From the NCBI GenBank assembly GCA_041560205.1, contig JBFFBV010000015.1, forward strand, positions 1,571 to 65,570: a stretch of DNA of 64,000 nucleotides, read 5' to 3'. Below, in pieces: positions 1 through 64,000 of this stretch. A program made the translations under genes and the position numbers. The DNA is from Candidatus Sulfomarinibacter sp. (GTDB lineage: Bacteria > Acidobacteriota > Thermoanaerobaculia > Thermoanaerobaculales > Sulfomarinibacteraceae). The notes beneath the pieces are model-generated. The model had not been told where the DNA came from. It did not search any database and worked only from the letters and a program-made list of their open reading frames with translations. The number at the start of each line of letters is the position of its first letter. Within the stretch, counting starts at the first letter, position 1.

Positions 1-614
1 TCGATGCCAAGGGGGTCTGTCTCGGTGCAGTGCCGCTCAAGCTTCCCGTACCCGGGCTAACCTCGTCGCTGGTCGAGGATCTCAACGGATCGCGGTTCGA
101 GCCGGCGACTGCGGGCACCGCGCCCCAACCCTCGTGGGTGGTGCTCGATATCGGCATCGAGGGTCGGATCAAGGAGGCGGCGGTCGTCGACCAGAACCTC
201 TTCATGCCCGATCCCGAGCGCCCGCCCGTGCCCTCGGAACCCGTCGCCATGAATCCGCCCGGCAGTCTTCGGAATCTCAAGGCGACGCCGCATGCCCAGC
301 TGAGCAAGCTTCCTGTTCCACGGCGGATCAAGGTCAACGCTCCGGGACGAGACGACGAGATCCCGATCCGCGCTCTGGTCCACATCACCGAGAGCGGACG
401 TTGCGATCGATACGTTCCCCTCGAGCTGTACGAGGGCATCGACAGGTGGTTTTCGGCTTTTCTCGCGACCTGGCGGGTGGAACCCGCAACACGGAACGGC
501 GAACCGGTCGCCTCCTGGGTGGTGTACTCGGCTCGGGTGAGACTGAGGCTCTCCGGCTTTTCGTCCACTACCGCAAAGGTGGTGCGTGAGCGCGAATACA
601 CGCCGGTCCAGTAG
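1..614 (+). CDS. TonB_C-like domain protein, 5' end outside window
   Basis: The frame of ORF 30..614 stays open back to the window edge, so the N-terminus is probably missing. The C-terminal WRVEPATRNGEPVASWVVYSARVRLRL resembles the last strands of TonB C-terminal domains (compare TonB at 53515..54237). Family call by eye only. Confidence 0.45.
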   Translation, partial: DAKGVCLGAVPLKLPVPGLTSSLVEDLNGSRFEPATAGTAPQPSWVVLDIGIEGRIKEAAVVDQNLFMPDPERPPVPSEPVAMNPPGSLRNLKATPHAQLSKLPVPRRIKVNAPGRDDEIPIRALVHITESGRCDRYVPLELYEGIDRWFSAFLATWRVEPATRNGEPVASWVVYSARVRLRLSGFSSTTAKVVREREYTPVQ

Positions 615-647
615 CTCACACGAGCGTCGTTGTCTCTCCTTCGACCA

Positions 648-2558
648 TCAAGCCTTGCGACGGATGATCTTGCGTCGATTCCCGGCCCGGACGGTCACGC
701 GCTCCGAGTCGAGCCATTCGAGCGCTGGGATGGCGAGCTTTCGGGTAAGACCGAACTTCTGCTTGAAGTCGCCGACCGCGAACTCGTCGACCTCCCAGTC
801 GCGGACCTTTCGCGCCACGTCATCCATCAGGGCGCGGTGAACGAGGTACTTGCCCTCGAGCCGCACCAATCGACGGCGCTGGATCAGGTATCGGCAGATG
901 CCCTCCACCGTCGCCGGCTTGGCTCCGAGTCGCTCGGCGGCCTCCCCGGGCGATGGCGCCCCGAAACCCTCCTCCCGGTAGAGCGCCTCGACCTTCCTCG
1001 TCAGCGCCTCGCCGGCCTCGGTCATGTGACTCTCTTTGCCCGCCGGCACGACCCGCCCTTCCGACAGCTCGAGAACGCCTCGGCCCCGCAGCTCCTCGAG
1101 GTACAGGTCGGCAAGATTCATGGCCGACCGGGGCAGGATCTGGCCGACGAAATCGCGCGCTGGAATTCCGGCTGAAACCTCTTCTCCCGCCAAGCGTCGA
1201 TTCAGCTCTCCGGCCGCGTCCTTGGCGAGCTGTTCGATCCGTGGCATCGCCACAAAGACCGTGGGTCGCGTCGGCAGGGCGAAGATCGTCGCGTTTTCCA
1301 ACAGACGTCCGAGGGGGGCCTCGACGGTCTCGGTGGAAACACCCAGACGACCGGCCATTTGGGAAACGCTGAGGCCCGCCAGACCGGCCCGATCGATCCA
1401 CGCCGAGAGCAGTTCGGGCCGTTCGCCGACCTGAACGCCCGGCAGGCGGTCGAGGGCGGCACTGTCGCGGCGACGCCATCGACGCAGCCGAGCATCGAGG
1501 ACCATCCCCCCGGCAAAGGTGTTGACGGGCGCCGGTCGGCGGAGGACGAGACGGTCGCCCGGAAACAGGAGCATCGGCTCCCGCAACGAAATCTGGGCGG
1601 TTGCGTGGTGACCGGGGGCAAGCGGCCGGTCGGACAGCCGATCGACCCGTGCCGCGACTCGCGACGCCAGGGCGTGGACCTCGACCTCGTCGCCCTCGTC
1701 CAAGGGGCCGGGCGCCGCCGCCAGGAGCTCGAGTTTCACGGTGGCGAGCTGTGTCGTCTCCCACGGGCCAGGGGTGATGACCTGATCCCCCCGACTGATG
1801 TCCCCTCGAGAGATGCCCGCGAAATTGATGGCCACCCGTTCACCCGCTTCGACGCGTTGCCTTGCCTCGCCGTGAACATGAAGGCGCCGTACCCGCGCGG
1901 TCGCGCCTCGCGGAAAGATGGCCAGGTCCTCACCCACCGCGGCCTCCCCCCACAGCGAGGTCCCGGTGATGACGGTGCCGGCGCCGGTGAGACTGAAGAC
2001 CCGGTCGACCGGTTCGCGAAAAGGCCGTCCGGCAATTTGTCGCGGGCGGGCGTCTCGTGCCTGATCGAGCAGGACCCTGCGAAGCTCTTGGAGGCCGACC
2101 CCGGTCTGTGCCGACACCGGCATCACGGGCACGCCCGCGAATGCGGTCGGCGCCAGCAGCTCTCGGATCTCCTCGGCGACCAGCTCGACGAGGTCGTCAT
2201 CCATGAGATCGACCTTGGTCAGCGCCACCGCCCCGCCCGGCACGCCCATCAATCGGATGACATCGAGATGCTCCCGCGTCTGCGGCATCACGCCTTCGTC
2301 CGCGGCGACCACCAGGAGGGCGAGGTCGATCCCGGATGCACCCGCGATCATCGTGTGGACGAGTCGTTCGTGGCCGGGGACATCGACAAAGTGGAGCTGC
2401 ATCTCCGCATCTGTGAGCTCGGCGAAACCGAGATCGATGGTGATGCCGCGCTCCTGTTCCTCGGGCAGGCGATCGCAGTCGGTTCCCGTGAGCGCCTTGA
2501 CGAGGGTGGTCTTCCCGTGGTCGATGTGACCGGCCGTGCCCCAGACAACGTGCCGCAT
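648..2558 (-). CDS. selB: Selenocysteine-specific translation elongation factor SelB
   Basis: 636 aa from ATG at 2558. GTPase motifs GHIDHGKTT (G1), DVPGHERL (G3) and TKVD (G4), then a roughly 400-aa C-terminal extension as in SelB rather than EF-Tu. The ORF-track extension to 3086 is Ser/Arg-rich and overlaps the CYTH gene on the other strand. Confidence 0.9.
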   Translation of the reverse strand: MRHVVWGTAGHIDHGKTTLVKALTGTDCDRLPEEQERGITIDLGFAELTDAEMQLHFVDVPGHERLVHTMIAGASGIDLALLVVAADEGVMPQTREHLDVIRLMGVPGGAVALTKVDLMDDDLVELVAEEIRELLAPTAFAGVPVMPVSAQTGVGLQELRRVLLDQARDARPRQIAGRPFREPVDRVFSLTGAGTVITGTSLWGEAAVGEDLAIFPRGATARVRRLHVHGEARQRVEAGERVAINFAGISRGDISRGDQVITPGPWETTQLATVKLELLAAAPGPLDEGDEVEVHALASRVAARVDRLSDRPLAPGHHATAQISLREPMLLFPGDRLVLRRPAPVNTFAGGMVLDARLRRWRRRDSAALDRLPGVQVGERPELLSAWIDRAGLAGLSVSQMAGRLGVSTETVEAPLGRLLENATIFALPTRPTVFVAMPRIEQLAKDAAGELNRRLAGEEVSAGIPARDFVGQILPRSAMNLADLYLEELRGRGVLELSEGRVVPAGKESHMTEAGEALTRKVEALYREEGFGAPSPGEAAERLGAKPATVEGICRYLIQRRRLVRLEGKYLVHRALMDDVARKVRDWEVDEFAVGDFKQKFGLTRKLAIPALEWLDSERVTVRAGNRRKIIRRKA

Positions 2559-2625
2559 CCGCTCATGGTACACGGTCCTCTCGGTGTATCTGGCACGAGT
2601 CGTTGGACCCATATAAGCTCTGGAG

Positions 2626-3192
2626 GTGGCCACGAGACCTCTCGAGACCGAGCTCAAGATCCCGGTACGCGATCTGGAAGCGATCCGCGCGGCGTTGCAC
2701 GAGGCGCAGGCGATCGCCGTGCAGTCTATGGCTCGTGAGGTCAATCTTCTCCTGGACTCCGAGGACCGCCGTGTGACGGCTGGCGGATTCGTGCTCCGCC
2801 TGCGCGAGCACGGCGACAGGAAGCTCCTCACCTTCAAAGGACCGGCGACCTTCGATGGCGCCATCAAGCAACGGCCCGAGTACGAGACCGAGATCGGCGA
2901 TCTGCCACGCATGCTGACGATCCTCGAGCACCTCGGTTTCAAGGTCTTCCTGAGGTATGAAAAGGACCGCGAGGAGTGGCTCCTCGGGCGGGTCTCGATC
3001 CTTCTCGACCACACGCCGATGGGGGATTTCGTCGAGGTGGAAGGGCCCACAGAGGACCTCGAGCGGACCGTCCGCGTGCTCGGCATCGAGGTGGGGGAGC
3101 CGGTGCGCGGCTCGTATATCAGCCTTTGGCAGGAGCATCGGGAGGCTCATCCCGAGCTCGAACTCCCTGCCGACATGGTCTTTCCCGAATGA
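2626..3192 (+). CDS. CYTH-domain protein (class IV adenylyl cyclase / triphosphatase family)
   Basis: 188 aa with GTG start. N-terminal ETELK matches the EXEXK signature of CYTH domains. Size fits CyaB/ThTPase-like proteins. Confidence 0.75.
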   Translation: MATRPLETELKIPVRDLEAIRAALHEAQAIAVQSMAREVNLLLDSEDRRVTAGGFVLRLREHGDRKLLTFKGPATFDGAIKQRPEYETEIGDLPRMLTILEHLGFKVFLRYEKDREEWLLGRVSILLDHTPMGDFVEVEGPTEDLERTVRVLGIEVGEPVRGSYISLWQEHREAHPELELPADMVFPE

Positions 3193-4151
3193 GGGACTGC
3201 GGATTCCACACGGCCATGGTCCTCGCGGCGGGCCGCGGCGTACGGATGCTTCCGCTCACCTCGGTCCTGCCCAAGCCCGCTCTGCCGCTGCCCGACGATC
3301 CACTGGTCGCATCGGCTCTGCAGCTTGCCGCTTCCGCCGGGGCGTGCCGCATCGTCGTCAATGTCCACCACCTCGCCGAGCGCATGGTCGAAGTGGTGGC
3401 CGCAGTCACCATCGACGGGGTGGAGATCGTGGTGTCGCGTGAGGACGAGTTGATGGGCACTGCGGGCGGCCTCGCCGTTGCCCGGGATCGAGGTTTGCTC
3501 GGTGAGGCGGGGCCGGTGCTCGTGATCAACGGCGACGGCTGCTTCGGTCTCGATCTCCGGAAGCTCGGCGACCGCCACAACGCAGGCGACGACCTCGTGA
3601 CACTCGCCCTGCAACCTCACCCCGACCCCACACGATGGTCACGGGTGACGCTCGACGCTTCCGGCGGTGTCGAGGCGATCCGGCGCGCCGGTCGCCCCGA
3701 TCCCGACGAAGCTCCTTTGCTCTACCCGGGGGTGATGGCGGTGGCGCGCGAGGCCCTCGAAGTGCTTTCGCCGACGCTCTCCGAGACTCCCGCTGCGCTC
3801 TGGCAGCCCGCTCTGGCGGCCCGCCGACTGGGTGGGGCGGTCGTCACCGGCGACTGGCGTGAGGTCGGGACTCCGACAGACTATCTCGAGGTTGTGCTGG
3901 ACCAGTTGGCCGGAGCGTCCGTGGTCGATCCTGCGGCCGAAGTCGGCAGGAACGCGGAAGTGTCCGCCTCCATGGTCGGACGGGGGGCGGTCGTCGGCGA
4001 CGGGACGGTGATCGAGTCGTCCGTCGTCTCCGACGGTGCGGTGATCGGCGAGGGCGCACGGGTCACCCGCTCGGTCCTCCTTGGAAATGTCAGGGTGGGC
4101 CCCGGCGAGATCGTCACCGACTCAGTGCAGGCCAAAGCCTCGTCGCGTTGA
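3189..4151 (+). CDS. Sugar-phosphate nucleotidyltransferase with C-terminal left-handed beta-helix
   Basis: ATG 3189 overlaps the upstream stop (ATGA). LAAGRGVRMLPLT is the nucleotide-binding loop of sugar-1-P nucleotidyltransferases. The C-terminus has hexapeptide-like repeats (VGRNAEVSASMVGRGAVVGDGTVIESSVVSDGAVIGEGARV). Confidence 0.8.
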   Translation: MRDCGFHTAMVLAAGRGVRMLPLTSVLPKPALPLPDDPLVASALQLAASAGACRIVVNVHHLAERMVEVVAAVTIDGVEIVVSREDELMGTAGGLAVARDRGLLGEAGPVLVINGDGCFGLDLRKLGDRHNAGDDLVTLALQPHPDPTRWSRVTLDASGGVEAIRRAGRPDPDEAPLLYPGVMAVAREALEVLSPTLSETPAALWQPALAARRLGGAVVTGDWREVGTPTDYLEVVLDQLAGASVVDPAAEVGRNAEVSASMVGRGAVVGDGTVIESSVVSDGAVIGEGARVTRSVLLGNVRVGPGEIVTDSVQAKASSR

Positions 4152-4164
4152 CCGTACACCACTC

Positions 4165-4242
4165 AGTGCACGCCCGTCTCCATCTCGGTCTTCGAATGAT
4201 CTCCACCATCGGGCACTGATACGGAGACGGGCGCGGGCACTG
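4165..4242. terminator. Long imperfect hairpin between convergent genes (candidate bidirectional terminator)
   Basis: cgcccgtctcc (4171-4181) pairs with ggagacgggcg (4223-4233), flanked by cagtgc/gcactg. It lies in the 92-nt gap between convergent stops at 4151 and 4244. There is no U-tract, so the call is weak. Confidence 0.3.
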
Positions 4243-4243
4243 G

Positions 4244-4864
4244 TCACAGCCCTTCCGGACGCCACTCCGACCACCCCGATCTCCACACCCGCGAGATCAC
4301 CCGGCCGGTGCCACCGTAGATTCTCAAAACGCGCATCCGCGCGCGGTGGTCCGTGAGGTAGATCGAGGCGGGCGTTGCTGTGCTTCGCGGCGTGAAGGTG
4401 ATGATGTCCCCGCGACCGGCGCGAACGGGATCGTCAAGGTTGCCTCGCAGTCGTCCCCTCCCGGATGGGTCGGGCACGAACTCCTTTTTGAGGATCCCGA
4501 GTCCCGCACCACCGGCCTCGAAGTGCAGTACCTCACCGATCACTGGATCGACCAGGCGCCGGATGTCTCGCCGCCGGATTCCATCGCCGTCACCGTCGGC
4601 GGCGATGAAGCACCGCCACGATCCGTCATTGCCTCGCTCGAAAACGACCGCTGTCGCTCGCGCATTCATCACCGCATAGGCCCGGCATCTGAAGAGCAGG
4701 CCCTTGAGCTGACTCGTTGCCGCACCGAGAGCCGCCGCGCGCCGAATCTCTCCGAGGTCCGGAAGAGCGGCGGTGACGATGATCGCGACCACGGCCACCA
4801 CGAGCACGATCTCGAGCACCGACATACCGCATGTGCCGGTTGAACACACCAGGGTTGATCTCAT
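4244..4864 (-). CDS. Type IV pilin-like minor pseudopilin (GspH/FimT-like)
   Basis: Prepilin-peptidase motif G|MSVLE (Glu at +5) followed by the hydrophobic helix IVLVVAVVAIIVTAALP. ATG 4864 is preceded by GGGAGG. Confidence 0.7.
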   Translation of the reverse strand: MRSTLVCSTGTCGMSVLEIVLVVAVVAIIVTAALPDLGEIRRAAALGAATSQLKGLLFRCRAYAVMNARATAVVFERGNDGSWRCFIAADGDGDGIRRRDIRRLVDPVIGEVLHFEAGGAGLGILKKEFVPDPSGRGRLRGNLDDPVRAGRGDIITFTPRSTATPASIYLTDHRARMRVLRIYGGTGRVISRVWRSGWSEWRPEGL

Positions 4865-4874
4865 ACGACCTCCC

Positions 4875-4901
4875 AATAAAAACGCGGCCCCGAAGGGCCG
4901 C
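4875..4901 (-). terminator. Rho-independent terminator after comEA
   Basis: The minus strand reads GCGGCCC-TTCG-GGGCCGC followed by GTTTTTATT. It sits about 75 nt after the comEA stop and immediately before the pseudopilin RBS. Confidence 0.6.
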
Positions 4902-4976
4902 ATCCCGTCCACGCTGTGGTTGCTCGCCCGAGTCGTGACGCGACCTGCGACACCAAACCCGGACGAAGGTTGAACA

Positions 4977-5327
4977 TCAGTCGACGGCGTTCCCGCCGCC
5001 GGTCGAACGCGGAAGCTTGACCTTTTCGCTCAGGGTCGTCGCGCCACTGGTCACGATGAAGGGCTCGAGCTTTTCGAACGAGCTCTCTCCGATGCCCTTG
5101 ACCGCCACGATCTCGTCGACCGACCTGAAAGGCCCATTCGCCTCGCGAAACTCGATGATCCGCCCAGCGAGGGCCGGGCCAACCCGGGGCAGCAGCTGAA
5201 GCTGCTCCGGCGAGGCGGTGTTGATGTTGACCACCCCCGCAGCCGGCTGCGAGCCTTCGACGGCCCCGATAGCTGCGAATATGGTCATCACCACGATGGC
5301 GACTGGTAGCAATGTCTGGTGCTGCAT
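4977..5327 (-). CDS. comEA: ComEA-type helix-hairpin-helix DNA-binding protein
   Basis: 116 aa. An N-terminal anchor helix is followed by NINTASPEQLQLLPRVGPALAGRIIEFREANGPFRSVDEIVAVKGIG, a tandem HhH typical of ComEA. Confidence 0.8.
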   Translation of the reverse strand: MQHQTLLPVAIVVMTIFAAIGAVEGSQPAAGVVNINTASPEQLQLLPRVGPALAGRIIEFREANGPFRSVDEIVAVKGIGESSFEKLEPFIVTSGATTLSEKVKLPRSTGGGNAVD

Positions 5328-5640
5328 GTGTCCTTCCTTTCGTGTTCGGTGATCGATGGGGCTCCGGGCCGTGTTTTAAACATCCATGGCATCCTCCTCT
5401 CGCTCGCGGCCCGGAAAAGCAGCACCCGTGCCAACCGATGGCAGATCCCGAAATATATTATTTTTCATTTATTTAAGTCACAGATCGACAACTGGACATG
5501 CTGCCACCTGACAGATTTCTCTTACACCACTCCTCAGAACTCAAGCAGAGCTGCCGTCATAATTTTCTGTCGCTGTCGGGCTGCTATACTCCCGCGATGC
5601 TCCGATCGACGACCAAGCATCGAGAATTGGAAAGCTGAGC

Positions 5641-6255
5641 GTGGCGCACGAGCTGGCGCTGCTGGTTTCGGGTGGCTCGGGCTGCGAGCTGGCCGTGCGT
5701 TTCGCCGTCGAGGCGCTGGAAACGGCCCGGGTCGACACCCTCCATCTGGTGGTGACCGGCGCCGCCGGCAAGGTCCTATCTCACGAGCTCGGACCGGAGT
5801 GGGCCAGTGCGAGGGGATTTCGCGACCAGCTGCCGTTGAGCGACGATCAACGGGAGAGGATCCGCCCCTACACCGACTCGGATCTGGCCGCGCCCATTGC
5901 ATCCGGTTCGCACCGCGTCAGCGGTGTGATCCTGCTCCCGTGCTCGGCTGGGATGGTCGGCTCGCTGGCAAATGGCATCTCGAGGGGGCTCGCGCAACGA
6001 GTCGCCGACGTCGCGCTCAAACAGCGATGGCCGCTGCTGGTTGGGATCCGGGAAACCCCGATGTCCGAGATTCTGCTCGAAAACCTCCTCAAGCTGGCGC
6101 GGGCTGGTGCCCATATCGTGCCGCCGCTGCCAGCCTTCTATCTCAAACCCGATGCGTCGACCGCCCAGCGGACCTTCATCGATCACTACTGCATGCGCCT
6201 CTTGGACCTTTTGGGTCTCCGTTCGAGGGACGCCGGCTTGCGATGGCAGGGTTGA
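5641..6255 (+). CDS. ubiX: UbiX-family flavin prenyltransferase
   Basis: 204 aa with GTG start. LVVTGAAG, ILLPCSAGMVGSLANG and PLLVGIRETP motifs match the UbiX/Pad1 flavoprotein family. Confidence 0.9.
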   Translation: MAHELALLVSGGSGCELAVRFAVEALETARVDTLHLVVTGAAGKVLSHELGPEWASARGFRDQLPLSDDQRERIRPYTDSDLAAPIASGSHRVSGVILLPCSAGMVGSLANGISRGLAQRVADVALKQRWPLLVGIRETPMSEILLENLLKLARAGAHIVPPLPAFYLKPDASTAQRTFIDHYCMRLLDLLGLRSRDAGLRWQG

Positions 6256-7133
6256 GGGGCGCCGCATCCCGTCTGATCGATGGTCTCCGGGAGACGGGGG
6301 AGATGATCGCGTTCAAGCACAGCGTGTTCGCGCTCCCCTTCGCCGTGATTGCCCTCGTCACCGCTGCCGCGCCAAGCTGGCCGTCGCTGCAGACGTGGGT
6401 GTGGGTGATCGTCGCGATGGTGTGCGCTCGCACCGCCGCGATGGCCTTCAACCGCCTTGCCGACCACCAAATCGACACGGACAACCCGAGAACCGCCGGC
6501 CGGGCCCTGCCCGCAGGGCGTCTCAGCAGGCGTTTTGCGTGGGCGGTGACCGGGGTCGCGGCAGCCGTCTTTCTGGTCGCCGCCGCGGCACTCGACCCGC
6601 TGTGTCTCGCCCTGGCACCGCCCGCGCTGATGATCCTTCTCGGCTACTCCTACGCAAAACGTTTCACCGCGGCGTCCCACCTCTGGCTCGGGCTGGCCCT
6701 CGGCATCGCCCCGGTCGGTGCGTGGATCGCCGTCACAGGCCGTATCGAGTGGCCGGCCGCGGTGCTCGCCGGTTCGGTCGCGTTATGGGTTGCCGGCTTC
6801 GACATCATCTACTCCCTCCAGGACGAGGCCTTCGACCGCTTCAACGCGCTGCATTCTCTCCCCGCGAAGGTCGGCGGAAGGCAAGCTCTCGCTGTCGCCA
6901 GGCTCGTTCACGTTCTCGCCTTCGGCGGCTTTGTGGTCTTCGCCCAGGCTGCCGGGGGCGGTGTGATCCGACTCCTGGCGGTTGTGGCTGCAGGTCTGTT
7001 GCTCGCCTGGCAGCACCGCTTGATCCACGCCGACGATCTGGCATCGGTCGATGCCGCATTCTTCACCGCCAACGGAACCCTGGCCCTGGCGATGTGCGTC
7101 CTCTTCGTGGTGGCCAGAATGACCACGGTGTGA
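6243..7133 (+). CDS. ubiA: UbiA-family aromatic polyprenyltransferase (4-hydroxybenzoate polyprenyltransferase-like; could be menaquinone MqnP-type)
   Basis: ATG 6243 overlaps ubiX by 13 nt. Multi-TM protein. NRLADHQIDTDNPRT is the NxxxDxxxD prenyl-diphosphate motif, and YSLQDEAFD is a second Asp-rich motif. The ORF-track extension back to 5319 is rejected. Confidence 0.85.
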   Translation: MAGLRGAASRLIDGLRETGEMIAFKHSVFALPFAVIALVTAAAPSWPSLQTWVWVIVAMVCARTAAMAFNRLADHQIDTDNPRTAGRALPAGRLSRRFAWAVTGVAAAVFLVAAAALDPLCLALAPPALMILLGYSYAKRFTAASHLWLGLALGIAPVGAWIAVTGRIEWPAAVLAGSVALWVAGFDIIYSLQDEAFDRFNALHSLPAKVGGRQALAVARLVHVLAFGGFVVFAQAAGGGVIRLLAVVAAGLLLAWQHRLIHADDLASVDAAFFTANGTLALAMCVLFVVARMTTV

Positions 7134-7202
7134 AACCGGCCCTGTCTCTTCGACCAGCCGTCCCTGCTAAGATCACCGCAGCCCGATGAGTGGACGCACC
7201 GG

Positions 7203-7859
7203 ATGACGCGCGACAAGATCCCCTTCCGACACATCGCTGTGGAAGGTCCCATCGGTGTCGGCAAGACCTCTCTCGTCGAGTTGTTGGCGAATCGATTCGA
7301 AGGCGTGATGGTGCTCGAGGACATCACCAACCCCTTTCTGCCGGCATTCTACGAGGGGCGCGCAGGAGCGGCCTTCCAGGTCCAGATCTACTTCCTCCTC
7401 TCGCGCTTCCAGCAGCAGCGAGAGATCGCGCAGATGAACCTCTTCCAGCGCCTGGTGCTGGCGGACTACAGCTTTCCGAAGGACCGCATCTTCGCCTACC
7501 TCAATCTCGACGATACGGATCTCCGGGTCTACGAAAAGCTCTACCCCGTGCTCGAGCAGGAGGTCGCGAAACCGGATCTGGTGATCTACATGCAGGCCTC
7601 GGTCGAGGTCCTGCTCAAAAGGATCGAAAAACGCGCCCGTGATTTCGAGCGCACGATCGACCCCGCCTATCTCGAACGGCTGAGCGAGGCCTACTCCTAC
7701 TACTTCTTCCACTATCGCGAAACGCCGCTGCTCGTGGTCAACACCGACGATATCGACTTTGTCGACAACCCCTCCGATTTCGACGCCTTCGTCGAACAGA
7801 TCATGCGCAGCCGACGCGGCACACAAGTCTACGTTCCGGTGGGGTCGAAGCGGACCTAA
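7203..7859 (+). CDS. Deoxynucleoside kinase
   Basis: 218 aa with P-loop EGPIGVGKTS. Overall layout matches the dNK family (dA/dG kinase-like). Confidence 0.85.
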   Translation: MTRDKIPFRHIAVEGPIGVGKTSLVELLANRFEGVMVLEDITNPFLPAFYEGRAGAAFQVQIYFLLSRFQQQREIAQMNLFQRLVLADYSFPKDRIFAYLNLDDTDLRVYEKLYPVLEQEVAKPDLVIYMQASVEVLLKRIEKRARDFERTIDPAYLERLSEAYSYYFFHYRETPLLVVNTDDIDFVDNPSDFDAFVEQIMRSRRGTQVYVPVGSKRT

Positions 7860-7886
7860 GCTCGGCCAACCCACGTTCCCTTTCGA

Positions 7887-7916
7887 TCCCGCTTCCGTTC
7901 CCGATCCCGTTCCCGA
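7887..7916. repeat. Five phased TCCCGN hexamers
   Basis: tcccgc ttccgt tcccga tcccgt tcccga, plus gttccc at 7875-7880. Intergenic. The unit is the same as in the repeat at 10165-10194. Confidence 0.6.
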
Positions 7917-8176
7917 TGTGGACCTCGAATTGCCGGGACCGAGCGGCGGCTGGGTCCAGTTATTGCCTCGGTCATCACGATTCAGACCGCTGATTGACGG
8001 TATCTTTTCGAACCACAGATCGGCCTCGATTCTGGTAGCCGAGCGATGACCGGGCTCGTGGAGCGCTGTGGCTGCGAATCGGATGCGCCGTCGGGAGCGA
8101 GATCGGGAACGATCCGTTCGCGCTTCCGCACACGGAAGCCCTTCGGGTTGCTATAGTCTCCGCCGAAGGAGACCGC

Positions 8177-9460
8177 ATGCTCGCCCGTGAACTGTTCCGC
8201 AACGATCCCGAGCGCATCCGCACGATGCTCGGCGACCGCCACACTGAGGCACCGCTCGATCGCTTGCTCGAGGTCGACGCGGCGTGGCGCGAGGTGCTCG
8301 TGCGGGTCGAGGAGCTCAAGGCTCGGCGCAATACGGGCTCGAAGGAGATCGGCGGACTGTATCGCGAGGGGCGGCAGGACGATGCGGAACAGCTCAAGGC
8401 CGAGATGACCGCGCTCGGCGACGAGATCAAGGAGCTCGAAGCCGGCGCCAAGGAATACGAGGTTGAGCTCAACGAGCTTGAGCTCCAGATTCCGAACCTG
8501 TTTGACGACAGCGTCCCGATCGGAGCCGACGAGAAATCCAACCGGACCGAGCGGAGCTGGGGCGAACACCCGGATTTTGATTTCGAGCCCAAGGCCCACT
8601 GGGACCTCGGCCCGGAGCTCGGCGTGGTCGATTTCGAGCGCGCAGCGAAGGTGGCCTCGAGCCGCTTTGCGGTTCTCCGGGGTAAGGGGGCGGCGCTCGA
8701 ACGGGCGCTCATCGCCTACATGCTCGACCTGCAAACCGACGAGCACGGCTATACCGAGATCATTCCGCCCTACCTCGCGAACGAGGCGTCGTTTTACGGC
8801 ACCGGACAGCTGCCGAAGTTTGCCGACGACGTGTTTCGAGTCGAGAACTTCGACCTGTCGCTGATTCCGACCGCCGAGGTTCCGCTGACCAACCTCCACC
8901 GCGACGAGACCCTCGACGAGGAAGACCTGCCCATTCGATACTGCGCATCCACGCCCTGTTTTCGTGCCGAGGCCGGCTCGCACGGCCGCGATGTCCGGGG
9001 TCTGATCCGCCAGCATCAGTTTCACAAAGTCGAGCTGGTCTGCCTGGCACATCCCGAACACTCCTGGCAGCTTCTCGAAGAGCTCACCTCGCACGCCGAG
9101 ACGGCGCTCCAGGGGCTCGAGCTGCCGTACCGCGTGGTGACACTGGCCAGCGGCGACCTCGGGTTTTCGGCCGCCAAAACCTATGACCTCGAGGTCTGGC
9201 TGCCCGCCCTCGGCTGCTACCGCGAGATCTCCTCCTGCACCAATTTCACCGACTTCCAGGCCCGCCGGGCTCGCCTTCGATTCCGGCCTTCCGAGGGCGG
9301 CAAGGCGCGCCTCGTCCACACCCTCAACGGCTCGGCCCTCGCCGCCGGCCGTACCATGGTGGCGGTTTTGGAAAACTACCAGCAGGCCGACGGATCGGTG
9401 GTCGTGCCCGAAGTCCTCCGTCCTTACATGAGCGGGCTCGAGGTCATCGAACCGCAGTAG
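8177..9460 (+). CDS. serS: Seryl-tRNA synthetase
   Basis: 427 aa. N-terminal coiled-coil arm and class II core motifs ([36 protein letters not shown]). Confidence 0.95.
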
Positions 9461-9468
9461 CTGTCTGT

Positions 9469-9537
9469 GGGGATGAGGGAGTGAGGGGATGGGAGAATGA
9501 TCGAGCGGAAGTAAGTCCGAGGGGTGGGGCGGGCAGG
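9469..9537 (+). other. Cluster of G-tracts (G-quadruplex-type motif)
   Basis: GGGG-atga-GGG-agtga-GGGG-at-GGG (9469-9493) and GGGG-t-GGGG-c-GGG (9521-9533) on the + strand, in the gap between convergent serS and the HD gene. Confidence 0.5.
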
Positions 9538-9548
9538 TCCTCAGCCCC

Positions 9549-10133
9549 TCATACGCTCATCCCCCGGGGCGGAAGCTCGAGTTGGTCGGCGATAGTCGCC
9601 ATGGCGTCGCGGACGAACTCGATGTGCTCGCCGAGATCGACCCCGAGCTCTTCGGCGCCGTTGCGGACATCGTCGCGGTTGACGCCGCGGGCGAAGGCCT
9701 TGTCCTTGAGCTTCTTCTTGACCGACTTCACCTTGACCTCGGCAACTGCCTTGTCGGGGCGGACCAGCGCGCAGGCAGTCAGGAAACCCGACAGCTCATC
9801 AACGGCAAAAAGCGTCTTGGCGGCACGACTTTCGCGCGGAATGCCCATGTACTCGGCGTGGGACGCGACAATCCGGATCCAATCCTGCGGCCAGCCACGT
9901 TCCTCGAGAATCTTCATGCCGACGTGGACATGGGTCTCTTCGGTCGGGTTCTGCTGATAGTCGAAGTCGTGGATCAGACCGATCACGCCCCACATCTCTT
10001 CGTCCTCGCCGAATGATCTGGCGTATGCCCGCATCGCCGCTTCAACGCCGAGAGCGTGTTTGATCAGGCTCGGGTTGTCGGTGTACTCGGTGAGCAGCGC
10101 CCAGGCTTCATCACGCGTCGGTGTCTCGCCCAT
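9549..10133 (-). CDS. HD-domain metal-dependent phosphohydrolase
   Basis: ATG 10133 with GGAGG 5 nt upstream. HALGVEAAMR...GLIHDFDY gives the H...HD motif. The extension to 10235 would translate the hexamer repeat as GNGNGNGNG and is rejected. Confidence 0.8.
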   Translation of the reverse strand: MGETPTRDEAWALLTEYTDNPSLIKHALGVEAAMRAYARSFGEDEEMWGVIGLIHDFDYQQNPTEETHVHVGMKILEERGWPQDWIRIVASHAEYMGIPRESRAAKTLFAVDELSGFLTACALVRPDKAVAEVKVKSVKKKLKDKAFARGVNRDDVRNGAEELGVDLGEHIEFVRDAMATIADQLELPPRGMSV

Positions 10134-10164
10134 CTTTGCCTCCGGCGCAGAAGTATAGCTGCCG

Positions 10165-10194
10165 TCCCCGTTCCCGTTCCCGTTCCCGTTCCCG
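10165..10194. repeat. Tandem hexanucleotide repeat tccccg + (ttcccg)x4
   Basis: Perfect tandem array read directly. It lies just upstream of a -10-like TATACT (10152-10157, minus strand) of the HD gene. Confidence 0.85.
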
Positions 10195-10310
10195 AAGTGT
10201 ACGCTCGACACGGGATTGGCTGTTCGTGAACGCAACAGCCTTCAATCGAGACGATTTCTCGAAAATCTACCTATTGCATCAATTTTTTTGCTCATTCTGC
10301 ACAAAATCTA

Positions 10311-10339
10311 TTGACATAATTCATTTCATGCCCCAATAT
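10311..10339 (+). promoter_or_regulatory. Sigma70-like promoter candidate for glnA
   Basis: TTGACA (10311-10316), 17 nt, CAATAT (10334-10339), inside the only AT-rich patch of this region. This places the ATG at 10328 inside the promoter. Confidence 0.5.
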
Positions 10340-10369
10340 CCATCAAACGACACGCCTGGAGGCAACACC

Positions 10370-11701
<1,332 letters not shown>

Positions 11702-11721
11702 TCGAAAGGCTGGAGATGCCT

Positions 11722-11753
11722 GGCCCCACCGGCGTCGGTGGGGCCTTTGTGTT
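11722..11753 (+). terminator. Rho-independent terminator after glnA
   Basis: ggccccaccg-gcgt-cggtggggcc (10-bp stem) followed by tttgtgtt, 20 nt after the glnA stop. Confidence 0.7.
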
Positions 11754-11770
11754 GCACGCCGATCCGGTGT

Positions 11771-12577
11771 TCACGGAAAGAGGGTGGGCCGGACGTTGAC
11801 GTTGACTTCGGACACGTCAGCGACTGAACAGGCGAGAGCCGTGATCTGGTCACGGACCTTCGCCTCCTGCGCGAGCGGGGCCTCGACGTCGATGAAGACA
11901 ACACCGTCAGCGGCCGACAGACGGGCGCCCGGCCACTCACAGATCACCGTGCTTCGCACCCTCGCTGCCAACAGCAGGTTCTGCAGGTTGAGTTGAGACG
12001 CCTCAGTGGTCTCGAAGCAGGGGCTCTTCGATGCCGTCATGCAGATGATCTCCACCGCGCACTCGACCTCCATGGCGGCGACATTGATGACCAGGTCGTA
12101 CAGCGAGGCGTCGAGCGTGTCGACGCCGTAGAGGGACAAGGCCCAGTGACGACGTTCCTCATCGTCCTTCCTGAGGATTTTGCGCGCTTCCTTCTCGCTG
12201 ATGTTTTCGCGTTGCATCTCGAGGCGGACCCGATCCTCCATGTCGGCAATGATCCGCACCTTGAGCACGTGGTCGACGCCGCGCAAAAAGAAATGGCCTG
12301 CGAGGCCATGGTAGACGACTTTGTCGCACTGAACCTGTTCGAGAAGGGCTTGCTGGATGAAGGCGACATACCGCTCCTTACCGTGCGAGAAGCGCTCGAG
12401 CACGGATGGTGCATCGTGCAGTGCGCGCACAAGCCGGATTTCCGGGATGTTGAACTCTTCCGAAGCCTGCAGGAGGATGTCTCGCGACAGCAGCGAGTAG
12501 CCGAGCTTGTCAGCGACCTTTTCTGCGATTTCTTTCCCCCGCGAATAGGAACCCCGCGAGATCGTGATGATTGCCAT
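11771..12577 (-). CDS. Cytidylate-kinase-like family protein with extra C-terminal domain
   Basis: ATG 12577. The N-terminus MAIITISRGSYSRGKEIAEKVA is the degenerate P-loop start typical of the cytidylate-kinase-like (PF13189-type) family. About 90 aa at the C-terminus are unassigned. Confidence 0.7.
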   Translation of the reverse strand: MAIITISRGSYSRGKEIAEKVADKLGYSLLSRDILLQASEEFNIPEIRLVRALHDAPSVLERFSHGKERYVAFIQQALLEQVQCDKVVYHGLAGHFFLRGVDHVLKVRIIADMEDRVRLEMQRENISEKEARKILRKDDEERRHWALSLYGVDTLDASLYDLVINVAAMEVECAVEIICMTASKSPCFETTEASQLNLQNLLLAARVRSTVICEWPGARLSAADGVVFIDVEAPLAQEAKVRDQITALACSVADVSEVNVNVRPTLFP

Positions 12578-12662
12578 GGCCGATGTACTCCGTTGGAACC
12601 CCTGGTCGGGGTTGCGAAGTGTACCACCACACGCTCCCGCCACGCTTGGCGTGCACGGCGAA

Positions 12663-12684
12663 AATGTTACCCACGAGTAACATT
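12663..12684. promoter_or_regulatory. Perfect palindrome AATGTTAC-N6-GTAACATT (operator candidate)
   Basis: 8-bp arms read directly. It lies in the 483-bp divergent intergenic region between the two cytidylate-kinase-like paralogues. Confidence 0.4.
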
Positions 12685-12758
12685 CAGCGGCCGCGAAGGG
12701 CTCCCCGCCACCCCCCTTGAATAGCTACTAAGCAGCCGCGAACGAGGATCTTCAGTGA

Positions 12759-12779
12759 ATTGAGACAGGAAATCTCAAT
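12759..12779. promoter_or_regulatory. Palindrome ATTGAGA-N7-TCTCAAT
   Basis: 7-bp arms in the same divergent intergenic region. Confidence 0.3.
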
Positions 12780-13060
12780 GGCATGTATTTTGCTCGAATC
12801 CTACCCGGCCCCGGTGCCGTGGATGACCTCGTCGCGGACGATGCGGCGGACATCCCTCCGACACGAGGCAGTGTTGTTTCGAAGCGGTGAACTCAGCGCC
12901 CGGTTGGCGAGTCGGAATCGCGTTGCCCACGCGATGTGGGATCCGATTGCCAAAAGAGCCGCTGCAGAACGACTTTCGCGTCGTCCGGTCACAACTCAGG
13001 CGTACACTGGTCCAACCGCCGGTCTTCAACCGGAGAGTTCGTTTCGGGGGTTCCATATCC

Positions 13061-14488
13061 ATGGCCATCATCACGATTTCTAGGGGAATCTGCAGCGGTG
13101 GCGCCCATTTGGCGGACGAGTTGCATGCAATCCTCGGTTGGAAATCCCTCAGTCAAGAGGATGTATCGACCGCCGCGGCACAGGCCTACCGGATGACCGA
13201 ACAGGAGCTCTTTCGAGGGCTGTACCTGCCAGCCAACTTCTTCGAACGCTTCACCCACCGCAAGACACGCTACCTCCTCGCCACCCAGGCAACGGTCACC
13301 GAGTTGCTCGCCGACGGCAACGGTATCTATCACGGACTCGCCGGGCAATTCCTTTTCGCCGATCTCTGCAACGCCTTCAAGGTACGGATCGTCGCACCGA
13401 TGGACTATCGGATCGAAAATGCGATGCAGCGTTTCGGTCTGAAGAAGGACGAGGCCCGGCGTCACATTCACGACGCCGATGAATACCGTTCTCGGTGGGG
13501 GCGACAGATCTTCCACGCTGATATCACCGACACCGCCCTTTATGACCTGGTCGTCAACCTCGAACACCTGAGCATCGACAGGGCCGCGAAGATGATCGCC
13601 GAAACCATGGAGGGAGAGGACTACCAGCCCACACCGCAGTGCGTTCAGGAGTATCGGGACTTCGCTCTCGAAAGGCGGGTCAAGGCAGAGCTCTTTTTCA
13701 ACTCGCCCTTCACTCCAGAAATAGCCCGGGTCGAGGTTCGGAACTCCGAGGTTTTCTTGTCCGGAGACAAGTCCTTTGCGGCGTCGGAGAGCGGCCTCAT
13801 CGAATTCGTCGGCAAGATTCGGGGGGTCGAAAAAATCACCACGGATCACGGCACAGTCGGTACCGCGGATATCCGGCTCGATTCGGACTTTGCCCTGTCG
13901 TCACGCGACGCCAAGGCTCGTGACGTGATGTTGCCGCCGGAGAGGTATCCGCACTGCAGGTTGAGCTGTACGATCCGCGAGGCGGTCGTCGCTCTCAGCG
14001 CGTCTGCCATCAAGCTCCAGGACGGCTACATCATGTTGCCGCGCTATGTGTTGGTTCTGGACAACGACGACCGCTTGGTGGGTGTGGTCAGCCGGCGCGA
14101 GCTTCTCAAGGGCCTGATCCCTCACCTGCACGAGGATCGAGAGGCCGCGGCCCACATCAAAGAGTTGGTGCCCTTCGGAGGCGCGATGCCGAGCGAGGTG
14201 GCCATTCGATGGACATCTCTGTTCTCGCGTTCGGCCATCGAAGCTTCGATGACGCCGATCCAAACCGTCATGGTGCCGATCAAGGGCACCGTCCAGTGCG
14301 AGGATACGCTGTCGACGGTGATCTCGACGATGCTCTTCCACGGGGTCGATCTGGTTGCGGTCCTCGATGGCGAAAAGGTGGCGGGCGTCGTCCTGATGAC
14401 CAACATCTTCGACATCGTCGCGCAGTTCATCATGGAGTACGGACAGCCCGTCGTGCCCGAAGGCGGCAAGGACGGCGACGATGCCTGA
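13061..14488 (+). CDS. Cytidylate-kinase-like / BON-like / CBS-pair fusion protein
   Basis: ATG 13061. Paralogous N-terminus MAIITISRGICSGGAHLADEL. Middle segment VEVRNSEVFLSGDKSF...IRGVEKI looks BON-like. The C-terminus has two CBS-like repeats (VLDNDDRLVGVVSRRELL and VLDGEKVAGVVLMTNIF). Confidence 0.7.
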   Translation: MAIITISRGICSGGAHLADELHAILGWKSLSQEDVSTAAAQAYRMTEQELFRGLYLPANFFERFTHRKTRYLLATQATVTELLADGNGIYHGLAGQFLFADLCNAFKVRIVAPMDYRIENAMQRFGLKKDEARRHIHDADEYRSRWGRQIFHADITDTALYDLVVNLEHLSIDRAAKMIAETMEGEDYQPTPQCVQEYRDFALERRVKAELFFNSPFTPEIARVEVRNSEVFLSGDKSFAASESGLIEFVGKIRGVEKITTDHGTVGTADIRLDSDFALSSRDAKARDVMLPPERYPHCRLSCTIREAVVALSASAIKLQDGYIMLPRYVLVLDNDDRLVGVVSRRELLKGLIPHLHEDREAAAHIKELVPFGGAMPSEVAIRWTSLFSRSAIEASMTPIQTVMVPIKGTVQCEDTLSTVISTMLFHGVDLVAVLDGEKVAGVVLMTNIFDIVAQFIMEYGQPVVPEGGKDGDDA

Positions 14489-16055
14489 AGCCCTGCCAAA
14501 CGCCGCTTTCGAACCCGGGGCGAAACCCCGCCGGCGTTGGACGATCCGATTCCGGAAAAAACCCGAAAAAGCGATCGACTGGAAACGGCTCATCTTCCTT
14601 TTTCTCGGCGTCTCGCTTTTCTTCGCGGTCTTCCTGTCACCACCGTGGCCCGATGCAATCGACCCAATGGGGGAGGCGTTCGCGCTCAGCTCCCAAGGTA
14701 AGGCGGCGCTCGGTCTGTTTCTCTTGGCCGCCGTGTGGTGGGTCTTCGAGGTCGTGCCGATCGGCGTCACCAGCATCACGATCGCCGTTGTTCAGGTCCT
14801 CTTCCTGATTCGTCCGGACGTCATGCTGGTCGGCGGCACCGATCCGGTTCGTGGCGGCGAGCTTGCATTCAAGGAGTTCATGCACCCTTCAGTATGGTTC
14901 ATCTTCGGCTCGATCGTCATCGGCATGGTTTTCACGAAAACAGGTCTGACCAAGCGGCTGGCGTACAAGATGCTGGTCCTGGTCGGCGAGAAGACGAGCC
15001 GTATCTACCTCGGCTGCTTCATCATGACCGCCGTTCTCACCCACGTCATGGCGCACACCGCGGTCGCCGCCACCATCTTCCCGCTGCTGGTCGCCATCTA
15101 CCGCCTCTACGAGGAAGGCGACGAGCCGACCCGATTCGGCAAGGGGCTGTTCATGGGAATGGCCTATGTCGCCGGCGCCGGCAGCATCGTCACCCTGCTC
15201 GGTGCGGCGCGCGGCGCGGTCGCCCTCGGTTTCTACAAGGAGATCACCGGCGGGGACGTCAGCTTCTTCGGCCTCACCTGGTACATGTTCCCCATCGGGT
15301 GGGCGATGGTCTTTGCCCTGTGGGCCTTCTTCATGGTTTACTACAAACCGGAACGGGCATCGATCCCCGGGCTCAGAGAACGCGCCAGGGACCTCTACAC
15401 CAACCTCGGACCGATCACCACCAAGGAGATCCAGGCTGCGGTCATCGTGCTCTCGGCGGTTTCGGTCATGAGCCTCCGCTCCTTTATCCCGGCCCTCAAG
15501 AACGTCGACAAGAGCGGAGTCATCCTGACAGCCACGGTGCTCTTTTTCGTGCTCAAGATTCTCGACATCGGCGACCTCGAAGACGTGCCGTGGAACATCA
15601 TCCTGCTCTTCGGCGGCGCCATGAGTCTTGGCTACTGTCTGGTCCTCACCGGCGCGGCGGACTGGTTAGCCATCAACACCGTATCGCTGCTCCAATCGGC
15701 GCCCGCTTTGGTCTTCATCATCGGCATGGCGACATTTGTCATGATCATGACCAACCTCATCATGAACGTCGCCGCAATCGCCATCTGCCTCCCGGTCGCT
15801 CTCAAGGTGGCGCCGTACCTCGGCGTCGGCGGCGAGGTGATCCTGTTCAGCGCGCTGGTGGTGGCCGGAATGCCGTTCCTGTTGCTTGTCGGCGCAGCTC
15901 CCAACGCCATTGCCTACGAGAGCAAACAGTTCACATCGGGCGAGTTCTTCAAGGCCGGAGTTCCGGCGAGCATCACGCTCATTATCGTCACCGCGGTCTT
16001 CGTGATTTTCATCTGGCCAGTGATGGGCATGGAGGTGATCATTCCCACTCCATGA
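14481..16055 (+). CDS. SLC13/DASS-type anion:cation symporter (ArsB/NhaD permease superfamily)
   Basis: Overlaps the upstream gene by 8 nt. About 12 TM segments. Duplicated hairpin-type motifs HTAVAATIFPLL and MNVAAIAICLPV. Confidence 0.75.
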   Translation: MPEALPNAAFEPGAKPRRRWTIRFRKKPEKAIDWKRLIFLFLGVSLFFAVFLSPPWPDAIDPMGEAFALSSQGKAALGLFLLAAVWWVFEVVPIGVTSITIAVVQVLFLIRPDVMLVGGTDPVRGGELAFKEFMHPSVWFIFGSIVIGMVFTKTGLTKRLAYKMLVLVGEKTSRIYLGCFIMTAVLTHVMAHTAVAATIFPLLVAIYRLYEEGDEPTRFGKGLFMGMAYVAGAGSIVTLLGAARGAVALGFYKEITGGDVSFFGLTWYMFPIGWAMVFALWAFFMVYYKPERASIPGLRERARDLYTNLGPITTKEIQAAVIVLSAVSVMSLRSFIPALKNVDKSGVILTATVLFFVLKILDIGDLEDVPWNIILLFGGAMSLGYCLVLTGAADWLAINTVSLLQSAPALVFIIGMATFVMIMTNLIMNVAAIAICLPVALKVAPYLGVGGEVILFSALVVAGMPFLLLVGAAPNAIAYESKQFTSGEFFKAGVPASITLIIVTAVFVIFIWPVMGMEVIIPTP

Positions 16056-16100
16056 TCTGTCGTGGGCTGGCCGTGAACCGAATACTTCGGAGGGCAATGC

Positions 16101-16727
16101 ATGCCGACCTCGAAACTGATTTCCGGGCATCGACGATTCAGGGAGAAGTTCGAATCCGACCACGAGGTCTTCGCGAAGCTCGCCGAGGAAGGCCAGAATC
16201 CCAAGGTGATGTGGATCGGGTGTGCGGATTCGCGCGTCGTGCCCGAGCTCATCACCGGCGCCGATCCCGGAGAGCTCTTCGACGTCCGCAACATCGCCAA
16301 CGTCGTCCCTCCGGCGGCGTCCGGGGCCTGCGCCACCGGTGCCGCGGTCGAGTACGCGGTCATTCACCTCAAGGTACGGCACATCGTGGTCTGCGGCCAC
16401 ACCGAGTGCGGCGGGGTGAGGGCCCTCGAGGGCTTCCCTGATACCGACAACGAACCCCACATCACCTCGTGGTTGGAGTACGTGCGGCCCGCTCGCAATC
16501 GTGTTCTCGACGCCGGGGTTCCCGACAACGACCAGTATCTCGAAACCATCAAGGCCAATGCCCTGATGCAGTGTGAGAACCTCCGCACCTATCCCTGCGT
16601 CGCGCACGCGGAGAAGACGGGCGAGCTTTCGATCCACGCCTGGTTGTACGATCTCCACACCGGCACGATCTCCGCCTACGACGAAGTTTCCGCGACATGG
16701 GCCGCGGTGGCCGAGCAGCTGCCATGA
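16101..16727 (+). CDS. Beta-class carbonic anhydrase
   Basis: 208 aa. CADSRV and HTECGG carry the Cys / His-x-x-Cys zinc ligands and the Asp-Arg dyad of beta-CA. Confidence 0.9.
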   Translation: MPTSKLISGHRRFREKFESDHEVFAKLAEEGQNPKVMWIGCADSRVVPELITGADPGELFDVRNIANVVPPAASGACATGAAVEYAVIHLKVRHIVVCGHTECGGVRALEGFPDTDNEPHITSWLEYVRPARNRVLDAGVPDNDQYLETIKANALMQCENLRTYPCVAHAEKTGELSIHAWLYDLHTGTISAYDEVSATWAAVAEQLP

Positions 16728-16779
16728 GGCAACACCGGAAGATCATCCATAGGCCGACCAGCGTTCACTGCGCTACCAT

Positions 16780-18546
16780 GTGCACCACCTGGGACCCGGC
16801 TCGGGGGAATCGATGACACCGTCCAACGGCGCTGAACATGCACCCGTCCGACGCTTCAGCGTGCCGACAGCAACTGCCGTGCTGGCACTGATCATCATTG
16901 CGCCCCTGGTGATCACCGGCGCCGTCAATCTCTACCAATTCCGCCAGGCCTACCACGCCAAGGTCACGAACGAGCTGTCGGTCATGATCGAGCGGCACAG
17001 CTTGACCGTTGACTCCTTCATCAACGATCGGCTGAGCGACGTTCGGGTCATTGCCCGCGAGCACCCCATCGAGCGACTTCAGGATTCCGAGTTCCTGCGT
17101 CGCGTGCTCAATCTCATGCGCGAGGAGTACCACGGTGCCTTTGTCGATCTCGGGCTCGTCGATTCCAGCGGCGTTCAAGTGGCATATGCGGGGCCCTTCA
17201 ACCTCCAGATGGCCGACTACTCGACCGCTGCCTGGTTTCAGAACGCGGCGGCCAGTGAAAGCGTGATCAGCGACGTCTTTGCCGGCTTACGCGGGTCCCC
17301 ACACTTTATCGTCGCAACCCAGAAGACGGCGGGCAGCGAGCACTACGTGATCAAGGCAACCATCGATTTCGAGGCCTTCAACGCCTTGGTTGAAAACCTG
17401 CGCATCGGCAACACCGGCTTTGCCTTCATCATCAACCGCGGCGGCGCGTTCCAGACCAACCCCCATTTCGAGGTTGCCCTCAATCGTCCGCCGTGGGTCG
17501 ATCTGCTCGATGGTCGCATCCGCGCCGACCGCATCTCGGTGCTGGAGGGCGACGATGTGCTCGGCCGCGCGGCGATCTTCACCATTGCTCCGCTCAAACA
17601 CGGGCAGTGGTTTCTGTGTTACCAGCAGGAAAGATCAGACGCATTCGCCGAGCTCCGTCGGGTTCAGGATTTCGCAGCTGCGGTGCTGATCATTGTTTCG
17701 TTGGCAGCGGTTTTCGCGGGTTACCTCATCTCCCGTAACCTGGCCCAGCGTCTGGCCGACGCGTACCGGGAACGGACCGTCATGGCCCACCAGGTGATTG
17801 AAACCGGACGCCTCGCATCAATCGGCGAGCTCGCCGCCGGCATCGCCCATGAGATCAACAACCCGGTGGCGATCATGGTCCAGGAGGCCGGCTGGATCGA
17901 CGATCTGCTCGGCGAGGGCGAGCCGTGCAGTGAAGAGAATCTCGACGAGATCACCCGTGCGGTCGGCCAGATCCGCACCCAGGGCGATCGCTGTAAGGAG
18001 ATCACCTACAAGCTGCTCAGCTTCGCGCGCAAGACCGACCCGACAATCCGCGAGGTAGAACTCAATGAGGTGGTTGACGAGGTCATCGGCCTGACCAGCC
18101 AGAAGACCCGCTACGCGAACGTCCGTGTCGAAACCGACCTGAGCCCGGATCTGCCGACGATCCAGGCCTCTCCGTCCGAGCTCCAGCAGGTGCTCCTCAA
18201 CCTGGTCAACAACGCCATCGATGCGATCGAACGGCCCGGCGGCACCGTCACCGTGGCCACGAGATCCGACGGCGACGGCGTCATCCTCGAGGTTCGGGAC
18301 ACCGGCAAGGGCATTCCGGAGGCCAACCTCGGCCGGATCTTCGACCCCTTTTTCACCACCAAACCGGTCGGCCAGGGCACCGGTCTCGGTCTGCCGATCT
18401 GCTACGGCATCGTCGAGAAGATGGGCGGACGGATCGGCGTCGAAAGTGAAATCGAAAAGGGCACCACATTCACCGTGTTCATTCCTCGGACGGCCCCCGA
18501 GAGCTCGACACACGGTGAATCCACCGCCGCGGGAGAACGGTCATGA
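16780..18546 (+). CDS. Sensor histidine kinase with periplasmic Cache-like domain
   Basis: TM, about 250 aa periplasmic Cache-like region, then a second TM. H-box [12 protein letters not shown]-box [12 protein letters not shown]1 DTGKGI, G2 GTGLGL. Start is GTG 16780 or ATG 16813. Confidence 0.85.
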
Positions 18547-18983
18547 TGGAACCCACAGTCCTCGTCGTCGACGACGAGGTCGCCTTCGTTGAAACGCTCG
18601 TCAAACGTCTCGTTAAACGGGACCTTCGTGTGCTTGCGGCCTACAGTGGTCCCGAAGCGCTCGCGAAGCTCGAAGCCAGCGGACCGACCAAGGTCGACGT
18701 GGTCATCCTCGACGTCAAGATGCCGGGCATGGATGGGCTTGAAACGCTCGCTCGCATCAAGGAACAGCAGCCTCTGATCGAGGTCGTCATGCTCACCGGT
18801 CACGCGACCGTCGAGTCCGCGATCGACGGCATGAAGAAGGGCGCCTTCGATTACCTGATGAAACCCTGCGAAGTCGACCTCCTGCTGGAGAAGATCAACC
18901 AAGCGACGACCAAGAAACGTGAGCACGAAGCAAAGATCCTGGAGGCGAAAGCATCCCTCATCTCGCTGCGGAGGGGAGACTGA
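18543..18983 (+). CDS. Stand-alone response-regulator receiver with coiled-coil tail
   Basis: ATGA overlap with the kinase stop. VVDDE, ILDVKMPGMDG, LTGHA and YLMKP retain all phospho-acceptor residues. No output domain. Confidence 0.85.
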   Translation: MMEPTVLVVDDEVAFVETLVKRLVKRDLRVLAAYSGPEALAKLEASGPTKVDVVILDVKMPGMDGLETLARIKEQQPLIEVVMLTGHATVESAIDGMKKGAFDYLMKPCEVDLLLEKINQATTKKREHEAKILEAKASLISLRRGD

Positions 18984-18997
18984 GAGAGAGAGAGAGA
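18982..18997. repeat. (GA)8 dinucleotide repeat
   Basis: gagagagagagagaga lies between the stop at 18981-18983 and ATG 19001 and doubles as the purine-rich RBS region of the second receiver gene. Confidence 0.9.
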
Positions 18998-19000
18998 AAG

Positions 19001-19387
19001 ATGGCCGAGGACTCCCAGGCCCAGAGGCTGCTGCTGGTGGATGACGAGGTTGGATATCTCGAGGTGCTTTCCAAAAGGCTCACCCATCGCGGTTTCGACG
19101 TCACGACAGCATCGAGCGGCGAGGAGGCGATCCGCGCCCTGCGGAATTGGGAGTTCGACCTCGCTGTCGTGGACCTGAAGATGGAGGACATGGACGGCAT
19201 CGAGGTGCTCAAAGTCCTGAAGAGAATGGACCCCGCGTTGCAGGTCATCATTTTGACCGGTCACGGCTCGGAACGCGCCGCTCGGGACGGTCTCGCTCAC
19301 GGAGCCTTCGACTATCTGATCAAACCGATCGGTCTCGATCCGCTGATTGAGAGAATCCGCGCCGCCCTGAGCTCGGATTCCTCGTGA
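19001..19387 (+). CDS. Stand-alone response-regulator receiver
   Basis: 128 aa. LVDDE, VVDLKMEDMDG, LTGHG and YLIKP are present. No output domain. Confidence 0.85.
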   Translation: MAEDSQAQRLLLVDDEVGYLEVLSKRLTHRGFDVTTASSGEEAIRALRNWEFDLAVVDLKMEDMDGIEVLKVLKRMDPALQVIILTGHGSERAARDGLAHGAFDYLIKPIGLDPLIERIRAALSSDSS

Positions 19388-19466
19388 CGATTCTCGAGCT
19401 GCGGTTGATGGCCGCATTTCGAGCGCCTGGAGTCGTCGCCTCACTATTGCTAGAAGGGGGACAGCT

Positions 19467-20777
19467 ATGAGCTTTTTCAAGGCGTGGGGAGAGTTCATGA
19501 CGGTCGCGACCCGCGCCCACGCGAGGTGGGAGCTCGAAACATCGAACAGGATTCTCCACGATCCCAAACGACTGCTGGTACTGGTCCTTCTGGTCGTGCC
19601 GATCTTCGTCTTCGGACCCGCAGTGGCGGCCCAGATGATGGACTCCGCGGCCGCCGCGGGCGAGACGCTACCGGACGTGCTGGGCGGCAAGAAGGCCTAC
19701 AGTCCCGCCTTTTACTCGACCGGGATCTTCATCGCGTCGATCCTCATTGGGCTCTGCGCGGGTCTGATCACCGGCTGTATCGGCGCCGGCGGAGGTTTCA
19801 TCATTGCACCGGCGTTGATGTCGGCCGGCATCAAGGGCATCCTCGCCGTCGGCACCGATCTGTTCCACATCTTCGCCAAAGCGATCATGGGCAGTGTCAT
19901 CCACCGCAAGCTCGGCAACGTGTCGGTGCCGCTCGCGGTTACCTTTCTGATCGGCGCGATCGGCGGCGCCACCATCGGCGGGATCATCAACCGGGTGCTG
20001 TACGAGATCAACCCGGTGCTGTCGGACGCCTTCATCACTACCATCTACTCGCTCATGCTGGGCGGGCTTGGTGCCTACGCCATGATGGATTACCTCAAGG
20101 CCCGCAAGAGAGCGGCCCCCGACGAAGGTGCCCACGGCGGGCGTGCTGAGGGCGCGGAGCTCGGCAAGCTGCCCAAAAAGCTGCAGGCGATCAACGCACC
20201 GCCGATGATCACCTTCGACCAGAACCTGGTTCCCGGCGGCCGCCGGATCTCGGCCTGGTTCCTGATCGCGAGCGGCTTCCTGGTCGGCTTCGCGGCCGCC
20301 ATCATGGGGGTCGGCGGCGGCTTCCTGACCTTCCCGATCTTCGTCTACACCCTCGGTGTGTCGTCGATGACCACGGTCGGCACCGACATCTTCCAGATCG
20401 TCTTCACCGCCGGCTACGCAGCCATCAGCCAGTACGCGATCTACGGCTTCATTTTCTACACCCTGGCCATGGGTATGTTGATCGGCTCGCTCTTCGGCGT
20501 CCAGGTCGGCGCCATGGTGACCAAGGTGGTCAAGGGCATCACGATTCGCGGCTTCTACGCGATGGCGGTGCTGGGCGGCTTCGTCAACCGCATCTTCGCC
20601 CTTCCCGGCAAGCTCTCGGATCTCGAGGTCATCTCGCTTTCGCCCGGCACCGTCGCCGTGCTCGACGGCATCGGCATCTGGGCCTTCTTCATCGTCATCG
20701 GCGGCTTCGCCGTGTGGGTCCTGTGGACCTTCGTCAGCAACCTCGGCAGACTGCGCGGGGCAGAGGTGGCGCCATGA
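19467..20777 (+). CDS. TSUP (TauE/SafE, DUF81) family permease, long form
   Basis: 436 aa. Two 4-TM halves, each with the glycine motif (GCIGAGGGFIIAP, IMGVGGGFLTFP), separated by a charged loop. Confidence 0.8.
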   Translation: MSFFKAWGEFMTVATRAHARWELETSNRILHDPKRLLVLVLLVVPIFVFGPAVAAQMMDSAAAAGETLPDVLGGKKAYSPAFYSTGIFIASILIGLCAGLITGCIGAGGGFIIAPALMSAGIKGILAVGTDLFHIFAKAIMGSVIHRKLGNVSVPLAVTFLIGAIGGATIGGIINRVLYEINPVLSDAFITTIYSLMLGGLGAYAMMDYLKARKRAAPDEGAHGGRAEGAELGKLPKKLQAINAPPMITFDQNLVPGGRRISAWFLIASGFLVGFAAAIMGVGGGFLTFPIFVYTLGVSSMTTVGTDIFQIVFTAGYAAISQYAIYGFIFYTLAMGMLIGSLFGVQVGAMVTKVVKGITIRGFYAMAVLGGFVNRIFALPGKLSDLEVISLSPGTVAVLDGIGIWAFFIVIGGFAVWVLWTFVSNLGRLRGAEVAP

Positions 20778-21466
20778 GCAGGATCAAGAAGAAGAAGCTC
20801 GGCATCGGTCTTTTCTTGATGGTCACCTTCACTGCGGTGATGGCCGTCATCTTCATGCCGCTGTTCGACGACGGCAACGCACTGGACTCCCTCGACAATC
20901 TCTACAACTCGATTTCCAAGGGCTCGGCGAACTACATCGAGAAGGTCGGGCACCTCGTCGAGAAGCACGGCAGCGAGGTGGTTACGCTCAATCTGAAGAT
21001 GGATGACTCGCAGGCGGCCGAAAAGGCAGAGGTGCTCTTCGCGACGGCCGGTCTCACGACGGCTGTCGAGACCAACAATCTGATGGTCCACGGTGACCTC
21101 GAGACCATTTTCGGCGCCTGCCTCAGTGACGCCGAGTCTGCCTACCACAACAGGAGGGAAGACTTCGTCGACAAATACGGGGTTGGCGCCCGTTACGCCT
21201 TGCACTCCTGGTGGCAGGCTCTGAAAGCCATGGAAAAAGATCTCAATCGGCAGAAGCTCTTTCCCGCCGCCCAGCTCACCCACACGGTGCAGGCCAAGAC
21301 CGTGGAGTGCGCCTACAACTACTACGGCATCGAGGCGCAGGCGATCAAGGATCGTTGGAGAACCGTCCTGTTCTCGCTCGTCTTCTACGTGCTCTACACG
21401 ATCTGGTACGGCTACGCGATCATGTACATCTTCGAGGGCCTCGGATTCGAGCTGGCAGCGCATTAG
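20774..21466 (+). CDS. Hypothetical two-TM membrane protein
   Basis: ATG 20774 overlaps the TSUP stop (ATGA). N-terminal TM LGIGLFLMVTFTAVMAVIFM, about 170 aa soluble region, C-terminal TM VLFSLVFYVLYTIWYGYAIMYIF. No family recognised. Confidence 0.6.
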   Translation: MSRIKKKKLGIGLFLMVTFTAVMAVIFMPLFDDGNALDSLDNLYNSISKGSANYIEKVGHLVEKHGSEVVTLNLKMDDSQAAEKAEVLFATAGLTTAVETNNLMVHGDLETIFGACLSDAESAYHNRREDFVDKYGVGARYALHSWWQALKAMEKDLNRQKLFPAAQLTHTVQAKTVECAYNYYGIEAQAIKDRWRTVLFSLVFYVLYTIWYGYAIMYIFEGLGFELAAH

Positions 21467-21536
21467 GTTTTCGTAACGCGGTAGGATGGGCCTGAGATCG
21501 GGGCGGACCGCCCGCCCCGGTTGGGGAGGATGCGGC

Positions 21537-21974
21537 ATGGCTATCTCGGTGCTCCTGGTCGACGACGAAGAGGCCTTCGTGCAGACGCTCGCCAAGCGGC
21601 TGACGCTTCGTCGATTCAACGTCTATACCGCCAGTCGAGCCGAGAAGGTCTTTTCCACTCTCCAGCAATACCCGATCGACGTCGTTGTCCTCGACGTCAA
21701 GATGCCGGATCTCGACGGGATCGAGACCACCCAGGTCATCAAGACAGATCACCCGCTGATCGAGATCATTCTCCTCACCGGTCACGCCAGCCTCGAAGCT
21801 TCGCTCGAGGGGATGAGGCGAGGGGCCTTCGACTACCTGCTCAAACCGGTCAACATCGACGAGCTGGTTTACAAGATCGAGGACGCTCACGAGAAAAAGA
21901 AACTGCAGGAGGAGAAGATCAAGCGCCTGGAAGACCGCACTGAAGCGGCCGACGACGCCGAATCCGACACATGA
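21537..21974 (+). CDS. Stand-alone response-regulator receiver with coiled-coil tail
   Basis: ATG 21537 after GGGGAGGA. LVDDE, VLDVKMPDLDG, LTGHA and YLLKP are present. Lys/Glu-rich C-terminal tail. Confidence 0.85.
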   Translation: MAISVLLVDDEEAFVQTLAKRLTLRRFNVYTASRAEKVFSTLQQYPIDVVVLDVKMPDLDGIETTQVIKTDHPLIEIILLTGHASLEASLEGMRRGAFDYLLKPVNIDELVYKIEDAHEKKKLQEEKIKRLEDRTEAADDAESDT

Positions 21975-21975
21975 G

Positions 21976-24555
21976 ATGAATGCACCCTCATGGTTGCGCC
22001 AATTGATCGACCGCCTTCGCGGCGCTCCGTCGAAGCGGCCTGACCCCGAGGAGGCGCGAAACCTCTTTCAGCGGCGTTACCACGCCTTGCGGTTGTTGCT
22101 CGCCGCCAACACGAGGGCTCTCAAGGCCATGGCGGCGATGGAAGGAGCCGCAATCGAGGGTGGCGCCGTCGGCATGACCTTCGTCCACTCCCACTGCACC
22201 GCGATCGGCGTCAATGTCTTCAAAATGGTGCGAAACCTCGACATGCTCGCGCCGGACAAATACACCCTCTTGTTCGACCGCATCGAAGAGATTCAGGGCC
22301 GAATCGACCGCGAGCTCGCGGCCGTTCCCCCGGCCGATGATGTGCCGCCCATCCTGCCGATGGACGCGGTTCATCACATCCACATTGACGTCACTGGCTC
22401 GAAGATGGCCAGCCTCGGCGAGGTCGCCAACAACGTCGGGCTTCCAGTGCCGGACGGCTTTGTCATCACCACCTCGGCCTATCAGCGTCTGATCGCCGCC
22501 AACGACCTCCAGCCCGAAATCAGTCGCTTGCTCCAGGCCTACCAGTCGGAGGAGCTCGATGAGCTCTTCGTCCTTGCATCCAAACTCCAGCAGCTCATCC
22601 TGACGGCCGAGGTGCCGGAGGAGATTGCGATCGCCATCGACGGCGCAGCCGAGGCGACCGGTCCAGCCCCCGACAGCACATTCGCCATGCGGTCGAGTGC
22701 ACTCGGAGAGGACGCGGCCGGGGTCTCGTTTGCCGGTCAGTACGAATCGCTCCTCAACGTGCGCCGCACCCATCTGGTCGACAGCTATCTCGAGGTTGTC
22801 GCCAGCAAGTACACACCGCAGGCGATGCAGTACCGCAAACAGCGTGGAATCCGAGACGACCAGGTGGCGATGAGCGTCGGATGTCTGGAGATGGTCGACG
22901 CCCGGTCAGGAGGCGTGGTGTACTCCGGCAATCCGGGCAACGACCGGGATTCCGATGTCTATATCAGCTCCGCCTGGGGACTGCCGAAGTCGATCGTCGA
23001 CGGTCGATTCGCCTCGGATCTCTTCGTTGTTCACAGAGACGGAAAGCTCGCGGAGCGTTCCCGTGAGATCGGTGTCAAGCAAAGCCAGTTTGTCCGCCAC
23101 CCTCGCGAGGGCGTGCGTCGATCAGAGGTTTCCGCCGACAAACAACGGCAACCGAGCCTCAGCGATGAGGAGGTCATCGAGATCGCGGAGGCCGCCCTCA
23201 AGCTGGAGTCCCACTTTGGCAAGCCGGTCGACGTCGAGTGGGCAATCGATCGCGACGGCACGCTCGTGATTCTCCAATGCCGTCCCTTGACGCAGTCAAT
23301 CGGCACCTCCGATCACGAGCTTCCCGTGGACACCCCTTTGCCGCTGATCAGAGGAGGCGTCGCCGCCAGCCCGGGAGTCGCCGCCGGTCCGATCCACTGG
23401 GTCAATCGAGACGCCGATGCGCTGTCCTTTCCCCGCAATGCCGTCCTCGCCCTCGTCCAGCCACTGCCCCGGTGGGCCGCACTGCTCGATCGCACCGCCG
23501 CAGTGATCGCCGAGGAGGGTGGGGTCGCCGGACATCTGGCGACCGTGGCCCGCGAGCTCGGTGTGCCGGCAATCCTTGGCGCCGGACCACTCACCACGCT
23601 CGAAAACGGTCTCGAGGTCACGGTCGACGCCAGTGGCCGCGCCGTCTACCCGGGCGTGATCGAGACGCTGATCGAACGTCGCGCCGAGCCTCCGAAGGTG
23701 GATGGCGACAACCCGATCCGGCGTACCCTCCGCTCGGCGCTGGCCCACATCGCGCCCCTGAATCTGGTCGACCCCACGAGCCTCGACTTCACGCCCGGCA
23801 GCTGTGAAACCATGCACGACATCACGCGTTTCTGTCACGAAAAGGCCGTGCAGGAGATCTTCGCCTTCGGTTCGGAAAGCTCCTTTCCCGAATACGCGAG
23901 CAAACAGCTCCACCACAACGTTCCCATGCAATGGTGGGTGTTGGACCTCGGGAACGGCCTGAAAGGGCCTGTCTTCGGGAAATACGTGCATCTCGACGAC
24001 ATCGCCTGCAGGCCGATGTTGGCGCTGTGGGACGGCATGGTCGCGGTGCCGTGGGACGGCCCGCCCGCTATCAGTGGCCGTGGCTTGGCATCAGTGCTTT
24101 TTCAGGCGACCGCGAACCCGGCGCTCTCCAGCCCCTTCAAGAAGCCGTATGCCAACCGGAACTACTTCATCATCTCCAAGCACTTCATGAACCTCCAGTC
24201 ACGATTCGGCTTCCACTTCACAAATGTCGAGGCGCTCGCGGGAGAGCGTCCGGAGGAAAACTACCTGAGTTTTTCGTTCAAAGGCGGCGCCGCCAACCAG
24301 GAGCGCAGGGTCGGTCGCGCACGTTTGATCGGCGATCTCCTCCGAGGACTCGGTTTCGAGATCAACCTCACCGAGGATATGGTGACCGCACGCAGGACCG
24401 GCCTTCAACAGCAAGATGTCGCAAAAGGCCTGCGAGTCGTCGGCTACCTCCTGATGCACACCCGCCAACTCGACATGGTCATGGACAAGCCAGCTGCGGT
24501 GGAACACTATCGAGCCAAAATGCAGAAGGACATCGAAAACCTGGCGGTGAACTGA
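21976..24555 (+). CDS. PEP-synthase/PPDK-like enzyme (ATP-grasp PEP/pyruvate-binding domain + swivel His domain) with unassigned N- and C-terminal regions
   Basis: Starts 1 nt after the receiver stop. VGLPVPDGFVITTSAY, FAMRSSALGEDAAGVSFAGQYES and VEWAIDRDGTLVILQCRP indicate a PPDK_N-type ATP-grasp. GGVAGHLATVARELGVPAI is the phospho-His swivel. The last 300 aa or so are not recognised. Confidence 0.8.
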   Translation: MNAPSWLRQLIDRLRGAPSKRPDPEEARNLFQRRYHALRLLLAANTRALKAMAAMEGAAIEGGAVGMTFVHSHCTAIGVNVFKMVRNLDMLAPDKYTLLFDRIEEIQGRIDRELAAVPPADDVPPILPMDAVHHIHIDVTGSKMASLGEVANNVGLPVPDGFVITTSAYQRLIAANDLQPEISRLLQAYQSEELDELFVLASKLQQLILTAEVPEEIAIAIDGAAEATGPAPDSTFAMRSSALGEDAAGVSFAGQYESLLNVRRTHLVDSYLEVVASKYTPQAMQYRKQRGIRDDQVAMSVGCLEMVDARSGGVVYSGNPGNDRDSDVYISSAWGLPKSIVDGRFASDLFVVHRDGKLAERSREIGVKQSQFVRHPREGVRRSEVSADKQRQPSLSDEEVIEIAEAALKLESHFGKPVDVEWAIDRDGTLVILQCRPLTQSIGTSDHELPVDTPLPLIRGGVAASPGVAAGPIHWVNRDADALSFPRNAVLALVQPLPRWAALLDRTAAVIAEEGGVAGHLATVARELGVPAILGAGPLTTLENGLEVTVDASGRAVYPGVIETLIERRAEPPKVDGDNPIRRTLRSALAHIAPLNLVDPTSLDFTPGSCETMHDITRFCHEKAVQEIFAFGSESSFPEYASKQLHHNVPMQWWVLDLGNGLKGPVFGKYVHLDDIACRPMLALWDGMVAVPWDGPPAISGRGLASVLFQATANPALSSPFKKPYANRNYFIISKHFMNLQSRFGFHFTNVEALAGERPEENYLSFSFKGGAANQERRVGRARLIGDLLRGLGFEINLTEDMVTARRTGLQQQDVAKGLRVVGYLLMHTRQLDMVMDKPAAVEHYRAKMQKDIENLAVN

Positions 24556-24601
24556 AGCCGATCGGAAGAAACGCCCATCGGCGAGCATTGTACGGTCGGG
24601 A

Positions 24602-25660
24602 ATGAGCAAGCAACGGATCACCAACGGGGCCCTCGCCGAGGCGCTGTTCGCGCTCGCCGAGTCGGAACCGCCCGGAGACCGGCGGCTGGCGTTGTTGCGC
24701 GCCGGATACCTCGCCTTCGACAGCCCTGGCAGACCGCATCGCGACCTGCAACGAAATGCGCCGAGCTGGCTGCAGCCGCTGCTTCAGCAGCTGGTGGCAT
24801 GCCGCGGCAACGACGCTCTTCATGCCGCGGTCCAACGCCTCAAGGGCGACGAAAACCCTCGCCGCAGGAACACCCGTCAGGGATATCTGAGCCGCTCGGA
24901 AGTGACCGAGATCCTCGAATCGGGCCCTGCCGATCTCCACCCCCGGCGGCAGCGCGGCGCGTGCCACTGGCACACCCGCAACTCGGACGGCAAGGCGTCA
25001 CTCGAGACCATGGCGCGGGCCTGCGTGAGGCGCGGCTACGCGTGGTCGATGGTCGCCGATCACTCGCGCGGTCTCGAGGTTGCCTCCGGTCTCGACGCAG
25101 AAGGCGTGTGGCTTCAGCGGCAACGGATCGACCGATGGAACGACCAGCACGGCGATGACCACCGCATCTTCCAGGGGCTCGAAATCGAGGTTCTGGAAGA
25201 TGGCACACTCGACGTGCCGAAAGGCGAACGTCTCGAGGTGGAGTGTGTGGTGGCCGCAGTCCACAGCCACTTCGACGCCGACCGCGATCAGACCGAGCGC
25301 CTGCTTCGCGCTGTCAATTCGCCCGAAGTCCATGTCCTCGCGCATCCGCGCGGCCGGCATTTCCATCACCGGCCCGGCATCAAGGCGCGCTGGGAAAAGG
25401 TTTTTTCGGCCTGCGCCGAAACGGGAGTCGCTGTCGAGATCAACGGCTTCCCCCGCCGTCAGGACCTCGACCCCGACCTCGCGCGGCTCGCCGTCGAATC
25501 GGGCTGCGAGATCATGCTTGCCTCCGACGCGCACGCCGCGCCTCATCTCGAGTTCGACACCTTTGCATCAGCCATCGCGATGCGCGCCGAGGTGCCCCGC
25601 GAGGGCATCCTGAACATTCAACACGCCGACGAGTTCGAGGCGTGGCTTGAGGAGCGCTGA
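24602..25660 (+). CDS. PHP-domain phosphoesterase
   Basis: HWHTRNSDG (HxH) plus later His/Asp ligands (AAVHSH, ASDAH), as in PolX C-terminal PHP domains. No polymerase-beta domain seen. Confidence 0.7.
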   Translation: MSKQRITNGALAEALFALAESEPPGDRRLALLRAGYLAFDSPGRPHRDLQRNAPSWLQPLLQQLVACRGNDALHAAVQRLKGDENPRRRNTRQGYLSRSEVTEILESGPADLHPRRQRGACHWHTRNSDGKASLETMARACVRRGYAWSMVADHSRGLEVASGLDAEGVWLQRQRIDRWNDQHGDDHRIFQGLEIEVLEDGTLDVPKGERLEVECVVAAVHSHFDADRDQTERLLRAVNSPEVHVLAHPRGRHFHHRPGIKARWEKVFSACAETGVAVEINGFPRRQDLDPDLARLAVESGCEIMLASDAHAAPHLEFDTFASAIAMRAEVPREGILNIQHADEFEAWLEER

Positions 25661-25693
25661 GAACTGAGAAGCGCTTCGCGCTTCAGCGAGCCG

Positions 25694-25773
25694 GGTGCCA
25701 CCCTTCGCATTGTTTGAGGGACCACTCCCAAGCGTCCTTCGTTCTGAGGGCAAACAATGTGAAGAGTGGCACC
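25694..25773. repeat. Long imperfect inverted repeat (23-bp arms, 34-nt loop)
   Basis: ggtgccacccttcgcattgtttg (25694-25716) against caaacaatgtgaagagtggcacc (25751-25773), with 21 of 23 positions complementary. It lies between convergent genes. Confidence 0.6.
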
Positions 25774-25819
25774 GGTGTCGTCGATGCGGCACGCGCGTCT
25801 CACTGGGGCCGGGTCCGGC

Positions 25820-26287
25820 CTATCGATTAGCCGGTGGGGTGCCCGCGATGCTGATCGAAGCGGACGGCTGGTTCGAGTTGATCACCGCCTCGACCTCGAC
25901 CAGGGTGGTGGTCTGAAGTCGCTCCCGGAGCATGTTGTTGGCTTCAACCAGAATCTGTCCGAGGATGCACGACTCGCCGTCACAGATGGCCGAGCTCAGA
26001 AGGCACTGGCTCGGTTCGAACCGGCCCTCGATGGCTTCGAAGATCTCGAGCAGAGTCACCGACTCGGGCTCGCGGGTCAGGATGAATCCGCCCCGCGGGC
26101 CGCGAACCGAGCGCACCAGCTCGACCTTGACCAGGCGTTGCAGCACCTTCGAAAGGTGGGCTTCGGAAATCTCGAACCAATTGGCGATCTCCCGGGAGGT
26201 GATCGGTCCGTCCTCACGTTTGGCGAGGTATCCAAGGGCGTGCATCGCCAGCGACGCCGCCTCGGAGATCTTGAGAGCACGCGGCAT
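25820..26287 (-). CDS. Rrf2-family transcriptional regulator with three-Cys cluster
   Basis: wHTH ITSREIANWFEISEAHLSKVLQRLVK. QCLLSSAICDGESC (C-x6-C-x4-C) sits where IscR/NsrR-type members carry Fe-S ligands. Start is ATG 26287, with TTG 26308 as an alternative. Confidence 0.85.
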   Translation of the reverse strand: MPRALKISEAASLAMHALGYLAKREDGPITSREIANWFEISEAHLSKVLQRLVKVELVRSVRGPRGGFILTREPESVTLLEIFEAIEGRFEPSQCLLSSAICDGESCILGQILVEANNMLRERLQTTTLVEVEAVINSNQPSASISIAGTPPANR

Positions 26288-26340
26288 TTCGTTCTCCGGC
26301 TCGTTCAATGTGTCGCAGAAGTCGGCGCCGGATGGCGCCG

Positions 26341-26393
26341 TCCTTGACCTCGGTCAAGGATAGCTTGACCACATTCAAGCTAATCAGTATTGT
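26341..26393 (+). promoter_or_regulatory. Two palindromes overlapping a sigma70-like promoter for the nos electron-transfer operon
   Basis: TCCTTGACC-tc-GGTCAAGGA (26341-26360) and AGCTTGA-N6-TCAAGCT (26362-26381). TTGACC (26365-26370), 17 nt, TATTGT (26388-26393). Confidence 0.45.
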
Positions 26394-26492
26394 AATGCCG
26401 AAACTCGGATTGAGAATTCCAACACCGGCGAGACGGCAGGGGGGCATGACGAGGATCATGGTCGCCGACACTGTCACAGGAACGGGCCGGCA

Positions 26493-28451
26493 GTGGTGAG
26501 CGATTCCACCGCCACCGACCCTCGTTTTCCCGCTCGCTTCAACGAGCTGCCGTGGTACCGGACCAACGTGCCGTGCATGGAGGCTTGTCCGGTTCATACA
26601 GATTCCGGGCGTTATGTCCAGCTCATCGGCGAAGGGCGTTTCGAGGAAGCATTTTTGATCGCTCGCGCGCCAAACCCGCTCGCGTCGGTTTGCGGCCGGG
26701 TCTGCTCCGCGCCGTGCGAGGATGCCTGCCGCCGCGGCTGGGTCGACGAAGCAGTCACCATCCGGCCGCTCAAACGATTCGTCACCGAGCAATTCGGAGC
26801 CGAGTCGGCGCGCCCCGATTTCTTCAAGCTCCTGATGTCCGACCCACAGATCGACGCCGAGGCAGAGGACCCCGGGTGTCGCCGCCGGTGGCACGTGGAC
26901 CAGCTCAGCCGCGAAGAACTCGGCGGTGACCGAGCCCGGCGTGTCGCGATCATCGGCAGCGGTCCGGCCGGACTCGGCTGCGCCCACGATCTCGCGCTTA
27001 TGGGTTACGACGTCACGGTCTTCGAGGCCATGCCCGAGCTCGGCGGCATGCTCCGCTACGGGATTCCCGAGTATCGGCTTCCGCGAGGGGTCATCGACCG
27101 CGAGATCGCGGCGATCGAAAAGCTCGGTGTCACCTTTCTGACCAACATGCCGATCTCCCGCGAGTACGGACTCAGCCACCTCCGCGAGGAAGGCTTCGAA
27201 TCTTTCTTCCTGTCGGTCGGCGCAACGCGCGGCCGGGATCTCAATATCGAAGGCGCCGACAAGGACGGGGTCATCAAGGCGGTGGACTATCTCCTCAACC
27301 TCAACCGCGGCTACCGGGTCGATCTCGGAGACCGGGTCGTGGTCATCGGCGGTGGATCGGTGGCGCTCGACGCCGCGCGGACCGCAGTCCGCGAGTTCTA
27401 CCAACCGATGGAGGAGATCGAACTGACCGCCCACGCGGTCGCCAGCCAGCCAGCGATGGACGCCGCTCGCGGAGCGCTGCGAGGCGGCGCCTCCGAGGTC
27501 CACGTCATCTCTCTCGAATCCCTCGAAGAAATGCCGGCGGCGCAGACGGTACAGGGCAAGGACGAGCTCGACGAGGCGCTCGAGGAAGGCATTCTCCTCC
27601 ATCCGGGGTGGGGCCCAACGAAGATCGCCGGCGACGGGGAGGTCGAGTCCATCGAGTTCGTCGGCGTCGAGCGCGTCTTCGACGACAACGGCCGTTTCAA
27701 TCCCTCTTTCGACAAATCCCGGACGATGGTCCTCAACGCCGACTCGGTCATCCTCGCCATCGGTCAACAACCCGATTTCGACTTTCTCACCGCGGCGGAC
27801 GCCATCGAGCTGAGCCCGACCGGAACGGTCAAAATCGACCCCGACACCCTGGCGACGACCGCCCCCGGCGTCTTTGCCGGCGGCGACGCCGCCTTCGGTC
27901 CCCGCATCGCCATCGAGGCGGTGGCCAACGGCAAACACGCTGCGCGCTCGATCCACGAGTTCCTGTCGGGCACGGCCGCCGAGACGAAGATGCGGGTCGC
28001 AATCGATCTGATCCCAGCCGCCGAGTACGCGATGCCCGAAGTCTATGAAAAGAAGAGCCGCCGGGCGGCGCCGACGGTTGCCTCGGGCCGACGTACAGGG
28101 ATCACCGAGGTCGAAGAGGTGATGTCTCCGGAGCAGGCCAGGAACCAGGCCGAGCGCTGCCTGTCGTGCCATGTCGACACCATTTACGACCCGCACCGTT
28201 GCGTGCTGTGCAACCGTTGCGCGGACGTCTGTCCCGAGAAGTGTCTGACCTTTCTACCCCTTGATCGGGTCGAGATGCCGGTCGAACAGCTCGAGAAGGC
28301 GATCGAGGCCTATGGCCATGACCCGGATGAGCCCATGACCGTCCTTCTCAAGGACGACACGATCTGCATACGCTGTGGGCTCTGCGCGGCGCGTTGCCCG
28401 ACCGAGGCGATCACCATGGAACGCTTCAACTTCATCGAATCAACGGGGTGA
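26493..28451 (+). CDS. GltD/NfnB-like NAD(P)H-dependent Fe-S flavoprotein with C-terminal 2x[4Fe-4S] ferredoxin domain
   Basis: GTG start. N-terminal Cys clusters (CMEACP, CGRVCSAPCEDAC), Rossmann loops IIGSGPAG and VIGGGSVA, GVFAGGD. C-terminal CVLCNRCADVCP and CIRCGLCAARCP. No signal peptide. Confidence 0.8.
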   Translation: MVSDSTATDPRFPARFNELPWYRTNVPCMEACPVHTDSGRYVQLIGEGRFEEAFLIARAPNPLASVCGRVCSAPCEDACRRGWVDEAVTIRPLKRFVTEQFGAESARPDFFKLLMSDPQIDAEAEDPGCRRRWHVDQLSREELGGDRARRVAIIGSGPAGLGCAHDLALMGYDVTVFEAMPELGGMLRYGIPEYRLPRGVIDREIAAIEKLGVTFLTNMPISREYGLSHLREEGFESFFLSVGATRGRDLNIEGADKDGVIKAVDYLLNLNRGYRVDLGDRVVVIGGGSVALDAARTAVREFYQPMEEIELTAHAVASQPAMDAARGALRGGASEVHVISLESLEEMPAAQTVQGKDELDEALEEGILLHPGWGPTKIAGDGEVESIEFVGVERVFDDNGRFNPSFDKSRTMVLNADSVILAIGQQPDFDFLTAADAIELSPTGTVKIDPDTLATTAPGVFAGGDAAFGPRIAIEAVANGKHAARSIHEFLSGTAAETKMRVAIDLIPAAEYAMPEVYEKKSRRAAPTVASGRRTGITEVEEVMSPEQARNQAERCLSCHVDTIYDPHRCVLCNRCADVCPEKCLTFLPLDRVEMPVEQLEKAIEAYGHDPDEPMTVLLKDDTICIRCGLCAARCPTEAITMERFNFIESTG

Positions 28452-28456
28452 GAGCT

Positions 28457-29005
28457 GTGGCATCAACAGAAACGATTCCGAGCGATGTTCGAGTCTCCGG
28501 TGACCAGGCGAAGCCGACGCGGCGGGGTTTCCTCGGGCGGTTGACCGCCGCAGTCGCGGCGGCCGGCGCCCTGGTCGCGAGCTGGCCGCTGCTGCGGTCG
28601 CTGGTCCCGAATGTGCTCTACGAGCCACCGAAGAAGTTCCGCATCGGCGCACCCGAGAGCTTCCAGGAAGGGGTGACCTTTCTCGAGGAACACCGGCTCT
28701 TCCTGTTTCGCGAGCGCTCGAATTTCCACGCCATCTCCGGCATTTGCACCCACCTCGGTTGCACGGTGAAGTTTTCGCCCTTCACGCTGCCGCAGGAAGA
28801 GACCGTTCGTGATTTCGCCTACCGCGCCCTCGGCGAGTTCCACTGCCCGTGCCACGGCTCGAAGTTCAGGGGTGAAGGCACCAACTACGCGGGCCCCGCT
28901 CCGCGGCCGCTCAAGTGTTTTCACCTCGAGGTGTCACCCGCGACCGGCGAGCTGGTGGTCGATGTGTCGAACGAGGTCTCGCGCGACTTCAGATTGGTGG
29001 TCTAG
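28457..29005 (+). CDS. Rieske [2Fe-2S] subunit with Tat signal
   Basis: RRGFLGRL twin-arginine motif plus hydrophobic helix. CTHLGC and CPCHGS cluster boxes. Start is GTG 28457 (or GTG 28448, overlapping the upstream stop). Confidence 0.85.
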   Translation: MASTETIPSDVRVSGDQAKPTRRGFLGRLTAAVAAAGALVASWPLLRSLVPNVLYEPPKKFRIGAPESFQEGVTFLEEHRLFLFRERSNFHAISGICTHLGCTVKFSPFTLPQEETVRDFAYRALGEFHCPCHGSKFRGEGTNYAGPAPRPLKCFHLEVSPATGELVVDVSNEVSRDFRLVV

Positions 29006-30502
29006 ATGATCCTTCAGAGACTCACCGGCCTCTGGGACAAGCTGATCTGGCCGTGGCGGCCCGAGTCGAACCGCGAGGCGGGCTCGGGCATCGTCGCCAA
29101 CTTCCTCCTCCACTGGTTTCCCAATCGGATCTCGCTCCGCAGCCTCAAGTTCTCGGCCTCGATGTATCTCGGCACCATCACCTTCGTCGTCTTTATGGTT
29201 CTCACCGTGACCGGCGTCGTGCTGATGTTTCTCTACGTGCCGTCGGTGGAGCGCGCGTACTGGAGCATCAAGGACCTCGACCACGCGGTGAGCTTCGGCT
29301 GGCTGCTCAGACGGCTGCACCGGATCTCGGCCCACCTGATGGTGGCGCTGGTCTTTCTCCACATGTTCCGGGTCTTTCTCACCGGCTCGTACAAAGCCGG
29401 TGAGATCGTCACGTCGGCTCGCCCCTTCAACTGGGTGCTCGGTGTGACGCTGCTGGTGTTGACGTTGTTGCTGAGCTTCACGGGTTATCTCCTGCCGTGG
29501 GATCAGCTCGCCTTCTGGGCGATCACGGTCGGCACCAACATCGCGGCGGCCGTTCCATGGGTGGGGGAGACGATCCGCCAGTTCCTGCTCGGTGGCACCA
29601 TCATCGGCCAGCCGACGCTGATCCGCTTCTACGTCCTCCACTGCGCCCTGCTGCCGATTGCGCTCTTCGCCATCGCCGCCTGGCACATGTGGCGGATCCG
29701 CAAGGACGGCGGCCTCGCGATCGTCGAGCAAGACCGGCAGGAGGCGCTGAACCGAGAGCCGGCGGTGCCGAAGAAAAGCAAGACCTACAGCGTCCTCGGC
29801 ATCGCCAGCGGCACCACGGTCCAGGTCAACGACCCAACGACCCTCAACGAATCAAACTCGGTGCCATCGACGCCGTTCCTCACGGTTCGCATCCTGGTCG
29901 TGACATTGCTCACGATCGCAGTTTCGATCGGTCTGTCCCTGGTCGTGCAGGCGCCGCTCGAGGAGGCCGCCAACCCCGAGGTCACCCCCAACCCGGCCAA
30001 GGCGCCATGGTACTTCCTGGGTCTGCAGGAGATGGTCGGCTACTCGGCGCTGATGGGCGGGGTGATCGTGCCGACCCTGGTCATCTTCGGCCTCATGCTG
30101 ATCCCCTTCCTCGACCGCGAGCAGGGCGGCATCGGTCTCTGGTTCACGGACGGCGCCGGGCGCAAATGGGCGGTCTTCGGCTTTCTCTACGGAGCGATCA
30201 CGACCTGCGGATGCCTGGTGCTGGCGATCCTCGCTCCGACGCGCGACATCTTTCCGACCATCGAGAGCCAGTTCTTCTTCGATCTCGTCAACCCGGCGAC
30301 CTTTCTGCTGGCGCTCTTCGCGGGCATGTACTTCGTGGTCCTCAAAAAGACGGCGTCGACGCGCTACGCAGCGATGGCGACATTCTGCGCTTTCATCATC
30401 TCCTTCATCATCCTGACCTATACCGGCACCTCTCTGCGCGGGCCGAACTGGGACTTCTTCTGGCCGTGGCAGGCGTGGCCGGCCCACCCGATGGCGCTGT
30501 GA
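29006..30502 (+). CDS. Cytochrome b (fused b6 + subunit IV type) of a Rieske/cyt b complex
   Basis: Starts directly after the Rieske stop. Haem His pairs are [15 protein letters not shown] (14 apart) and [16 protein letters not shown] (15 apart, the b6-type spacing). The C-terminal half carries PWYFLGLQE, a PEWY-type Qo motif variant. Confidence 0.85.
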
Positions 30503-30510
30503 GGTAGACG

Positions 30511-31734
30511 ATGATCAAAAAGATTAGCCAGCGCGAAATCCAGCTGCTGCTCGTCGCCGCCGTCGCCATCCTCGTGGTCGGCGTGGCGGTCATTTTCGTC
30601 GACACCTCACCGGAGTGGAAGTACTACCAGTCAGAGTTCGAGGCCATCGTCGCCGAGAACATCGCCGACGTTGACCCATCATCCCTGCCGTGGGGGATCC
30701 AGCAGATCTGGGTGGAGAAGCTCGATCGTGTCGACCGCTGCACCACCTGTCATCTCGGCATGACCTGGCGCGGCCTCGAGAACATCGAGCAGCCGTGGAC
30801 CACCCACCCGATGTCCGGCATCTTCGACGACCACCCGATCGAAGAGTTCGGCTGCACGGTCTGCCACGGAGGGCAGGGCTACGCCCTCACCGAGTACGAC
30901 GCGCACGGTTTCGTCGAGCATTGGGAGGAGCCGCTGCTGTCGGACATTGCGGCCTCTGAATACGATCCGCGCAACCCGCCTCCGCTTCACGAGATCCAGT
31001 GCAACTTCTGTCACCGCTACGAACGCTCGACCGAGGGCATGCCCTATATCAACAAGGCCAAAGAGCTGGTGCGGACCAAGGGCTGCAAGATCTGCCATGT
31101 CATCAACGGCACCGGCGGCAAGCTCGGGCCCGATCTGACCCGGGTCGGCGACAAGCACGCGGAGGGCTTCGATTTCTCCAACCTCGTGTCGGATCAGATG
31201 ACGGTCTTCAACTGGCACATCAAGCACTTCCAGTCACCGCCAACGATCGTACCCGGCTCGATCATGCCGGAGATGAACTTCCAGTCATCCGACGCCCACG
31301 CGCTGGCGATGCTGGTCATGAGCTGGCGCGACGACGAGGATCTCCCTCGCGCCTTCCTGCCGGGCGTCGAGCTCAAGGACGAGATGACGCCTGAGGAGGT
31401 CGAGCGCGATCGCCGGATGCGCGAAGGCGACGGCGCCTTCTTCGTCGAGCACAGCTGCTTCGTCTGTCACAGCATCAAGGCCTACGACATCAAATCGCCG
31501 ACTGAAAAAGGACCGGACCTTTCGCTCGCTCCGGATGACGTTCGGGTCAGATTCAACAAGACGGTCGAGGAGTTCCTCTTCGACCCGACCGGCACGATGA
31601 AGATCATTCTCGAGAGCCAGATCGTGCTCACCGACGAGGAGAAATGGCAGGCCGTCGAAAAGATCATGAAGGCCTACGACATCGTCAAAAACAGGGAAGC
31701 GGCGGCCGAGGCCGCCGCCGCAAGCGGTTCGTAG
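30511..31734 (+). CDS. Membrane-anchored pentahaem c-type cytochrome
   Basis: N-terminal TM. Five CxxCH motifs: CTTCH, CTVCH, CNFCH, CKICH, CFVCH. The last two sit in class-I-like units (GPDL...MPEM). Confidence 0.85.
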   Translation: MIKKISQREIQLLLVAAVAILVVGVAVIFVDTSPEWKYYQSEFEAIVAENIADVDPSSLPWGIQQIWVEKLDRVDRCTTCHLGMTWRGLENIEQPWTTHPMSGIFDDHPIEEFGCTVCHGGQGYALTEYDAHGFVEHWEEPLLSDIAASEYDPRNPPPLHEIQCNFCHRYERSTEGMPYINKAKELVRTKGCKICHVINGTGGKLGPDLTRVGDKHAEGFDFSNLVSDQMTVFNWHIKHFQSPPTIVPGSIMPEMNFQSSDAHALAMLVMSWRDDEDLPRAFLPGVELKDEMTPEEVERDRRMREGDGAFFVEHSCFVCHSIKAYDIKSPTEKGPDLSLAPDDVRVRFNKTVEEFLFDPTGTMKIILESQIVLTDEEKWQAVEKIMKAYDIVKNREAAAEAAAASGS

Positions 31735-31761
31735 CACCGCATAACAAGGAGGAGGCAGCAG

Positions 31762-33669
31762 ATGAACAATAGAAAGACAATCTTTCGACTGATGATCGCG
31801 CTGGTCGTTATCGGGCTCTTCGTCGGGCTTGCGGCGTGCGGCAAGAAACCGCCGCAGCGGCGCGGCGCACGCGCCGGCGGCGGCGGCACATCCGACCTCA
31901 CGAGCGCGGCTCTGGCGACCTACGTGGCGCCTGGTGACCTCGACGAGTACTACCTTTTCTACTCGGGTGGTCACAGTGGCCAGATCTTTGTCTCCGGCAT
32001 CCCGTCGATGCGCCACATCGCGACGATCCCCGTCTTCACCCCGTATCCCGGCACCGGCTACGGTTTCGACGACGAGACAAAGGAGATGCTCGGTGGCTAC
32101 TCGTGGGGAGATTCCCACCACCCAGGCTTCTCCGAAACTGGCGGCGAGTACGATGGCCGCTGGCTCTTCATCAACGACAACGCCAACGGCCGCATGGCTC
32201 GGATCGACTTGAAAGACTTCAAAACCAAGCAGATTCTGAGCATTCCGAACATTTCGGCCAACCACGGCAGTTCGTTCGTCACCCAGAACTCGGAGTACGT
32301 CACCATGGCGACCAGGATGTCTGTGCCGTTCCCCGAAGGCACGTACGCCGATGTCACCGAGTACGCCACCAAGTACAAGGGAATCGTGGCAGGGATCAAG
32401 ATCGATCCCGACGACGGCAATCTGACCCTTGGTTGGGAAATCCTGGTGCCGCCGTTCAACTACGATCTCGGTGATTCCGGAAAGGGTCCGTCCGACGGAT
32501 TCCTCTTCTGGACCTGCTACAACTCGGAACGCGAGTTCATCGAGGGCGGCAAGCTCGAGGTGACGGCTTCCCAGAAGGACAAGGACTTCATCCTGATGGT
32601 GGACTGGCGCGAGGCCGAGAAGCAGATCGCGGCCGGCAACTTCACGACCGTCAAAGGCGCCCCGGTCATCGATCCCGTCAATGCACCCGGAGTTGCCTAT
32701 TTCATGCCGCTTGCGAAGTCACCGCACGGGGTCGACGTCTCTCCGACCGGTCAATGGATCATCGGCTCGGGCAAGCTGTCGCCGACCACGACCGTCTACG
32801 ACATCGAAAAGATCAAAACGGCCATCGCCAACAAGGACTTCGAGGAGACCATCGACGGCATCCCGGTGCTGACCTACAACTCGGTCCGTGAAGCCGAGAT
32901 CCCGGTCGGGCTCGGTCCGCTCCACACCCAGTTCGACGACAAGGGCTACGCTTATACCTCACTCTTTGTCGAGAGCGCGGTCGCCAAGTGGAAGCTGCCG
33001 CCGTACGAGGCCGGCAACGACATGAACCAGTACATCGTCGACAAAATCCCGGTCGCCTACAACATCGGTCACCTGGTATCGGCGGAAGGCGACTCGATGA
33101 ACCCCGACGGCAACTACCTGGTCGCCCTCAACAAGCTTTCCAAGGGTCGCCATCTCTCCGTGGGACCATCGATTCCGGAGTCGGCGCAGCTGATTGACAT
33201 CTCGGGCGACAAGATGAAGCTTCTCTATGACGCCTTCACCGAGCCCGAGCCCCACTACGCTGTGATTATCAAAGCCGACAAATTGGATCCGGTCGAGATC
33301 TACAAGAAAGACGATCCGTACTGGCACAAAAACCCGAACGCCACGTGGACGACCGAAGACGCGCGGATCGAACGCCGTGGCAATACGGTCGAGGTATGGA
33401 TGATGGCTGTTCGTTCCTTCTTCGCACCTGACGTGATTCGAGTCAACAGGGGCGACAAGGTCATTGTCCACGTGACCAACATCGAGCAGACTCGGGACGA
33501 GCTGCACGGCTTCGCCATCGACAACTACAACATCAATCTGGTGATCGATCCTGGTGAAACCAAGACGGTGACCTTCACCGCAGACAAGTCCGGCGTCTAC
33601 GCGTTCTACTGCACGAACTTCTGTAGCGCACTGCACCAGGAGATGCAGGGCTACTTCCTCGTGAAATAG
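31762..33669 (+). CDS. nosZ: Nitrous-oxide reductase NosZ, clade II (atypical), predicted lipoprotein
   Basis: CuA motif CTNFCSALHQEM at the C-terminus. CuZ region DSHHPG is of DxHH type, lacking the third His of clade I. Further His motifs: SPHGVD, GPLHTQFD, NIGHL. The signal peptide ends in lipobox LAAC with no twin-Arg. Strong RBS AAGGAGGAGG. Confidence 0.92.
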   Translation: MNNRKTIFRLMIALVVIGLFVGLAACGKKPPQRRGARAGGGGTSDLTSAALATYVAPGDLDEYYLFYSGGHSGQIFVSGIPSMRHIATIPVFTPYPGTGYGFDDETKEMLGGYSWGDSHHPGFSETGGEYDGRWLFINDNANGRMARIDLKDFKTKQILSIPNISANHGSSFVTQNSEYVTMATRMSVPFPEGTYADVTEYATKYKGIVAGIKIDPDDGNLTLGWEILVPPFNYDLGDSGKGPSDGFLFWTCYNSEREFIEGGKLEVTASQKDKDFILMVDWREAEKQIAAGNFTTVKGAPVIDPVNAPGVAYFMPLAKSPHGVDVSPTGQWIIGSGKLSPTTTVYDIEKIKTAIANKDFEETIDGIPVLTYNSVREAEIPVGLGPLHTQFDDKGYAYTSLFVESAVAKWKLPPYEAGNDMNQYIVDKIPVAYNIGHLVSAEGDSMNPDGNYLVALNKLSKGRHLSVGPSIPESAQLIDISGDKMKLLYDAFTEPEPHYAVIIKADKLDPVEIYKKDDPYWHKNPNATWTTEDARIERRGNTVEVWMMAVRSFFAPDVIRVNRGDKVIVHVTNIEQTRDELHGFAIDNYNINLVIDPGETKTVTFTADKSGVYAFYCTNFCSALHQEMQGYFLVK

Positions 33670-33732
33670 AAATGGCTCGTGGGCCCCGGCGCACCGCTGG
33701 TCGGTCGCCGGGGCGCGATTTTCGAGGTGCAC

Positions 33733-34368
33733 ATGTCTATGTTCAACCGGCTCACCGCATCTCTCGACCAGCCCCTCACGGGTCGCAGCCGGGTGGCGGT
33801 TCTGGTGGCCGCTCTGGTGTTGATCCCGACGTTTTTCGTGCCGCTGTGGCACATGACCTTCGTCGCACAACAATATCCCGAGGGCCTCGACCTCTACGTC
33901 TACTCCCACAATCTTGTGGGGGGCGATGACGGCAATGACCTGACCGAGATCAACGTGCTCAACCATTACATCGGCATGGCCGAGCTGCGGCCGGCAGACT
34001 TCACCGAGCTCAAATGGATTCCGCTGGTCATCGGTTTGATCGGAATCTTGACCCTTCGGGCGGCCTCGATCGGTACGCTGCGTTCGGTGGTTGATGTGAT
34101 CGTGGCGTCGTTCTATTTCGGTGGGTTTTCGATGTGGAGCTTCTGGTACAAGCTCCACTCCTACGGCGCCAACCTCGACCCCAAGGCTTCGGTCCAGGTC
34201 GAGCCGTTTATGCCGCCGATGTTCGGATACAAGCTCGTCGGCCAGTTTGACGTGTGGTCCTATCCGGCGATGGGGACCTATCTCTTTTTCCTCTTCGGGT
34301 TGTTGCTGGTCGTCGGATTCTGGCTGACGTGGCGTGAGGCGGATGTCGACCCGCCATCCGCCGTATAG
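33733..34368 (+). CDS. nosB: NosB-like integral membrane protein
   Basis: Sits immediately downstream of clade II nosZ, the position characteristic of nosB. Four predicted TM helices. The call rests on position and topology only. Confidence 0.55.
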   Translation: MSMFNRLTASLDQPLTGRSRVAVLVAALVLIPTFFVPLWHMTFVAQQYPEGLDLYVYSHNLVGGDDGNDLTEINVLNHYIGMAELRPADFTELKWIPLVIGLIGILTLRAASIGTLRSVVDVIVASFYFGGFSMWSFWYKLHSYGANLDPKASVQVEPFMPPMFGYKLVGQFDVWSYPAMGTYLFFLFGLLLVVGFWLTWREADVDPPSAV

Positions 34369-34381
34369 AAGGGAAGGAATC

Positions 34382-34885
34382 ATGAAGAAACTTGCTCTGA
34401 TAATTCTCGCAACTGCATTTGGAATTGGATGCGGTGGTGCAGCGGAAGAAGCGACCTACGAGAGTGATACACCACCGCCAGCGCCGTTGCTTGAAGTCGA
34501 AGCGCCGGCCGCGCTCGAGGTGCCCGATCCGGTCGAGGTGACGGCCGACGATGATTGGCAGGCGAGGTCCCACAACAAGAACATCGAGGTGATCGGGGTG
34601 ATCAACGTCATCAATCCTGTCGCGGCCTACATCACCGAGGGCTTCAACCAGTACGGCGATAGCTTCAGCCCCACCTTGCACGAGGAGTGGGAGGACACGC
34701 AGGCGCAGCTGACCATGGCGACGACCCTGTACGAAGACTGCCAGGCGCGAATGGCGGCCGGCAACCACGACAAACAGCTCTTCCTCGATCTCGAGCAGGT
34801 GTGGCAGCTGCTGGTCAAGACCGGTGTCGCCGGCGTTCGCACCAAGAGCATGGTCGACAGCGAGCTGGCGAAGCTCAAGGGCTGA
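34382..34885 (+). CDS. Hypothetical lipoprotein inside the nos operon
   Basis: ATG 34382 after GAAGGAA. Signal MKKLALIILATAFGIGC (lipobox-like), acidic Pro-rich linker, then a helical region of about 110 aa. No family recognised. Confidence 0.6.
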   Translation: MKKLALIILATAFGIGCGGAAEEATYESDTPPPAPLLEVEAPAALEVPDPVEVTADDDWQARSHNKNIEVIGVINVINPVAAYITEGFNQYGDSFSPTLHEEWEDTQAQLTMATTLYEDCQARMAAGNHDKQLFLDLEQVWQLLVKTGVAGVRTKSMVDSELAKLKG

Positions 34886-34987
34886 CCGACGGATCTTTCG
34901 AATCGAACGACGGCGCGCCGCGGAAGTAAACTGCCGGGGCGCAGCGTGTGCTATATCTGACATCTTGATCAACGGGGAGAAAAAGTC

Positions 34988-36376
34988 GTGAAGCGAGCCC
35001 TCTGCCTGCTGGCCGCGATGTGGTCGGTGACCACCGTCGCCGCGGTCCACGAGGTGCCGGTTGGCGGGTCGATCTCTGCCGTCCTCGACCAGGCTTCGCC
35101 GGGCGACACGGTGCGCCTCGCGGGTGCGGTCTACCGCGAGAACATCGTCATCGGTGTGCCGGTCGTGCTCACCGGCAGGGAGGGAACGGAGATTCGTGGC
35201 GGATACGAGGGCAACGTGGTGCACATCACGGCGCCCGGAACCGTGCTGGACGGTCTCCACATTGCCGAGGCCGGTCCCCATTTGACCAAGGACATGGCGT
35301 GCGTACTGGTCGAAGCCGACGAGGTGACGATTCGCAACTGCAGGATCTCGGAATCGCTGCACGGAATCTACGTCAAAGCCGGGAACGGCACCGAGATCGT
35401 CGGCAACAGCGTCGAAGGCCGGCTCGACCTGATCGAGGCCGACCGGGGCAACGGCATCCATCTCTGGAACTCGTCCCAAAACCTCGTCGCGGCAAACGAG
35501 ATCTTTAACGTCAGGGACGGCATCTACTTCTCGTTTGCCCATTTCACCGAGGTCGAGCGGAACCACATCCACCACGTGCGCTACGGCCTCCATTACATGT
35601 ATTCAAACAACAATTCCTTCTACGACAACCTCTTCGAGAGGAACGTGGCGGGTGCTGCGCTGATGTACTCCGAGGACATCGTTTTCGCGCGCAACACTTT
35701 TGCCCGATGCCGGGGATTTCGCGCCTACGGCATCCTGCTGCAATCGATGAGCCGGGTCACGGCCACCTCGAACCTGATCATCGACAACAGCCGCGGCATT
35801 TTCATGAACAACGCGGACTCGAATCGCATCGAAAGCAACGACGTCGTTGACAACGACCTCGCTGTCCAGCTCAACGGCGGCTGCGATGCCAATCTGCTGG
35901 TTCGCAACAACTTCATCAACAACCTGTCGGAGCTGCTGCTCGACGTCAGCGACCTCGAGACGCGGTGGGCCGACGACGCCGGGGGCAACCACTGGAGCGG
36001 CTACCGCGGGTATGACCTCAATGGTGACGGCGCCGGCGACCTCCCGTTTTCGATCCAAAACGTCTTCCAGGTTCTCGAATCCAAGGTGCCGGAAGCCCGG
36101 TTCTATCTGCTCAGCCCGGCGGCCGAGGTGCTCAAGGCCGCCGAGCGCGCCCTCCCCATACTCCGGCTCGGCGACGCCGAGGACCCGCTGCCATCGCTCC
36201 TGCCGATCGCCAACGATGCGGTTCCCTGGCAGGCTGTCGACAGCGCTCGGCTCGATGGCAGCCCCCTGGCGGCGTCGATTTTTCTCGCCGGCAGCGCATT
36301 TCCGGTCGCGTCGTTGTGGTACCTCGGTCGGCCGCGAAGGTGGAGAAGAAACCGCGGCGCGAAGGGTAGTGAATGA
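34988..36376 (+). CDS. nosD: NosD periplasmic beta-helix copper-centre maturation protein
   Basis: Sec signal. Repeated parallel beta-helix units (NGIHLWNSSQNLV, RDGIYFSFAHFTEV, RYGLHYMYSNNNSF, RGIFMNNADSNRI). C-terminal membrane-proximal segment. Confidence 0.88.
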   Translation: MKRALCLLAAMWSVTTVAAVHEVPVGGSISAVLDQASPGDTVRLAGAVYRENIVIGVPVVLTGREGTEIRGGYEGNVVHITAPGTVLDGLHIAEAGPHLTKDMACVLVEADEVTIRNCRISESLHGIYVKAGNGTEIVGNSVEGRLDLIEADRGNGIHLWNSSQNLVAANEIFNVRDGIYFSFAHFTEVERNHIHHVRYGLHYMYSNNNSFYDNLFERNVAGAALMYSEDIVFARNTFARCRGFRAYGILLQSMSRVTATSNLIIDNSRGIFMNNADSNRIESNDVVDNDLAVQLNGGCDANLLVRNNFINNLSELLLDVSDLETRWADDAGGNHWSGYRGYDLNGDGAGDLPFSIQNVFQVLESKVPEARFYLLSPAAEVLKAAERALPILRLGDAEDPLPSLLPIANDAVPWQAVDSARLDGSPLAASIFLAGSAFPVASLWYLGRPRRWRRNRGAKGSE

Positions 36377-37308
36377 GTCCGGTGAGCGACCCGATGGTCC
36401 GATTCGAGGGCTTCGCTAAGTGCTACGGCTCCCTCGAAGCGGTCAAACCGCTCGATCTGGAGATCGCGGAGGGGGAGTCCTTCGCGCTGCTCGGGCCCAA
36501 TGGTGGCGGCAAGACGACGGTGCTGCGCGCCCTCGTCGGACTGCAGTCCCCAACCGACGGCAAGATCTTCGTCGCCGACGTCGACATCACCGCACAACCC
36601 GACGAGGTGCGGAGGCTCTTCGCCTACGTCCCGCAACGGGTGACAATGCCCGACGTGCTCACCGCGCACGAGATCCTGACGACCTTCGCCGGGTTGCGGG
36701 GCATGAGCGAAGATCGGGTGGCCGAGGTGTTGAATCTGCTGGCGCTGACGGATGACGCCGATCGACAGGTCGGTGAGTTCTCCGGCGGTATGGTGCAGCG
36801 CCTCGGGCTCGCCGCAGCACTGCTCGAAGAGGTTCCCCTCCTGGTGTTGGACGAGCCGACCCTCAATCTCGACCCGCAGGGCATCGACAGCCTGCACCGG
36901 GTGCTCACCGAGCTCAACAACCGGGGCACGACCATTATCTTCTCGTCCCACAGCATTCACTCCGCCGTCCAGCTCGCCGACAGGGTCGGCGTCATGGTCG
37001 AGGGCGCTCTCGTGGTGTCGGAGCCGGTCGCGAAATTTCAGGCCGAGGTCACCCGCCAGACGACGGTCCGGGTGGTCCTCGACCGGCTCGATGACGCGAT
37101 TCTCCACGCGGCCCAAAAAGCCGGCGCCGATGTGCGCGAGTGCAACGCGACCCACGTGTCGTTCCGGGCCTTGCCGGAGGCGAGGCTCGAGGTGATTCGG
37201 GCGATCGAGAAGGCCGGAGGCACGATCGAAGAGTTCCACACCGAGGCGCCGGGTTGGGAATCGCTCGTGCAGACCCATTTCAACGGCGGGGGAGAGAGGC
37301 ATGAATGA
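36373..37308 (+). CDS. nosF: NosF ABC-type ATPase
   Basis: ATGA overlap with nosD. Walker A GPNGGGKTT, signature SGGMVQR, Walker B LLVLDEP. Confidence 0.88.
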   Translation: MSPVSDPMVRFEGFAKCYGSLEAVKPLDLEIAEGESFALLGPNGGGKTTVLRALVGLQSPTDGKIFVADVDITAQPDEVRRLFAYVPQRVTMPDVLTAHEILTTFAGLRGMSEDRVAEVLNLLALTDDADRQVGEFSGGMVQRLGLAAALLEEVPLLVLDEPTLNLDPQGIDSLHRVLTELNNRGTTIIFSSHSIHSAVQLADRVGVMVEGALVVSEPVAKFQAEVTRQTTVRVVLDRLDDAILHAAQKAGADVRECNATHVSFRALPEARLEVIRAIEKAGGTIEEFHTEAPGWESLVQTHFNGGGERHE

Positions 37309-38074
37309 GCATGGCCGCGCACCGACCCGGACCGCACATGCGATCGCCATCGTGCTGCTGCCGGTGATCGCCGTTGGGTGCGTCGGCGAGCCGACACCAC
37401 AGATCACGAGCGGCATCGACGGTTGCGCGAGCTGCGGTATGGTGATCGACCGTGGCAACGAGGCCGCCGGGTGGGTCGACGGACGGGAGTTCATGCCATT
37501 TTGCTCCCCCGGCTGCCTGCTGACCGAGTACGATGCCCTGCGCCACTCGGACCGTCCGAAGCCGCAGACCCTGTTCTTCGCCGACTACAACTCCGGCGCC
37601 TTCTCGACCTCGGCCGAGACCGCATTTCTGCTCACCGACCACGTGCCGACGGTGATGAGTGGACGCGTGGTCTGCTTCGGCTCACTGGCCGCCGCCGACG
37701 CCATGCGCCAGCACGACGACGAGACCGTCACCGACTGGACCGGCTTCCGCATCCGACGTGGAACTCCGGACACGGTCATCGAGGCGGTCTTCGGACCCGA
37801 CGGCATGGTTCCCGATAGCGTCGTCGCGAACAAGGGCGATATCGTCCTGTGGCGTTACTCAGGAGAGGACCTGACCCAAGACATGGCCTGGACCATTACG
37901 GGATATCCGGAGGTCGAGCCTCCGCTCGTGACCGCATCCGGTGAAACAGCCGAGGTCAGGTTCATGGCGACGCGGCCCGGCGCGGGTTTCCCGATCGAGC
38001 GTGCCACCGGCGGCAAGCCGCTCGGCATGCTCAAGGTGAGCGGCGCCCACACCCTGGACGAGGCGGCCCAATGA
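37301..38074 (+). CDS. nosL: NosL copper-chaperone lipoprotein with about 100-aa C-terminal extension
   Basis: Lipobox AVGC. The NosL core is DGCASCGMVIDRGNEAAGWVDGREFMPFCSPGCLL. Residues from about 150 to 257 are additional and look cupredoxin-like in beta-strand pattern but contain no Cys or His. Confidence 0.75.
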   Translation: MNEHGRAPTRTAHAIAIVLLPVIAVGCVGEPTPQITSGIDGCASCGMVIDRGNEAAGWVDGREFMPFCSPGCLLTEYDALRHSDRPKPQTLFFADYNSGAFSTSAETAFLLTDHVPTVMSGRVVCFGSLAAADAMRQHDDETVTDWTGFRIRRGTPDTVIEAVFGPDGMVPDSVVANKGDIVLWRYSGEDLTQDMAWTITGYPEVEPPLVTASGETAEVRFMATRPGAGFPIERATGGKPLGMLKVSGAHTLDEAAQ

Positions 38075-38898
38075 GGTCGGCGGTACTGCAGATCGCGCAC
38101 CAGGAGTTTGCACTCCACCGACGCAACCGCTGGGTCGTTTCTTTTGCGATCCTGTTCGCCTCACTCAGCCTCGCGGTCGCGTACTTCGGAATGATCACCT
38201 CCGGCTACACGGGCTTTCAGGATTTCGTCCGTACCTCGGCCAGCCTGATCAACCTGGGCGGGTTTCTGCTGCCGCTTTTCGCGCTGCTGCTCGGGGTCTT
38301 CAGCTTCCTCACCGATCGCGAGTATCTCGAAATCCTCGCCACCCAGCCCGTTTCCCGCCGCGGCATCCTGCTCGGAAAATACCTCGGTCTGTTGATCTCG
38401 GTCCTCGCGGCCGCCGCCCTCGGTTTCGGTCTCCCCGGCGTGGTGATCGCGACCGCAATCGGCGTCGAGGGCGCCGGGACCTACCTCGTGGTCGTGTTCT
38501 TTTCCTGTCTGCTGGCGGCCGTCTTCACGGGGTTGTCGGTCCTCATCGCGCTGCTCGCCGGACGACGACCGGTCGCACTCGGCGTCGCGGTCGGTGTGTG
38601 GATCGTCTTCGAGCTCGTCTATGGGCTGCTGATGTTGGCGACAACCCTGTACCTGCCACCAGCAATCGCGAAAAACGTGCTGCTCGTCGGTCTCGGCGGC
38701 AATCCGATCGACGTCGTACGGGTGCTCTGTCTGCTCGAGGTCGGAGGCCCACACCTCTTCGGCCCGGCCGGGGCGACCCTGGTCAAACTCACCGGGTCAA
38801 GCGCTGTCACCATGGTCATCGGGCTCGCTCTCATCGGCATATGGATCGTGACCCCGGTGCTTCTGTCCATCCGGGTATTTCAGAGGCAAGACCTCTGA
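38071..38898 (+). CDS. nosY: NosY ABC-2 type permease
   Basis: ATGA overlap with nosL. Six-TM ABC-2 permease pattern. Operon context with nosD and nosF. Confidence 0.85.
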   Translation: MRSAVLQIAHQEFALHRRNRWVVSFAILFASLSLAVAYFGMITSGYTGFQDFVRTSASLINLGGFLLPLFALLLGVFSFLTDREYLEILATQPVSRRGILLGKYLGLLISVLAAAALGFGLPGVVIATAIGVEGAGTYLVVVFFSCLLAAVFTGLSVLIALLAGRRPVALGVAVGVWIVFELVYGLLMLATTLYLPPAIAKNVLLVGLGGNPIDVVRVLCLLEVGGPHLFGPAGATLVKLTGSSAVTMVIGLALIGIWIVTPVLLSIRVFQRQDL

Positions 38899-39377
38899 TG
38901 GTCGCTGCGAGAACGGCCCGCGTTCGGACCTTGACGTCGGCTGTTCTCGCGTTCCTCATCGCGCTGCCGGTTCTTCAGTTCCCCCCTCTCGGCTCGGCTG
39001 TAGTGACATCGAAGCCGCGGACGACGGTCACGATGTCGTGCGTCGGCTGCTGTGGTTCGAACTGTCAATGCGCCGGCGACTGCTGCGGCGACACCCATGT
39101 CGAGAAGTCGAACCCGGCGCCACCCGCTTGGTCTGTAGCCGAACGAGTTTCACGGGATCGCGATTGCCAGCGGGGCGGCTGGTTGCTGCCCACCGCCACC
39201 ACGAGCTTCCAGCCATGGACCCGGTCCCCCAGAGCACTCCGGCTCGGGATGACGCGGATTCACCTCGTGGAATCGCTCGAGGTCATGTGCCGGTGGCGGC
39301 GCCCGGCGATCTCGCAGAGCAATCCACGTGCCCCGCCGAGCAGCGGCCCCTCGCCCATCGATCGTCTCATCGGTTGA
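38898..39377 (+). CDS. Hypothetical Cys-rich exported or membrane-anchored small protein
   Basis: ATG shares one base with the nosY stop (TGATG). N-terminal RxR plus hydrophobic helix LTSAVLAFLIALPVL, then CVGCCGSNCQCAGDCCGD (8 Cys in 18 residues). Third-codon positions are mostly G/C along the whole ORF. The distal half is Arg/Pro-rich and less convincing. Confidence 0.45.
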   Translation: MVAARTARVRTLTSAVLAFLIALPVLQFPPLGSAVVTSKPRTTVTMSCVGCCGSNCQCAGDCCGDTHVEKSNPAPPAWSVAERVSRDRDCQRGGWLLPTATTSFQPWTRSPRALRLGMTRIHLVESLEVMCRWRRPAISQSNPRAPPSSGPSPIDRLIG

Positions 39378-39457
39378 TCGTTCCACAACGCTGCCCGGTG
39401 CCGGCTCCAGCAGGCCACCGATGGCAAACCGTGTCTGGAACAGCGAAGGGAGAGCTC

Positions 39458-41617
39458 ATGCAAGGGAAGGAGCCTCTATCGTGTCGATTGCGCGTGGCGT
39501 CGATCGTCGTCTGCCTCGCGGCGGTGCCACCGTTTGCTGTCGCGGACGATGAACAGCCGCCTCGCAACCCGGAGGCGCTCACTCAGAGTGAAGAAAAAGC
39601 GGCGCCGATTCCGATCGTCCGCGCCGAAATCGAAGTATTTGGAAAAATCGCCAAAACCCCGGCTGTCACGACCCTGGAGGCAGCCGATCTTCGCAGCGGC
39701 CAGTCGCGAGATGCCGGTGACCTGTTGCGTATCGCACCGGCCGTCAGCTCCGGGCGGATGGGAGGCCACGGACTCGACCCACGAATCCGTGGCCTCGGAG
39801 AATCAAGCATCCGCGTCCTGATCGACGGCGCCGAGATCCATGGTGGATGTCCGAACCGGATGGACCCGCCATCGTCCTTTGCGGCCGCCGAAAGTTACGA
39901 CCAAGTCGTCGTGGTGCGCGGTGTGCAGACGCTTCGCTACGGGACCGCGCCCGGCACCGTGCTGTTCGAGCGGCTTCCCGTTCGATTCTTCGACGACAGC
40001 TGGTGGCGCGCCTCCGCCAACGCGGTTGCCGGCACCTCCAACGACGGTCCGGCGTTCGGAATCAGCGCCGCTGTCGGCACCTCGAAGTTCTCGTTCGATA
40101 TTTCGGGCGATCGTCTCAAAATGGACAGCTACATCGATGGCAACGGCGACGAGGTGGCGTCTGCATTTGACAGCGTCAACGGCGCTCTCGCCCTTGGCTG
40201 GACGCCGGACGCTCTCACCTCGGTTCGTCTTTCGTACGAGCTCAATCGAACGGTTGACGCCCTCTACGGCGGCGCGGCGATGGACAGCCCGGATTCGGAG
40301 ACCGATGCTGTCCGCTTGAGGTTTCGTCGCGATGCCGGCGACGGTGTCGTCGGCCAAATTCGGGGAGACCTCTACTGGACCGACGTGTCGCACGTGATGG
40401 ACAACTTCTCGCTGCGAGAATGGACGGCGCCGATGGCCATGAGCGCACCATCCACGTCGAAATCCACTGGCGGTCGCCTGTGGGTCGATATCGATCCGAC
40501 CGAGCGATTGGAGCTCTCCGCGGGTCTCGACCTCGCCCACAACGATCGGCAGGCGCTTCGCTTTGCCGGTCCAAACCCGGACAGCGTTTTGATGCTGCAG
40601 TCGGTGCTCTGGCCCGAGGTCGACCTCGAACAAAACGGTCTGTTCGTCGAGGGTCGGATGGGCGTCGGAGCCGCCAGCGCACTACGATTCGGCCTCAGGG
40701 GCGACCGCTTCAACGCCAAAGCCGCCGCAAAGGATGTCAAGCCGGCGGGTATGAGCCCCACTCCACGGCAGCTCTGGGAGAGCTATTACGGTCCTGTCGA
40801 AGACAGCTGGGAGCAGCATATCGTCGGTGGTTTCGCCCGCTACGAACACCGTCTGTTGGCACCCAGAATCGGCTTCTTCGCGGGCGTCAGCCGGACTGCC
40901 CGGGCGGCCGATACGACCCAGCGGTTCATGGCCGGCAACAGTTCGATCGCGCCCAAACGGTGGGTTGGCAACCCGCTCCTCGAGGTCGAGATCCACAACC
41001 AAATCGACCTCGGGATCGAGTATGCGGGCTCGACCGGCGATTTCGAGGTGGCGGTCTTCGCCGATGACGTGGACGGCGCGATCCTCCGTGACCGCGCCCA
41101 CGGCCAGCCGGGCATCTTCAAAAACGACAACGCCACGATCTACCGCAACATCGAGGCTCGGAGACTGGGAGCAGAAATCGTGGGCTCCTGGCGAATCGGA
41201 CAGGCCTTCCACGTCGGCGGTGATGCGGCCTTCGTCTGGGCCCAGAATACGACCGATGACCGGCCGATCGCTCAGACACCGCCACTCGAAGGGAGCCTTT
41301 TCGCATCGTGGGTGAGCGGCCGCTTCAGAGCTTCAAGCGCCGTGCGCTGGGCGGCGGAGCAGACGCGAGTCGACGACAATCCCGTGACCGGCAGCGGTCT
41401 CGATGTCGGTCAGACTCCGGGCTGGGTGATCCTCAACCTGTCCGGTCAGGCACGTCTCGGTCTCGGGTTCGGGTTGCTCGCCGGTGTCGACAACGCGTTC
41501 GATCGGGCCTACGCCTATCACCTCAACCGCGACAACTTCTTCGACCCCGCACCGGTGCAGATCAACGAACCCGGCCGCACCTTCTGGCTCCGCCTCCGCT
41601 GGTCGGGCAATGGATGA
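39458..41617 (+). CDS. TonB-dependent outer-membrane copper receptor (OprC/NosA-like)
   Basis: ATG 39458 after GAAGGGAGAG, with a signal peptide. Plug motif IDGAEIHGGCPNRMDPP contains CxxxM, and SHVMD (HxM) lies about 181 residues later. This is the spacing I recall for the OprC copper site. The ORF-track extension to 39038 is rejected. Confidence 0.85.
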   Translation: MQGKEPLSCRLRVASIVVCLAAVPPFAVADDEQPPRNPEALTQSEEKAAPIPIVRAEIEVFGKIAKTPAVTTLEAADLRSGQSRDAGDLLRIAPAVSSGRMGGHGLDPRIRGLGESSIRVLIDGAEIHGGCPNRMDPPSSFAAAESYDQVVVVRGVQTLRYGTAPGTVLFERLPVRFFDDSWWRASANAVAGTSNDGPAFGISAAVGTSKFSFDISGDRLKMDSYIDGNGDEVASAFDSVNGALALGWTPDALTSVRLSYELNRTVDALYGGAAMDSPDSETDAVRLRFRRDAGDGVVGQIRGDLYWTDVSHVMDNFSLREWTAPMAMSAPSTSKSTGGRLWVDIDPTERLELSAGLDLAHNDRQALRFAGPNPDSVLMLQSVLWPEVDLEQNGLFVEGRMGVGAASALRFGLRGDRFNAKAAAKDVKPAGMSPTPRQLWESYYGPVEDSWEQHIVGGFARYEHRLLAPRIGFFAGVSRTARAADTTQRFMAGNSSIAPKRWVGNPLLEVEIHNQIDLGIEYAGSTGDFEVAVFADDVDGAILRDRAHGQPGIFKNDNATIYRNIEARRLGAEIVGSWRIGQAFHVGGDAAFVWAQNTTDDRPIAQTPPLEGSLFASWVSGRFRASSAVRWAAEQTRVDDNPVTGSGLDVGQTPGWVILNLSGQARLGLGFGLLAGVDNAFDRAYAYHLNRDNFFDPAPVQINEPGRTFWLRLRWSGNG

Positions 41618-41968
41618 GGAGGATCATCGAGGGATATCTTCGACAGGTACTGCACGAGGCGCAGGAAACTCCGGCGCACACTCTATTCACCCCCTTCTCT
41701 CAGAAAGGCCCGGCGGGCCGTGCCCGAGGAACCTCTTGTGTGACCCATGGATCCGGTTTACCTGTCGCCCATCTTCTCGGTCGAACGCGCAAAGGGCCGA
41801 CGAGGTCTCCGAGGGCGCAGGCCCACTGGGGCGCTGAAGGCGCGCTGCGACCGGGGACTGACGGGTCGACAAGATACCGCTCTTGGAGAACCGGCGGACC
41901 GAGCGCGCGAGGCCGAGATCTCTGATCGCGGTCGTGGGCCGTCAGTCGGGCACGGCAACGGGCTGGAG

Positions 41969-43270
41969 CTAGTACAGAGGAAACTTGGCGGTCAGGGCGT
42001 GGACTTCGGCTTTGACGGCTTCCATCTCTGCGGAGAAGGCCGCCATCTTGGCCTCGTCCTCCTTGTCCTCGTCGGCCCGCAGGACGCGATCGATCAACTC
42101 GCCGATCTTTTCCATCTCCGCAGGGCCCATGCCGCGGGTCGTAATGGCTGGAGTGCCGATACGAAGACCGGAGGCGATGTAGGGTTTTCGGGTGTCGAAG
42201 GGCACGGTGTTCTTGTTGACGGTGATGTCGGCCAGCCCCAGCCAACGCTCGGCCTTCTTGCCGGAGATGAAGTCGGCACCGAGGTCGATCAGGAAGAGAT
42301 GGTTGTCGGTGCCGCCGGAAACGATCCGCCAGCCGCGCTTCTTGACCGCTTCACACAGTGCCGCCGCGTTCTCGATCACACACCGCTGGTACGCCTTCCA
42401 CTCGGGCTGCATGGCCTCGGCGAAGGCAACCGCCTTGGCGGCGATGACGTGCATCAGCGGTCCACCCTGGATCCCTGGGAAGAGGGCCTTGTCGATCGCC
42501 TCGGCCCAGTCGGCGCCGCAGAGGATGATGCCGCCGCGCGGGCCTCGCAAAGTCTTGTGGGTGGTCGAGGTCGTGAAGTGGCAGTGGGGCACCGGCGATG
42601 GGTGGAGGTCGGCCGCGACGAGCCCGGCGATGTGAGCGATGTCGGCCATCAGCAAGGCGTCGGCTTCGTCGGCAATGGCCCGCAGACGCTCGAAATCTAT
42701 CGTCCGCGGGTAGGCGGACGCGCCGCACACGATGAGCTTGGGTTTGTTCTCGAGCGCGAGCTCCCGCAGGCGCTCGTAGTCGATGGTCTCGCTCTCCTTG
42801 TCGACGCCGTAGGCCACGACCTCGAACTCTTTGCCCGAGTAGTTGAGTGGATGGCCGTGGGTCAGATGGCCGCCGTGGGTGAGGTCCATACCGAGCATCG
42901 TGTCGCCCGGCTGCATGACAGCCAGGTAAACCCCCATGTTGGCCTGCGCGCCGGAGTGGGGCTGGACGTTGGCGTGCTCGGCGCCGAAGAGTTCTTTAAC
43001 GCGCTCGCGGGCGAGATCTTCACCGACGTCCACGTACTGACACCCGCCGTAATAGCGGCGGCCGGGATAGCCCTCGGCGTACTTGTTGGTCATCACGGAA
43101 CCCATGGCGGCCAGCACCGCCGGCGACACGAAGTTCTCCGACGCAATCAGCTCGAGGCCCTCGTTCTGGCGGCGCCGTTCATCCTCGAGCGCCTGCGCGA
43201 CGGGCGGATCGGCCGCCGCCACGAGCTGGTCATGAACCGAAAAGAACTGCTCCTTGAGGCTGTCGGCCAT
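41969..43270 (-). CDS. glyA: Serine hydroxymethyltransferase
   Basis: ATG 43270 shares a base with the rpiB stop. [30 protein letters not shown] and [12 protein letters not shown] (PLP Lys) motifs. Confidence 0.95.
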
Positions 43271-43701
43271 CAATCCTCCCGCTCGATTTTTTCGACCCGC
43301 CGTTGGTGACGACCACCCTCGAACGGGGTTTCGAGAAAGATGTGCACAACCTGTTCCGCCACGCCCGACCCGGTCGACCGCGCACCGACGCAGAGCACGT
43401 TGGCGTCGTTGTGGCGGCGCGCCATCTCGGCGGTAAACGCGTCGTGACACAACGCCGCCCGCACCTGCGGATAGCGGTTGGCGGCCAGGCTCATGCCGAT
43501 TCCGGTGCCGCAGATGAGGATGCCTCGCTCGGCGTCGCCGGCCACCACCGCCCGCGCCACGGCGTGCGCGAAGTCCGGATAGTCGACCGAAGAGGTATCG
43601 GATGGACCGAGATCGCGCACCTCGTGTCCCGCTTCGCGGACGAGCTCGACGACCCGTGCTTTCAGATCGACTCCGGCATGGTCCGACGCGATGACGATCA
43701 T
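43270..43701 (-). CDS. rpiB: Ribose-5-phosphate isomerase B
   Basis: 143 aa with [23 protein letters not shown] and NVLCVGAR motifs. Confidence 0.92.
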
Positions 43702-43714
43702 GAATCCCTCCCCC

Positions 43715-45058
43715 TCAGACGGCCGAAAGATCCTGGTCCGGCGACGGCAGCTGCAGATTGCGGTACTCCTCGAGGGCGAAGCGATCGCTCATACCGGCGA
43801 GGTGGTCGACGATGAGCCGCGCGAAGCCGGGGGTCGCATGGTACCGCTCGGCGACAGTTCCCGCAACGCGTTTCAACGGAAGGTCACGGAGATAGGGGAG
43901 ATCGAGCTCCTCGGTCGCGCGCATCAGGAGATAGTCGGGCAGGGTGGCAGGGGCCGACCAATAGGCGGCGAACAGCGCCGTCATCACCTTTCGCGCCCGC
44001 CAGTCCTGGCGACTGACCGGCCCTTGGTTGATGATCCGGGCATAGATGAACTCCTTGAGCCCTGCGAAGAGCTCTGCCACCTCGTTCGAAAGCCAGACCG
44101 TCGTCTGCGAGACCTCGCGAGCATGGCGAACGAAGCCCTCGTGATCGGTGATTTCGTGGCCTTCGAGGAACCGTTTGATCCGCTCGGCCGAGGCGCCGAC
44201 AACGTCTGACACGAAGAGACGGATGAGGCCTCGAACCAGGGTGTTCTGCCGGATCCAGCGGTGCTCGGAAAAGTACCGCTCCGGGCCGATCTCCTCGATC
44301 ACTCTTCGCGCGACCGCCAGCTCTTCGACCGTTTCCAGCTGTACGGAGCGCGCCCGCAGCCCGTCCTCGAGATCGTGTGTCTGTTGCGCGATCTCGTCGG
44401 CCACCGCCACCGCCTGGCCCTCGAGGTGGCACGGCTGGTCGAGGAAGAGACCCGCGCGGTCCGGGACCGGAAACGGATAGTCCACCTTCCACGAGGTGTG
44501 CTTGAGGATCGCCTCGCGGACCTGGTCGCTCAGGTTGAGTCCCGGCAGCTCGTAGCGTCGCTCGAAGAGATCAACGACACGCAACGATTGGTAGTTGTGT
44601 TTGAAGCGGCCGACCTCACCGACGACGGACTCGGGGAGCGTCAGATGGGGGTTTTCACCGCTGAGGATCTCGTCGAGCACCGTCTCGCCGGTATGACCGA
44701 AGGCCGTATGTCCGAGATCATGCCCCATGGCGGCCGCCTCCGCGAGGTCTTCGTTGAGACCGAGGGCGCGGGCGATGGTGCGTGCGAGTTGGCCGACCTC
44801 GAGCGTGTGGGTCAGCCGCGTGCGCGGGTGGTCGCCCACGTGTGGCACGAAAACCTGCGTCTTGTGCTTGAGACGCCGGAATGCTCGCGCATGAAGGATC
44901 CGGTCGCGGTCCCGTTGGAACGCGAGCCGAATGTCCGACCCATCTTCCTCCACCTCCCGGCGACGGGTTGCCTCGGATGAACGAATGGCGAACAGGGAGA
45001 GGCGCCGCGCCTCGTCGGCCTCCAACGCAGCCCTCCGACGTAGGAAATCGCCACTCAC
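43715..45058 (-). CDS. dgt: dGTP triphosphohydrolase-like HD protein
   Basis: GTG 45058 with GGAGG 6 nt upstream, overlapping the folC stop (GTGA). RTRLTHTLEVGQLAR and GHDLGHTAFGH HD motifs. Confidence 0.85.
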   Translation of the reverse strand: MSGDFLRRRAALEADEARRLSLFAIRSSEATRRREVEEDGSDIRLAFQRDRDRILHARAFRRLKHKTQVFVPHVGDHPRTRLTHTLEVGQLARTIARALGLNEDLAEAAAMGHDLGHTAFGHTGETVLDEILSGENPHLTLPESVVGEVGRFKHNYQSLRVVDLFERRYELPGLNLSDQVREAILKHTSWKVDYPFPVPDRAGLFLDQPCHLEGQAVAVADEIAQQTHDLEDGLRARSVQLETVEELAVARRVIEEIGPERYFSEHRWIRQNTLVRGLIRLFVSDVVGASAERIKRFLEGHEITDHEGFVRHAREVSQTTVWLSNEVAELFAGLKEFIYARIINQGPVSRQDWRARKVMTALFAAYWSAPATLPDYLLMRATEELDLPYLRDLPLKRVAGTVAERYHATPGFARLIVDHLAGMSDRFALEEYRNLQLPSPDQDLSAV

Positions 45059-46263
45059 CTCGCGTCCTCCGAGAGCGCGAAGAGCGCGCCGACCAAGCGG
45101 ATACTCCCGGCCGCTACGACCGGGTCGCACAGGCGGTCGAGTGCCGAGCGTGGGTCCTCGGCGACCTCGGCGCCGGGAAAGGCGGCCGCGATGCGCTCCA
45201 CCGGCATCGCCCGGTCGTCATCGAGGGGACACACGGCGATGTCGCCGACATGGGGCGCCAGGACCTCCGCCATCGCCTCGACGGGCTTGTCGTCGAGACA
45301 GGAGAAGAGCAGATTGTGGCGACGCTCGAGACCGCCGAGGTGATCGGCCAACGCTCGAGCAGCCTCGAGGTTGTGGGCGCAATCCAGGACCACCTCTCGC
45401 CCTCCGACACGGTGCGAGCTGAGCCTCCCTGGCCAATTCACGCTTTCGACCGCAGCCCGAAAGGACCGTGGTTCGAGGACCGGAAACAACCCTGCCTCGG
45501 TGGCTGCCAATGCCAGTGCCAGGGCAAGCTCGAGGTTTTCGAGCTGGAAGGCGCCCGCCAAAGGGAGGTGAACGCGCGTCTCCCGGCCGTTCCATCTGGC
45601 GGCCACGCGCCCATCGCCGTGATCGAAACAGCTGACCACCGACCGTGCACGTTGTGCGCGAGGCGCTCCAAGCTCGGGCAGGAGGGCTTCGTCAACCCCA
45701 GAGCCGACGACCGCGCGGTCCGCAGCCGCCAGCGCGCGACCCTTCTCGCGGGCGACCGCCGCCGGCTCGTTTCCGAGCCATGCAGCGTGATCGCTGCCGA
45801 TATTCGTCAGACCCGCAATGGAGCTTGCAGCGAGCCGGGTGGCGTCCCACGATCCGCCCATCCCCGCTTCGAGAACCGCCACATCGATCTCCGCCTCCGA
45901 GAAGACAGTGAAGGCGGCTGCCGTCAGAGTTTCGAAGTACGTGAGGTCCGGATCGGCGTCGAAGACTCGAAGGTGCCTCTCGAGCACCTGCGAGTCGACG
46001 GGTAACCCGCCGATGCGGATGCGCTCCTCGACCCGCACGAGGTGGGGCGAGGTAAAGAGCCCGGTCGTCAGCTCGTGGGCACGAAGCATCGCCTCGAGCA
46101 GCGCCGCAGTCGAGCCCTTGCCATTGGTGCCGACGATCAGGATCGAGGGAAAATCCAACTGGGGGTTGCCGCGCTCGCTCAGCACCTGCCGCAAGTTCTC
46201 CAGCTGGGGACGGATCCGGCCAGCGGGCCGATCGATCAACGTCAACGGAGGAGGGACAGGCAT
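45055..46263 (-). CDS. folC: Folylpolyglutamate synthase / dihydrofolate synthase
   Basis: P-loop VGTNGKGST and TSPHLV. It follows accD directly, the same accD-folC gene order as in E. coli. Confidence 0.88.
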   Translation of the reverse strand: MPVPPPLTLIDRPAGRIRPQLENLRQVLSERGNPQLDFPSILIVGTNGKGSTAALLEAMLRAHELTTGLFTSPHLVRVEERIRIGGLPVDSQVLERHLRVFDADPDLTYFETLTAAAFTVFSEAEIDVAVLEAGMGGSWDATRLAASSIAGLTNIGSDHAAWLGNEPAAVAREKGRALAAADRAVVGSGVDEALLPELGAPRAQRARSVVSCFDHGDGRVAARWNGRETRVHLPLAGAFQLENLELALALALAATEAGLFPVLEPRSFRAAVESVNWPGRLSSHRVGGREVVLDCAHNLEAARALADHLGGLERRHNLLFSCLDDKPVEAMAEVLAPHVGDIAVCPLDDDRAMPVERIAAAFPGAEVAEDPRSALDRLCDPVVAAGSIRLVGALFALSEDAR

Positions 46264-47042
46264 CGAGCGACGGTGTCCTTGAGCTCGGGCCGCGGAACGA
46301 CCATGTCCAACATGCCGTGCTCGAGGAGAAACTCCGACCTTTGAAATCCTTCGGGCAGGGTTTGGCGGATCGTCTGTTCGATCACTCGCGGGCCAGCGAA
46401 GCCGATCAGCGCCCCGGGCTCGGCAATGTTGAGGTCGCCGAGCATGGCGTAGCTCGCGGTCACGCCGCCCGTGGTCGGGTCGGTGAGCACGGAGACGAAC
46501 GGGAGCCGTTTCTCACGCATTCGTGCCAGCGCCGCCGACACCTTTCCGAGCTGCATCAGCGACAGGATGCCCTCCTGCATTCGCGCCCCGCCCGAGCAGG
46601 ACACGATCACCAGCGGCAGCTTGCGATCGATACACCGCTCGATGGCACGCACCAGCTTCTCGCCGACCGCCGAACCCATGGACCCGCCCATGAATCCGTA
46701 CTCCATGGCGGCGATGATTGTCGGGATCTTGTGGATCTCACCCTGGGCCACGACCACTGCGTCCGAGCCGCCGAACTTCTTGTTGTAGACCTTGAGCCGG
46801 TCGGGATAGGGTTTGGAATCGACGAAGCCCAGCGGGTCTCCCGACCGAATCTTGCCGAAGAACCGCTTGAACCGCCCGTTGTCGAAAAGCAACTTGAGCC
46901 GGAGATCGGCCGAGATCCTGAAATGGTACCCGCACCGGGGGCAGACGTGGTGGTTGCCTGAAACCTCCCGGTGGTAGAGGATCTCCCCGCAGTCGGAACA
47001 TTTGATCCAGAGACCCTGGGATCTGCTCTTTTTATCGGCCAT
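46242..47042 (-). CDS. accD: Acetyl-CoA carboxylase carboxyltransferase beta subunit
   Basis: N-terminal Zn ribbon CSDCGEILYHREVSGNHHVCPRCGYH and carboxyltransferase core GGSMGSAVGEK...SGGARMQEG. Confidence 0.93.
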   Translation of the reverse strand: MADKKSRSQGLWIKCSDCGEILYHREVSGNHHVCPRCGYHFRISADLRLKLLFDNGRFKRFFGKIRSGDPLGFVDSKPYPDRLKVYNKKFGGSDAVVVAQGEIHKIPTIIAAMEYGFMGGSMGSAVGEKLVRAIERCIDRKLPLVIVSCSGGARMQEGILSLMQLGKVSAALARMREKRLPFVSVLTDPTTGGVTASYAMLGDLNIAEPGALIGFAGPRVIEQTIRQTLPEGFQRSEFLLEHGMLDMVVPRPELKDTVARCLSLLR

Positions 47043-47171
47043 CGATCGCTCCGTCTCGTGCGCACCGCAACTCGAAGCTATTGATTGTAGCAGCGATTGG
47101 CGGACGGGCCTCAGAGTCAGCCGCGGAGGTCGGTCCGAGGCGCCAGGCTCGGTCTCACGGCGCCACTGCCA

Positions 47172-47399
47172 TCAACCACCGGATTCTTCACTTTCGAGAT
47201 CGTTCGGGATCCCGAGGCGTTGACAGGCCGCATCGTACATTTGCCTGGCCGCCTTCTGGGCGTTCTGCAACTCGGAGATCTTTTCTTTCACCTTGCCGAG
47301 CTCGACCTGAATCTGTCCCTCGAGGTCCTGAATTTCTTTCTTGGTCTGCTCGAGCGCGTCCTCGTAGAATTTTCTCTGGGCATCTGTCAAGCCAGACAT
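47172..47399 (-). CDS. Small coiled-coil protein
   Basis: 75 aa with a heptad-rich sequence. GGGAGG RBS 6 nt upstream. Starts 13 nt after the kinase-fusion stop. Confidence 0.6.
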   Translation of the reverse strand: MSGLTDAQRKFYEDALEQTKKEIQDLEGQIQVELGKVKEKISELQNAQKAARQMYDAACQRLGIPNDLESEESGG

Positions 47400-47412
47400 C
47401 TCGCCTCCCTGT

Positions 47413-50286
47413 TTACTGGAATTGGAACGGCACCCGGATCGTCACCCACATCCGGACCCTGACACCATCCTTGGTCGCGGGCTTGTAGCGCCAGGTTGTG
47501 ATGGCGTCCTCCGTGGCTTTCTCGAAGCCGACGTTCCGGCCCTCCACTCTGATGATTCGGATCTCTTCCACCGAGCCGTCCACACCGATCAACGCTTCGG
47601 CCTCCACCACGCCCTGCTCGCGATTCCGGCGCGCCATCGGCGGGTAGACCGGCTGCTCTTGATAGATCACGACCGGGGGAACCACGCCCGCACCCCGAAC
47701 CACGATATCGCCCTCACGCACGGATGGGGTCGGCGTCGGCGGGATGGGAGTGGCCGTCGGCGGCAGCGGGGTCGGGGTGTCCGTCGGCACCGGGGTCGGC
47801 GTGTCCGTCGGCACCGGGGTCGGCGTGTCCGTCGGCACCGGGGTCGGAGGGATCGGCGTCGCTGTCGGGAACTCTTCTTCGAGCCGCTTTCGCAGCTCCT
47901 CCTCCTGCTTGGTGATCTCGGCCGCCGCCACCTCGCGCGCCCGCTCGATCAGCTCCTCATCGGACATCAGTCCGACCGTCGGCTCAGGTGTCGGGGTTTC
48001 AGTTGCCGTGACCACGACCGGGACGGCCCTCGCGGTCGGCCGCGGCTGCCCACTCTCACGACCGAAGAAGAACCATCCCCCGGCACCCGCCAACACCACC
48101 ACCAACACCCCGAGGAGCATCCAGAGCCTCTGTCTTCCGGCCCCGGTCGCGGCGCTTTTGAGCTTGAGCCCGGACTCCTCGAGCTCCAGTGAAGGCCTTT
48201 CCGCGGACGGCGGGCGCGCCGACAGCGCCACCTTGAGCTCGTCATCCAGGACCGGGAACTCCTCCGCCTCGACCGGCGGCACGTTGGGAGAGGTTTCGAG
48301 CGGCGATTCGACCACCGGCGTCGTCGGTGGCGGCTCGCGTGGCGCAGGGGGCTTGGCTGGAGGCGGCGCCGATGCGGGCTTCTTGGACTCGGATACCCGT
48401 GGCGCGACGGCCTTCTCGCCCGATTGGGGGCCCTCGAGGAAGGCGACCAGGGCGGAGCTGTCAGCCGACCAGCCCTTCTTTCGCATCACCCGTTCGAGGT
48501 CTCGCCTCATGTCTTCCGCCGATTGATAGCGCTCCTCACGCTCGGCGTTCAGGGCGAGAAACACGATCCGGTCGACGTCGGAGTCGACATCGGGGTTCTT
48601 CATCGACGGCGCAGTGATGATCGGGTCCCGCACCTGCTCGAGGACCGACAGCTCGGAGGTGCCGGTGAAGACCTTTTCGTTGGTCAGCATCTCGAAGAGC
48701 ACCAGGCCGAGGGAAAAAATGTCCGAGCGGTGGTCGATGTCCTTGCCCCATGCCTGCTCGGGCGACATGTACTGCAGCTTGCCCTTGAGGGCACCGGCCC
48801 GGGTCTGGGTCGCCTTGGACGCCGCTTTGGCGATGCCGAAATCGCAGAGTTTGACGTCCCCCTCAAAGGAGATCAGGACGTTTTGCGGCGACACGTCGCG
48901 GTGCACAAGGCCGAGGGCCTGATTGTCGAAATCCCGCTTCTTGTGGGCGTAGTCGAGGGCCGATGCCAGGAGGTCGGTGATGTACAGGGCGAGCTCGATC
49001 GGCATCTTCTGGTCGCGCTCGTGACACTCGGCGAGGATCGAGCGCAGGTCGCGACCCTCGATGTACTCCATGGCGATGTAGTGAGAACGGTCGACCTTGC
49101 CGAGGTCGTAGATATGAATGATGTTGTTGTGGCTGAGCTGGGCGGCGAGTTTCGCTTCATCGATGAACATGCGGACGAACTCGTCGCTGTCGGTCAGCGT
49201 GGAGAGGATTCGCTTGATCGCGACGGTCTTCTGAAAGCCTTCCATTCCAACCATGCGTGCCTTGTAGACATCGGCCATGCCGCCGGTCGCGATGTGCTCC
49301 TCGAGGACGTATTGGCCGAACTGACCGCCCTGCGGCACCGGGCTCTCTGGCGCAATCGGCCGGGAGGTCTCCAGGGGAGGCTTTTTCGCGGCGGGCTGCA
49401 CGGGCTTTTCGGCGGGTGGCGCCGGCTTGGCAGTCGCTGGCGGCGGAACCGGTGGAGCCTTTTCTCGAGCAGGCGGCGAGGAGGCCGATCGCTGCCGCAG
49501 GGCGGCGATATCGAGCCCCGACAAGGTATCCGAGAGCAGCTTGTCGACATCGTCGTCGGTCGACGTGGCCCGGCGCACCGGCGGCGCGGCTTCGGGGCTG
49601 AGGATATCGGAGAGCATCTCGTCGACCGAGGTGTCTGAGAGCTTCGGCGTCGGTTCCGAGGCCGCCGCTTTGACCGGAGGCTTCGATGGTGCCGTTTCGA
49701 CCGGTCGACTCGGCGGCCCCGGCTTGGCGGCCCCCTCCTGAGCGATGTCGGGAGGGGCCTGAACCGGTTGCTGTTCGCCGCCCTCCATGTCCGAGAGGAT
49801 GTCGCCGAAGAGCTCGCTGGATGTGACCTGAGCGTCTTCACCGGAGAGCCCTGCGCTGCGCCGCAGGGTTTCGAGCATCTCCTGCGGTATGGCCTGGGTC
49901 GCAGCGGGGCTCGGCGCACTGCGGATGAGCTCTTCGACCCGGGCGCGAAGCGCTTCGCCCCCGAACGGACGCTCGAGGATGTCCTGAGCGCCGTAACGGA
50001 CCGCATCGTCCTTCGGCTGCTCACCGCGGTAGCCGGACATGAGGATGAGAAAGGGCGTCGCGCGTAGTCCGGCGCGGGCTCGAAGCTGGGTGATCGCGTC
50101 TTCGATCCTCAGATTGGGGAGGACGGAGGTGATGACCACTGCGGCCGGCTCGAAGTTCGCACATCGATTGACCGCTTCATCCATGGTGCTCGTGATCTCG
50201 AGACGAAACTCCGGCCCGGCAAGCGCTTTTCGCACGTGCTCCACGTACCTCGGCTCATACTCGATGACCAGAACATTCGCACTCAT
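47413..50286 (-). CDS. Pseudo-receiver / Ser-Thr protein kinase / TM / Pro-Thr repeat / TonB C-terminal domain fusion protein
   Basis: ATG 50286 (MSANVLVIEYE). The receiver-like fold lacks the acidic pair, the phospho-Asp (VVITSVLPN) and the Lys (ILERPF). Kinase motifs GGMADVYKA, VAIKRI, HRDVSPQNVL, DFGIAK, YMSPE. TM LWMLLGVLVVVLAGAGGWFFF. PTPVPTDT repeats. C-terminus YPPMARRNREQGVVEAEALIGVDGSV...WRYKPATKDGVRVRMWVTIRVPFQFQ is TonB_C. Confidence 0.85.
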   Translation of the reverse strand: MSANVLVIEYEPRYVEHVRKALAGPEFRLEITSTMDEAVNRCANFEPAAVVITSVLPNLRIEDAITQLRARAGLRATPFLILMSGYRGEQPKDDAVRYGAQDILERPFGGEALRARVEELIRSAPSPAATQAIPQEMLETLRRSAGLSGEDAQVTSSELFGDILSDMEGGEQQPVQAPPDIAQEGAAKPGPPSRPVETAPSKPPVKAAASEPTPKLSDTSVDEMLSDILSPEAAPPVRRATSTDDDVDKLLSDTLSGLDIAALRQRSASSPPAREKAPPVPPPATAKPAPPAEKPVQPAAKKPPLETSRPIAPESPVPQGGQFGQYVLEEHIATGGMADVYKARMVGMEGFQKTVAIKRILSTLTDSDEFVRMFIDEAKLAAQLSHNNIIHIYDLGKVDRSHYIAMEYIEGRDLRSILAECHERDQKMPIELALYITDLLASALDYAHKKRDFDNQALGLVHRDVSPQNVLISFEGDVKLCDFGIAKAASKATQTRAGALKGKLQYMSPEQAWGKDIDHRSDIFSLGLVLFEMLTNEKVFTGTSELSVLEQVRDPIITAPSMKNPDVDSDVDRIVFLALNAEREERYQSAEDMRRDLERVMRKKGWSADSSALVAFLEGPQSGEKAVAPRVSESKKPASAPPPAKPPAPREPPPTTPVVESPLETSPNVPPVEAEEFPVLDDELKVALSARPPSAERPSLELEESGLKLKSAATGAGRQRLWMLLGVLVVVLAGAGGWFFFGRESGQPRPTARAVPVVVTATETPTPEPTVGLMSDEELIERAREVAAAEITKQEEELRKRLEEEFPTATPIPPTPVPTDTPTPVPTDTPTPVPTDTPTPLPPTATPIPPTPTPSVREGDIVVRGAGVVPPVVIYQEQPVYPPMARRNREQGVVEAEALIGVDGSVEEIRIIRVEGRNVGFEKATEDAITTWRYKPATKDGVRVRMWVTIRVPFQFQ
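47768..47839. repeat. 3 x 24-bp tandem repeat inside the kinase fusion gene
   Basis: ggggtcgg(g/c)gtgtccgtcggcacc three times, with degenerate copies on both flanks (about 47745-47863). Encodes PTPVPTDT units on the minus strand. Confidence 0.9.
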
Positions 50287-50451
50287 TGCTTCGCCCTCGA
50301 TCTCTCCGATGGTCGAAGAGTCCAAACCTCATTATCGGTGACAGGGGTGCAAAGTCAACCGAGGCAGAGAGGTCCGAGAAATCGCGGGCTATAATGCGGT
50401 CTTCCCCGCAAGGCCACCGCCCGTCACTTGTCGGAGGCACCAGGAGGCGTC

Positions 50452-51201
50452 ATGTCGGGTCACAACAAATGGAGCACGATCAAGCACAAGAAGGGCCGCG
50501 CCGACGCCAAGCGCGGCAAGCTCTTCACCAAGATCATTCGGGAGATCACTGTCGCGGCTCGCGAGGGCGGCGGGGACCCGGACGGCAACCCCCGATTGCG
50601 CGCCGCCGTTTCGGCCGCCAAGGCCGCCAATATGCCTGCCGACAACATCAAGCGCGCCATCGATCGTGGGACCGGCGATCTCGACGGCGTATCGTATGAA
50701 GAAATCAGCTTCGAGGGTTACGGGCCCGGTGGGGTCGCCGTGATGCTCGAGCTCCTCACCGACAACCGGAATCGAACGACCCCAGAGATCCGTCACCTCT
50801 TCTCCAGGTACGGCGGCAACCTCGGTGAAAACGGCTGCGTGTCCTGGCTCTTCAGCCGCAAGGGATTGATCCTGGTTCCCCGCACCGGCGAGATCGACGA
50901 AGACACGATCATGGAGCTGGCGCTCGAGGCCGGGGCCGAGGATCTCGACACCGAAGATCACGACTACTACCGCGTCTACACCTCACCGGACGAGCTGCAC
51001 GCCGTCAAGGAAAAGCTCGAAGCGGGTGATTTGGTGGTCGAGGCGGCGCAAACGGAGATGGAACCGTCGAGCACCACCCGCCTCGAGGGCAAGGCGGCGC
51101 AGCAGATGATCCGCCTCATGGAAGCCTTCGACGACCACGACGACGTGCAGAACGTGTGGGCCAACTTCGACATCGACGACGAGCTCCTCGACGGAAGCTG
51201 A
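50452..51201 (+). CDS. yebC: YebC/PmpR-family transcriptional regulator
   Basis: ATG 50452 after [21 protein letters not shown] start and overall YebC pattern. Confidence 0.92.
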
Positions 51202-51212
51202 ACCGGCCAGTC

Positions 51213-51698
51213 ATGGGCGTCCGCATCCTCGGTATCGATCCCGGTTCCAGGGCCACCGGGTGGGCGCTGGTCATCGCAGAGGGGAATCGGTATCGACTCG
51301 AAAGCGCCGGTGTCGTCCGCCCCCGCGGAAGCCATCGTCACGGCCGGCTCGCCGACCTCCAAGACCGCCTCGAAAAAGTGGTCACTACGCTGGCTCCGGA
51401 CTGCGCCGCTGTGGAGTCCTCGTTCTCGGGCCTCAATCCGAAGACCGGCCTCGCGCTCGCCGAGAGCCGCGGCGCCATCCTGGCGGTGCTCGGCAGACTC
51501 GATCTCGATGTTGTGTCGTACAGCCCGGCCCAGGTCAAATCCGCGATCGTCGGCCACGGCCGGGCCGAAAAACAGCAGATTAACTATATGGTCGTGCGCC
51601 TTTTGAGCCTTTCCGAAGCCCCGGCCACCGACGCCGCTGATGCCATCGCGGTGGCCCTCACCCACATCCACCACGGAGGCGCCAGAACATCTCGTTGA
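51213..51698 (+). CDS. ruvC: Holliday-junction resolvase RuvC
   Basis: ILGIDPGSRATGWA (catalytic Asp), VESSF and DAADAIAVALTH motifs. No ruvA or ruvB follows. Confidence 0.9.
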   Translation: MGVRILGIDPGSRATGWALVIAEGNRYRLESAGVVRPRGSHRHGRLADLQDRLEKVVTTLAPDCAAVESSFSGLNPKTGLALAESRGAILAVLGRLDLDVVSYSPAQVKSAIVGHGRAEKQQINYMVVRLLSLSEAPATDAADAIAVALTHIHHGGARTSR

Positions 51699-51875
51699 CG
51701 CCCCATGGGCCCCGTGCTACGATGCCCTGCCTTCATTCTCGAATGGGGCGTGGCAACCCGTGTCGGTGCGGCGATATCAGCCATTTCGAAGGGTCCCGTC
51801 GGCCGGCAAGGACAAAACCGAATGGGCTTGGAACTTATCACCGCCTGAGAACTCTAACCAGGAGGAGGCAAAGCC

Positions 51876-52532
51876 GTGACTGGACAGGTAGCAGAGTATT
51901 TTCGCCAGGGTGGGATCTTCATGTACCCGCTTCTTTTCTTCTCTGTGCTGGCAGCAACCGTGGCCATTGAGCGCTTCATCGTTTTTTCGAAGGCGAAACT
52001 CAATGTCAGCGAGTTCTTGACCAAGATCCGCAAGGCGCTGCTGGTCAACCGCAACGTCAAGGAGGCCATCAAGATCTGCGAGCAGAGCAAGGGCCCAGTC
52101 GCCTCCGTGATGAAGGCCGGCCTGCTGCGATACGGTCACTCTCGAGAGGACATCGAGAAGACCATCGAGAACGCCGCGCTGTATGAGCTCGATCGGCTCG
52201 AGAAGCGTCTCGGCGTGCTGGCGACGACCGCCAACGTGTCGCCGATGCTGGGCTTCCTCGGGACCGTTGCCGGTATGATCAAGAGCTTCGCGACACTCGC
52301 CGAGCAGGGTCTCACCAACCCCGCAGCCGTCGCGGTCGGTATTTCCGAGGCGCTCATCACGACAGCTACCGGTCTCATCATCGCCATCCCGGCGCAGCTG
52401 ATTTACAACTGGTACACCACCAAGATCACGCGCTTTGTGCGTGACATCGAGACGGCCTCGAACATGCTGGTCGAGACCTTCACCGAGATGGACAGCCAGC
52501 GTTATAGCCAGGGAGGCGAGGGCCAGGCCTAG
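51876..52532 (+). CDS. exbB: MotA/TolQ/ExbB proton-channel protein
   Basis: GTG after AGGAGGAGG. Three TM segments. GFLGTVAGM and ISEALITTATGL motifs. Confidence 0.88.
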   Translation: MTGQVAEYFRQGGIFMYPLLFFSVLAATVAIERFIVFSKAKLNVSEFLTKIRKALLVNRNVKEAIKICEQSKGPVASVMKAGLLRYGHSREDIEKTIENAALYELDRLEKRLGVLATTANVSPMLGFLGTVAGMIKSFATLAEQGLTNPAAVAVGISEALITTATGLIIAIPAQLIYNWYTTKITRFVRDIETASNMLVETFTEMDSQRYSQGGEGQA

Positions 52533-52546
52533 AAGGGAGTCCGCAG

Positions 52547-52996
52547 ATGGCACTCATCCGCGGTACACAACGCAAGGATGCAGCACAGATCTTTACCGCA
52601 TCGATGGCGGATATCGTCTTCCTGCTCATCGTGTTCTTCGTGCTCACCTACAAGGTCGAAGTCGACCGCACAAAGATGGACCTTCCCGACACCTGGATTC
52701 GGAACAAGATTCCGGAAAAGGCAGCCGTGATCTCGATCGCTCCGCCCGACGATATGACCGCACCACTGACGGTGCGAGTGTCGACCGGTGAGGAGATGTC
52801 CCTGCCGGTCAGCACCAACGAGGAGGTCGTGACCTTCGCCTCCACCGAGGTGGCGAGGAATCCGCACAAAGAGTTCATTATCAAGGCCGATGAGCAGGTG
52901 CCGTACGAACACGTCGACGCGGTGCTCGATGCGCTCAAACAGTCCAAAGTCAAAAACATCTACCTGCTGTCAGAGCAGAAGACCGTGGACCGGTAG
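52547..52996 (+). CDS. exbD: ExbD/TolR-family protein (copy 1)
   Basis: 149 aa. SMADIVFLLIVFF anchor with conserved Asp, and a periplasmic domain. Confidence 0.85.
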   Translation: MALIRGTQRKDAAQIFTASMADIVFLLIVFFVLTYKVEVDRTKMDLPDTWIRNKIPEKAAVISIAPPDDMTAPLTVRVSTGEEMSLPVSTNEEVVTFASTEVARNPHKEFIIKADEQVPYEHVDAVLDALKQSKVKNIYLLSEQKTVDR

Positions 52997-53008
52997 GCGG
53001 GGGCGACC

Positions 53009-53503
53009 ATGAGGATCAAGAAGAAAGAAATAGCGTCCGAGATCTTCACCGGGTCGATGGCCGACATCTCGTTTTTGCTGATCATCTACTTCATGATCAC
53101 ATCGGCGTTCTCGGCTGATCGCGGTCTCGACTTCGCCCTTCCCGAGGACACCGACACGCCAGAGATCAAGCAGGAGGACTCGATTGACGTCCACGTCCTA
53201 CGCGGCGGTGCGATCGAGGTCGACGCCAAGGGTATTCCTCTCGAGGGACTGCTCCCCTACTGCCTTGAAAAGCTCAAGCAGAATCCCGAGAAACCGGTGA
53301 TTCTGCGCACCGATCCCGACGCCACCTATGGCGACATGATCCGCGTCTTCGACGAGCTGCGTCAGGCCGAAGAAGAGTGGATGGACGGTGATCAACCGCT
53401 CCACATGGACGTCCACGGGAAACCGCTGACCCACATTCAGACCATCTCGATCCCGACTCGACGAGAGATCGAGAACCTGTGGTCGATGCTCGGGATCCAG
53501 TAA
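53009..53503 (+). CDS. exbD: ExbD/TolR-family protein (copy 2)
   Basis: 164 aa with SMADISFLLIIYF anchor. The C-terminal part diverges from copy 1. Confidence 0.85.
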   Translation: MRIKKKEIASEIFTGSMADISFLLIIYFMITSAFSADRGLDFALPEDTDTPEIKQEDSIDVHVLRGGAIEVDAKGIPLEGLLPYCLEKLKQNPEKPVILRTDPDATYGDMIRVFDELRQAEEEWMDGDQPLHMDVHGKPLTHIQTISIPTRREIENLWSMLGIQ

Positions 53504-53514
53504 AGGGGGAAGCC

Positions 53515-54237
53515 ATGAGCGATTCTCCAAAAGCTGCACCGACGAAGCAGGATGACAAGTTGCCGATGACCACGGCCGAGTTGCTCGCCCTCGAGGCGGG
53601 TCAGGACTCCAAGGTCGCCCGGTGGTCTTTCGGCATCGCGGTCATCTTCCATATCATCATCTTCGCCATGCACTGGCCGTCGTTTGCCGGCGGTCTGTCG
53701 GATGCCAAGGAGAAGCGGAGCAAGATCTACGTCGTCAAGCAGGTCAAGTTCAAACAGCCTCCGCGGCGGGAGATGCAGCAGATCCCGAAACCCAAGACCC
53801 AGAAGGTGCCGATCCCCGATCCGACGCCCGACGAGCCGGAGCCGATCCGCGACGAGGATCCCGACGAGGACATCGATTTCGTGCCCGATGACAATCTGGT
53901 TCTCGGCGTTCCGGATGCGCCGCCGCCGCCCGAGCCGGAAGGTCCGATCCGCTTTGTCGTCGGTGGCAATATCACCGAGCCGAAGAAGATCAGCGGACCC
54001 AACCCGGTGTATCCGGAGGCCGCGAGGCGGGCCCGCATTCAGGGCGTTGTGGTTCTGGAGTGCACCATCGGCAAGGATGGTCGGGTGCAGAACGTCAAGG
54101 TCCTTCGTGGCCTGCCTCTCGGTCTGACCGAAACCGCCGTGGACGCTGTCAACAAATGGAGATTCGAGCCTTCGACTCTGAACGGGAAACCGGTGGAGGT
54201 GCTCTACATCCTGACGGTGCGGTTCAACCTGCAGTAA
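53515..54237 (+). CDS. tonB: TonB energy transducer
   Basis: ATG 53515. One TM, a Pro/Glu/Lys-rich rod (PKPKTQKVPIPDPTPDEPEP), and a C-terminal YPEAARRARIQGVVVLECTIGKDGRV...WRFEPSTLNGKPVEV domain. Confidence 0.88.
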   Translation: MSDSPKAAPTKQDDKLPMTTAELLALEAGQDSKVARWSFGIAVIFHIIIFAMHWPSFAGGLSDAKEKRSKIYVVKQVKFKQPPRREMQQIPKPKTQKVPIPDPTPDEPEPIRDEDPDEDIDFVPDDNLVLGVPDAPPPPEPEGPIRFVVGGNITEPKKISGPNPVYPEAARRARIQGVVVLECTIGKDGRVQNVKVLRGLPLGLTETAVDAVNKWRFEPSTLNGKPVEVLYILTVRFNLQ

Positions 54238-54246
54238 TCCTCCACG

Positions 54247-55083
54247 ATGTCGCTGCAAGGTTCTTTGAGCGAGCTCCCGCTGCCGGACGTGATACAACTC
54301 GTCAGCGTTTCCGGTAAGACGGGTGCGTTCGAGGTCCAAAGCGACGACGCCGAGGGCAAGATCTTTCTCAAAGACGGACACATCGTCGATGCCCTCGTCG
54401 GTCAGCTCCGTGGTGACAGCGCGGTCTACGAGATGGCCATCTGGTCACAGGGGACCTTCTCCTTCAACCCGGGAGAGCAGACCGATCAGGTCACCATTCA
54501 CGTGTCGAATGCCAGTCTCATGATGGAGGCGGCCCGACGCCTTGACGAGTGGCGTGTCCTGTCACGCAAGATTCCTTCGCTGGATCTGGTGCCGTACTTC
54601 ACCACCCGCGAGCAGGGCTCCGATCAGGTCACCCTGAGCCCGCAGGAGTGGATCCTGGTGACGAGGATCAACGGAGAACACACCATCGAGGAGATCGCCC
54701 GCGAGCTCAAGTGGGCGCCATTCGACGTGTCCAAGCTCCTCTTCGGAATGATCACCACCGGACTGGTCGCGCTCGGCAACCCGGGAGAGCCCGCGCTCGG
54801 CGCCCAGAGATGGAAGGTTGGACCGAGCCCGGTGACGCTGCTCGGTCTGGCCGAAAGAATCCGCTCGGTCGCGCTCGACGTTGTCGGTTCGGGGGGTGAA
54901 CGGACGATCGAGAAACAGTACACTTCTGCGCGAACCATGATCGAGCGGGGGGAGGGGTTCAACGCCCTCCGCGAAATGGTCGAGCAGCACACGAAGGCTA
55001 TCTCGCTGCTCAAGGGATCGGACACCGCAGCGATGTTCGACGAGCAGGTCAGGCCCTTGCTCGGCGAGGTGCAACAAAGTTGA
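54247..55083 (+). CDS. DUF4388-domain protein
   Basis: N-terminal GSLSELPLPDVIQLVSVSGKTGAFEV...IFLKDGHIVDA matches the DUF4388 pattern as I recall it. A central HTH-like segment and C-terminal helical region follow. Confidence 0.7.
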   Translation: MSLQGSLSELPLPDVIQLVSVSGKTGAFEVQSDDAEGKIFLKDGHIVDALVGQLRGDSAVYEMAIWSQGTFSFNPGEQTDQVTIHVSNASLMMEAARRLDEWRVLSRKIPSLDLVPYFTTREQGSDQVTLSPQEWILVTRINGEHTIEEIARELKWAPFDVSKLLFGMITTGLVALGNPGEPALGAQRWKVGPSPVTLLGLAERIRSVALDVVGSGGERTIEKQYTSARTMIERGEGFNALREMVEQHTKAISLLKGSDTAAMFDEQVRPLLGEVQQS

Positions 55084-55117
55084 GTCGGAACTCGTTAGAA
55101 ATATTGGAGGCACGAAA

Positions 55118-56350
55118 ATGAAATCGAGGGTCAGCCGGGCAGCGATCGCTGGGGCAGTGGCGTCGATTATCCTCGCAGCGACGGTGACGGCGCACGCGGA
55201 GTGGAACAAAGGCCTCGAGGCCTACAAGCAAAAGGACTGGGCCAACGCGGTCAAGGAGTTCGAGGAGGTCACCAAGACGAACCCGGACTACGCCGGCGGC
55301 TACTACATGTTGGGGGCCTCTCAGCGCGCCTTCGGCCAGTTGAGCCCGGCGATCGCCAGCCTTCGCAAGGCGGTCGAGCTCGACGGCAGCCAGGCGTCCT
55401 ACAAAATCGCCCTCGGTCAGGCCCTTTTGCAGGCGAACCAATACCAGAATGCCTACGAGCTCTTGAAACCGCTGAACCTGAGCTCGATGGACGCGTCGCA
55501 CCGTTCGAGCTACGCGCTCCTCTTCGCACAGGCCGCGACCAAGACCAATCGCCCCGGCGAGGCTATCGGCGTGCTGACGACTCAGGTACGAGCTGACTCG
55601 ACGAACTACCGCTTGCAGCAGGCTCTCGGCTCCGCCTACACCGCCAACGGTGATGAGGCGAAGGCCTTCGAGGCCTTCAAGAGGGCCTACGAGCTCAATT
55701 CCAAAGACGCCACCAGCGCCCGCAACGCCGTGCGCGCAGCGGTATCGGTCGCGCGGAGGTCGAGCTCGGATTCGAGTAAGGCCAACTACTACTCGCAGGC
55801 AGGTCAGATCGCGGACCGACTGGCCAACGCCTCACCGACTTTCGAGCACCAGCTCCTCGCCGGCGAGGCCTGGCTCGGCGCCAAGCAGTATCAGAAGGCA
55901 CTGGGCTGGTTCGACAAGGCGAGGGCGCAGCAGTCCAACAACGCGCTCGTCTACTACTACGCTGCGCAATGCAAGACGCAGATGAACCAGCTCAACCCGG
56001 CGATCGCCGACCTCCAGCAAGCCCTCAAGATCGGCGCCTCCGGCAAGCTCCGCAATCAGGTCTACAACCAAGGCGGTTACATCTACGACAAGAAGAAGGA
56101 ATACAACAACGCCATCCAGTGGTACCAGGAGGCCGGCAACAGCAGAATGGTCCGCGAGATGCAGGGGAAAAGGGATGCCGCTGCGCAGAATCTCCAGGCA
56201 CAACAGGAGTGCGCCGAGTTCAAGCGGAAGATCGACGCTCTCAAGCTCCAGGTCGACGAGCTCGAGAAGCTCGGTGACATCGAAAACGCCAAGCTGCTCC
56301 AGGAACAGCTCCCCGGTCTCGAAAAGCAGTACAACGAGAATTGCGGCTGA
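55118..56350 (+). CDS. Secreted TPR-repeat protein with C-terminal coiled coil
   Basis: Signal peptide ending AHA|E. At least six 34-aa TPR-like units (WANAVKEFEEVTKTNPDY..., etc.). Gln/Lys/Glu-rich coiled-coil tail. Confidence 0.8.
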   Translation: MKSRVSRAAIAGAVASIILAATVTAHAEWNKGLEAYKQKDWANAVKEFEEVTKTNPDYAGGYYMLGASQRAFGQLSPAIASLRKAVELDGSQASYKIALGQALLQANQYQNAYELLKPLNLSSMDASHRSSYALLFAQAATKTNRPGEAIGVLTTQVRADSTNYRLQQALGSAYTANGDEAKAFEAFKRAYELNSKDATSARNAVRAAVSVARRSSSDSSKANYYSQAGQIADRLANASPTFEHQLLAGEAWLGAKQYQKALGWFDKARAQQSNNALVYYYAAQCKTQMNQLNPAIADLQQALKIGASGKLRNQVYNQGGYIYDKKKEYNNAIQWYQEAGNSRMVREMQGKRDAAAQNLQAQQECAEFKRKIDALKLQVDELEKLGDIENAKLLQEQLPGLEKQYNENCG

Positions 56351-56370
56351 GCGCGATCCGTATCGACAGC

Positions 56371-56403
56371 AGAGCGCGGCTTTTGGGCCGCGCTCTTTTT
56401 GTG
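56371..56403 (+). terminator. Rho-independent terminator
   Basis: agagcgcggc-ttttgg-gccgcgctct (10-bp perfect stem) followed by ttttgtg, between the TPR gene and convergent ftsX. Confidence 0.8.
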
Positions 56404-56413
56404 CCCTGCGGCA

Positions 56414-57277
56414 TCAATTTTCGATGGCGTCGGCCGAGTGGCGCGCGAGCGTGACGACCGCGACCGACACCGGCAGAAGGACGCCACCCATCAGCTGCAG
56501 CACGAGAACCGCCGTCGGGAGCGATATCGGTGACAGGCCGAGGGCGGTCGTCAAGCGGGAGAGCCCTTCCACCGTCACCACCGTCCCGACCACCGAAAGA
56601 ACCCCGGCGACCACTCCGGGAACGGCAACAGCAACCAGGAAAGGTCCGCGCAGGGTCCCTTCGGTCGCTCCGACGAGACGCATGATCGTGATTTCGTCGG
56701 CATGCCGATAGAGCTCGAGATGAACCCACACCGCGGCCAGCAGGCACGCTCCCGCCAGCAGGACGCCGCTGACAACGCCGACGATCAGCGCCAGCCGACG
56801 CGCAACCCGGCCGAGGGTTTGTTGAATCGACGACCGGGGGCCGATCGCCAACACCTCCTTCCGCTCCCCGAGGACTGTCACTGCATCGGGATCCTCAGTG
56901 ACGATCTCGACCAACGGCGGCAGGCTTGCATCACCGGAATTCACCAGATCCTCGAGATAGGGAAACCACCGCTGCAGGCGCTCGGCCAGATCTTTGCTCG
57001 AGACCTCCGAGATCTCCCACTCGGGGTGCTCCATTGTGCGATCGGCAATCCACCGGTGTCGTTCGCCCGCGTCGACGTGCGGATAGAGCAGGACTGCCAC
57101 CGTGCTCTTCTCGGCGGAAAGGCCAACCACCGGACGCAACCAGGTGTGAATGGCCAGGCCGACGCCCGCCAGGGCAACGGGAACAGCGAGAGCGAGAGCC
57201 AGAACCACACTGACCGCCGCGCGCTGCCGCAGAACGACCAAGCCCTCCGACACGGCGTGCCGCATCACGGCGGCCAC
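56414..57277 (-). CDS. ftsX: Cell-division ABC transporter permease FtsX
   Basis: 287 aa with four TM segments and a large first periplasmic loop. Overlaps ftsE by 13 nt. Confidence 0.85.
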   Translation of the reverse strand: MAAVMRHAVSEGLVVLRQRAAVSVVLALALAVPVALAGVGLAIHTWLRPVVGLSAEKSTVAVLLYPHVDAGERHRWIADRTMEHPEWEISEVSSKDLAERLQRWFPYLEDLVNSGDASLPPLVEIVTEDPDAVTVLGERKEVLAIGPRSSIQQTLGRVARRLALIVGVVSGVLLAGACLLAAVWVHLELYRHADEITIMRLVGATEGTLRGPFLVAVAVPGVVAGVLSVVGTVVTVEGLSRLTTALGLSPISLPTAVLVLQLMGGVLLPVSVAVVTLARHSADAIEN

Positions 57278-57933
57278 ATCCCGTCGTAGTGGATCTGCCC
57301 CTCGTGCAGCACCAGCGTCCGCGCCGGGATCGACTCGAGAATGGCGTGATCGTGGGTGGCCACCAACACCGTCGCACCCTGGTAGTTGATGTCACAGAGC
57401 AGGCTCAAGAGCTCCGACGCCAGATCGGCGTCGAGATTGCCGGTCGGCTCGTCGGCGAGGATCAGTCGCGGTTGGTAGGCCAGGGCTCGGGCAATCGCGA
57501 CGCGCTGCTGCTCGCCTCCCGAAAGGGCGTCCGGAAACGCCGCCTGACGGTGCTGCAGACCGAGGCGGCGAAGGACCTTTATCGCGCGGCGATGGGCCTC
57601 TCGCGGGGCCAGGCCGTGGATGCGGAGAACAAAGGTGACATTCTCGAGCACGGTTTTCCGCCGCAGGAGCTTGAAATCCTGGAAGATCACCCCGATCTTG
57701 CGCCGCAGCAGCGGGAGCCGCGACCGCGACAGCTCGTCGACCCGCCGACCCGCAACCCAAACCTCGCCCTCGGTCGGGTGCTCGGCGGCATACAACAGAC
57801 GAAGGAGGGTCGTCTTGCCCGCACCGGAGGGTCCAGTCAGGAAGACGAACTCGCCCGCTTCGACCTGGAGGTCGAGGGCGCTCAGAATGGCGCGCCGGTC
57901 GTACTCCTTGGTCACCGATCGGAGGCGAATCAC
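57265..57933 (-). CDS. ftsE: Cell-division ABC transporter ATPase FtsE
   Basis: GTG 57933 gives an N-terminus VIRLRSVTKEY that aligns with the canonical FtsE start. Walker A GPSGAGKTT, signature LSGGEQQR, Walker B LILADEP. The longer ORF to 58383 is rejected. Confidence 0.88.
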   Translation of the reverse strand: MIRLRSVTKEYDRRAILSALDLQVEAGEFVFLTGPSGAGKTTLLRLLYAAEHPTEGEVWVAGRRVDELSRSRLPLLRRKIGVIFQDFKLLRRKTVLENVTFVLRIHGLAPREAHRRAIKVLRRLGLQHRQAAFPDALSGGEQQRVAIARALAYQPRLILADEPTGNLDADLASELLSLLCDINYQGATVLVATHDHAILESIPARTLVLHEGQIHYDGMWPP

Positions 57934-58023
57934 CGACTGAAACGCGCCCGCGCAACCGGTATTCGGGTTGGACCGTGATGCCTCACAACACCCCCCAGGA
58001 GGGCTCGATTGTATCATTGGGCC

Positions 58024-58785
58024 ATGGTCCCACCGGACGGGCTTGAGAACATCGGCGACGAGGACGTGCTCCGCCTCGAGGAGGAAGGGACGCAAATGCT
58101 CTTCGCCTTCGGTCCGCCTGGGCGCAGCTCGGAACCCGGCGAACGGATGGGTCGCCTCCTCGAGGGCATCGACCATCTGCGGGCAGTGCGGTGGGGCGAG
58201 CAGATTCACGGTCGGGTGGTCGCGACCCTCGCCGCGGAGCCTGGTCGGCACCTGAGGGACGCGGCCTGCGTGGGCCGATGCGACGCATTGATGACGGCGG
58301 ATCGGGGAGTTGGTCTGGTCGTCTGGAGCGCGGACTGTGTCCCGATCCTCATGGTCGGAGACGGGGTGGTGGCGGCCGTGCATTCGGGCTGGCGCGGGGC
58401 GGTGGCCGACATCGTCGGCGCGGTCGTGCGTCGCTTCACCGTCGAATATGGGGTCTCACCCGAGAATCTCCACGCAGTACTCGGGCCCGCCATCTCCGGG
58501 CCCCGTTACCAGGTGAGCACCGAGATCATCGAAAGGCTCGGTGCCTTCGACCTCGACGAGGCGCGTTGGCGGACGGATGATCACGTCGATCTCCGCGGTT
58601 TCCTCTGCGCCCGCTTCGAACGCCTCGGACTCGACGGGGCGGCGATCGTAACCGTCGGGCCCTGCACCGCCTCGACCCCCGAGCTTGCCTCCTATCGTCG
58701 CGACGGCAGCGCGGCGGGCAGGCAATGGTCGATGATTTACCGTGTGGACGAGCACCCACCCGGCGGTAGCGAGCGGCACCAGTAA
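58024..58785 (+). CDS. pgeF: YfiH/PgeF (DUF152, laccase-domain) protein
   Basis: MTADRGVGLVVWSADCVPIL and AAVHSGWRG motifs. Start is ATG 58024 or TTG 58009. Confidence 0.82.
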   Translation: MVPPDGLENIGDEDVLRLEEEGTQMLFAFGPPGRSSEPGERMGRLLEGIDHLRAVRWGEQIHGRVVATLAAEPGRHLRDAACVGRCDALMTADRGVGLVVWSADCVPILMVGDGVVAAVHSGWRGAVADIVGAVVRRFTVEYGVSPENLHAVLGPAISGPRYQVSTEIIERLGAFDLDEARWRTDDHVDLRGFLCARFERLGLDGAAIVTVGPCTASTPELASYRRDGSAAGRQWSMIYRVDEHPPGGSERHQ

Positions 58786-58818
58786 TCAGCAAGCGGATCG
58801 CTCACGCGTGCCGAGATG

Positions 58819-59907
58819 TCAAGCTCGTTCTGGTGGACTCAGGTCGGTGTTTTCGGTCTCGGGCTGAGGGCTGACCGCTGATGGCAGACGGCTTTTGAGC
58901 TGACCGCACGCCGCCGCAACATCCTCACCTTTCGACCACCTTACAGTCACCGTCAAGCCAGCGTCCCGCAAACTCGCGGCAAATCGATCCACCACCTCCG
59001 CTGCAGGCCGTCGGAGGTCCGGAAAGTGGTCTCGATCTTCGTTGAGAGGGATGACGTTGACCTTGGACGGAATTCCGTCAATGAGCCGGGCGATCGCGCG
59101 TGCATCGTCGACGGCATCGTTGAACCCGTCGATGACCACGTACTCGAAGGTGATCCTCCGTCCACGCTCGAGAGGGAACTCGCGCAGGGAGGCCATGAGC
59201 TCGGTGAGGGGGTACTTCCCGGCGATCGGCATGATGCGCTCTCGCCGAGCCTGGTCGGGCGCATTCAGGGACACCGCGAGCTTGGGCCGTCTTTCGAGTC
59301 CGGCGAGCCATCGGATCCCCGGCAGGATGCCGGCCGTGGAAACGGTGATCCGCTTGAGACTCACGCGTTCGCAAAGAGCTTCGAGGGCTGGGCCGAGATT
59401 GCCGGTGTTGAGGAGGGGTTCCCCCATTCCCATAAACACGATGTTGACGCGATCGATCTCCGCGTCGAGGTCACGCAGCATGGCTCGGTACTGACCCACG
59501 ATCTCCGCCGGTCGAAGGTTGCGGCCCGCACCCATGGCACCGGTCACGCAGAAGGTACAGCCAACCGCGCAGCCGGCCTGTGAGGAGAGGCAGAACGTCG
59601 CTTTGGGGCCCTCCCGCATCGCAACGCCCTCGACACCCACACCATCCGAGAGTCCGAAGAGGTACTTTCTCGAGCCGTCAGCACTCGATAGGACCTCGAG
59701 AACCTCGGGCTCTTCAATCGAGAACCGCGCCGCGAGCTCATCGCGCAGGGCCTTTGGCAGGTTTGTCATTTCAGCGAAGGTGGAGGCGTTGCGATCGATG
59801 ATCCACTGGGCAATCTGGCGACCGCGGAATCGGCGATCGATGTGGGGCCCGAGGATCTCGGAGATCGCCTCCGACGACTTCCCGACGAGGTTCGTTCGGT
59901 CGCTCAT
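58819..59907 (-). CDS. rlmN: 23S rRNA/tRNA m2A methyltransferase RlmN (radical SAM)
   Basis: ATG 59907. CLSSQAGCAVGCTFCVTG radical-SAM cluster, MGMGEPL, and C-terminal CGQL. Confidence 0.9.
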   Translation of the reverse strand: MSDRTNLVGKSSEAISEILGPHIDRRFRGRQIAQWIIDRNASTFAEMTNLPKALRDELAARFSIEEPEVLEVLSSADGSRKYLFGLSDGVGVEGVAMREGPKATFCLSSQAGCAVGCTFCVTGAMGAGRNLRPAEIVGQYRAMLRDLDAEIDRVNIVFMGMGEPLLNTGNLGPALEALCERVSLKRITVSTAGILPGIRWLAGLERRPKLAVSLNAPDQARRERIMPIAGKYPLTELMASLREFPLERGRRITFEYVVIDGFNDAVDDARAIARLIDGIPSKVNVIPLNEDRDHFPDLRRPAAEVVDRFAASLRDAGLTVTVRWSKGEDVAAACGQLKSRLPSAVSPQPETENTDLSPPERA

Positions 59908-59921
59908 CCGCGGGGCTACTG

Positions 59922-60329
59922 TCAGGGCCGCGAATCCTCGTCCGACTCGGACGGTGGAGGTGGCAGGAACTTGGTCGGCGACCGGTGACGCCCGGCCGAG
60001 ATGCCGATCGATGAAAGGAATCGAGCGTCGTCGACGCCGATCCGATACTCGGGAGCAGCCGCATCTTCTTCGACGTGAAGCCGCATGGTGCCCCGCCCGA
60101 CCTCCAACGAACCGTCTTCGCCGCAGACCAGGGATGTCTCCAGCATCATCACCGCTCGCCAGCCGTCTTCGTGCAGCTCCTGGAGGCACTCGCGGACGTC
60201 GTCCGAGCGCACGACCGTTGCGTGCAGGGCCTTTCCCAGCCTTCGCAGCAGCTCGTGCAGCCTTTGGGTACGCGACTCTTCCATCATCCTCCGCCTGAAC
60301 AACCTCGGATTCAGGCCTTGTCTTCCCAT
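59922..60329 (-). CDS. Hypothetical protein
   Basis: 135-aa ORF ending 14 nt before the rlmN start. Alternative starts at 60287 and 60284 (GGAGG adjacent). No family recognised. Confidence 0.4.
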   Translation of the reverse strand: MGRQGLNPRLFRRRMMEESRTQRLHELLRRLGKALHATVVRSDDVRECLQELHEDGWRAVMMLETSLVCGEDGSLEVGRGTMRLHVEEDAAAPEYRIGVDDARFLSSIGISAGRHRSPTKFLPPPPSESDEDSRP

Positions 60330-60373
60330 CCTACCTCATTGTCCGTGTGAAAGACCTTTGCTAGCTTTGGCTC

Positions 60374-61357
60374 ATGGCAACTGAGATCGGGCTGCCCGTC
60401 CCGTGGACCCGCCACGAGGTCCTGGTAGGTGACGCGTCCCATCGTCGATACGCGCGCATCTGGGACCGCCACGACCAGACAGCGATCCTGGTTCGCTACC
60501 CCGAGACGGTCCGGAAGCAGATGGTACGGGACCTCGAGGTACGGGCCTGGTGTGAGGCGAAGGGGCTGCGCGTTCCACGTCTCTTCGACCATTCAATAGA
60601 CGACGGATGGGCGGTGCTCGAAGACTTCGGCGCCCATGATGCGGAGGCCTTTCTCGAAAGGTTCCCGACCAAAGATCGTCGAGACCGCGCGCTCCCTTTC
60701 CTCGACCCCCTGGCCCACCTCGCGCGATTCGAGTCCTCGGACCTCCCCAGCTGGAACCCTCCCCTCGACGGCGAACGGATGCGGTGGGAGCTCGCCGGAT
60801 TCGAGCTGTGGTTTCTCCGCCATCGCCTCGATCGCCTGCCGTCACCGGCCATCGGGCGCTGGCTCGACGAGCTTGCCGAATCCATCGAAGCCCATCCGAA
60901 GCGGGTGTGCCACCGCGACTACCATCTCAACAACCTCTTTGTCCTGCCCGACGGCGAGACGGGGGTGATCGATTACCAGGACATTTTGATCGGACCGGAC
61001 ACCTATGATGCGGTGTCGCTACTGGGCGAACGGGGCATGCCGCGGCTGGTCCCCGAGGCCGCGAGGGAGCGGCTCCGGGAGGCCTGGGCGGGCGCCACCG
61101 CGGCGTCGACAGGCTGGATCGAGCGGTGGCGGATGGTGAGCCTGCAGCGAGGCCTCAAGGTCCTGGGCACCTTCGCGCGTCTGACGGCCACCGGTCTCAA
61201 CGTCTACGAGCCGTGGATCGGTGCCCAGATTGATGAGCTGTCAGCGCAGACGGCGGATGCAAATGCGCCTTCTGAGTTGGTGGACCTTCTGCTAAACTTG
61301 TCGCGGCGTCGCCACCGCACGAAGGACGGGAGCGATCCCGAGGTGGCGCCCGACTAG
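60374..61357 (+). CDS. Aminoglycoside-phosphotransferase-fold kinase (AmgK-like anomeric sugar kinase family suspected)
   Basis: Catalytic loop CHRDYHLNNLFV and metal-binding VIDYQD. 327 aa. Confidence 0.7.
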   Translation: MATEIGLPVPWTRHEVLVGDASHRRYARIWDRHDQTAILVRYPETVRKQMVRDLEVRAWCEAKGLRVPRLFDHSIDDGWAVLEDFGAHDAEAFLERFPTKDRRDRALPFLDPLAHLARFESSDLPSWNPPLDGERMRWELAGFELWFLRHRLDRLPSPAIGRWLDELAESIEAHPKRVCHRDYHLNNLFVLPDGETGVIDYQDILIGPDTYDAVSLLGERGMPRLVPEAARERLREAWAGATAASTGWIERWRMVSLQRGLKVLGTFARLTATGLNVYEPWIGAQIDELSAQTADANAPSELVDLLLNLSRRRHRTKDGSDPEVAPD

Positions 61358-61366
61358 GAGGTCGAC

Positions 61367-61564
61367 ATGTTCGGAACTCTGGGTCTTCCGGAGCTCTTGA
61401 TCCTGCTCGCGATCGTTGTCCTGATCTTCGGCGTCAACAAGCTACCAAAGCTCGGCAAGGGGCTCGGTGAGGGCATCCGCAACTTCAAGAACTCGGTGCG
61501 CAGCGAAGACAAGACGACTTCGGACGAGGGCGGTTCCGCGGCCAAAGACGCCAACAACGGCTGA
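61367..61564 (+). CDS. tatA: Twin-arginine translocase subunit TatA/E
   Basis: 65 aa. MFGTLGLPELLILLAIVVLIFG TM followed by an amphipathic helix (KLPKLGKGLGEGIRNFK). RBS AGGAGG. Confidence 0.9.
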   Translation: MFGTLGLPELLILLAIVVLIFGVNKLPKLGKGLGEGIRNFKNSVRSEDKTTSDEGGSAAKDANNG

Positions 61565-61604
61565 GAGGAGGCTTGCCGGGCGCTTCCTGCTATTCTGAAA
61601 TAGC

Positions 61605-62789
61605 ATGGTTGAGACCTCCTCATCGACTCCACCCGGCGTCCATTGCGTCAGCAGCGCCAAGCTCGCGCATTTTTTGAAGCGCGAACAACGGGCATCGTCC
61701 GTGACCGAGCTCGACCTCGACCGCATCTTCCGTGAGTTGCTCCAAAGGGCCAACGATTTCCTCCCGTCGGAGGCTGGGACGATCTATCTCGACGATCCGT
61801 TGGACGTCGACGAGGACGGCGGCCGCCTCTCGCTCGTCGTCATCGCCGGATTCGGCCCGAAATCGGAAGATCTTATGGAGGAGCGCTTCAGCACCGCCAT
61901 GGGCATCATCGGTGAGGTCTATCGGACGGGGCAGCCGTACTCCTGTTCAGAACCTCTCGCGGATCCGATATTCAGGAGCGGGCCCGGCCTCCGGATCGGT
62001 TTCACCATCGAATCCGTCGTCGGCGCGCCGATCGAGGTCGAGGGACGGACTATCGGAGTCATCGAGCTCATCAACCATTCGAGCGGCCAGGGTTACTCGG
62101 AGGCCGACCTCGCCCTTCTCGGCATCTTCGCTCAGACCATCTCGCTGTCGGTCGTCAATGCGATCGATGCACAGCGTGCCAAGGAGATCGCGAAGAGGGA
62201 CGAGCTCACCGAGCTCTACAACGATCGCTATCTCCACGGAAGCCTGTCGAAGATCATCGACGAGGCCGTGGCCTCGGGTTCGGAGTGCGGAATCATCTTT
62301 CTCGACCTCGATCACTTCAAAGAGGTCAACGACACGCATGGTCATCTCGTCGGCAGTCAGCTCCTGTCCAAGGTCGGAGCCACGCTCAAGCAGATCATTC
62401 CCGGCGAAGGGCTGGCTGCGCGCTACGGAGGTGACGAGTTCGTCATCGCACTGCCGGGAGCCGGCCGCCAGGAGACGCTGTGGGTGGCCGAGACGATTCG
62501 TCAGAACATCGCTGATCAGGCGTTTATCGTCAAGGCCGATCCCGACACGGCGGGGGAGGGACCGGATCTCCGCATCGACGGCGTCATCACCTGCTCGATC
62601 GGGATCGCGACGCTGCAGTCGGACATCATGCCCGCGCTCAGCGCGGAGAATGGCGACGCCAAAAAGGCCAAGGACCAGCTCCTCAGAAAAGCCGACACGT
62701 GCATGTACGCGGCCAAGGAGCTCGGGCGGAATCGCACCATCCCCTACTGGGAGCTCGCGCGTCTCCTCGCGACTGGCATCGAGGGGTAG
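61605..62789 (+). CDS. GAF-GGDEF diguanylate cyclase
   Basis: N-terminal GAF-like region. DELTELYNDRY, DLDHFKEVNDTHGH and RYGGDEFVI active-site motifs. Confidence 0.85.
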   Translation: MVETSSSTPPGVHCVSSAKLAHFLKREQRASSVTELDLDRIFRELLQRANDFLPSEAGTIYLDDPLDVDEDGGRLSLVVIAGFGPKSEDLMEERFSTAMGIIGEVYRTGQPYSCSEPLADPIFRSGPGLRIGFTIESVVGAPIEVEGRTIGVIELINHSSGQGYSEADLALLGIFAQTISLSVVNAIDAQRAKEIAKRDELTELYNDRYLHGSLSKIIDEAVASGSECGIIFLDLDHFKEVNDTHGHLVGSQLLSKVGATLKQIIPGEGLAARYGGDEFVIALPGAGRQETLWVAETIRQNIADQAFIVKADPDTAGEGPDLRIDGVITCSIGIATLQSDIMPALSAENGDAKKAKDQLLRKADTCMYAAKELGRNRTIPYWELARLLATGIEG

Positions 62790-62885
62790 CCGCCCTTCGC
62801 CAGCCCCAACCCGCGCTCGAATGTCGGGAAGATCCTGTCTGGTTCCTCGGTTCCCCCCCACGAGAACCGGCGGAGGTATGAGGCG

Positions 62886-63173
62886 GTGGACCCTTCAGAC
62901 AGAGCACAGGCTATCGAGGAAGCATTGCGCGACAAGCTCGGCGCCCAACACGTCGAGGTCATCGATCAGAGCGCCCTGCACGCGGACCACCTCGGCGCAC
63001 AAGGAGGCGGCGGGCATTTTCAGCTCGTGGTCGTGTCTGAGCAGTTTCGGGGCCTGCCGCCGGTCGCGGCGCAGCGTCTGGTGTACGGCGCCCTCGGGCG
63101 GCTGATGGAGGAGGAGATCCACGCCATCTCGATGCGCACCATCACGCCCGAGGAGTGGGCGACGCGCCGCTGA
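62886..63173 (+). CDS. bolA: BolA-family protein
   Basis: 95 aa with GTG start. HFQLVVVSEQFRG and IHAISMRT follow the BolA pattern. Confidence 0.8.
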   Translation: MDPSDRAQAIEEALRDKLGAQHVEVIDQSALHADHLGAQGGGGHFQLVVVSEQFRGLPPVAAQRLVYGALGRLMEEEIHAISMRTITPEEWATRR

Positions 63174-63187
63174 GAGACCGCTTCCTC

Positions 63188-64000
63188 TCAGGAGGTCGAC
63201 GCTGCGACCGGCGAGGCCGACGATTGACTCCTCGCCCGGCCGTACTCGGCAGTGCTCGCGACCGCGTCGATCGCCTCTTCGATCTCCTCATCGGTGGTGA
63301 AGACACCGGGTGAAAACCGGACCGTGCCGTGGTCATCAATGGTGCCGATACCCTCGTGGACCCGGGGAGCGCAGTGGAGTCCGGTTCTCGTGATGACGTC
63401 GTGCTCGACATCGAGGAACGTCCCCGTCTGGTCGGCCGGGAGGCCGTCGATGTTGAAGACGAAGACCGGAAGATGGTCGTGATCGAGATCGGCGCAGTAG
63501 AGCGAGACGCCTTCGATGGCGGATAGCCCCTCGTGGAGTCGCCGAGCATGGCGCATCTCGTGCTCGTAGATCGCCTCCACGCCGCCGCGACCCGCAATCC
63601 ACTTCTGGGCCGCGAGCAGACCGGCCACGCCCATGGTGTTGACCGTGCCGAACTCCATTCGCCACGGATAGGCCTCCGGCTGGTGTTTGAGGGCGCTCAT
63701 GACGCCCGTGCCGCCGGCGCGACAGGGCTCGAGTTCCACGTGCTCACAGATGTACATGCCACCGGTGCCCGAAGGCCCGAAGAGTGACTTGTGACCGGTA
63801 AAGCAGACGACGTCGATGTTCATCGTCGCCACGTCGATCGGGATCAGACCTGCGGTCTGGGCGGCGTCGATCGCAAACAGGACCCCGCGCTCACGACAAA
63901 GGCGCCCGACCGCGGCCACCGGTTGGATCGTTCCGATGACGTTGGATCCGTGGTTCATGACGACGAGCCTGGTCTCCGGCCGGATGAGGTGGGCGATGTC
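63188..64000 (-). CDS. Class V aminotransferase / cysteine-desulfurase-family enzyme, 5' end outside window
   Basis: PLP-lysine motif FTGHKSLFGPSGTGGMY, with RTGLHCAP near the C-terminus. The frame is open to the window edge. Confidence 0.8.
   Translation of the reverse strand, partial: DIAHLIRPETRLVVMNHGSNVIGTIQPVAAVGRLCRERGVLFAIDAAQTAGLIPIDVATMNIDVVCFTGHKSLFGPSGTGGMYICEHVELEPCRAGGTGVMSALKHQPEAYPWRMEFGTVNTMGVAGLLAAQKWIAGRGGVEAIYEHEMRHARRLHEGLSAIEGVSLYCADLDHDHLPVFVFNIDGLPADQTGTFLDVEHDVITRTGLHCAPRVHEGIGTIDDHGTVRFSPGVFTTDEEIEEAIDAVASTAEYGRARSQSSASPVAASTS

Follow-up and report, generated by a model that had tools for sequence, protein, structure and literature searches.

A conserved operon of a sensor kinase, stand-alone receivers, a TSUP permease and a PpsA-like enzyme in Candidatus Sulfomarinibacter sp., a possible oxyanion uptake module

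What does a two-component system control when its genes are interleaved with those of a permease and a PEP-synthase-like enzyme? This question is raised by positions 16780–24555 of a 64,000-nucleotide stretch of Candidatus Sulfomarinibacter sp. DNA (contig JBFFBV010000015.1; hereafter, the window), for which the initial annotation proposed a phosphorelay with enzymatic or transport-related output.

Gene content and extent of the operon

Junctions between the + strand open reading frames were read directly from the sequence, and domains were assigned with Pfam. The initial annotation held for all seven genes, for the junctions between them and for their domains:

16780–18546, + strand: sensor histidine kinase (588 aa), with a periplasmic dCache_1 domain, HisKA and HATPase_c (Pfam)
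18543–18983, + strand: RR1, stand-alone receiver (146 aa), Response_reg, with a conserved C-terminal tail ending in LRRGD
19001–19387, + strand: RR2, tailless stand-alone receiver (128 aa), Response_reg
19467–20777, + strand: TSUP/TauE-family permease (436 aa), Pfam TauE, E = 9e-35
20774–21466, + strand: 230-aa membrane protein, translationally coupled to the TSUP gene
21537–21974, + strand: RR3, stand-alone receiver (145 aa), Response_reg, with a charged C-terminal tail
21976–24555, + strand: PpsA-like phospho-His enzyme (859 aa), PPDK_N and swivel domains (Pfam)

The kinase and RR1 genes overlap by ATGA at 18543, as do the TSUP and 230-aa protein genes at 20774. The other gaps measure 17 nt (RR1/RR2), 79 nt (RR2/TSUP), 70 nt (230-aa protein/RR3, with the RR3 ATG taken at 21537) and 1 nt (RR3/PpsA-like). 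Co-directional genes with short gaps run on upstream to 13061 and downstream to 25660, so 16780–24555 is only part of the likely operon. The flanking genes are:

13061–14488, + strand: Cytidylate_kin2 and CBS-domain protein (475 aa; Pfam)
14481–16055, + strand: DASS-family (Na_sulph_symp/CitMHS) anion symporter (524 aa; Pfam)
16101–16727, + strand: beta-class carbonic anhydrase (208 aa), Pfam Pro_CA, E = 3.5e-48
24602–25660, + strand: PHP-domain protein (352 aa), residues 111–352 forming a PolX-type PHP phosphoesterase domain

The 352-aa protein matched the Thermus PolX PHP domain (3b0y/3au2) with E = 6e-46, and its Pfam PHP match fell below threshold. The CBS protein, DASS symporter, carbonic anhydrase, seven genes and PHP protein probably form an 11-gene operon expressed from a promoter at 12779.

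Synteny and the proteins of the cluster

A genome scan yielded at least 574 stretches encoding a relative, of which 80 loci, labelled mostly Acidobacteriota or Desulfobacterota, were kept; genes were counted in the 52 loci for which 5 kb or more of upstream sequence was available. TSUP and the 230-aa protein were found in 48/52 loci, a receiver in 49/52 and a kinase in 36/52. Among 59 loci, the gene immediately preceding the PpsA-like gene encoded an RR3-type receiver in 41 and the 230-aa protein in 16. The smallest loci, L084 among them, consist solely of an RR3-type receiver, TSUP, the 230-aa protein and the PpsA-like gene, and these four constitute the invariant core. The association of the seven genes exceeds chance, since the gene set recurs in relatives of two phyla; the seven genes are a true operon, kept as one strongly syntenic unit in Acidobacteriota and Desulfobacterota, as their initial annotation as a unit implied. 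One locus (L097) encodes a PpsA-like protein, a Cache kinase, a receiver and a second PpsA-like protein, with no permease, a composition suggesting that the two-component system and the PpsA-like protein are directly linked. The proposal of an enzymatic or transport output tied to the receivers fits both this gene content and the frequent adjacency of RR3-type and PpsA-like genes.

The accessory genes are less widespread. The Cytidylate_kin2 and CBS gene also heads the cluster in L003, L069, L086 and L087. The DASS symporter shares 82–89% identity with those of L001, L003, L019 and L069, and divergent paralogues (24–33%, one 52%) lie within or adjoin other clusters. Carbonic anhydrase was found in 3/52 counted loci, plus L086 and L087. 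The PHP gene follows the PpsA-like gene solely in Acidobacteriota (14/52 loci), and its membership of the system is uncertain. An anion theme recurs, with DASS genes in or beside many clusters and an LMWPc–PpsA-like fusion adjoining MFS and chromate-transporter genes.

The HisKA–HATPase core of the kinase is of the ZraS/AtoS type. All three receivers retain the acidic pair, the phosphorylatable Asp, the Thr and the Lys of the pocket, read from the sequence; two of the three have C-terminal tails, as initially described, namely RR1 and RR3 (RR2 has none), and Pfam detected no domain other than Response_reg. They were also described as close paralogues. Their pairwise identity of 43–49% indicates that they are paralogous yet not very close, and each belongs to a separate orthologous group kept across phyla. 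The RR1 tail motif is also found in Desulfacinum and other Desulfobacterota, and RR3 represents the type of receiver that accompanies the permease pair and the PpsA-like gene.

In the TSUP permease, the N terminus is extended and the central loop is long. Its identity is 85–92% in all Acidobacteriota loci but one and 52–80% in other loci, and clustering at 90% identity places it in a group of 254 members. In related loci, the gene for the 230-aa protein invariably directly follows the TSUP gene. An AF2 model (pLDDT 86) places one TM helix at each terminus of this protein, with an alpha/beta plus helical domain of ~160 residues between them. Pfam and NCBIfam searches assigned it to no family and a PDB fold search gave no significant match; its homologues number 1594 in a single-sequence search and 2399 in a profile search.

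The PpsA-like protein begins with a family-wide helical domain (residues 1–130), followed by the PPDK_N ATP-grasp (residues 139–443, E = 6e-89) and the PEP-utilizers swivel domain (residues 486–553), both of which had been recognized initially and were found by Pfam. Both the ATP-grasp and the swivel His are intact, and His520 (GGVAGH; nt 23533–23535) corresponds in alignments to the catalytic His of PEP synthases of known structure. The swivel region also gave weak matches to EI structures (E ~5e-4). The remaining ~290 residues (570–859; nt 23683–24552) form a family-specific domain that is better conserved than any other part of the protein (mean conservation 0.75) and rich in invariant Arg, His and Lys. 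At 50% identity, the family defined by this domain falls into 1179 clusters, almost all of which share the ~860-aa architecture; no significant fold match was obtained for the domain.

An ordinary PEP synthase was considered and rejected. The TIGR01418 score was 312 bits against a cutoff of 740, and the match was limited to model positions 2–467 of 784. Pfam found no PEP-utilizers_C, and the structure model predicts an alpha+beta C-terminal domain, not a TIM barrel. The protein thus lacks the PEP-binding TIM barrel and is not a PEP synthase, in keeping with its initial description as merely PEP-synthase-like.

Sigma-54 control and the leader

Three elements precede the first gene:

12665–12682, no strand: palindrome TGTTAC-N6-GTAACA, a candidate regulator-binding site that precedes the sigma-54 promoter by ~100 nt
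12779–12794, + strand: sigma-54-type promoter TGGCAT-N5-TTTGCT, one mismatch to TGGCAC-N5-TTGCW
12795–13060, + strand: conserved leader of ~266 nt from promoter to first gene, a candidate cis-regulatory RNA

Across the whole window, sigma-54 matches with up to two mismatches showed no excess over chance (26 against 20 expected), and the argument for the promoter at 12779 is therefore its positional conservation: nine related contigs carry TGGCAC/T-N5-TTGCG at this position. The palindrome occurs once in the window (0.01 expected by chance) and exactly in eight related metagenome contigs; in a ninth (L095), it is one base off. It is missing from loci that encode an NtrC-type activator beside the cluster.

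The leader contains long invariant blocks across 10 sequences. RNAalifold predicted 63 pairs, five with compensatory changes, including pairing of the 5' GGCCCC with GGGGGU just before the ATG. An Rfam search at E ≤ 1 returned no match, and the stability of the single-sequence fold did not exceed that of shuffled sequences (z = −0.83).

The cluster had been described as having no DNA-binding output. This holds locally, within the window, and fails in relatives, where an NtrC-type sigma-54 activator heads the cluster in at least 14 loci. In 13 of these, an orthologous activator (48–76% identity to the L003 protein) closely precedes the kinase; in L086, the activator precedes the CBS gene. Besides the promoter at 12779, consensus sigma-54 promoters precede the kinase or TSUP gene in nine related loci, and a tenth has a near-consensus version.

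Candidate functions and comparison with known systems

We tentatively favor, with a rough probability of 0.4, an oxyanion uptake module controlled by sigma-54 and the two-component system, most likely for a sulfur oxyanion (thiosulfate/sulfate type), in which a receiver-gated PpsA-like enzyme is required for the permease. Sigma-54 promoters depend on a bEBP; one encoded outside the window would activate the 12779 promoter, leading to transcription of the leader RNA and 11 genes. The Cache kinase would sense a periplasmic ligand and phosphorylate NtrC-class receivers, namely the three stand-alone ones of the window and, where relatives encode it, the NtrC-type activator, as suggested by its ZraS/AtoS-type core, the NtrC-like receivers and the gene coupling. 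Invariant adjacency and translational coupling suggest that the TSUP permease would form the transporter together with the two-TM 230-aa protein. Phosphorylated RR3 would control the PpsA-like protein, which would use ATP to phosphorylate its own His520 and pass the phosphate on, via its unique C-terminal domain, to an acceptor that could be one of the transporter proteins or the transported anion itself. That this phosphotransfer would be required for permease function is suggested by synteny and by the shared loss phenotype of a look-alike cluster in Desulfovibrio. RR1 and RR2 may be further branches or phosphate sinks, and the DASS transporter, CBS protein and carbonic anhydrase may be lineage-specific additions on the same anion-uptake theme. 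The 64-kb window shows no sign of sulfur-compound respiration and contains a nosZ cluster instead.

The Desulfovibrio genetics are equally compatible with an enzyme acting on the imported anion, which counts against the uptake module. The TSUP pair might import a small molecule (an inorganic oxyanion, small organic acid or sulfonate) that the PpsA-like protein, as a true dikinase, phosphorylates in its C-terminal domain (ATP + X → AMP + Pi + X-P), with the kinase and receivers merely regulating. PEP synthase, phenylphosphate synthase and rifampin phosphotransferase phosphorylate their own substrates in this manner. The order of ATP-grasp, swivel and C-terminal substrate domain matches PpsA and PPDK, the invariant polar and basic residues of the highly conserved C-terminal domain resemble an active site or anion pocket, and the gene is tightly linked to the transporter. 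The nitrate resistance of Desulfovibrio mutants (PMC4001038) could, in our view, reflect loss of a futile, ATP-wasting phosphorylation of nitrate as an analogue, which would account for the resistance of permease, receiver and enzyme mutants alike, and an annotated 'PEP synthase' was the most strongly induced of three adjacent genes in thiosulfate disproportionation (+3.4 log2; PMC13490349). We nevertheless consider this dikinase role somewhat less likely than the uptake module: the C-terminal domain has no recognizable substrate-binding fold, no conserved enzyme able to use a phosphorylated product was found in the neighborhood of related loci, and L097 pairs its two PpsA-like paralogues with a kinase and receiver and no transporter. 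The sporadic phosphatases (Tyr/dual-specificity in DvH, the fused LMWPc, PHP here) suit a protein target at least equally.

PTS Enzyme I offers a precedent for swivel-domain transfer from His to a protein. In a strong form of the idea raised initially, the swivel His-P would donate to receiver Asp residues in parallel to the Cache kinase, feeding RR3 and perhaps RR1 and RR2, and RR3-P would gate the permease. The abutting RR3-type and PpsA-like genes, often with overlapping or 1-nt junctions, are consistent with this, as are the content of L097, the weak EI matches and an N-terminal helical domain that could dock proteins. It is nonetheless improbable: the canonical kinase in 36/52 loci makes a second donor unneeded, the most conserved domain would be left without a role, and no receiver–PpsA-like fusion was found among the long variants examined. 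Bicarbonate/CO2 uptake by the carbonic anhydrase, DASS and TSUP proteins, with the PpsA-like enzyme acting on pyruvate/PEP or bicarbonate in anaplerosis, would suit the carbonic anhydrase gene between the DASS and kinase genes (gaps ~50 nt) and a PEP-synthase-like enzyme, but is very improbable, as carbonic anhydrase falls outside the conserved core, the enzyme has no PEP/pyruvate-binding domain and the literature on look-alike clusters concerns sulfur oxyanions.

In sulfate reducers, DASS sulfate transporters cluster with Cache kinases and CBS proteins (PMC11887813), and adjacent genes annotated as PEP synthase, a TauE-co-occurring TM protein and TauE are co-induced in thiosulfate disproportionation (PMC13490349); the DITHS69 genes are equated with ours by domain composition, sizes and gene order only. 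The initial statement that no characterized system has such a composition does not stand. The Desulfovibrio nitrate cluster (DVU0251–0245/Dde_0597–0605) comprises TauE, a hypothetical protein, a kinase, a receiver and a PpsA-like protein, and transposon mutants in the TauE, hypothetical, receiver or PpsA-like gene are all nitrate-resistant (PMC4001038). It was proposed as a thiosulfate uptake system, and its G20 mutants were mildly sick on thiosulfate; a Tyr/dual-specificity phosphatase accompanies the DvH cluster, and phosphatase-mutant phenotypes differ between DvH and G20 (PMC4001038). DVU0251 (320 aa), DVU0250 (195 aa) and DVU0246 (744 aa) are each shorter than their window counterparts. 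Judged by domain composition, sizes and gene order only, the window genes have the same composition, which thus appears to be already known genetically from this look-alike.

Gene content of the cluster and architecture of the PpsA-like enzyme

The initial annotation described a seven-gene signalling operon, and all seven plus-strand open reading frames were recovered at 16780-24555 together with their junctions, namely ATGA overlaps at 18543 and 20774 and gaps of 17, 79, 70 and 1 nt. Three co-directional genes upstream and one downstream are also joined by short gaps, giving the following arrangement.

12779-12794, sigma-54-type promoter TGGCAT-N5-TTTGCT, 267 nt before the CBS gene
13061-14488, + strand, Cytidylate_kin2 and CBS domain protein
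14481-16055, + strand, DASS symporter
16101-16727, + strand, beta-carbonic anhydrase
from 16780, + strand, Cache histidine kinase
from 18543, + strand, stand-alone receiver RR1
from 19001, + strand, stand-alone receiver RR2
19467-20777, + strand, TSUP permease
20774-21466, + strand, 230-aa membrane protein with two TM segments
from 21537, + strand, stand-alone receiver RR3
21976-24555, + strand, 859-aa PpsA-like enzyme
24602-25660, + strand, 352-aa protein with a PolX-type PHP domain

Based on Pfam and NCBIfam, the kinase has a dCache_1/HisKA/HATPase_c architecture with a core nearest to AtoS and ZraS, and three proteins consist of an NtrC-like receiver only. The best NCBIfam matches of the receivers were the receiver regions of AtoC, ZraR, GlrR and NtrC, and also FixJ and NosR; as read from the translations, all of them keep the acidic pocket, the phospho-Asp, the Thr and the Lys. 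Both the kinase core and the receiver residues are in keeping with the NtrB/NtrC (ZraS/AtoS) class of two-component systems. The permease matched TauE/SafE (PF01925) with 120.8 bits against a cutoff of 32.6 and had no match in NCBIfam or the PDB, and the 230-aa protein was assigned to no family in Pfam or NCBIfam. Conservation of the TSUP permease is unusually high: its cluster at 90% identity has 254 members, compared with 5 for the PpsA-like protein, and at the Acidobacteriota loci where the identity of the PpsA-like enzyme is 53-72%, that of the permease is 85-92% with one exception. The conservation map of the TSUP loops showed nothing diagnostic of a phosphorylation site. The 17-nt spacer between RR1 and RR2 (18984-19000) is nearly all a (GA)n run (GAGAGAGAGAGAGAAAG), which presumably serves as the RR2 ribosome-binding site.

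In the PpsA-like enzyme, a PPDK_N ATP-grasp domain (PF01326, residues 139-443, E = 6e-89) is followed by a swivel domain (PF00391, residues 486-553) that is central in the 859-aa protein. The catalytic motifs are intact, and His520 of the GGVAGH motif aligned to the catalytic His of the solved PEP synthases 8a8e, 9dae and 2ols (GGRT(S/C)H). Residues 1-130 and 570-859 received no Pfam or NCBIfam assignment. The PEP synthase models were matched well below their cutoffs, TIGR01418 with 311.7 bits against 739.75 and over model positions 2-467 of 784 only, and NF005057 with 315 against 598, while the solved PpsA structures align to residues 129-578 only. No match to the PF02896 TIM barrel was obtained, even at E <= 10 on the isolated C-terminus, and the C-terminal 290 residues had neither a Pfam match at E <= 10 nor a sequence match in the PDB. 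An AF2 model of this region (pLDDT 74) predicted an alpha+beta domain with antiparallel sheets, for which Foldseek returned nothing significant, the top hits being YbjN-like proteins (E about 0.05-0.09). The domains, the scores, the lack of a PDB match and the model together rule out an ordinary PEP synthase, in agreement with the initial annotation, and the predicted alpha+beta fold led us to reject a divergent TIM barrel at the C-terminus.

The C-terminal domain is the most conserved part of the protein, with 92 invariant positions, many of them Arg, His and Lys. An exhaustive search recovered 1179 clusters (50% identity) with this domain, and in nearly all of them the proteins measure about 860 aa, share one architecture and have the domain at their C-terminus. 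The helical domain at the N-terminus is likewise family-wide, being present in every locus with a complete gene (77/85); in the remaining loci, the gene is truncated by contig ends. With no variation left to correlate with the receiver tails, the N-terminal domain was dropped as their covarying partner. This N-terminal helical domain and the unique C-terminal domain together define the family. In the longer members examined, we found no receiver fusions, and the sole informative fusion joins an N-terminal LMWPc domain, of the low-molecular-weight phosphatase/arsenate-reductase type, to a PpsA-like protein (P0356, 1248 aa; locus L098, 2636-6382). The fusion gene adjoins MFS and chromate-transporter genes, and it echoes the Tyr/dual-specificity phosphatase gene beside DVU0246 of Desulfovibrio and the PHP gene of the window.

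Distribution of the module and its control regions

The same gene order was first seen beside three distant homologues of 53-69% identity. A genome scan with one genome per species yielded at least 574 relatives of the PpsA-like protein, and the 80 loci kept were labelled mostly Acidobacteriota (Thermoanaerobaculia, Holophagae, Sulfomarinibacteraceae) or Desulfobacterota (Desulfarculaceae, Desulfocarbo indianensis, Desulfacinum infernum, Desulfomonile, Syntrophobacteraceae, Desulfobacteraceae). We mapped eleven window proteins onto 83 loci by tblastn and counted features at the 52 loci with enough upstream DNA. The TSUP gene with the 230-aa protein gene was present in 48/52, a receiver in 49/52, a histidine kinase in 36/52, a DASS gene and the PHP protein in 14/52 each, and the carbonic anhydrase in 3/52. 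The smallest clusters (e.g. L044, L050, L053, L063 and L084) consist only of an RR3-type receiver, TSUP, the 230-aa protein and the PpsA-like enzyme. Immediately 5' of the PpsA-like gene lies an RR3-type receiver gene in 41/59 loci and the gene of the 230-aa protein in 16/59. These parts and their linkage, syntenic in Acidobacteriota and Desulfobacterota relatives, establish the proposed unit as real and conserved. The module is widespread in anaerobic sediment bacteria, including marine Acidobacteriota (Sulfomarinibacteraceae, Thermoanaerobaculia) and many sulfate-reducer and disproportionator lineages; no plasmid homologues were found.

The three receivers, pairwise 43-49% identical, fall into separate orthologous groups, each recognisable across phyla by its own signature. 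The tail of RR1 is conserved and ends in ...IALRRGD, RR2 is without a tail, and in RR3 DIDELLYKLQDAYKKK precedes a charged tail that varies. The kinase differs by lineage in its sensor domain, Cache in the window and GAF in Desulfacinum. The gene 3' of the PpsA-like gene is variable as well: a PHP protein is encoded there in Acidobacteriota only, and Syntrophobacterales and Terriglobia have a GAF or Cache kinase. This variability rules out a dedicated phosphatase partner. At L097 (4438-11484), two PpsA-like paralogues surround one receiver and a Cache kinase, and TSUP is missing from the vicinity, suggesting that the enzyme can be the sole output of a two-component pair. The one Desulfovibrionaceae locus in the set (L062) has the PpsA-like gene and receivers without TSUP. 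At the relative's locus L086 (7480-8791), the TSUP gene was split into two calls (220 + 231 aa) and the genes of the 230-aa protein and RR3 were uncalled; either the assembly is wrong here or the module has decayed in this genome.

The promoter at 12779 is conserved in the related contig L087 and in eight further metagenome contigs. Because it is conserved and the genes are co-directional, 12779-25660 is likely a transcription unit of eleven genes, and it is likely activated by a bEBP encoded elsewhere. The 64-kb window contained no response regulator with AAA+ sigma-54 activation and HTH output domains. The absence of a DNA-binding output claimed in the initial annotation accordingly stands for the window cluster; it does not extend to the relatives, since an NtrC-type activator is encoded beside the cluster in 14 loci (L003, L005, L007, L008, L019, L024, L026, L027, L029, L033, L034, L074, L082 and L086). 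The orthologous activators are 48-76% identical to the L003 protein, and their genes lie just 5' of the kinase gene in 13 loci and upstream of the CBS gene in L086. The sigma-54 consensus TGGCAC-N5-TTGCT occurs directly before the kinase gene in L005, L007, L008, L019, L027 and L029, a near-consensus promoter occupies this position in L074, and TGGCAT-N5-TTGCT precedes the TSUP gene in L050, L052 and L060.

Downstream of the window promoter, a leader of about 266 nt (12795-13060), also found in L087-L096, stands out from the non-coding DNA around it by much stronger conservation, with long invariant blocks across 10 sequences. Its consensus fold pairs a 5' GGCCCC with GGGGGU just before the start codon and includes compensatory changes in 5/63 pairs, the sequences being too similar for firm covariation. 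The leader had no Rfam match and may be an undescribed cis-regulatory RNA. Two Cytidylate_kin2-family genes, 11771-12643 (- strand) and 13061-14488 (+ strand), stand head to head around the promoter region; the latter is fused to CBS domains, and in L086 also to a BON domain. The pair perhaps has a role in nucleotide sensing. Between the divergent gene and the promoter lies a perfect palindrome, TGTTAC-N6-GTAACA (12665-12682), which occurs once in the window, is exact in eight of nine related contigs and one base off in the ninth, and is absent from the loci with an NtrC-type activator.

Two further observations concern the flanks. A nitrous-oxide reductase cluster, preceded by an Rrf2 regulator gene on the - strand (25820-26308), occupies 26493-38898, between the PHP and SHMT genes. 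Besides NosZ (31762-33669) and NosD, it encodes a GltD-like Fe-S flavoprotein, a Rieske protein, cytochromes b and c, an ABC ATPase and a membrane protein. In the relatives L001-L003 and L085-L087, SHMT follows within 0.2 to 5.2 kb, so the nos cluster looks like an insertion in the window's lineage. A SelB selenocysteine-specific elongation factor gene (648-3086, - strand) indicates that the organism probably makes selenoproteins.

Proposed working of the module and rival explanations

Two published data sets bear on the function of the module. The Desulfovibrio 'nitrate cluster' (DVU0251-DVU0245 / Dde_0597-Dde_0605; Korte et al. 2014, PMC4001038) encodes a TauE-like permease (DVU0251, Dde_0598), a conserved hypothetical protein (DVU0250, Dde_0600), a PtxB-like binding protein, a PAS/HAMP kinase, a receiver-only protein (DVU0247), a protein with PPDK_N and PEP-utilizers mobile domains (DVU0246, Dde_0604) and a Tyr/dual-specificity phosphatase (DVU0245). 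Mutants with a transposon in the permease, hypothetical, receiver or PpsA-like gene grew unimpaired in 100 mM nitrate, the G20 mutants were mildly sick with thiosulfate as electron acceptor, and the authors proposed a leaky thiosulfate transporter (PMC4001038). In Dissulfuribacter thermophilus, proteomics showed that the products of three adjacent genes annotated as PEP synthase, TauE-co-occurring TM protein and TauE rise under thiosulfate disproportionation by 3.4, 1.8 and 1.6 log2 units, respectively (PMC13490349). The first of these genes was taken as gluconeogenic (PMC13490349), a reading that follows from the label "pyruvate, water dikinase".

The reading we favour, with a probability of roughly 0.4, is that of a sulfur-oxyanion uptake module. 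The TSUP permease and its two-TM partner would form the transporter, and the module would be transcribed via sigma-54. The Cache kinase would sense a periplasmic ligand and phosphorylate the NtrC-class receivers, of which phosphorylated RR3 would control the PpsA-like enzyme. The enzyme would load His520 from ATP and hand the phosphate on via its C-terminal domain, and this hand-over would be needed for permease function. We infer every phosphotransfer step of this scheme, as well as the acceptor and the substrate.

According to the main rival explanation, which we regard as somewhat unlikely, the PpsA-like enzyme phosphorylates the imported anion itself; the Desulfovibrio phenotypes would be equally compatible with such a reaction if nitrate drives a futile, ATP-wasting cycle. 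The stronger idea of the initial annotation, that the PpsA-like enzyme donates phosphate to the receivers, appears improbable to us. A carbon-concentrating role is hardly credible, because the carbonic anhydrase, found at so few loci, lies outside the core.

Beyond the uptake reading, the family might constitute a new signalling or energising class of ATP-grasp/swivel-His enzymes, either receiver-gated or receiver-donating, that phosphorylate the TSUP complex or the oxyanion (an 'oxyanion dikinase'); we think this distinctly doubtful. If true, it would connect His-Asp signalling with ATP-driven phospho-His chemistry in a hitherto unrecognised way of controlling anion uptake, and would provide a molecular explanation for the nitrate sensitivity of sulfate reducers. 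Solving the module would show how a swivel phospho-His enzyme connects with both a secondary transporter and a two-component system, and would give a functional name to about 1200 clusters now labelled "pyruvate, water dikinase".

Comparison with known systems

PpsA and PPDK resemble the window enzyme in the order of their parts, an ATP-grasp, a swivel phospho-His and a C-terminal acceptor domain. They have a PEP/pyruvate TIM barrel where the window enzyme has an unrelated alpha+beta domain in its C-terminal 290 residues, and the window enzyme has an extra helical N-terminal domain of 130 residues. Its motif reads GGVAGH, compared with GGRT(C/S)H in PpsA, and it therefore lacks the Thr that PSRP targets in PpsA. 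Rifampin phosphotransferase, PigC/RedH and other small-molecule kinases of the ATP-grasp-swivel kind are similar in applying ATP-grasp and swivel-His chemistry to substrates other than pyruvate, and partial NCBIfam matches to rifampin phosphotransferase-type kinases covered the ATP-grasp only. In rifampin phosphotransferase/PigC-type enzymes, the order is ATP-grasp, substrate-binding domain and C-terminal swivel, whereas in the window enzyme the swivel is central and the unique domain C-terminal. This central swivel, together with scores far below the cutoffs (RPH, 208 bits vs 999; PigC, 182 vs 1300), rules out membership of that type. PTS Enzyme I and EI-Ntr (PtsP) are also swivel phospho-His enzymes that pass phosphate to proteins and regulate transporters and kinases. 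Enzyme I is PEP-driven through a TIM barrel and the window enzyme ATP-driven through an ATP-grasp, making this an analogy for the possible working of the module, without family membership; we noticed no HPr- or NPr-like partner among the cluster genes.

Clusters of a DASS sulfate transporter, Cache kinases and CBS proteins have been described in sulfate reducers, and in those of Desulfobacteraceae, as in the window, DASS is encoded among Cache kinases, response regulators and CBS proteins (Sci Adv 2025, PMC11887813). DASS, the Cache kinase and the CBS protein are encoded together in the window, and in a Desulfobacteraceae locus (L074) DASS, kinase and receiver genes of this kind are the immediate neighbours of the PpsA-like module. 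The published description makes no mention of the trio of TSUP, the 230-aa protein and the PpsA-like enzyme, and its clusters have universal stress proteins and WalR-type DNA-binding regulators (PMC11887813), the latter in contrast to the stand-alone, NtrC-like receivers of the window. The window cluster has no universal stress protein gene; a Usp gene follows the module in Desulfacinum (L078).

The nitrate cluster, likened here by composition, order and annotation, has the same parts list in largely the same order. Both have a TauE/TSUP gene followed by a small hypothetical gene, a kinase gene in the cluster (at 16780 in the window), a receiver-only gene directly 5' of a PpsA-like gene without a PEP-binding domain (with a 1-nt gap in the window) and a phosphoesterase-type gene 3' of the latter. 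The nitrate-cluster proteins are shorter (320, 195 and 744 aa vs 436, 230 and 859 aa), the kinase is of the PAS/HAMP instead of the Cache type, there is one receiver instead of three, and the downstream phosphatase is Tyr/dual-specificity instead of PHP. The nitrate cluster has a PtxB-like periplasmic binding protein that the window lacks, and is without DASS, CBS and carbonic anhydrase genes. For DVU0246, DVU0251 and the Dde genes, our search for follow-up literature yielded the 2014 paper alone. The initial annotation was not aware of a characterised system with this composition; this genetically described look-alike exists (PMC4001038). The overall interpretation of the initial annotation is retained in that the unit is real, conserved and non-canonical, and is revised by the look-alike and by the transcriptional branch in relatives. 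The nitrate cluster accounts for the mutant phenotype, not for how the system works. In Desulfovibrio, this look-alike sets the sensitivity to nitrate, the treatment used against oil-field souring.

Follow-up and report, generated by a model that had tools for sequence, protein, structure and literature searches.

Gene organization of the nos locus

The window, a stretch of 64,000 nucleotides from Candidatus Sulfomarinibacter sp., carried at positions 25820–41617 a clade II (Sec-type) nos cluster, whose NosZ scored 853 bits against TIGR04246. The closest relatives of the cluster were found in Ca. Sulfomarinibacteraceae MAGs, with NosZ identities of 91–92%. Judged from its sequence, the interval is a complete N2O-respiration gene set from Acidobacteriota (Thermoanaerobaculia), from a Ca. 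Sulfomarinibacter-like, marine-sediment relative. All genes at 26493–41617 were co-directional on the + strand, with junctions of −8 to +102 nt. The overlaps of 4, 8, 4, and 1 nt given in the initial annotation were reproduced exactly, and all the sequence features described there were found in place. Its assignment to clade II was borne out by the TIGR04246 score (852.9 bits), the presence of nosB, the Sec/lipobox signals, and the absence of nosR, apbE, and nosGH; NosR, ApbE, and NapGH-like domains were detected neither in the cluster nor in the scanned window ORFs of at least 200 aa. The genes it listed were all present, but four electron-transfer genes (26493–31734) were missing from its list. 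The gene order D-F-L-Y, which it had regarded as a departure from the usual order, was the norm in this branch, occurring in all loci carrying a NosL. Eleven genes, beginning with the FAD/FeS gene and ending with nosY, form a core in the order FAD/FeS-Rieske-cyt b-cyt c-nosZ-nosB-lipoprotein-nosD-F-L-Y, the synteny of which was kept in about 18 MAG loci whose labels name at least six phyla.

Electron-transfer genes and export of NosZ

The gene at 26493–28451 encodes a 652-aa cytoplasmic, GltD-like FAD/NAD(P)-binding iron-sulfur protein (Pfam; NCBIfam PRK12771, 421 bits) consisting of N-terminal Fer4_20, Pyr_redox_2, and a C-terminal 2×[4Fe-4S] ferredoxin domain, and no hydrophobic segment was found in it by hydropathy analysis. 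In related loci, this gene always adjoined the Rieske and cytochrome b genes. The Rieske [2Fe-2S] protein (28448–29005; PF00355, PF10399, and TIGR01409) has the twin-arginine signal RRGFLGRL, and its translation starts at GTG 28448, with a 4-nt overlap, or at GTG 28457. The cytochrome b (29006–30502; PF00033, E = 4e-44, and PF00032), with about nine hydrophobic segments by hydropathy, resembles b6 in its N-terminal part, which is fused to a part resembling subunit IV. The pentahaem cytochrome c (30511–31734; weak Cytochrom_C matches) has CxxCH motifs at residues 77, 115, 164, 192, and 316 and is membrane-anchored by an N-terminal helix with a hydrophobic segment at residues 5–23.

The nosZ gene (31762–33669) encodes an N2O reductase that scored 852.9, 493, and 187 bits against the Sec-dependent (TIGR04246; cut-off 625), Tat-type, and L-NosZ models, respectively. 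It carries GDSHHPG, its C-terminus contains CTNFCSALHQEM, and all seven CuZ histidines and the CuA ligands aligned to those of solved NosZ structures. Its N-terminus, MNNRKTIFRLMIALVVIGLFVGLAAC, contains no RR pair; its lipoprotein signal ends in LAAC at Cys26, which is followed by a Gly/Arg/Pro-rich low-complexity linker of about 25 residues. When a PROSITE PS51257-type lipobox rule was applied to 13 cluster proteins, only NosZ (Cys26), the protein encoded at 34382 (Cys17), and NosL (Cys27) passed, which are exactly the three lipoproteins that had been proposed. Among their homologues, the rule was passed by 22 of 27 NosZ, 14 of 18 NosL, and 16 of 18 of the 34382-type lipoproteins. By its sequence, NosZ is Sec-exported and a putative lipoprotein, in which a conserved lipobox Cys precedes a flexible linker. 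The +2 rule of E. coli would send these lipoproteins to the outer membrane. Such sorting would fit poorly with a supercomplex that includes cytochromes of the inner membrane; the rule is that of E. coli and may not be that of this phylum.

The FAD/FeS protein, the Tat-dependent Rieske protein, the fused cytochrome b/subunit IV, and the pentahaem cytochrome c constitute, as judged by sequence and homology, a four-gene quinol-oxidizing module translationally coupled to nosZ. Electrons would pass from quinol via the Rieske protein and the pentahaem cytochrome c to CuA of the lipid-tethered NosZ, and we consider this path, which would dispense with soluble carriers, reasonably probable. The best matches of the cytochrome b were the ExtP (243 bits) and ExtQ models, derived from a selenite/tellurite reduction operon, and some loci, such as L017, L019, and L026–L029, have nosZ without the module within the fetched DNA. 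This would accord with a general or other-purpose respiratory complex, such as one for Ext-like metalloid or metal reduction, that merely neighbours a NosZ receiving its electrons from elsewhere. However, both Ext scores were below the cut-offs, the four genes lay immediately upstream of nosZ in constant order in more than 20 loci that cover several phyla and have NosZ identities of 49–92%, and gaps of only 0–27 nt lead from them into nosZ. Published drawings of clade II nos clusters also include Rieske, cyt-b, cyt-c, and Fe-S genes, and an unrelated complex is very improbable. Likewise improbable, if a little less so, is a NosZ that is an ordinary soluble periplasmic enzyme, cleaved by signal peptidase I, in which the Cys after the signal peptide is incidental. 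Diderm NosZ is described as soluble in the literature, LAA|C is also compatible with an AxA-like signal peptidase I site, the −1 residue is non-canonical in some homologues (LADC and LSTC), and the NosZ of L021 lacks the Cys. Against this, the Cys following the h-region was retained in 26 of 27 related NosZ, the signal peptides of which were otherwise divergent; most of these passed the full PS51257 rule, and the low-complexity linker after the Cys is typical of lipoproteins.

Maturation proteins and an unannotated lipoprotein

The nosB gene (33733–34368), located directly 3′ of nosZ in all 40+ loci, encodes a 211-aa membrane protein similar to Sulfurimonas denitrificans NosB (ABB45043.1; BLASTP, E = 4e-16), with three strong hydrophobic segments and a weaker fourth one as judged from hydropathy and by eye. 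Between nosB and nosD, a position that it has in 18 loci, lies the gene for a 167-aa unannotated lipoprotein (34382–34885), which had no match in Pfam or NCBIfam. Its 442 homologues were all labelled 'hypothetical', and a set of 1.84e9 proteins yielded only 37 representative clusters of the family. In the AF2 model (mean pLDDT 85), an extended linker is followed by helices at residues 59–94, 97–125, and 131–166, and a fold search of the PDB with this model gave no match below E = 0.4. The model and the gene's position suggest a narrow three-helix-bundle family specific to this nos cassette. That it acts as a non-metal-binding adaptor or chaperone in NosZ/NosB assembly is a speculative proposal that we regard as doubtful.

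The nosD gene (34988–36376) encodes a periplasmic β-helix maturation protein with a Sec signal (TIGR04247, 387.8 bits, cut-off 300; PF05048, E = 1e-42). It overlaps by 4 nt with nosF (36373–37308), which encodes an ABC ATPase (PF00005, E = 3e-29) and is followed by nosL (37301–38074); nosY (38071–38898), encoding an ABC-2 permease (PF12679, E = 9e-20), overlaps nosL by 4 nt. The identification of the 257-aa NosL in the initial annotation held at the family level: the family profile matched P. stutzeri NosL (7OSF_H) with E = 4.7e-9, and 17 of 18 family members matched PF05573, whereas the window protein alone was below the Pfam threshold (15.8 versus 24 bits). The NosL domain, with a CxxCxM motif, covers approximately residues 38–145, and a C-terminal cupredoxin-fold domain covers approximately residues 155–257, containing invariant M169 and H250 and no Cys. 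The AF2 model of the fusion (pLDDT 88.6) matched CuA, EfeO, Cupredoxin_1, and FtrB folds in its C-terminal domain with E values of about 1e-5 to 1e-6, and in L027, L029, and L039 nosL is followed by a stand-alone Cupredoxin_1 gene. On the basis of these models, the window protein joins a divergent NosL to a cupredoxin domain, for which other loci have a separate neighbouring gene. The maturation set consists of NosB, NosD, NosF, NosY, and this NosL lipoprotein with its cupredoxin-fold domain.

Copper receptor and the Cys-rich ORF preceding it

The last gene (39458–41617) encodes a 719-aa OprC/NosA-type TonB-dependent receptor with plug and barrel domains. Its score against TIGR01778 was 472.0 bits, just under the cut-off of 472.45. 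The resemblance to OprC noted earlier was upheld by alignment with 6FOK (E = 3e-68), in which all four copper ligands, as identified in PMC8610252, were matched, leaving the CxxxM-HxM site intact (C131, M135, H312, and M314). In one close relative (L002), shmt directly follows nosY and the receptor and its preceding ORF are absent, and in another (L001) a divergent pair (27% identity) is encoded on the opposite strand. The receptors beside nos in L001, L011, and L014 were 22–27% identical to that in the window and had the same copper site. The pair is an add-on of this lineage: close relatives lack it at this position, yet divergent counterparts were repeatedly found next to other nos cassettes. 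Since L002 has no pair and L001 only a divergent one on the opposite strand, NosZ maturation does not require it.

The ORF preceding the receptor gene (38898–39377; 159 aa; GC3, 0.76) encodes a Cys-rich exported protein, homologues of which were found in six protein clusters and L003 and, more distantly, in L001. It always lay between nosY and the receptor gene among carriers of its family, and a divergent version of it lies before the receptor gene in both L001 and L014. The protein contains a hydrophobic helix (residues 11–29), a cluster of C48, C51, C52, C56, C58, C62, and C63 with H67, a further C90, and an invariant P143-R144-[A/G]-P146-P147. Pfam DUF2946 was detected in none of eight members of the family. 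The published leaders CruR and CutF are exported peptides encoded upstream of TonB-dependent transporters; they have a Cys motif and, at the C-terminus, a RAPP or Pro-rich motif. The Cys-rich ORF resembles them in its export helix, Cys cluster, C-terminal PR[A/G]PP, and position before a TonB-dependent receptor gene, and is a real, conserved gene with CruR/CutF-like architecture. Unlike in CruR, where 45 residues separate the Cys motif from RAPP, the spacing here is 53 residues from C90 and about 80–95 from the cluster. The ORF does not open an operon, which counts against a leader. The 80-nt spacer before the receptor gene (39378–39457) belongs to a C-rich, G-poor stretch (39310–39400) and ends in the SD sequence GAAGGGAGAG. 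Pairing of this SD with the Pro-codon region after RAPP was predicted with P = 0.5–0.83 in four homologues, not above composition-matched shuffles, and the fold z-score of the spacer (−0.54) was not significant.

Copper might bind to the nascent exported Cys-rich peptide and change ribosome pausing at PRAPP, and the altered pausing would gate transcription or translation of the receptor gene, so that the receptor would be made only when copper is scarce. By analogy with CruR and CutF, such copper gating is conceivable, if somewhat short of an even chance. Copper would move from the receptor through the periplasm to NosL(-cupredoxin), NosD/FY, and finally NosZ. This path follows the P. stutzeri relay and is, by that analogy, fairly likely. 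The nos cassette is probably a membrane-associated module for N2O respiration, and the combination of the electron module, a tethered NosZ, the maturation set, and the copper pair is, with good confidence, the best explanation of the locus. Its general type is already known; its distinguishing traits would be the lipid tether of the enzyme, a couple of unusual helper proteins, and a copper receptor behind a Cys-rich leader.

Regulation and extent of the unit

A 162-aa Rrf2-family regulator (PF02082, E = 2.5e-31; TIGR00738 superfamily, 99 bits) is encoded divergently at 25820–26308 on the − strand. In most of the related loci an Rrf2 gene adjoined the cassette, in one orientation or the other. 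C102, C109, and C114 of the protein are spaced like Fe-S ligands, and its scores against the NsrR and IscR equivalog models were far below the cut-offs. A promoter scan and palindromes conserved across loci delimited a candidate operator/promoter region at 26343–26400. It contains a perfect palindrome, CCTTGACCtcGGTCAAGG (26343–26360), kept in four Sulfomarinibacteraceae loci, a promoter-like site TTGACC-17-TATTGT (26365–26393), and an inverted-repeat-like element GTATTnnnAAT(A/G)C (about 26385–26400), which overlaps the −10 hexamer and was kept in seven loci. Adjacency and these conserved operators are the basis for proposing Rrf2 control of nos, and whether an Fe-S-type Rrf2 regulator controls a promoter in the divergent intergenic region is, in our estimate, an even call.

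The initial annotation had proposed that electron supply, maturation, and copper import form one unit of roughly 15 kb under a single Rrf2-controlled promoter, with the receptor as its integral closing member. The three functions were indeed found encoded together and co-directionally with tight or overlapping junctions, and the 1-nt overlap of nosY and the Cys-rich ORF was present in every carrier. Within 25000–42500 (17.5 kb), σ70-like matches occurred only in the intergenic region between rrf2 and the first gene, and no terminator-like site was found on the + strand in the intergenic gaps. On the other hand, for an Acidobacteriota a scan with the consensus σ70 promoter carries little weight, and unrecognized promoters could sit in the 102-nt and 80-nt gaps. 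Most other cassette loci, like L002, also have no receptor pair within the fetched DNA. The Cys-rich ORF and the receptor gene thus lie outside the conserved cassette, so that 'one self-contained unit' describes this genome rather than the system. Simple one-promoter control is further argued against because the Cys-rich ORF bears hallmarks of a separate copper-dependent, post-transcriptional gate on the receptor; as a whole, the single-promoter unit with the receptor as an integral member is rather less than likely. The Cys-rich protein could instead be a stable membrane-anchored or periplasmic, metallothionein-like Cu(I)-thiolate carrier from the receptor to NosL, not a regulator. Seven invariant Cys and a His within 20 residues exceed the needs of a sensing CXXC, the N-terminal helix is hydrophobic, pairing with copper-site receptors is strict in three divergent arrangements, and the ATGA overlap suggests translation at the level of nosY. 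However, conservation outside the two motifs is poor (8 of 30 residues identical at 101–130; codon-position differences 40/38/51), unlike that of a folded carrier and like that of CruR, which is poorly structured, and a carrier would have no evident use for the invariant PR[A/G]PP close to its C-terminus. We regard the carrier role as unlikely, though not negligibly so; it and copper gating are not mutually exclusive. An ExbB-ExbD-ExbD-TonB operon is also located within the window.

Organization and conservation of the nos locus

The locus at window 25820-41617 is a clade II nos cassette of the Rieske/cytochrome b type, and its host belongs to a group of organisms already known for clade II NosZ; "type-II" NosZ has been reported for Ca. 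Sulfomarinibacter (PMC8528874). The locus consists of a densely packed run of genes on the + strand with a divergent Rrf2 regulator at its head, and the gene identities in the cluster were assigned from Pfam and NCBIfam. Genes encoding a FAD/FeS NAD(P)-binding protein (26493-28451, +), a Rieske protein with a Tat signal (about 28448-29005, +), a cytochrome b that ends in a subunit IV-like tail (29006-30502, +), and a cytochrome c (30511-31734, +) carrying an N-terminal helix and five CxxCH motifs precede nosZ (31762-33669, +). On the 3′ side of nosZ, the same strand encodes NosD, which scored 387.8 bits against TIGR04247 (curated cut-off, 300), NosF, the ABC-2 permease NosY, and a TonB-dependent receptor. 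The overlaps at gene junctions given in the initial annotation (4, 8, 4, and 1 nt) were exact.

With one genome scanned per species, 48 loci were obtained, the nearest of them in Ca. Sulfomarinibacteraceae and Ca. Sulfomarinibacter kjeldsenii MAGs, with NosZ identities of 91–92%. Mapping of the window proteins onto the loci revealed a fixed order, FAD/FeS-Rieske-cyt b-cyt c-nosZ-nosB-lipoprotein-nosD-nosF-nosL-nosY. About 18 loci, whose NosZ identities are 75–92%, preserve this 11-gene order, and their MAG labels include Acidobacteriota, Gemmatimonadota, Latescibacterota, Zixibacteria, KSB1, and Calditrichota. The remoter loci (NosZ identity, 44–67%) retained nosZ-nosB-nosD-nosF-(nosL)-nosY, often together with the four electron-transfer genes; the extra lipoprotein and the long NosL were missing in most of them. 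In Sulfomarinibacteraceae, the cassette is located at one chromosomal site, flanked by a PHP-domain gene and shmt. In L013, L014, L023, L040, and L045, a plain NosL gene stands at the corresponding place, with nosF before it and nosY after it, which makes D-F-L-Y the rule for this branch. This order had been regarded as a departure from the usual one; it is not special, and its being a quirk of the window locus was ruled out by its occurrence across the branch.

To our knowledge, NosZ is the only biological N2O sink. Clade II NosZ dominates many environments, and electron and copper supply in clade II is known from very few model organisms. The cassette offers a dedicated electron route via Rieske/cytochrome b that includes an NAD(P)-binding subunit, a putatively membrane-tethered NosZ as a testable point, and two uncharacterised accessory components, namely, a three-helix lipoprotein and a probable cupredoxin partner of NosL, in some cases fused to NosL. 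It also provides genomic evidence that copper receptors of the OprC/NosA type are recruited repeatedly beside nos genes.

The whole 11-gene cassette was carried by L001-L012, L031, L038, L041, L044, and L046, with NosZ identities of 75–92% and labels of at least six phyla. This distribution suggests either recent lateral spread among sediment bacteria or binning and taxonomy errors. In the Sulfomarinibacteraceae MAG locus L043 (4000-17200), split and overlapping tblastn pieces were obtained for nearly every cassette gene (FAD/FeS, Rieske, cyt b, cyt c, nosZ, nosB, and nosD), which points to many frameshifts in a decaying cassette or to indel errors of long reads. In the window itself, the GC content dips to 0.59–0.60 at 32-36 kb, compared with 0.64–0.66 in the flanks.

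Clade assignment and putative lipid anchor of NosZ

NosZ scored 852.9 bits against the Sec-dependent model TIGR04246 (cut-off, 625), 493 bits against the Tat-type model TIGR04244, which is under the cut-off of 625 for that model, and 187 bits against the L-NosZ (clade III) model. Its N-terminus, MNNRKTIFRLMIALVVIGLFVGLAAC, contains no RR pair and gave no match to the TAT model. The GDSHHPG segment was aligned with GDCHHPH of solved NosZ, showing a DxHH motif in which the third His of the clade I motif DxHHxH is missing, and the seven CuZ His residues and the CuA ligands (H/C/C/H/M) all aligned to those of solved enzymes. On the basis of these model scores and ligand alignments, the observation of a clade II nos locus is confirmed, far beyond chance. 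The motifs on which it had been founded (DSHHPG, CTNFCSALHQEM, and a signal ending in LAAC without an RR pair) were all found in the translation. Placement of NosZ in clade II likewise held: the TIGR04246 score was over the cut-off and above that of the Tat-type model, a nosB homologue comes next, starting 64 nt past the nosZ stop codon, and NosR-type domains were found neither in the cluster nor in the scanned ORFs of the window.

Lipoprotein signals were examined with a scripted version of the PROSITE PS51257 rule, [LIVMFWSTAG]2-[LIVMFYSTAGCQ]-[AGS]-C, with Cys at positions 15–35, six uncharged preceding residues, and K or R within the first seven residues. NosZ (Cys26), the protein encoded at 34382-34885 (Cys17), and NosL (Cys27) passed, and the other 10 of the 13 cluster proteins failed; the three passing proteins are exactly those predicted to be lipoproteins in the initial annotation. 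A Cys residue follows the hydrophobic core in 26 of 27 related NosZ N-termini, the signal peptides of which are otherwise divergent. The full rule was satisfied by 22/27 NosZ, 14/18 NosL, and 16/18 34382-type lipoprotein homologues, and the failures were near misses. In the window NosZ, the lipobox Cys is followed by a Gly/Arg/Pro-rich linker of approximately 25 residues. The +2 rule, which is that of E. coli, would presumably send NosZ, NosL, and the 34382 protein to the outer membrane.

In the literature searched, coverage of which was incomplete, no description of a lipoprotein NosZ in diderm clade II organisms was found. The closest parallel is provided by Gram-positive denitrifiers (Bacillus azotoformans and Geobacillus), which are alike in having clade II NosZ, lipoprotein or membrane-bound electron carriers, and a 4-TM gene following nosZ. 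N2O reductase activity of these bacteria was found in the membrane fraction, and the lipoprotein predicted in them is the cytochrome NosC, not NosZ (PMC3475470). In the window locus, in contrast, the lipobox is on NosZ itself, and the host is presumably diderm because it encodes a TonB-dependent receptor and ExbBD-TonB.

Electron-transfer genes upstream of nosZ

The genes nosGH and nosC1/C2 are absent, as stated in the initial annotation, and a complete alternative electron supply is encoded within the interval in their place. The gaps through the four-gene electron-transfer module into nosZ are −4, 0, 8, and 27 nt, and the four genes stay adjacent in more than 20 loci. The FAD/FeS protein, product of the first gene and the less usual part of the module, is soluble, with no hydrophobic segments, and contains DPD-type FeS, FAD/NAD(P), and C-terminal 2x[4Fe-4S] ferredoxin domains.

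The general architecture of the locus is already known, since Rieske, cyt-b, cyt-c, and Fe-S genes are drawn in clade II nos clusters of nosZII-bearing phyla (PMC13122619, Fig. 2A). The published clusters likewise have a Sec-type NosZ, nosB directly 3′ of nosZ, and nosDFY(L); nosR is missing from them, and nosZ is preceded by Rieske, cyt b, cyt c, and Fe-S genes. The window locus differs from them by the addition of the NosZ lipobox, the cassette-specific three-helix lipoprotein, the cupredoxin partner of NosL or its fusion, and the Cys-cluster/RAPP putative leader with an OprC-type receptor. These conserved features are apparently undescribed; they were not found in the literature searched, and an earlier mention is possible. 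As cited from Hein et al. (2017), the clade II cluster of Wolinella succinogenes has the order nosZ-B-D-G-C1-C2-H-F-Y-L. It shares a Sec NosZ, NosB, and the NosDFYL maturation genes with the window locus, whereas the latter has the order D-F-L-Y and encodes neither the NosGH quinol dehydrogenase nor the NosC1/C2 monohaem cytochromes, but has a dedicated Rieske/cytochrome b complex, a pentahaem cytochrome, and a FAD/FeS subunit in cis.

The same gene set defines the two Rieske/cytochrome b complexes of anammox bacteria with an NAD(P) oxidoreductase subunit (Kuste4569-4574 and Kustd1480-1485; PMC12954380). Both comprise a cytoplasmic NAD(P)-binding subunit with FAD and multiple [4Fe-4S] clusters, a Rieske protein, a b6/subunit IV-type cytochrome b, and a multihaem cytochrome c, although the window module is linked to NosZ and the anammox complexes are linked to a HAO-like protein. 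That the anammox complexes use quinol to reduce NAD(P)+ by bifurcation has itself only been proposed (PMC12954380). The parallel is an architectural one, drawn from gene and domain content, and it forms the basis for a bifurcation reading of the window module. According to this reading, the two quinol electrons would part ways at the Rieske/cytochrome b core. One electron would reach NosZ (very high potential, N2O/N2) via the Rieske protein and the pentahaem cytochrome, and the other would reduce NAD(P)+ via the b haems, four Fe-S clusters, and FAD. If this is true, N2O respiration would make NAD(P)H directly.

NosB and the three-helix lipoprotein

The NosB homologue showed 25% identity over 200 aa to Sulfurimonas denitrificans ABB45043.1 (BLASTP, E=4e-16). 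Kyte-Doolittle analysis of this protein gave three segments over the threshold (21–39, 90–108, and 180–198), and a fourth, aromatic-rich segment (approximately 112–135) was under it.

Between nosB and nosD, a 167-aa lipoprotein is encoded at 34382-34885. It had no match in Pfam or NCBIfam, and every one of its 442 homologues is annotated as "hypothetical". An exhaustive profile search of 1.84 billion representatives yielded just 37 clusters for this family, many of which were fragments. In the AlphaFold model, an extended linker is followed by a confident three-helix bundle with a core pLDDT of >96, and a Foldseek search of the PDB with this fold gave nothing specific. Distant members of the family have ordinary signal peptides, lack Cys120, and share no invariant His. 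Since Cys120, the sole conserved Cys, is lost in these members and no His is invariant, a metal site is unlikely, and the protein was rejected as a metal binder. As a low-confidence guess, it could be an adaptor or chaperone of NosZ/NosB assembly. Two further sequences were recorded for this family. A giant protein of 5347 aa (P0269) matched the region of the first helix (profile positions 52–96) 14 times (E=6e-19), and the helix motif may occur in it as a repeat. In the Bacteroidota nos locus L014 (16151-16531), a weak relative with an SPase I signal was found past nosY and ahead of a CxxxM-HxM receptor (hhalign probability, 65%).

NosL-cupredoxin fusion

The protein encoded at 37301-38074 (257 aa) scored, on its own, 15.8 bits (E=0.018) against Pfam NosL (PF05573), under the cut-off of 24. 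The profile of 18 orthologues matched Pseudomonas stutzeri NosL (7OSF_H, E=4.7e-9; 7OG7, 7.6e-4), and PF05573 was matched by 17 of the 18 orthologues, with a best E-value of 9.6e-14. The lipobox and a CxxCxM motif are invariant in the family.

The C-terminal region of approximately 105 residues forms an additional domain with an AlphaFold pLDDT of 88.6. Its Foldseek matches were a CuA domain, the EfeO N-domain, Cupredoxin_1, FtrB, and the NosZ CuA domain, with E-values of approximately 1e-5 to 1e-6, and the modeled domain is assigned a predicted cupredoxin fold. It contains invariant His250 and Met169 and no Cys. In L027, L029, and L039, a plain NosL gene is followed by a separate gene of approximately 135 aa, the product of which has a Cupredoxin_1 domain (27.2 bits in L039) and a signal or TM helix; its C-terminal motif agrees with that of the window domain. 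The most fitting reading of the 37301 protein is therefore that two neighboring genes were fused, which argues, from gene arrangement, that the cupredoxin is probably a functional partner of NosL. Compared with the NosL-NosDFY copper relay of P. stutzeri (PDB 7OSF-7OSJ and 7ZNQ), the window locus has NosD, NosF, NosY, and an N-terminal domain homologous to NosL in a predicted lipoprotein. It differs in having the C-terminal cupredoxin-fold domain and in a sequence divergent enough to fall under the Pfam threshold.

Candidate regulatory elements

The divergent regulator encoded at 25820-26308 (−) scored 99.4 bits against the Rrf2 model TIGR00738, over the cut-off of 73.3. Its scores against equivalog models were far under their cut-offs for NsrR (45.8 against 182) and IscR (59.9 against 207), and no NsrR, IscR, or RirA equivalog match was over the cut-off. 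The protein contains three Cys residues with a spacing like that of Fe-S ligands, and Rrf2 genes adjoin the cassette in most loci, in either orientation. Over 17.5 kb, the only sigma70-like matches were a divergent pair in the spacer between rrf2 and the first gene. A perfect palindrome, CCTTGACCtcGGTCAAGG, was kept in four Sulfomarinibacteraceae loci, and a GTATTnnnAATAC-like element over the −10 hexamer was kept in seven loci. Judging from these sequence elements, control of the cassette by the Rrf2 regulator is plausible.

The Rfam scan of 25-42.5 kb (E<=1) gave no RNA families. The terminator-like matches on the + strand were all weak, with stems of 5–6 bp, and lay within coding regions, and the total of 18 was not far from that in shuffled sequences (11.8 ± 3.9). 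Internal terminators were accordingly rejected.

Putative copper receptor at the end of the locus

The receptor (39458-41617), which consists of a plug and a barrel, matched OprC (PDB 6FOK) over residues 79–715 (phmmer, E=3e-68). Its CPNRM and HVM segments were aligned with CPNRM and HIM of OprC (C143, M147, H323, and M325), and all four copper ligands of the CxxxM-HxM site defined for OprC (PMC8610252) are conserved. The score against TIGR01778 was 472.0 bits, practically at the cut-off of 472.45, for an ORF that had a spurious N-terminal extension. The receptor belongs to the same family of 22-strand TonB-dependent receptors with a CxxxM-HxM site as OprC of P. aeruginosa and NosA of P. stutzeri, and, in keeping with the original claim for NosA, it is linked to NosZ. 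It differs from them in being a distant match in an Acidobacteriota host and in its location within a clade II nos operon, behind a Cys-rich ORF, whereas nosA/oprC of Pseudomonas is unlinked to nos. The link between NosA and NosZ is old and disputed (PMC8610252).

In L002, shmt is located directly past nosY, and in L001 a convergent receptor with 27% identity to that of the window is found there; the receptor is therefore outside the conserved cassette. The initial annotation had described the locus as one self-contained, singly controlled unit closed by this receptor. The sequence facts behind this description hold, but the description is correct only in part, as inclusion of the receptor does not extend to L002 and L001. 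The receptors adjoining nos in L001, L011, and L014 have identities of 22–27% and the same four ligands; the L039 receptor is without them. From the sharing of the ligands by these divergent receptors, it follows that copper-site receptors have been recruited beside nos genes several times. Such repeated recruitment lends comparative support to the NosA-NosZ link, which has been disputed since the 1990s.

At 10 kb downstream of the receptor, an ExbB-ExbD-ExbD-TonB operon (51876-54237, +) was found, followed by genes for a DUF4388 protein and a TPR protein (54247-56350). This operon could energize the copper receptor.

Cys-rich ORF preceding the receptor

The Cys-rich ORF (38898-39377) is a real gene. 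It is common to six protein clusters and L003, and in all carriers it overlaps nosY by 1 nt and ends 80–90 nt before a receptor of approximately 720 aa. Its GC3 of 0.76 is typical of coding sequence. A spurious high-GC ORF was ruled out by the occurrence in six protein clusters and two loci, by this GC3, and by the conserved motifs. The invariant elements are a hydrophobic N-terminal helix (segment 11–29, preceded by basic residues), C48-x2-CC-x3-C-x-C-x3-CC-x-D-x-H67, C90, and P143-R144-[A/G]-P146-P147; the last is invariant among 8 sequences, and C48-x2-C51 and C58-x3-C62 are invariant inside the 7-Cys cluster. Between the motifs the sequence drifts, with 8/30 residues identical at positions 101–130 and codon-position differences of 40/38/51. 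The distance to R144 is 53 residues from C90 and 80–95 residues from the Cys cluster. Related ORFs also occur before other receptors: L001 has a divergent Cys-rich ORF (FCCCVGECSCSGSCCNH ... SPRGPPP) before its copper-site receptor, and L014 (16656-17039) has a 127-aa Cys-cluster ORF (HCAESCQCTDNCGCGCKG), with RAPP absent, between nosY and a CxxxM-HxM receptor.

These features recall CruR (Bordetella pertussis Bp2923) and CutF (Rhodobacter capsulatus), exported and poorly structured proteins with a Cys copper motif and a C-terminal RAPP/Pro-rich arrest-like motif, which are encoded upstream of a TonB-dependent transporter or a cuproenzyme and act in cis via ribosome pausing. The window family resembles them in its length of about 145–160 aa, N-terminal export signal, Cys motifs (CxxC 48–51 and CxxxC 58–62), C-terminal RAPP (PR[A/G]PP), poorly conserved remainder, and the TonB-dependent transporter directly 3′ after a spacer. 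It differs from them in its much larger Cys cluster, in not matching the Cys-RAPP spacing of about 45 residues, in having RAPP 10–13 residues, not 3, from the C-terminus, in its position at the operon tail overlapping nosY, not at the operon head, and in a host outside Pseudomonadota. Membership in DUF2946 (PF11162) was rejected, as neither the window protein nor any of 8 family members matched at E<=10. Because of the lack of a DUF2946 match, the differing spacing, the RAPP position, and the operon-interior location, we propose, by analogy and with somewhat less than even confidence, that the ORF may work like a CruR/CutF leader that gates the receptor, and we do not file it as a member of that family. 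The main rival reading, in which the Cys-rich protein would be a stable Cu(I)-thiolate carrier, is rather unlikely in our estimate, and both roles could coexist.

RNA-level tests gave evidence neither for nor against a conserved stem-loop hiding the receptor SD. Folding of the receptor spacer, examined for a single sequence, was not better than that of shuffles (z=−0.54). The SD was predicted to pair with the Pro-codon stretch in 4/4 homologues, but composition-preserving shuffles paired equally well. If the leader-like reading holds, the Cys-cluster/RAPP ORF would carry the range of copper-sensing leader peptides past Pseudomonadota and past the DUF2946 model. A joint reading, in which a lipid-tethered, quinol-splitting N2O-reducing supercomplex would make NAD(P)H and a hitherto unrecognised, non-DUF2946 family of Cys-cluster/RAPP arrest peptides would set copper supply by gating the OprC-type receptor, is drawn from the analogies with anammox complexes and CruR/CutF and is, as a whole, quite improbable.

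Other genes in the window

Several genes outside the nos locus were also recorded. A 970-aa protein (47413-50325, −) combines three domains, namely, a response-regulator receiver, a Ser/Thr protein kinase, and, at the C-terminus, TonB_C, and is an unusual fusion that joins phospho-signaling to a TonB-like periplasmic domain. The selenocysteine-specific elongation factor SelB is encoded at 648-3086 (−), and the organism therefore makes selenoproteins. The region 11771-20777, which may be a sulfur or anion transport island, encodes two cytidylate-kinase-like proteins (CBS domains are present in one), a symporter of the Na+/sulfate type, a beta-carbonic anhydrase, a histidine kinase with dCache and receiver domains, and a protein resembling TauE/SafE sulfite exporters. 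At 21486-24555 (+), the gene for a stand-alone receiver-domain protein precedes that for an 859-aa protein with PPDK_N and PEP-utilising mobile domains; the latter has an architecture like that of PEP synthase or rifampicin phosphotransferase and is encoded just upstream of the PHP-domain gene bordering the cassette.

Follow-up and report, generated by a model that had tools for sequence, protein, structure and literature searches.

The locus lies in a window of 64,000 nucleotides, the whole stretch of Candidatus Sulfomarinibacter sp. DNA that was analysed. Positions 26493-33669 hold five genes, the core for electron transfer within a clade II nos operon, which encode an Fe-S flavoprotein, a Rieske protein, a cytochrome b, a pentahaem cytochrome c, and NosZ, with successive intergenic gaps of 5, 0, 8, and 27 nt (Table 1). 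The ORF list, translations, and Pfam matches confirmed all genes, motifs, and gaps named in the original prediction, and Pfam and motifs agreed with its identification of a Rieske protein, a fused b6-type cytochrome b, and a pentahaem cytochrome. The Rieske coordinates take GTG as the start codon; the mechanically called ORF opens at position 28394 with TTG.

Table 1. Genes and candidate regulatory sites of the nos locus, in window coordinates
Feature	Position	Strand	Evidence
FNR/CRP-type palindrome TTGAC-N4-GTCAA	26344..26357	.	Read from sequence; 149 nt 5' of flavoprotein start
Candidate promoter TTGACC, 17-nt spacer, TATTGT	26365..26393	+	Consensus match only; 145-nt gap 5' of flavoprotein
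Fe-S flavoprotein, 652 aa	26493..28451	+	Pfam, PDB matches, Foldseek, Cys conservation
Rieske [2Fe-2S] protein, predicted Tat-exported	28457..29005	+	Pfam Rieske and UCR_Fe-S_N; TAT_signal_seq
Fused cytochrome b6/subunit IV-type cytochrome b	29006..30502	+	Pfam Cytochrome_B and Cytochrom_B_C
Pentahaem cytochrome c	30511..31734	+	Five CxxCH; N-terminal hydrophobic stretch
NosZ, clade II (Sec-dependent)	31762..33669	+	TIGR04246; Pfam nos_propeller and cupredoxin
Hydrophobic protein directly 3' of nosZ	33679..34368	+	Translation; nosB-like position
Small predicted lipoprotein	34334..34885	+	Translation; matches in relatives
nosD, nosF, two ABC-2 permease genes (NosY-like)	34988..38898	+	Pfam NosD/Beta_helix, ABC_tran, ABC2_membrane_2

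NosZ scored 853 bits against the TIGR04246 model of Sec-dependent (clade II) enzymes (cut-off, 625) and has a lipobox-like N-terminal signal (LAAC). The protein encoded directly 3' of nosZ, whose real start is probably internal, contains several hydrophobic stretches in its translation, had no Pfam or NCBIfam match, and is kept at this place in relatives where contigs reach. As nosB follows nosZ in clade II nos clusters (PMC11096178), this protein occupies, on position only, the slot held by nosB. The lipoprotein, which likely begins at MKKLALIIL... (~34382), had no family match, and tblastn matched it in some of the 80 loci, chiefly where the flavoprotein is nearest that of the window. The nosD, nosF, and NosY-like genes are the predicted copper-centre maturation machinery; Pfam annotation revealed no nosR or nosX in 26-39 kb. 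The FNR/CRP-type box upstream of the flavoprotein gene has counterparts in L001 and L006, the closest relatives, where it lies at -140 and -141, against a background of 0.005 per kb in 1.33 Mb of loci. It is lineage specific and not shared by the family as a whole. The candidate promoter is the sole plus-strand promoter-like match in 25500-39500; as a consensus match only, it is a weak candidate.

The flavoprotein combines Fer4_20, Pyr_redox_2, and Fer4 domains by Pfam. Its loops read GSGPAG and GGGSVA, CxxCxxCxxxCP occurs twice (C570-C580 and C625-C635), and its translation shows no N-terminal hydrophobic stretch. We read it as a cytoplasmic protein with an NfnB/GltD-like FAD/NAD(P) core followed by a C-terminal 2x[4Fe-4S] ferredoxin domain. 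Across 80 loci, 17 Cys are invariant, and by our own assignment 16 of these would ligate four clusters. The best solved relatives, by both sequence and Foldseek, were Bfu-type NfnA/StnC (~650 columns), with NfnB, GltD, and DPD ranking next. Where NfnB and NfnA have the NADPH motif YRR, the alignment places an invariant S340-L341-E342, and this one aligned motif makes NAD(H) a more probable nucleotide than NADP(H). The AF2 monomer had moderate confidence overall (pLDDT 69), with low values across the Fe-S domains, so we claim no inter-cofactor distances from it.

We rejected identification of the flavoprotein as a genuine GltD, since it scored below every curated NCBIfam GltD cut-off, as it did for every NCBIfam cut-off, and its architecture differs. 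GltB has a size of ~1,500 aa, and the ORF lists for 1-20000, 20000-42000, and 41000-64000 contained no ORF of >970 aa, so that nothing of GltB size was seen in the window. The GltD/NfnB-type fold originally proposed was upheld as an NfnB-like core, and the GltD-gltB pairing that had been named as grounds for abandoning the idea was not seen within the window.

The Rieske protein carries RRGFLG, CTHLGC, and CPCHGS motifs, the last within a CPCHGS-K-F signature in the window copy. All 70 sequences have Ser135, and position 137 is Tyr in 41 and Phe in 29. Cytochrome b has His pairs 105/119 and 212/227, the helix-D pair having the b6-type spacing of 14 residues between; an invariant APWY Qo motif; and an invariant His36, with a likewise invariant R-x-R-K-D-G stretch after the bH ligand. 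It lacks the haem-cn cysteine of CxGG, with (W/Y)LGT in its place. By these motifs we assign it to the APWY clade, which was defined by Kao & Hunte 2014 and of which no complex is characterised (PMC4122944). An APWY Qo motif with an S-Y/S-F Rieske signature predicts ~260 mV or more (PMC4122944), and the Ser-Tyr/Phe signature here likewise predicts a mid-to-high potential. All five CxxCH motifs of the pentahaem cytochrome were invariant in 64 of 64 sequences, and we read its N-terminal hydrophobic stretch as a putative membrane anchor.

Gene order in relatives tied the flavoprotein firmly to this electron-transfer module. The Rieske gene came next after the flavoprotein gene in 78 of 78 flavoprotein-anchored genome loci with downstream sequence, and nosZ was present in 68 of the 69 whose contigs extended beyond the cytochrome c gene. 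With the pentahaem cytochrome as anchor, metagenomes yielded the flavoprotein in 34/34 loci and nosZ in 57/57. The median flavoprotein-Rieske gap was -4 nt (<=50 nt in 75/78 loci), 4-nt stop/start codon overlaps were found in independent gene calls, and one locus (P0055) encodes an in-frame flavoprotein-Rieske fusion. In these 78 and 34 loci, the flavoprotein never occurred apart from the Rieske/cytochrome b genes. Loci titled Acidobacteriota, Gemmatimonadota, Calditrichota, Bacteroidota/Ignavibacteria, KSB1, Zixibacteria, and Anaeromyxobacter had all ligands invariant, including all 17 Cys, the Rieske motifs, the four haem-b His, and the five CxxCH, and the hosts span at least seven non-planctomycete phyla, including a cultured Anaeromyxobacter (L063). 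The five-gene arrangement is far beyond chance and was found again in every related locus examined, with the flavoprotein as the fixed first gene of a Rieske/cytochrome b operon with nosZ in at least seven phyla. These findings, with gene order kept in both genome and metagenome loci and with either anchor, bear out the earlier claim that the flavoprotein belongs to the nos operon and the conserved synteny proposed as its test. The same four-gene module also occurs without nosZ, beside a molybdoenzyme or porin-cytochrome, and is therefore not exclusive to nosZ.

The conserved module suggests that N2O respiration in the host bacteria may be wired directly to cellular NAD(H), a link put forward until now for anammox bacteria alone. 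We tentatively favour a model in which the flavoprotein is a fifth, n-side subunit of a quinol:NosZ complex that bifurcates electrons from menaquinol to NAD+. The Rieske protein, cytochrome b, and pentahaem cytochrome c would form a membrane quinol:NosZ oxidoreductase, with the C-terminal ferredoxin domain of the flavoprotein docking at the n-side of cytochrome b. Four [4Fe-4S] clusters would then connect FAD and NAD(H) with the low-potential chain of b haems. Upon oxidation of menaquinol at the Qo site, one electron would run downhill through a mid-to-high-potential Rieske cluster and five c haems to NosZ and N2O, and the other would be driven by way of haem bL, haem bH, and the Fe-S chain onto NAD+, reducing it. 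Re-oxidation of the resulting NADH by complex I would translocate more charge per N2O.

Electron flow would run either in this direction, by quinol bifurcation, or in the opposite one, by NAD(P)H input. Bifurcation is favoured by the APWY motif with an S-Y/S-F Rieske signature, by Rieske Ser135 in 100% of sequences, by the absent haem-cn Cys with invariant His36 and R-x-R-K-D-G, and by menaquinone, which we presume from taxon descriptions to be the quinone of the host phyla. It is also favoured by the potentials of +303 and +335 mV measured for anammox Rieske proteins with an H-bond-donating Ser (PMC12954380). By our own estimate, with Rieske and haem potentials predicted from signatures only, NAD+ reduction would be only marginally feasible in thermodynamic terms, since it works against the membrane potential. 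Heterotrophs usually have NADH to spare, and if the hosts are mostly heterotrophs, as we assume, this surplus favours NAD(P)H input over bifurcation.

With electron input, NAD(P)H would reduce the flavoprotein and, via its four Fe-S clusters, haem bH and menaquinone at the Qi site, with re-oxidation at Qo, so that the operon would encode a self-contained NAD(P)H:N2O oxidoreductase, by analogy with the way FNR/ferredoxin is proposed to feed cytochrome b6f in cyclic flow. We regard this direction as somewhat less likely than bifurcation; the linkage evidence is identical for the two. Menaquinone reduction by NAD(P)H is a strongly downhill reaction, and NADPH oxidation is the physiological direction of GltD-type flavoproteins. 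A passage of PMC5600118 also cites co-purification of FNR with cytochrome b6f. Against input, its energy yield would fall below that of complex I plus a Q cycle, making its selective benefit less evident; the APWY motif, the mid-to-high-potential Rieske signature, and the loss of haem cn would go unexplained; and it is not the favoured reading for the homologous anammox complexes.

It is quite improbable that the flavoprotein serves instead as a NosR-like maintenance factor, sending low-potential NAD(P)H electrons through the b haems to keep CuZ active rather than to carry bulk flux. NosR too has a flavin, together with two [4Fe-4S] motifs on the cytoplasmic side; clade II clusters lack NosR and NosX, neither of which is seen in the 26-39-kb region; and an Rrf2 gene together with the FNR-like box suggests co-regulation with nosZ. 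However, a route from haem bL to the periplasm is known only through Qo chemistry, and the occurrence of the module beside a molybdoenzyme or porin-cytochrome argues for a general bioenergetic role. Least credible is an independent, soluble NfnB/GltD/'FdhB'-like enzyme that shares only regulation with nosZ and has another partner (ferredoxin, or a glutamate or formate enzyme). Source annotations call it glutamate synthase beta-like or formate dehydrogenase beta, and a complex with cytochrome b is proposed from sequence. Against this, the flavoprotein reaches none of the curated cut-offs for GltD and related families, the annotated genes include no catalytic subunit of a formate dehydrogenase, no ORF listed in the window has the size of GltB, relatives conserve the four-gene order without GltB, that catalytic subunit, or NfnA, and the gene overlaps and never leaves its Rieske/cytochrome b neighbours.

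The figure convention 'Fe-S, Rieske, cy-b, cy-c' for such clusters reportedly goes back to Sanford et al. 2012. Legends of clade II nos maps place a generic 'Fe-S' class beside Rieske, cy-b, and cy-c (PMC11096178 Fig. 5 and PMC13122619 Fig. 2), and the gene so drawn is probably the flavoprotein gene; we take these clusters to be the same locus type, the Anaeromyxobacter locus being among those found here. Both papers label the class as iron-sulfur protein only and discuss no flavin or NAD(P) site or role. We found no functional discussion of the gene in published literature.

Among solved structures, the Bfu-type NfnABC/StnABC subunit (9bov_A, 9n5u_A, and 8oh5_C) gave the best sequence match (E = 1.6e-86) and the best fold match over ~650-680 columns. 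Compared with T. maritima NfnB, both proteins are circularly permuted in the same way, with 'RRxxFxEV...RCLxC' after the flavin domains, and a dicluster ferredoxin segment then follows. In contrast, the flavoprotein lacks the molybdopterin-like C-terminal half of the Bfu-type subunit, has S-L-E for the NADPH 'YRR', and contains a family-specific insertion of ~20-25 residues that duplicates an A-x-D-A-A-R helix. Its partners are membrane proteins, and the nos locus has no NuoF/HydB-like or NuoE-like partner genes. With the NfnB/GltD/DPD N-terminal module it shares the FAD and NAD(P) domain fold and a two-cluster Fer4_20, but it adds the C-terminal 2x[4Fe-4S] domain, fails the GltD cut-offs, and always lies beside Rieske/cytochrome b genes.

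Cytochromes b of the APWY clade (Kao & Hunte 2014) and subfamily G/G' (Dibrova et al. 2013, 2017) share the invariant APWY, a Rieske protein of predicted mid+ to high potential, and, as in the nos module, co-occurrence with NAD(P)-binding Fe-S oxidoreductases. Passages of these surveys describe long cytochromes b 'in large conserved operons of unknown function', and in the text consulted they drew no link from such an operon to nosZ.

The anammox Rieske/cytochrome b complex, which has an NAD(P) reductase as a subunit, is the closest known system. The Kuenenia stuttgartiensis clusters Kuste4569-4574 and Kustd1480-1485 have the same content (Rieske, b6-type cytochrome b, multihaem cytochrome c, and a cytoplasmic NAD(P)-binding FAD/Fe-S subunit), and both the anammox and nos clusters end with a nitrogen-oxide enzyme gene, HAO-like Kuste4574 in the former and NosZ in the latter. 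The anammox NAD(P) reductase subunits, with four clusters and FAD, were modelled on the same PDB entries (PMC12954380); the likeness of the flavoprotein to Kuste4570 runs via these nearest structures (NfnABC 9bov/9bp5 and FwdF 5t5i) rather than a direct alignment, and its own four clusters are our assignment. This supports the anammox parallel drawn originally, but not its restriction to anammox, since a passage of Dibrova et al. 2017 (PMC5600118) places NAD(P)-binding Fe-S subunits beside cytochrome b genes outside anammox 'in many other cases'. A potential-raising, H-bond-donating Rieske Ser is common to both systems, and the menaquinone pool that we presume for the nos-module hosts would be shared with anammox bacteria, whose quinone is menaquinone (PMC5600118). 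His36 and R-x-R-K-D-G of the nos module recall the His43/Arg247 interface haem of the anammox AF3 models (PMC12954380). The nos module differs in its fused cytochrome b/subunit IV without the CxGG Cys for haem cn, which the anammox models include, in its five-haem cytochrome c and terminal NosZ, and in its non-planctomycete hosts. For Kuste4569-73 and Kustd1480-85, a bifurcation scheme has been proposed and favoured (PMC12954380).

Confirming the gene order of the original prediction, the ORF listing and translations gave five plus-strand genes separated by 5, 0, 8, and 27 nt, from the flavoprotein gene to nosZ. The hydrophobic stretch of the cytochrome c was read as a putative membrane anchor. 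NosZ scored 852.9 bits against a cut-off of 625 in TIGR04246, the model for the Sec-dependent (clade II) enzyme, and its signal is lipobox-like and without a twin-arginine motif. Pfam found NosD, an ABC ATPase, and ABC-2 permeases in the window. The hydrophobic protein encoded directly 3' of nosZ is kept in related loci; it has no Pfam or NCBIfam match, and no NosB model exists. We also observed, directly 3' of the nos maturation genes, a TonB-dependent receptor gene whose product might be a copper-uptake channel like NosA/OprC. The rest of the 64 kb is ordinary chromosome (SelB, SerRS, GlnA, kinases, and the like), with two unusual signaling arrangements: a response-regulator gene abutting that of a PPDK_N/PEP-utilizer protein, and a single protein joining receiver, kinase, and TonB_C domains. 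The first of these arrangements also lies 5' of the nos operon in the homologous locus L001; it was absent among the upstream matches of another, L006, where only up352 and up193 matched.

Features of the window and of homologous loci, with positions in the respective sequence
Feature	Sequence	Position	Strand	Remarks
Response-regulator gene and PPDK_N/PEP-utilizer gene	Window	21486-24555	+	Second protein 859 aa
FNR/CRP-type palindrome	Window	26344-26357		TTGAC-CTCG-GTCAA, perfect; 149 nt 5' of flavoprotein start
Flavoprotein (gene 1)	Window	26493-28451	+	652 aa; no hydrophobic N terminus; Pfam: Fer4_20 25-102, Pyr_redox_2 150-480, two Fer4 motifs 565-641
Duplicated helix of flavoprotein	Window	27360-27485	+	Residues ~290-330
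Rieske protein (gene 2)	Window		+	Tat signal
Cytochrome b6 fused to subunit IV (gene 3)	Window	29006-30502	+	Helix-D histidines spaced 14 residues
Cytochrome c (gene 4)	Window		+	Five CxxCH motifs; single N-terminal hydrophobic stretch
Hydrophobic protein (nosB position), small lipoprotein, nosD, nosF, two ABC-2 permease genes	Window		+	3' of nosZ
TonB-dependent receptor gene	Window	39038-41617	+	
Receiver-kinase-TonB_C protein	Window	47413-50325	-	970 aa; N-terminal receiver, Ser/Thr kinase, C-terminal TonB_C
Sister-clade module locus	L060	870-5425		Binatia MAG
Gene 5' of sister-clade module	L081	8190-9611		
Gene 5' of sister-clade module	L083	7876-9276		
Rrf2-family regulator gene	L084	7798-9001		Overlaps flavoprotein gene
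Rrf2-family regulator gene	L085	8545-8982		
T9SS-secreted alpha-amylase gene	L123	4923-7727		Metagenome contig

A profile scan with one genome per species detected at least 555 relatives of the flavoprotein, and the best 80 of these, 50 to 83% identical to the window protein, were used for analysis of loci. The closest genome locus among the matches listed was L001, from a Candidatus Sulfomarinibacteraceae MAG (83% identity), a family that we take to belong to Acidobacteriota. With the flavoprotein as anchor, the Rieske gene followed, and then the cytochrome b and multiheme cytochrome c genes, in 78/78 loci in which the contig continued, and nosZ was next in 68 of the 69 loci reaching far enough. 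By record titles, the hosts included several Acidobacteriota classes, Gemmatimonadota, Calditrichota, Bacteroidota/Ignavibacteria, KSB1, Zixibacteria, and Anaeromyxobacter, including cultured strain PSR-1 (L063). Conversely, when the pentaheme cytochrome served as anchor in metagenome contigs, the flavoprotein gene was present in 34/34 loci with enough upstream sequence and nosZ in 57/57 with enough downstream sequence. The synteny proposed as a check of the original prediction is thus conserved from both anchors, and linkage of the flavoprotein to the Rieske/cytochrome b genes is essentially invariant. Loss of the flavoprotein from one metagenome contig (L123) was only apparent, as an unrelated alpha-amylase gene has been inserted there, separating the flavoprotein gene from the Rieske gene and breaking an otherwise universal adjacency.

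The gap between the flavoprotein and Rieske genes had a median of -4 nt and was 50 nt or less in 75 of 78 loci, and 4-nt stop/start overlaps also appeared in independent source gene calls. We also observed one in-frame flavoprotein-Rieske fusion, the 826-aa database protein P0055 on an ENA contig of 3.2 kb, with its junction 12 residues before the twin-arginine motif; this single case may be genuine or may reflect an assembly error or a lost stop codon. The gene overlap and this one fusion point toward subunits that would form a stable complex.

We considered whether the flavoprotein could be a genuine GltD paired with a gltB gene, one of the outcomes that would refute the original prediction. 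Curated cut-offs, architecture, and synteny ruled this out. The flavoprotein reached no NCBIfam curated cut-off, all GltD models included (TIGR01317, 190.7 bits against 447.7; TIGR01318, 226.1 against 482.95; TIGR01316, 272 against 471.75), and its neighbors in all related loci are Rieske/cytochrome b genes. GltB is ~1,500 aa in size; the ORFs listed for the window do not exceed 970 aa, so that none approaches this size. NfnAB was likewise rejected, with no NfnA-like gene among the annotated genes flanking the flavoprotein, as was the JGI name "formate dehydrogenase beta subunit," since neither the window nor the nos loci have an annotated formate dehydrogenase catalytic gene; the one locus with a molybdoenzyme (L060) is not a nos locus.

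The best solved relatives of the flavoprotein are NfnB-like subunits of Bfu-type NfnABC/StnABC (9bov_A, E = 1.6e-86; 9n5u_A; 8oh5_C), followed by NfnB, GltD, and DPD, with NfnB-fold matches to 4ylf_B (E = 4e-64) and 5jca_L (1e-57) and Foldseek TMt values of 0.72 to 0.74. Foldseek on the AF2 model returned the order of the sequence search, with ~650 to 680 aligned columns for the NfnABC/StnABC group and ~490 for the rest; this monomer model has a pLDDT of 69, and its Fe-S domains are too uncertain for cofactor distances. These matches place the flavoprotein in the NfnB fold, which is characterized by FAD, an NADPH site, and two [4Fe-4S] clusters. In HMMER alignments, the RRxxFxEV...RCLxC segment that starts T. 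maritima NfnB falls at residues 532 to 560, so that the flavoprotein is circularly permuted like 9bov_A.

Across the 80 loci, 17 cysteines are invariant. Eight of them (28, 32, 67, 71, 75, 79, 556, and 559) lie in segments aligning to the NfnB cluster domain and are the probable ligands of the two core clusters, with Cys556 and Cys559 plausibly completing the cluster begun by Cys28 and Cys32. Judged from these motifs, 16 of the 17 can be assigned as ligands of four predicted [4Fe-4S] clusters (Cys28/32/556/559, Cys67/71/75/79, and two CxxCxxCxxxCP motifs), leaving Cys584 as an extra. The NfnB/NfnA position of YRR, the NADPH 2'-phosphate motif, is occupied by an invariant S340-L341-E342, a single-motif hint that NADH is preferred to NADPH. 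After the second GxGxxA/G loop, a helix A-(L/M)-D-A-A-R-x-A-x-R occurs twice, ~30 residues apart, as a family-specific insertion of varying sequence and conserved presence that is longer still in the sister clade. The stretch at ~505 to 545 combines invariant residues (among them Y512, Y518, R523, and R534-T535-G536) with low model confidence, which would fit, speculatively, a segment that needs a partner in order to fold.

In the membrane module, the heme-b ligands His105, His119, His212, and His227, the Rieske motifs CTHLGC and CPCHGS, and the Qo motif A333-P-W-Y336 are all invariant, and the cytochrome b belongs to the APWY clade named for the last of these. The position of the heme-cn CxGG motif reads (W/Y)-L-G-T in 41/41 sequences, so heme cn is not expected. 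Also invariant are His36 in the cytoplasmic N terminus of the cytochrome b and most of the H-M-W-R-x-R-K-D-G sequence after the bH ligand. The second Rieske motif extends to CPCHGS-(K/R)-(Y/F), with Ser in 70/70 proteins and a final Y in 41 and F in 29. APWY cytochromes b occur across phyla and have never been characterized, with unusual or reverse operation suggested for them; their Rieske partners all have a predicted mid+ (S-F, ~260 mV) to high (S-Y) potential (Kao and Hunte, PMC4122944). The nos context provides the first context-based functional assignment for this uncharacterized clade. As a separate observation, among NCBIfam models the cytochrome b came closest to ExtP/ExtQ, a pair of cytochromes b from a "selenite/tellurite reduction operon," at 243 bits and thus below the cut-off of 290; this match hints at a wider family of bc modules serving unusual terminal reactions.

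The sole plus-strand promoter-like match in 14 kb of the window lies in the 145-nt gap 5' of the flavoprotein gene. In 12 of 74 genome loci, and also in L084 and L085, the flavoprotein gene is immediately preceded on the same strand by a gene for an Rrf2-family regulator, which could be NsrR-like; this suggests that control of the operon acts at a site 5' of the flavoprotein gene. L001 and L006 carry the FNR/CRP-type palindrome of the window at -140 and -141, respectively, and two Zixibacteria loci have a similar box at -31 and -33. We rejected this box as a family-wide trait, as it is present only in close relatives of the window and in Zixibacteria and is absent from the other 70+ loci.

A sister clade of flavoproteins, ~55% identical to all nos-linked ones and found in >120 clusters from Binatia, Acidoferrales, and others, keeps the four genes and their hallmarks (S-L-E-S, the Cys ligands, CPCHGS, LHWFP, (W/Y)LGx, and APWY) in modules that do not adjoin nosZ. 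In L060, the module comes after a gene set for a molybdopterin oxidoreductase with 4Fe-4S and NrfD membrane subunits, plus a cytochrome c gene. In L081 and L083, two further sister-clade loci, the gene 5' of the module encodes a secreted protein of ~470 aa and is followed by one for a small monoheme cytochrome c. With its single N-terminal CxxCH, porin-like body, and aromatic C-terminal residue (...LLLWTPW), the ~470-aa protein looks like a candidate Cyc2-type porin-cytochrome by features alone; it matched no Pfam family besides a weak Porin_O_P match. The idea that a 473-aa neighbor in this clade is a divergent NosZ was discarded, as no similarity to NosZ was found and the protein resembles a porin-cytochrome instead. 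That the module is portable speaks for a general role in bioenergetics and against one limited to NosZ maturation.

Beyond the observed gene content, cofactor motifs, obligate linkage, and clade membership, we propose that the flavoprotein docks on the n-side of the cytochrome b, which would connect the b hemes to NAD(H). Our preferred but tentative reading is bifurcation at the Qo site, in which the high-potential electron would pass to NosZ and the low-potential electron to NAD+, making N2O and NAD+ the electron sinks. With menaquinone at ~-74 mV and the Rieske center at ~+260 to +300 mV, we estimate, following PMC12954380, that the second electron would reach ~-400 to -450 mV, enough to reduce NAD+, but just marginally when the membrane potential is counted. 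Re-oxidation of the NADH by complex I would then yield more charge per N2O. The main rival runs in the opposite direction, with NAD(P)H feeding heme bH and the Qi site, and is possible if doubtful. A NosR-like maintenance role for the flavoprotein is improbable, as the same module occurs elsewhere without nosZ. No NosR-like gene was seen between 26 and 39 kb in the window, and the flavoprotein has a flavin domain of the Pyr_redox_2 type, with no NosR-type or FMN-binding domain among its Pfam matches and no long hydrophobic segment found when its translation was scanned by eye; a link to NosR would amount to functional analogy only. An independent soluble enzyme, consistently encoded beside Rieske and cytochrome b genes, is highly improbable.

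The main biological sink of the greenhouse gas N2O is considered to be organisms with clade II NosZ, and, to our knowledge, how they conserve energy from N2O is unresolved except in Wolinella. Coupling of their Rieske/cytochrome b complex to NAD(H), if real, would alter how much energy N2O reduction is expected to yield and how it is tied to cell redox state, and this could help to explain why Acidobacteriota, Gemmatimonadota, and Anaeromyxobacter do so well ecologically as consumers of N2O. Reduction of NAD(P)+ by a quinol-driven, bc-type complex, a mechanism proposed only for anammox bacteria, which are uncultivable in pure culture, would then extend to other hosts; among the organisms behind the at least 555 matching stretches (one genome per species), some can be grown and fractionated. 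A bolder form of the bifurcation reading, rather unlikely as a whole, makes it obligate: each menaquinol would give one electron to N2O and one to NAD+, an NADH-to-N2O chain with complex I would translocate about as many charges as aerobic respiration, and the module would serve other high-potential periplasmic partners (porin-cytochrome, molybdoenzyme) as a portable "quinol to NAD+" booster. Were this so, the presence of the module in cultured Anaeromyxobacter would make the long-standing anammox hypothesis directly testable. In two papers, the legends to nos maps name gene classes "Fe-S," Rieske, cy-b, and cy-c without comment on function (PMC11096178 and PMC13122619), and "Fe-S" presumably denotes the flavoprotein gene. 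Full-text searches of openly available literature found no paper in which the gene is recognized as encoding an NfnB-like NAD(P) flavoprotein or is considered in connection with N2O respiration.

The closest known systems are the Kuste4569-4574 and Kustd1480-1485 clusters of the anammox bacterium Kuenenia stuttgartiensis, which combine a Rieske protein, a cytochrome b, a multiheme cytochrome c, and an NAD(P) reductase subunit (PMC12954380). That 2025 study measured Rieske potentials of +303 and +335 mV, modeled four Fe-S clusters between FAD and the b hemes on the basis of 9bp5 and 5t5i, predicted an extra interface heme b ligated by an N-terminal His of each cytochrome b, and argued that menaquinol bifurcation could reduce NAD(P)+. 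Compared with Kuste4570 and Kustd1483 via PDB neighbors alone, our flavoprotein matches PMC12954380 in its nearest entries (9bov/9bp5 and 5t5i) and in its cluster count. The nos-linked module shares with the anammox complexes its composition in one cluster, with the order of flavoprotein, Rieske, cytochrome b, and multiheme c genes kept in 78 + 34 loci, as well as the flavoprotein architecture, the Ser-type Rieske protein, and the invariant N-terminal His. Its cytochrome b, however, is fused and without heme cn, its cytochrome c has five hemes, and its partner is NosZ, whereas the anammox complexes have a split cytochrome b with a heme cN site (CxGG), which the nos module lacks. The original prediction had held that complexes with an NAD(P) subunit were proposed only for anammox bacteria; this stands for the mechanism but not for gene co-occurrence, as Dibrova et al. 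(PMC5600118) describe subfamily G cytochromes b that, outside planctomycetes too and "in many other cases," accompany NAD(P)-binding Fe-S oxidoreductases and place the long-cytochrome-b clade G' "in large conserved operons ... of an unknown function." We propose that the nos module encodes an anammox-type NAD(P)-linked Rieske/cytochrome b complex that is dedicated to NosZ; the module is widespread and occurs in cultured bacteria.
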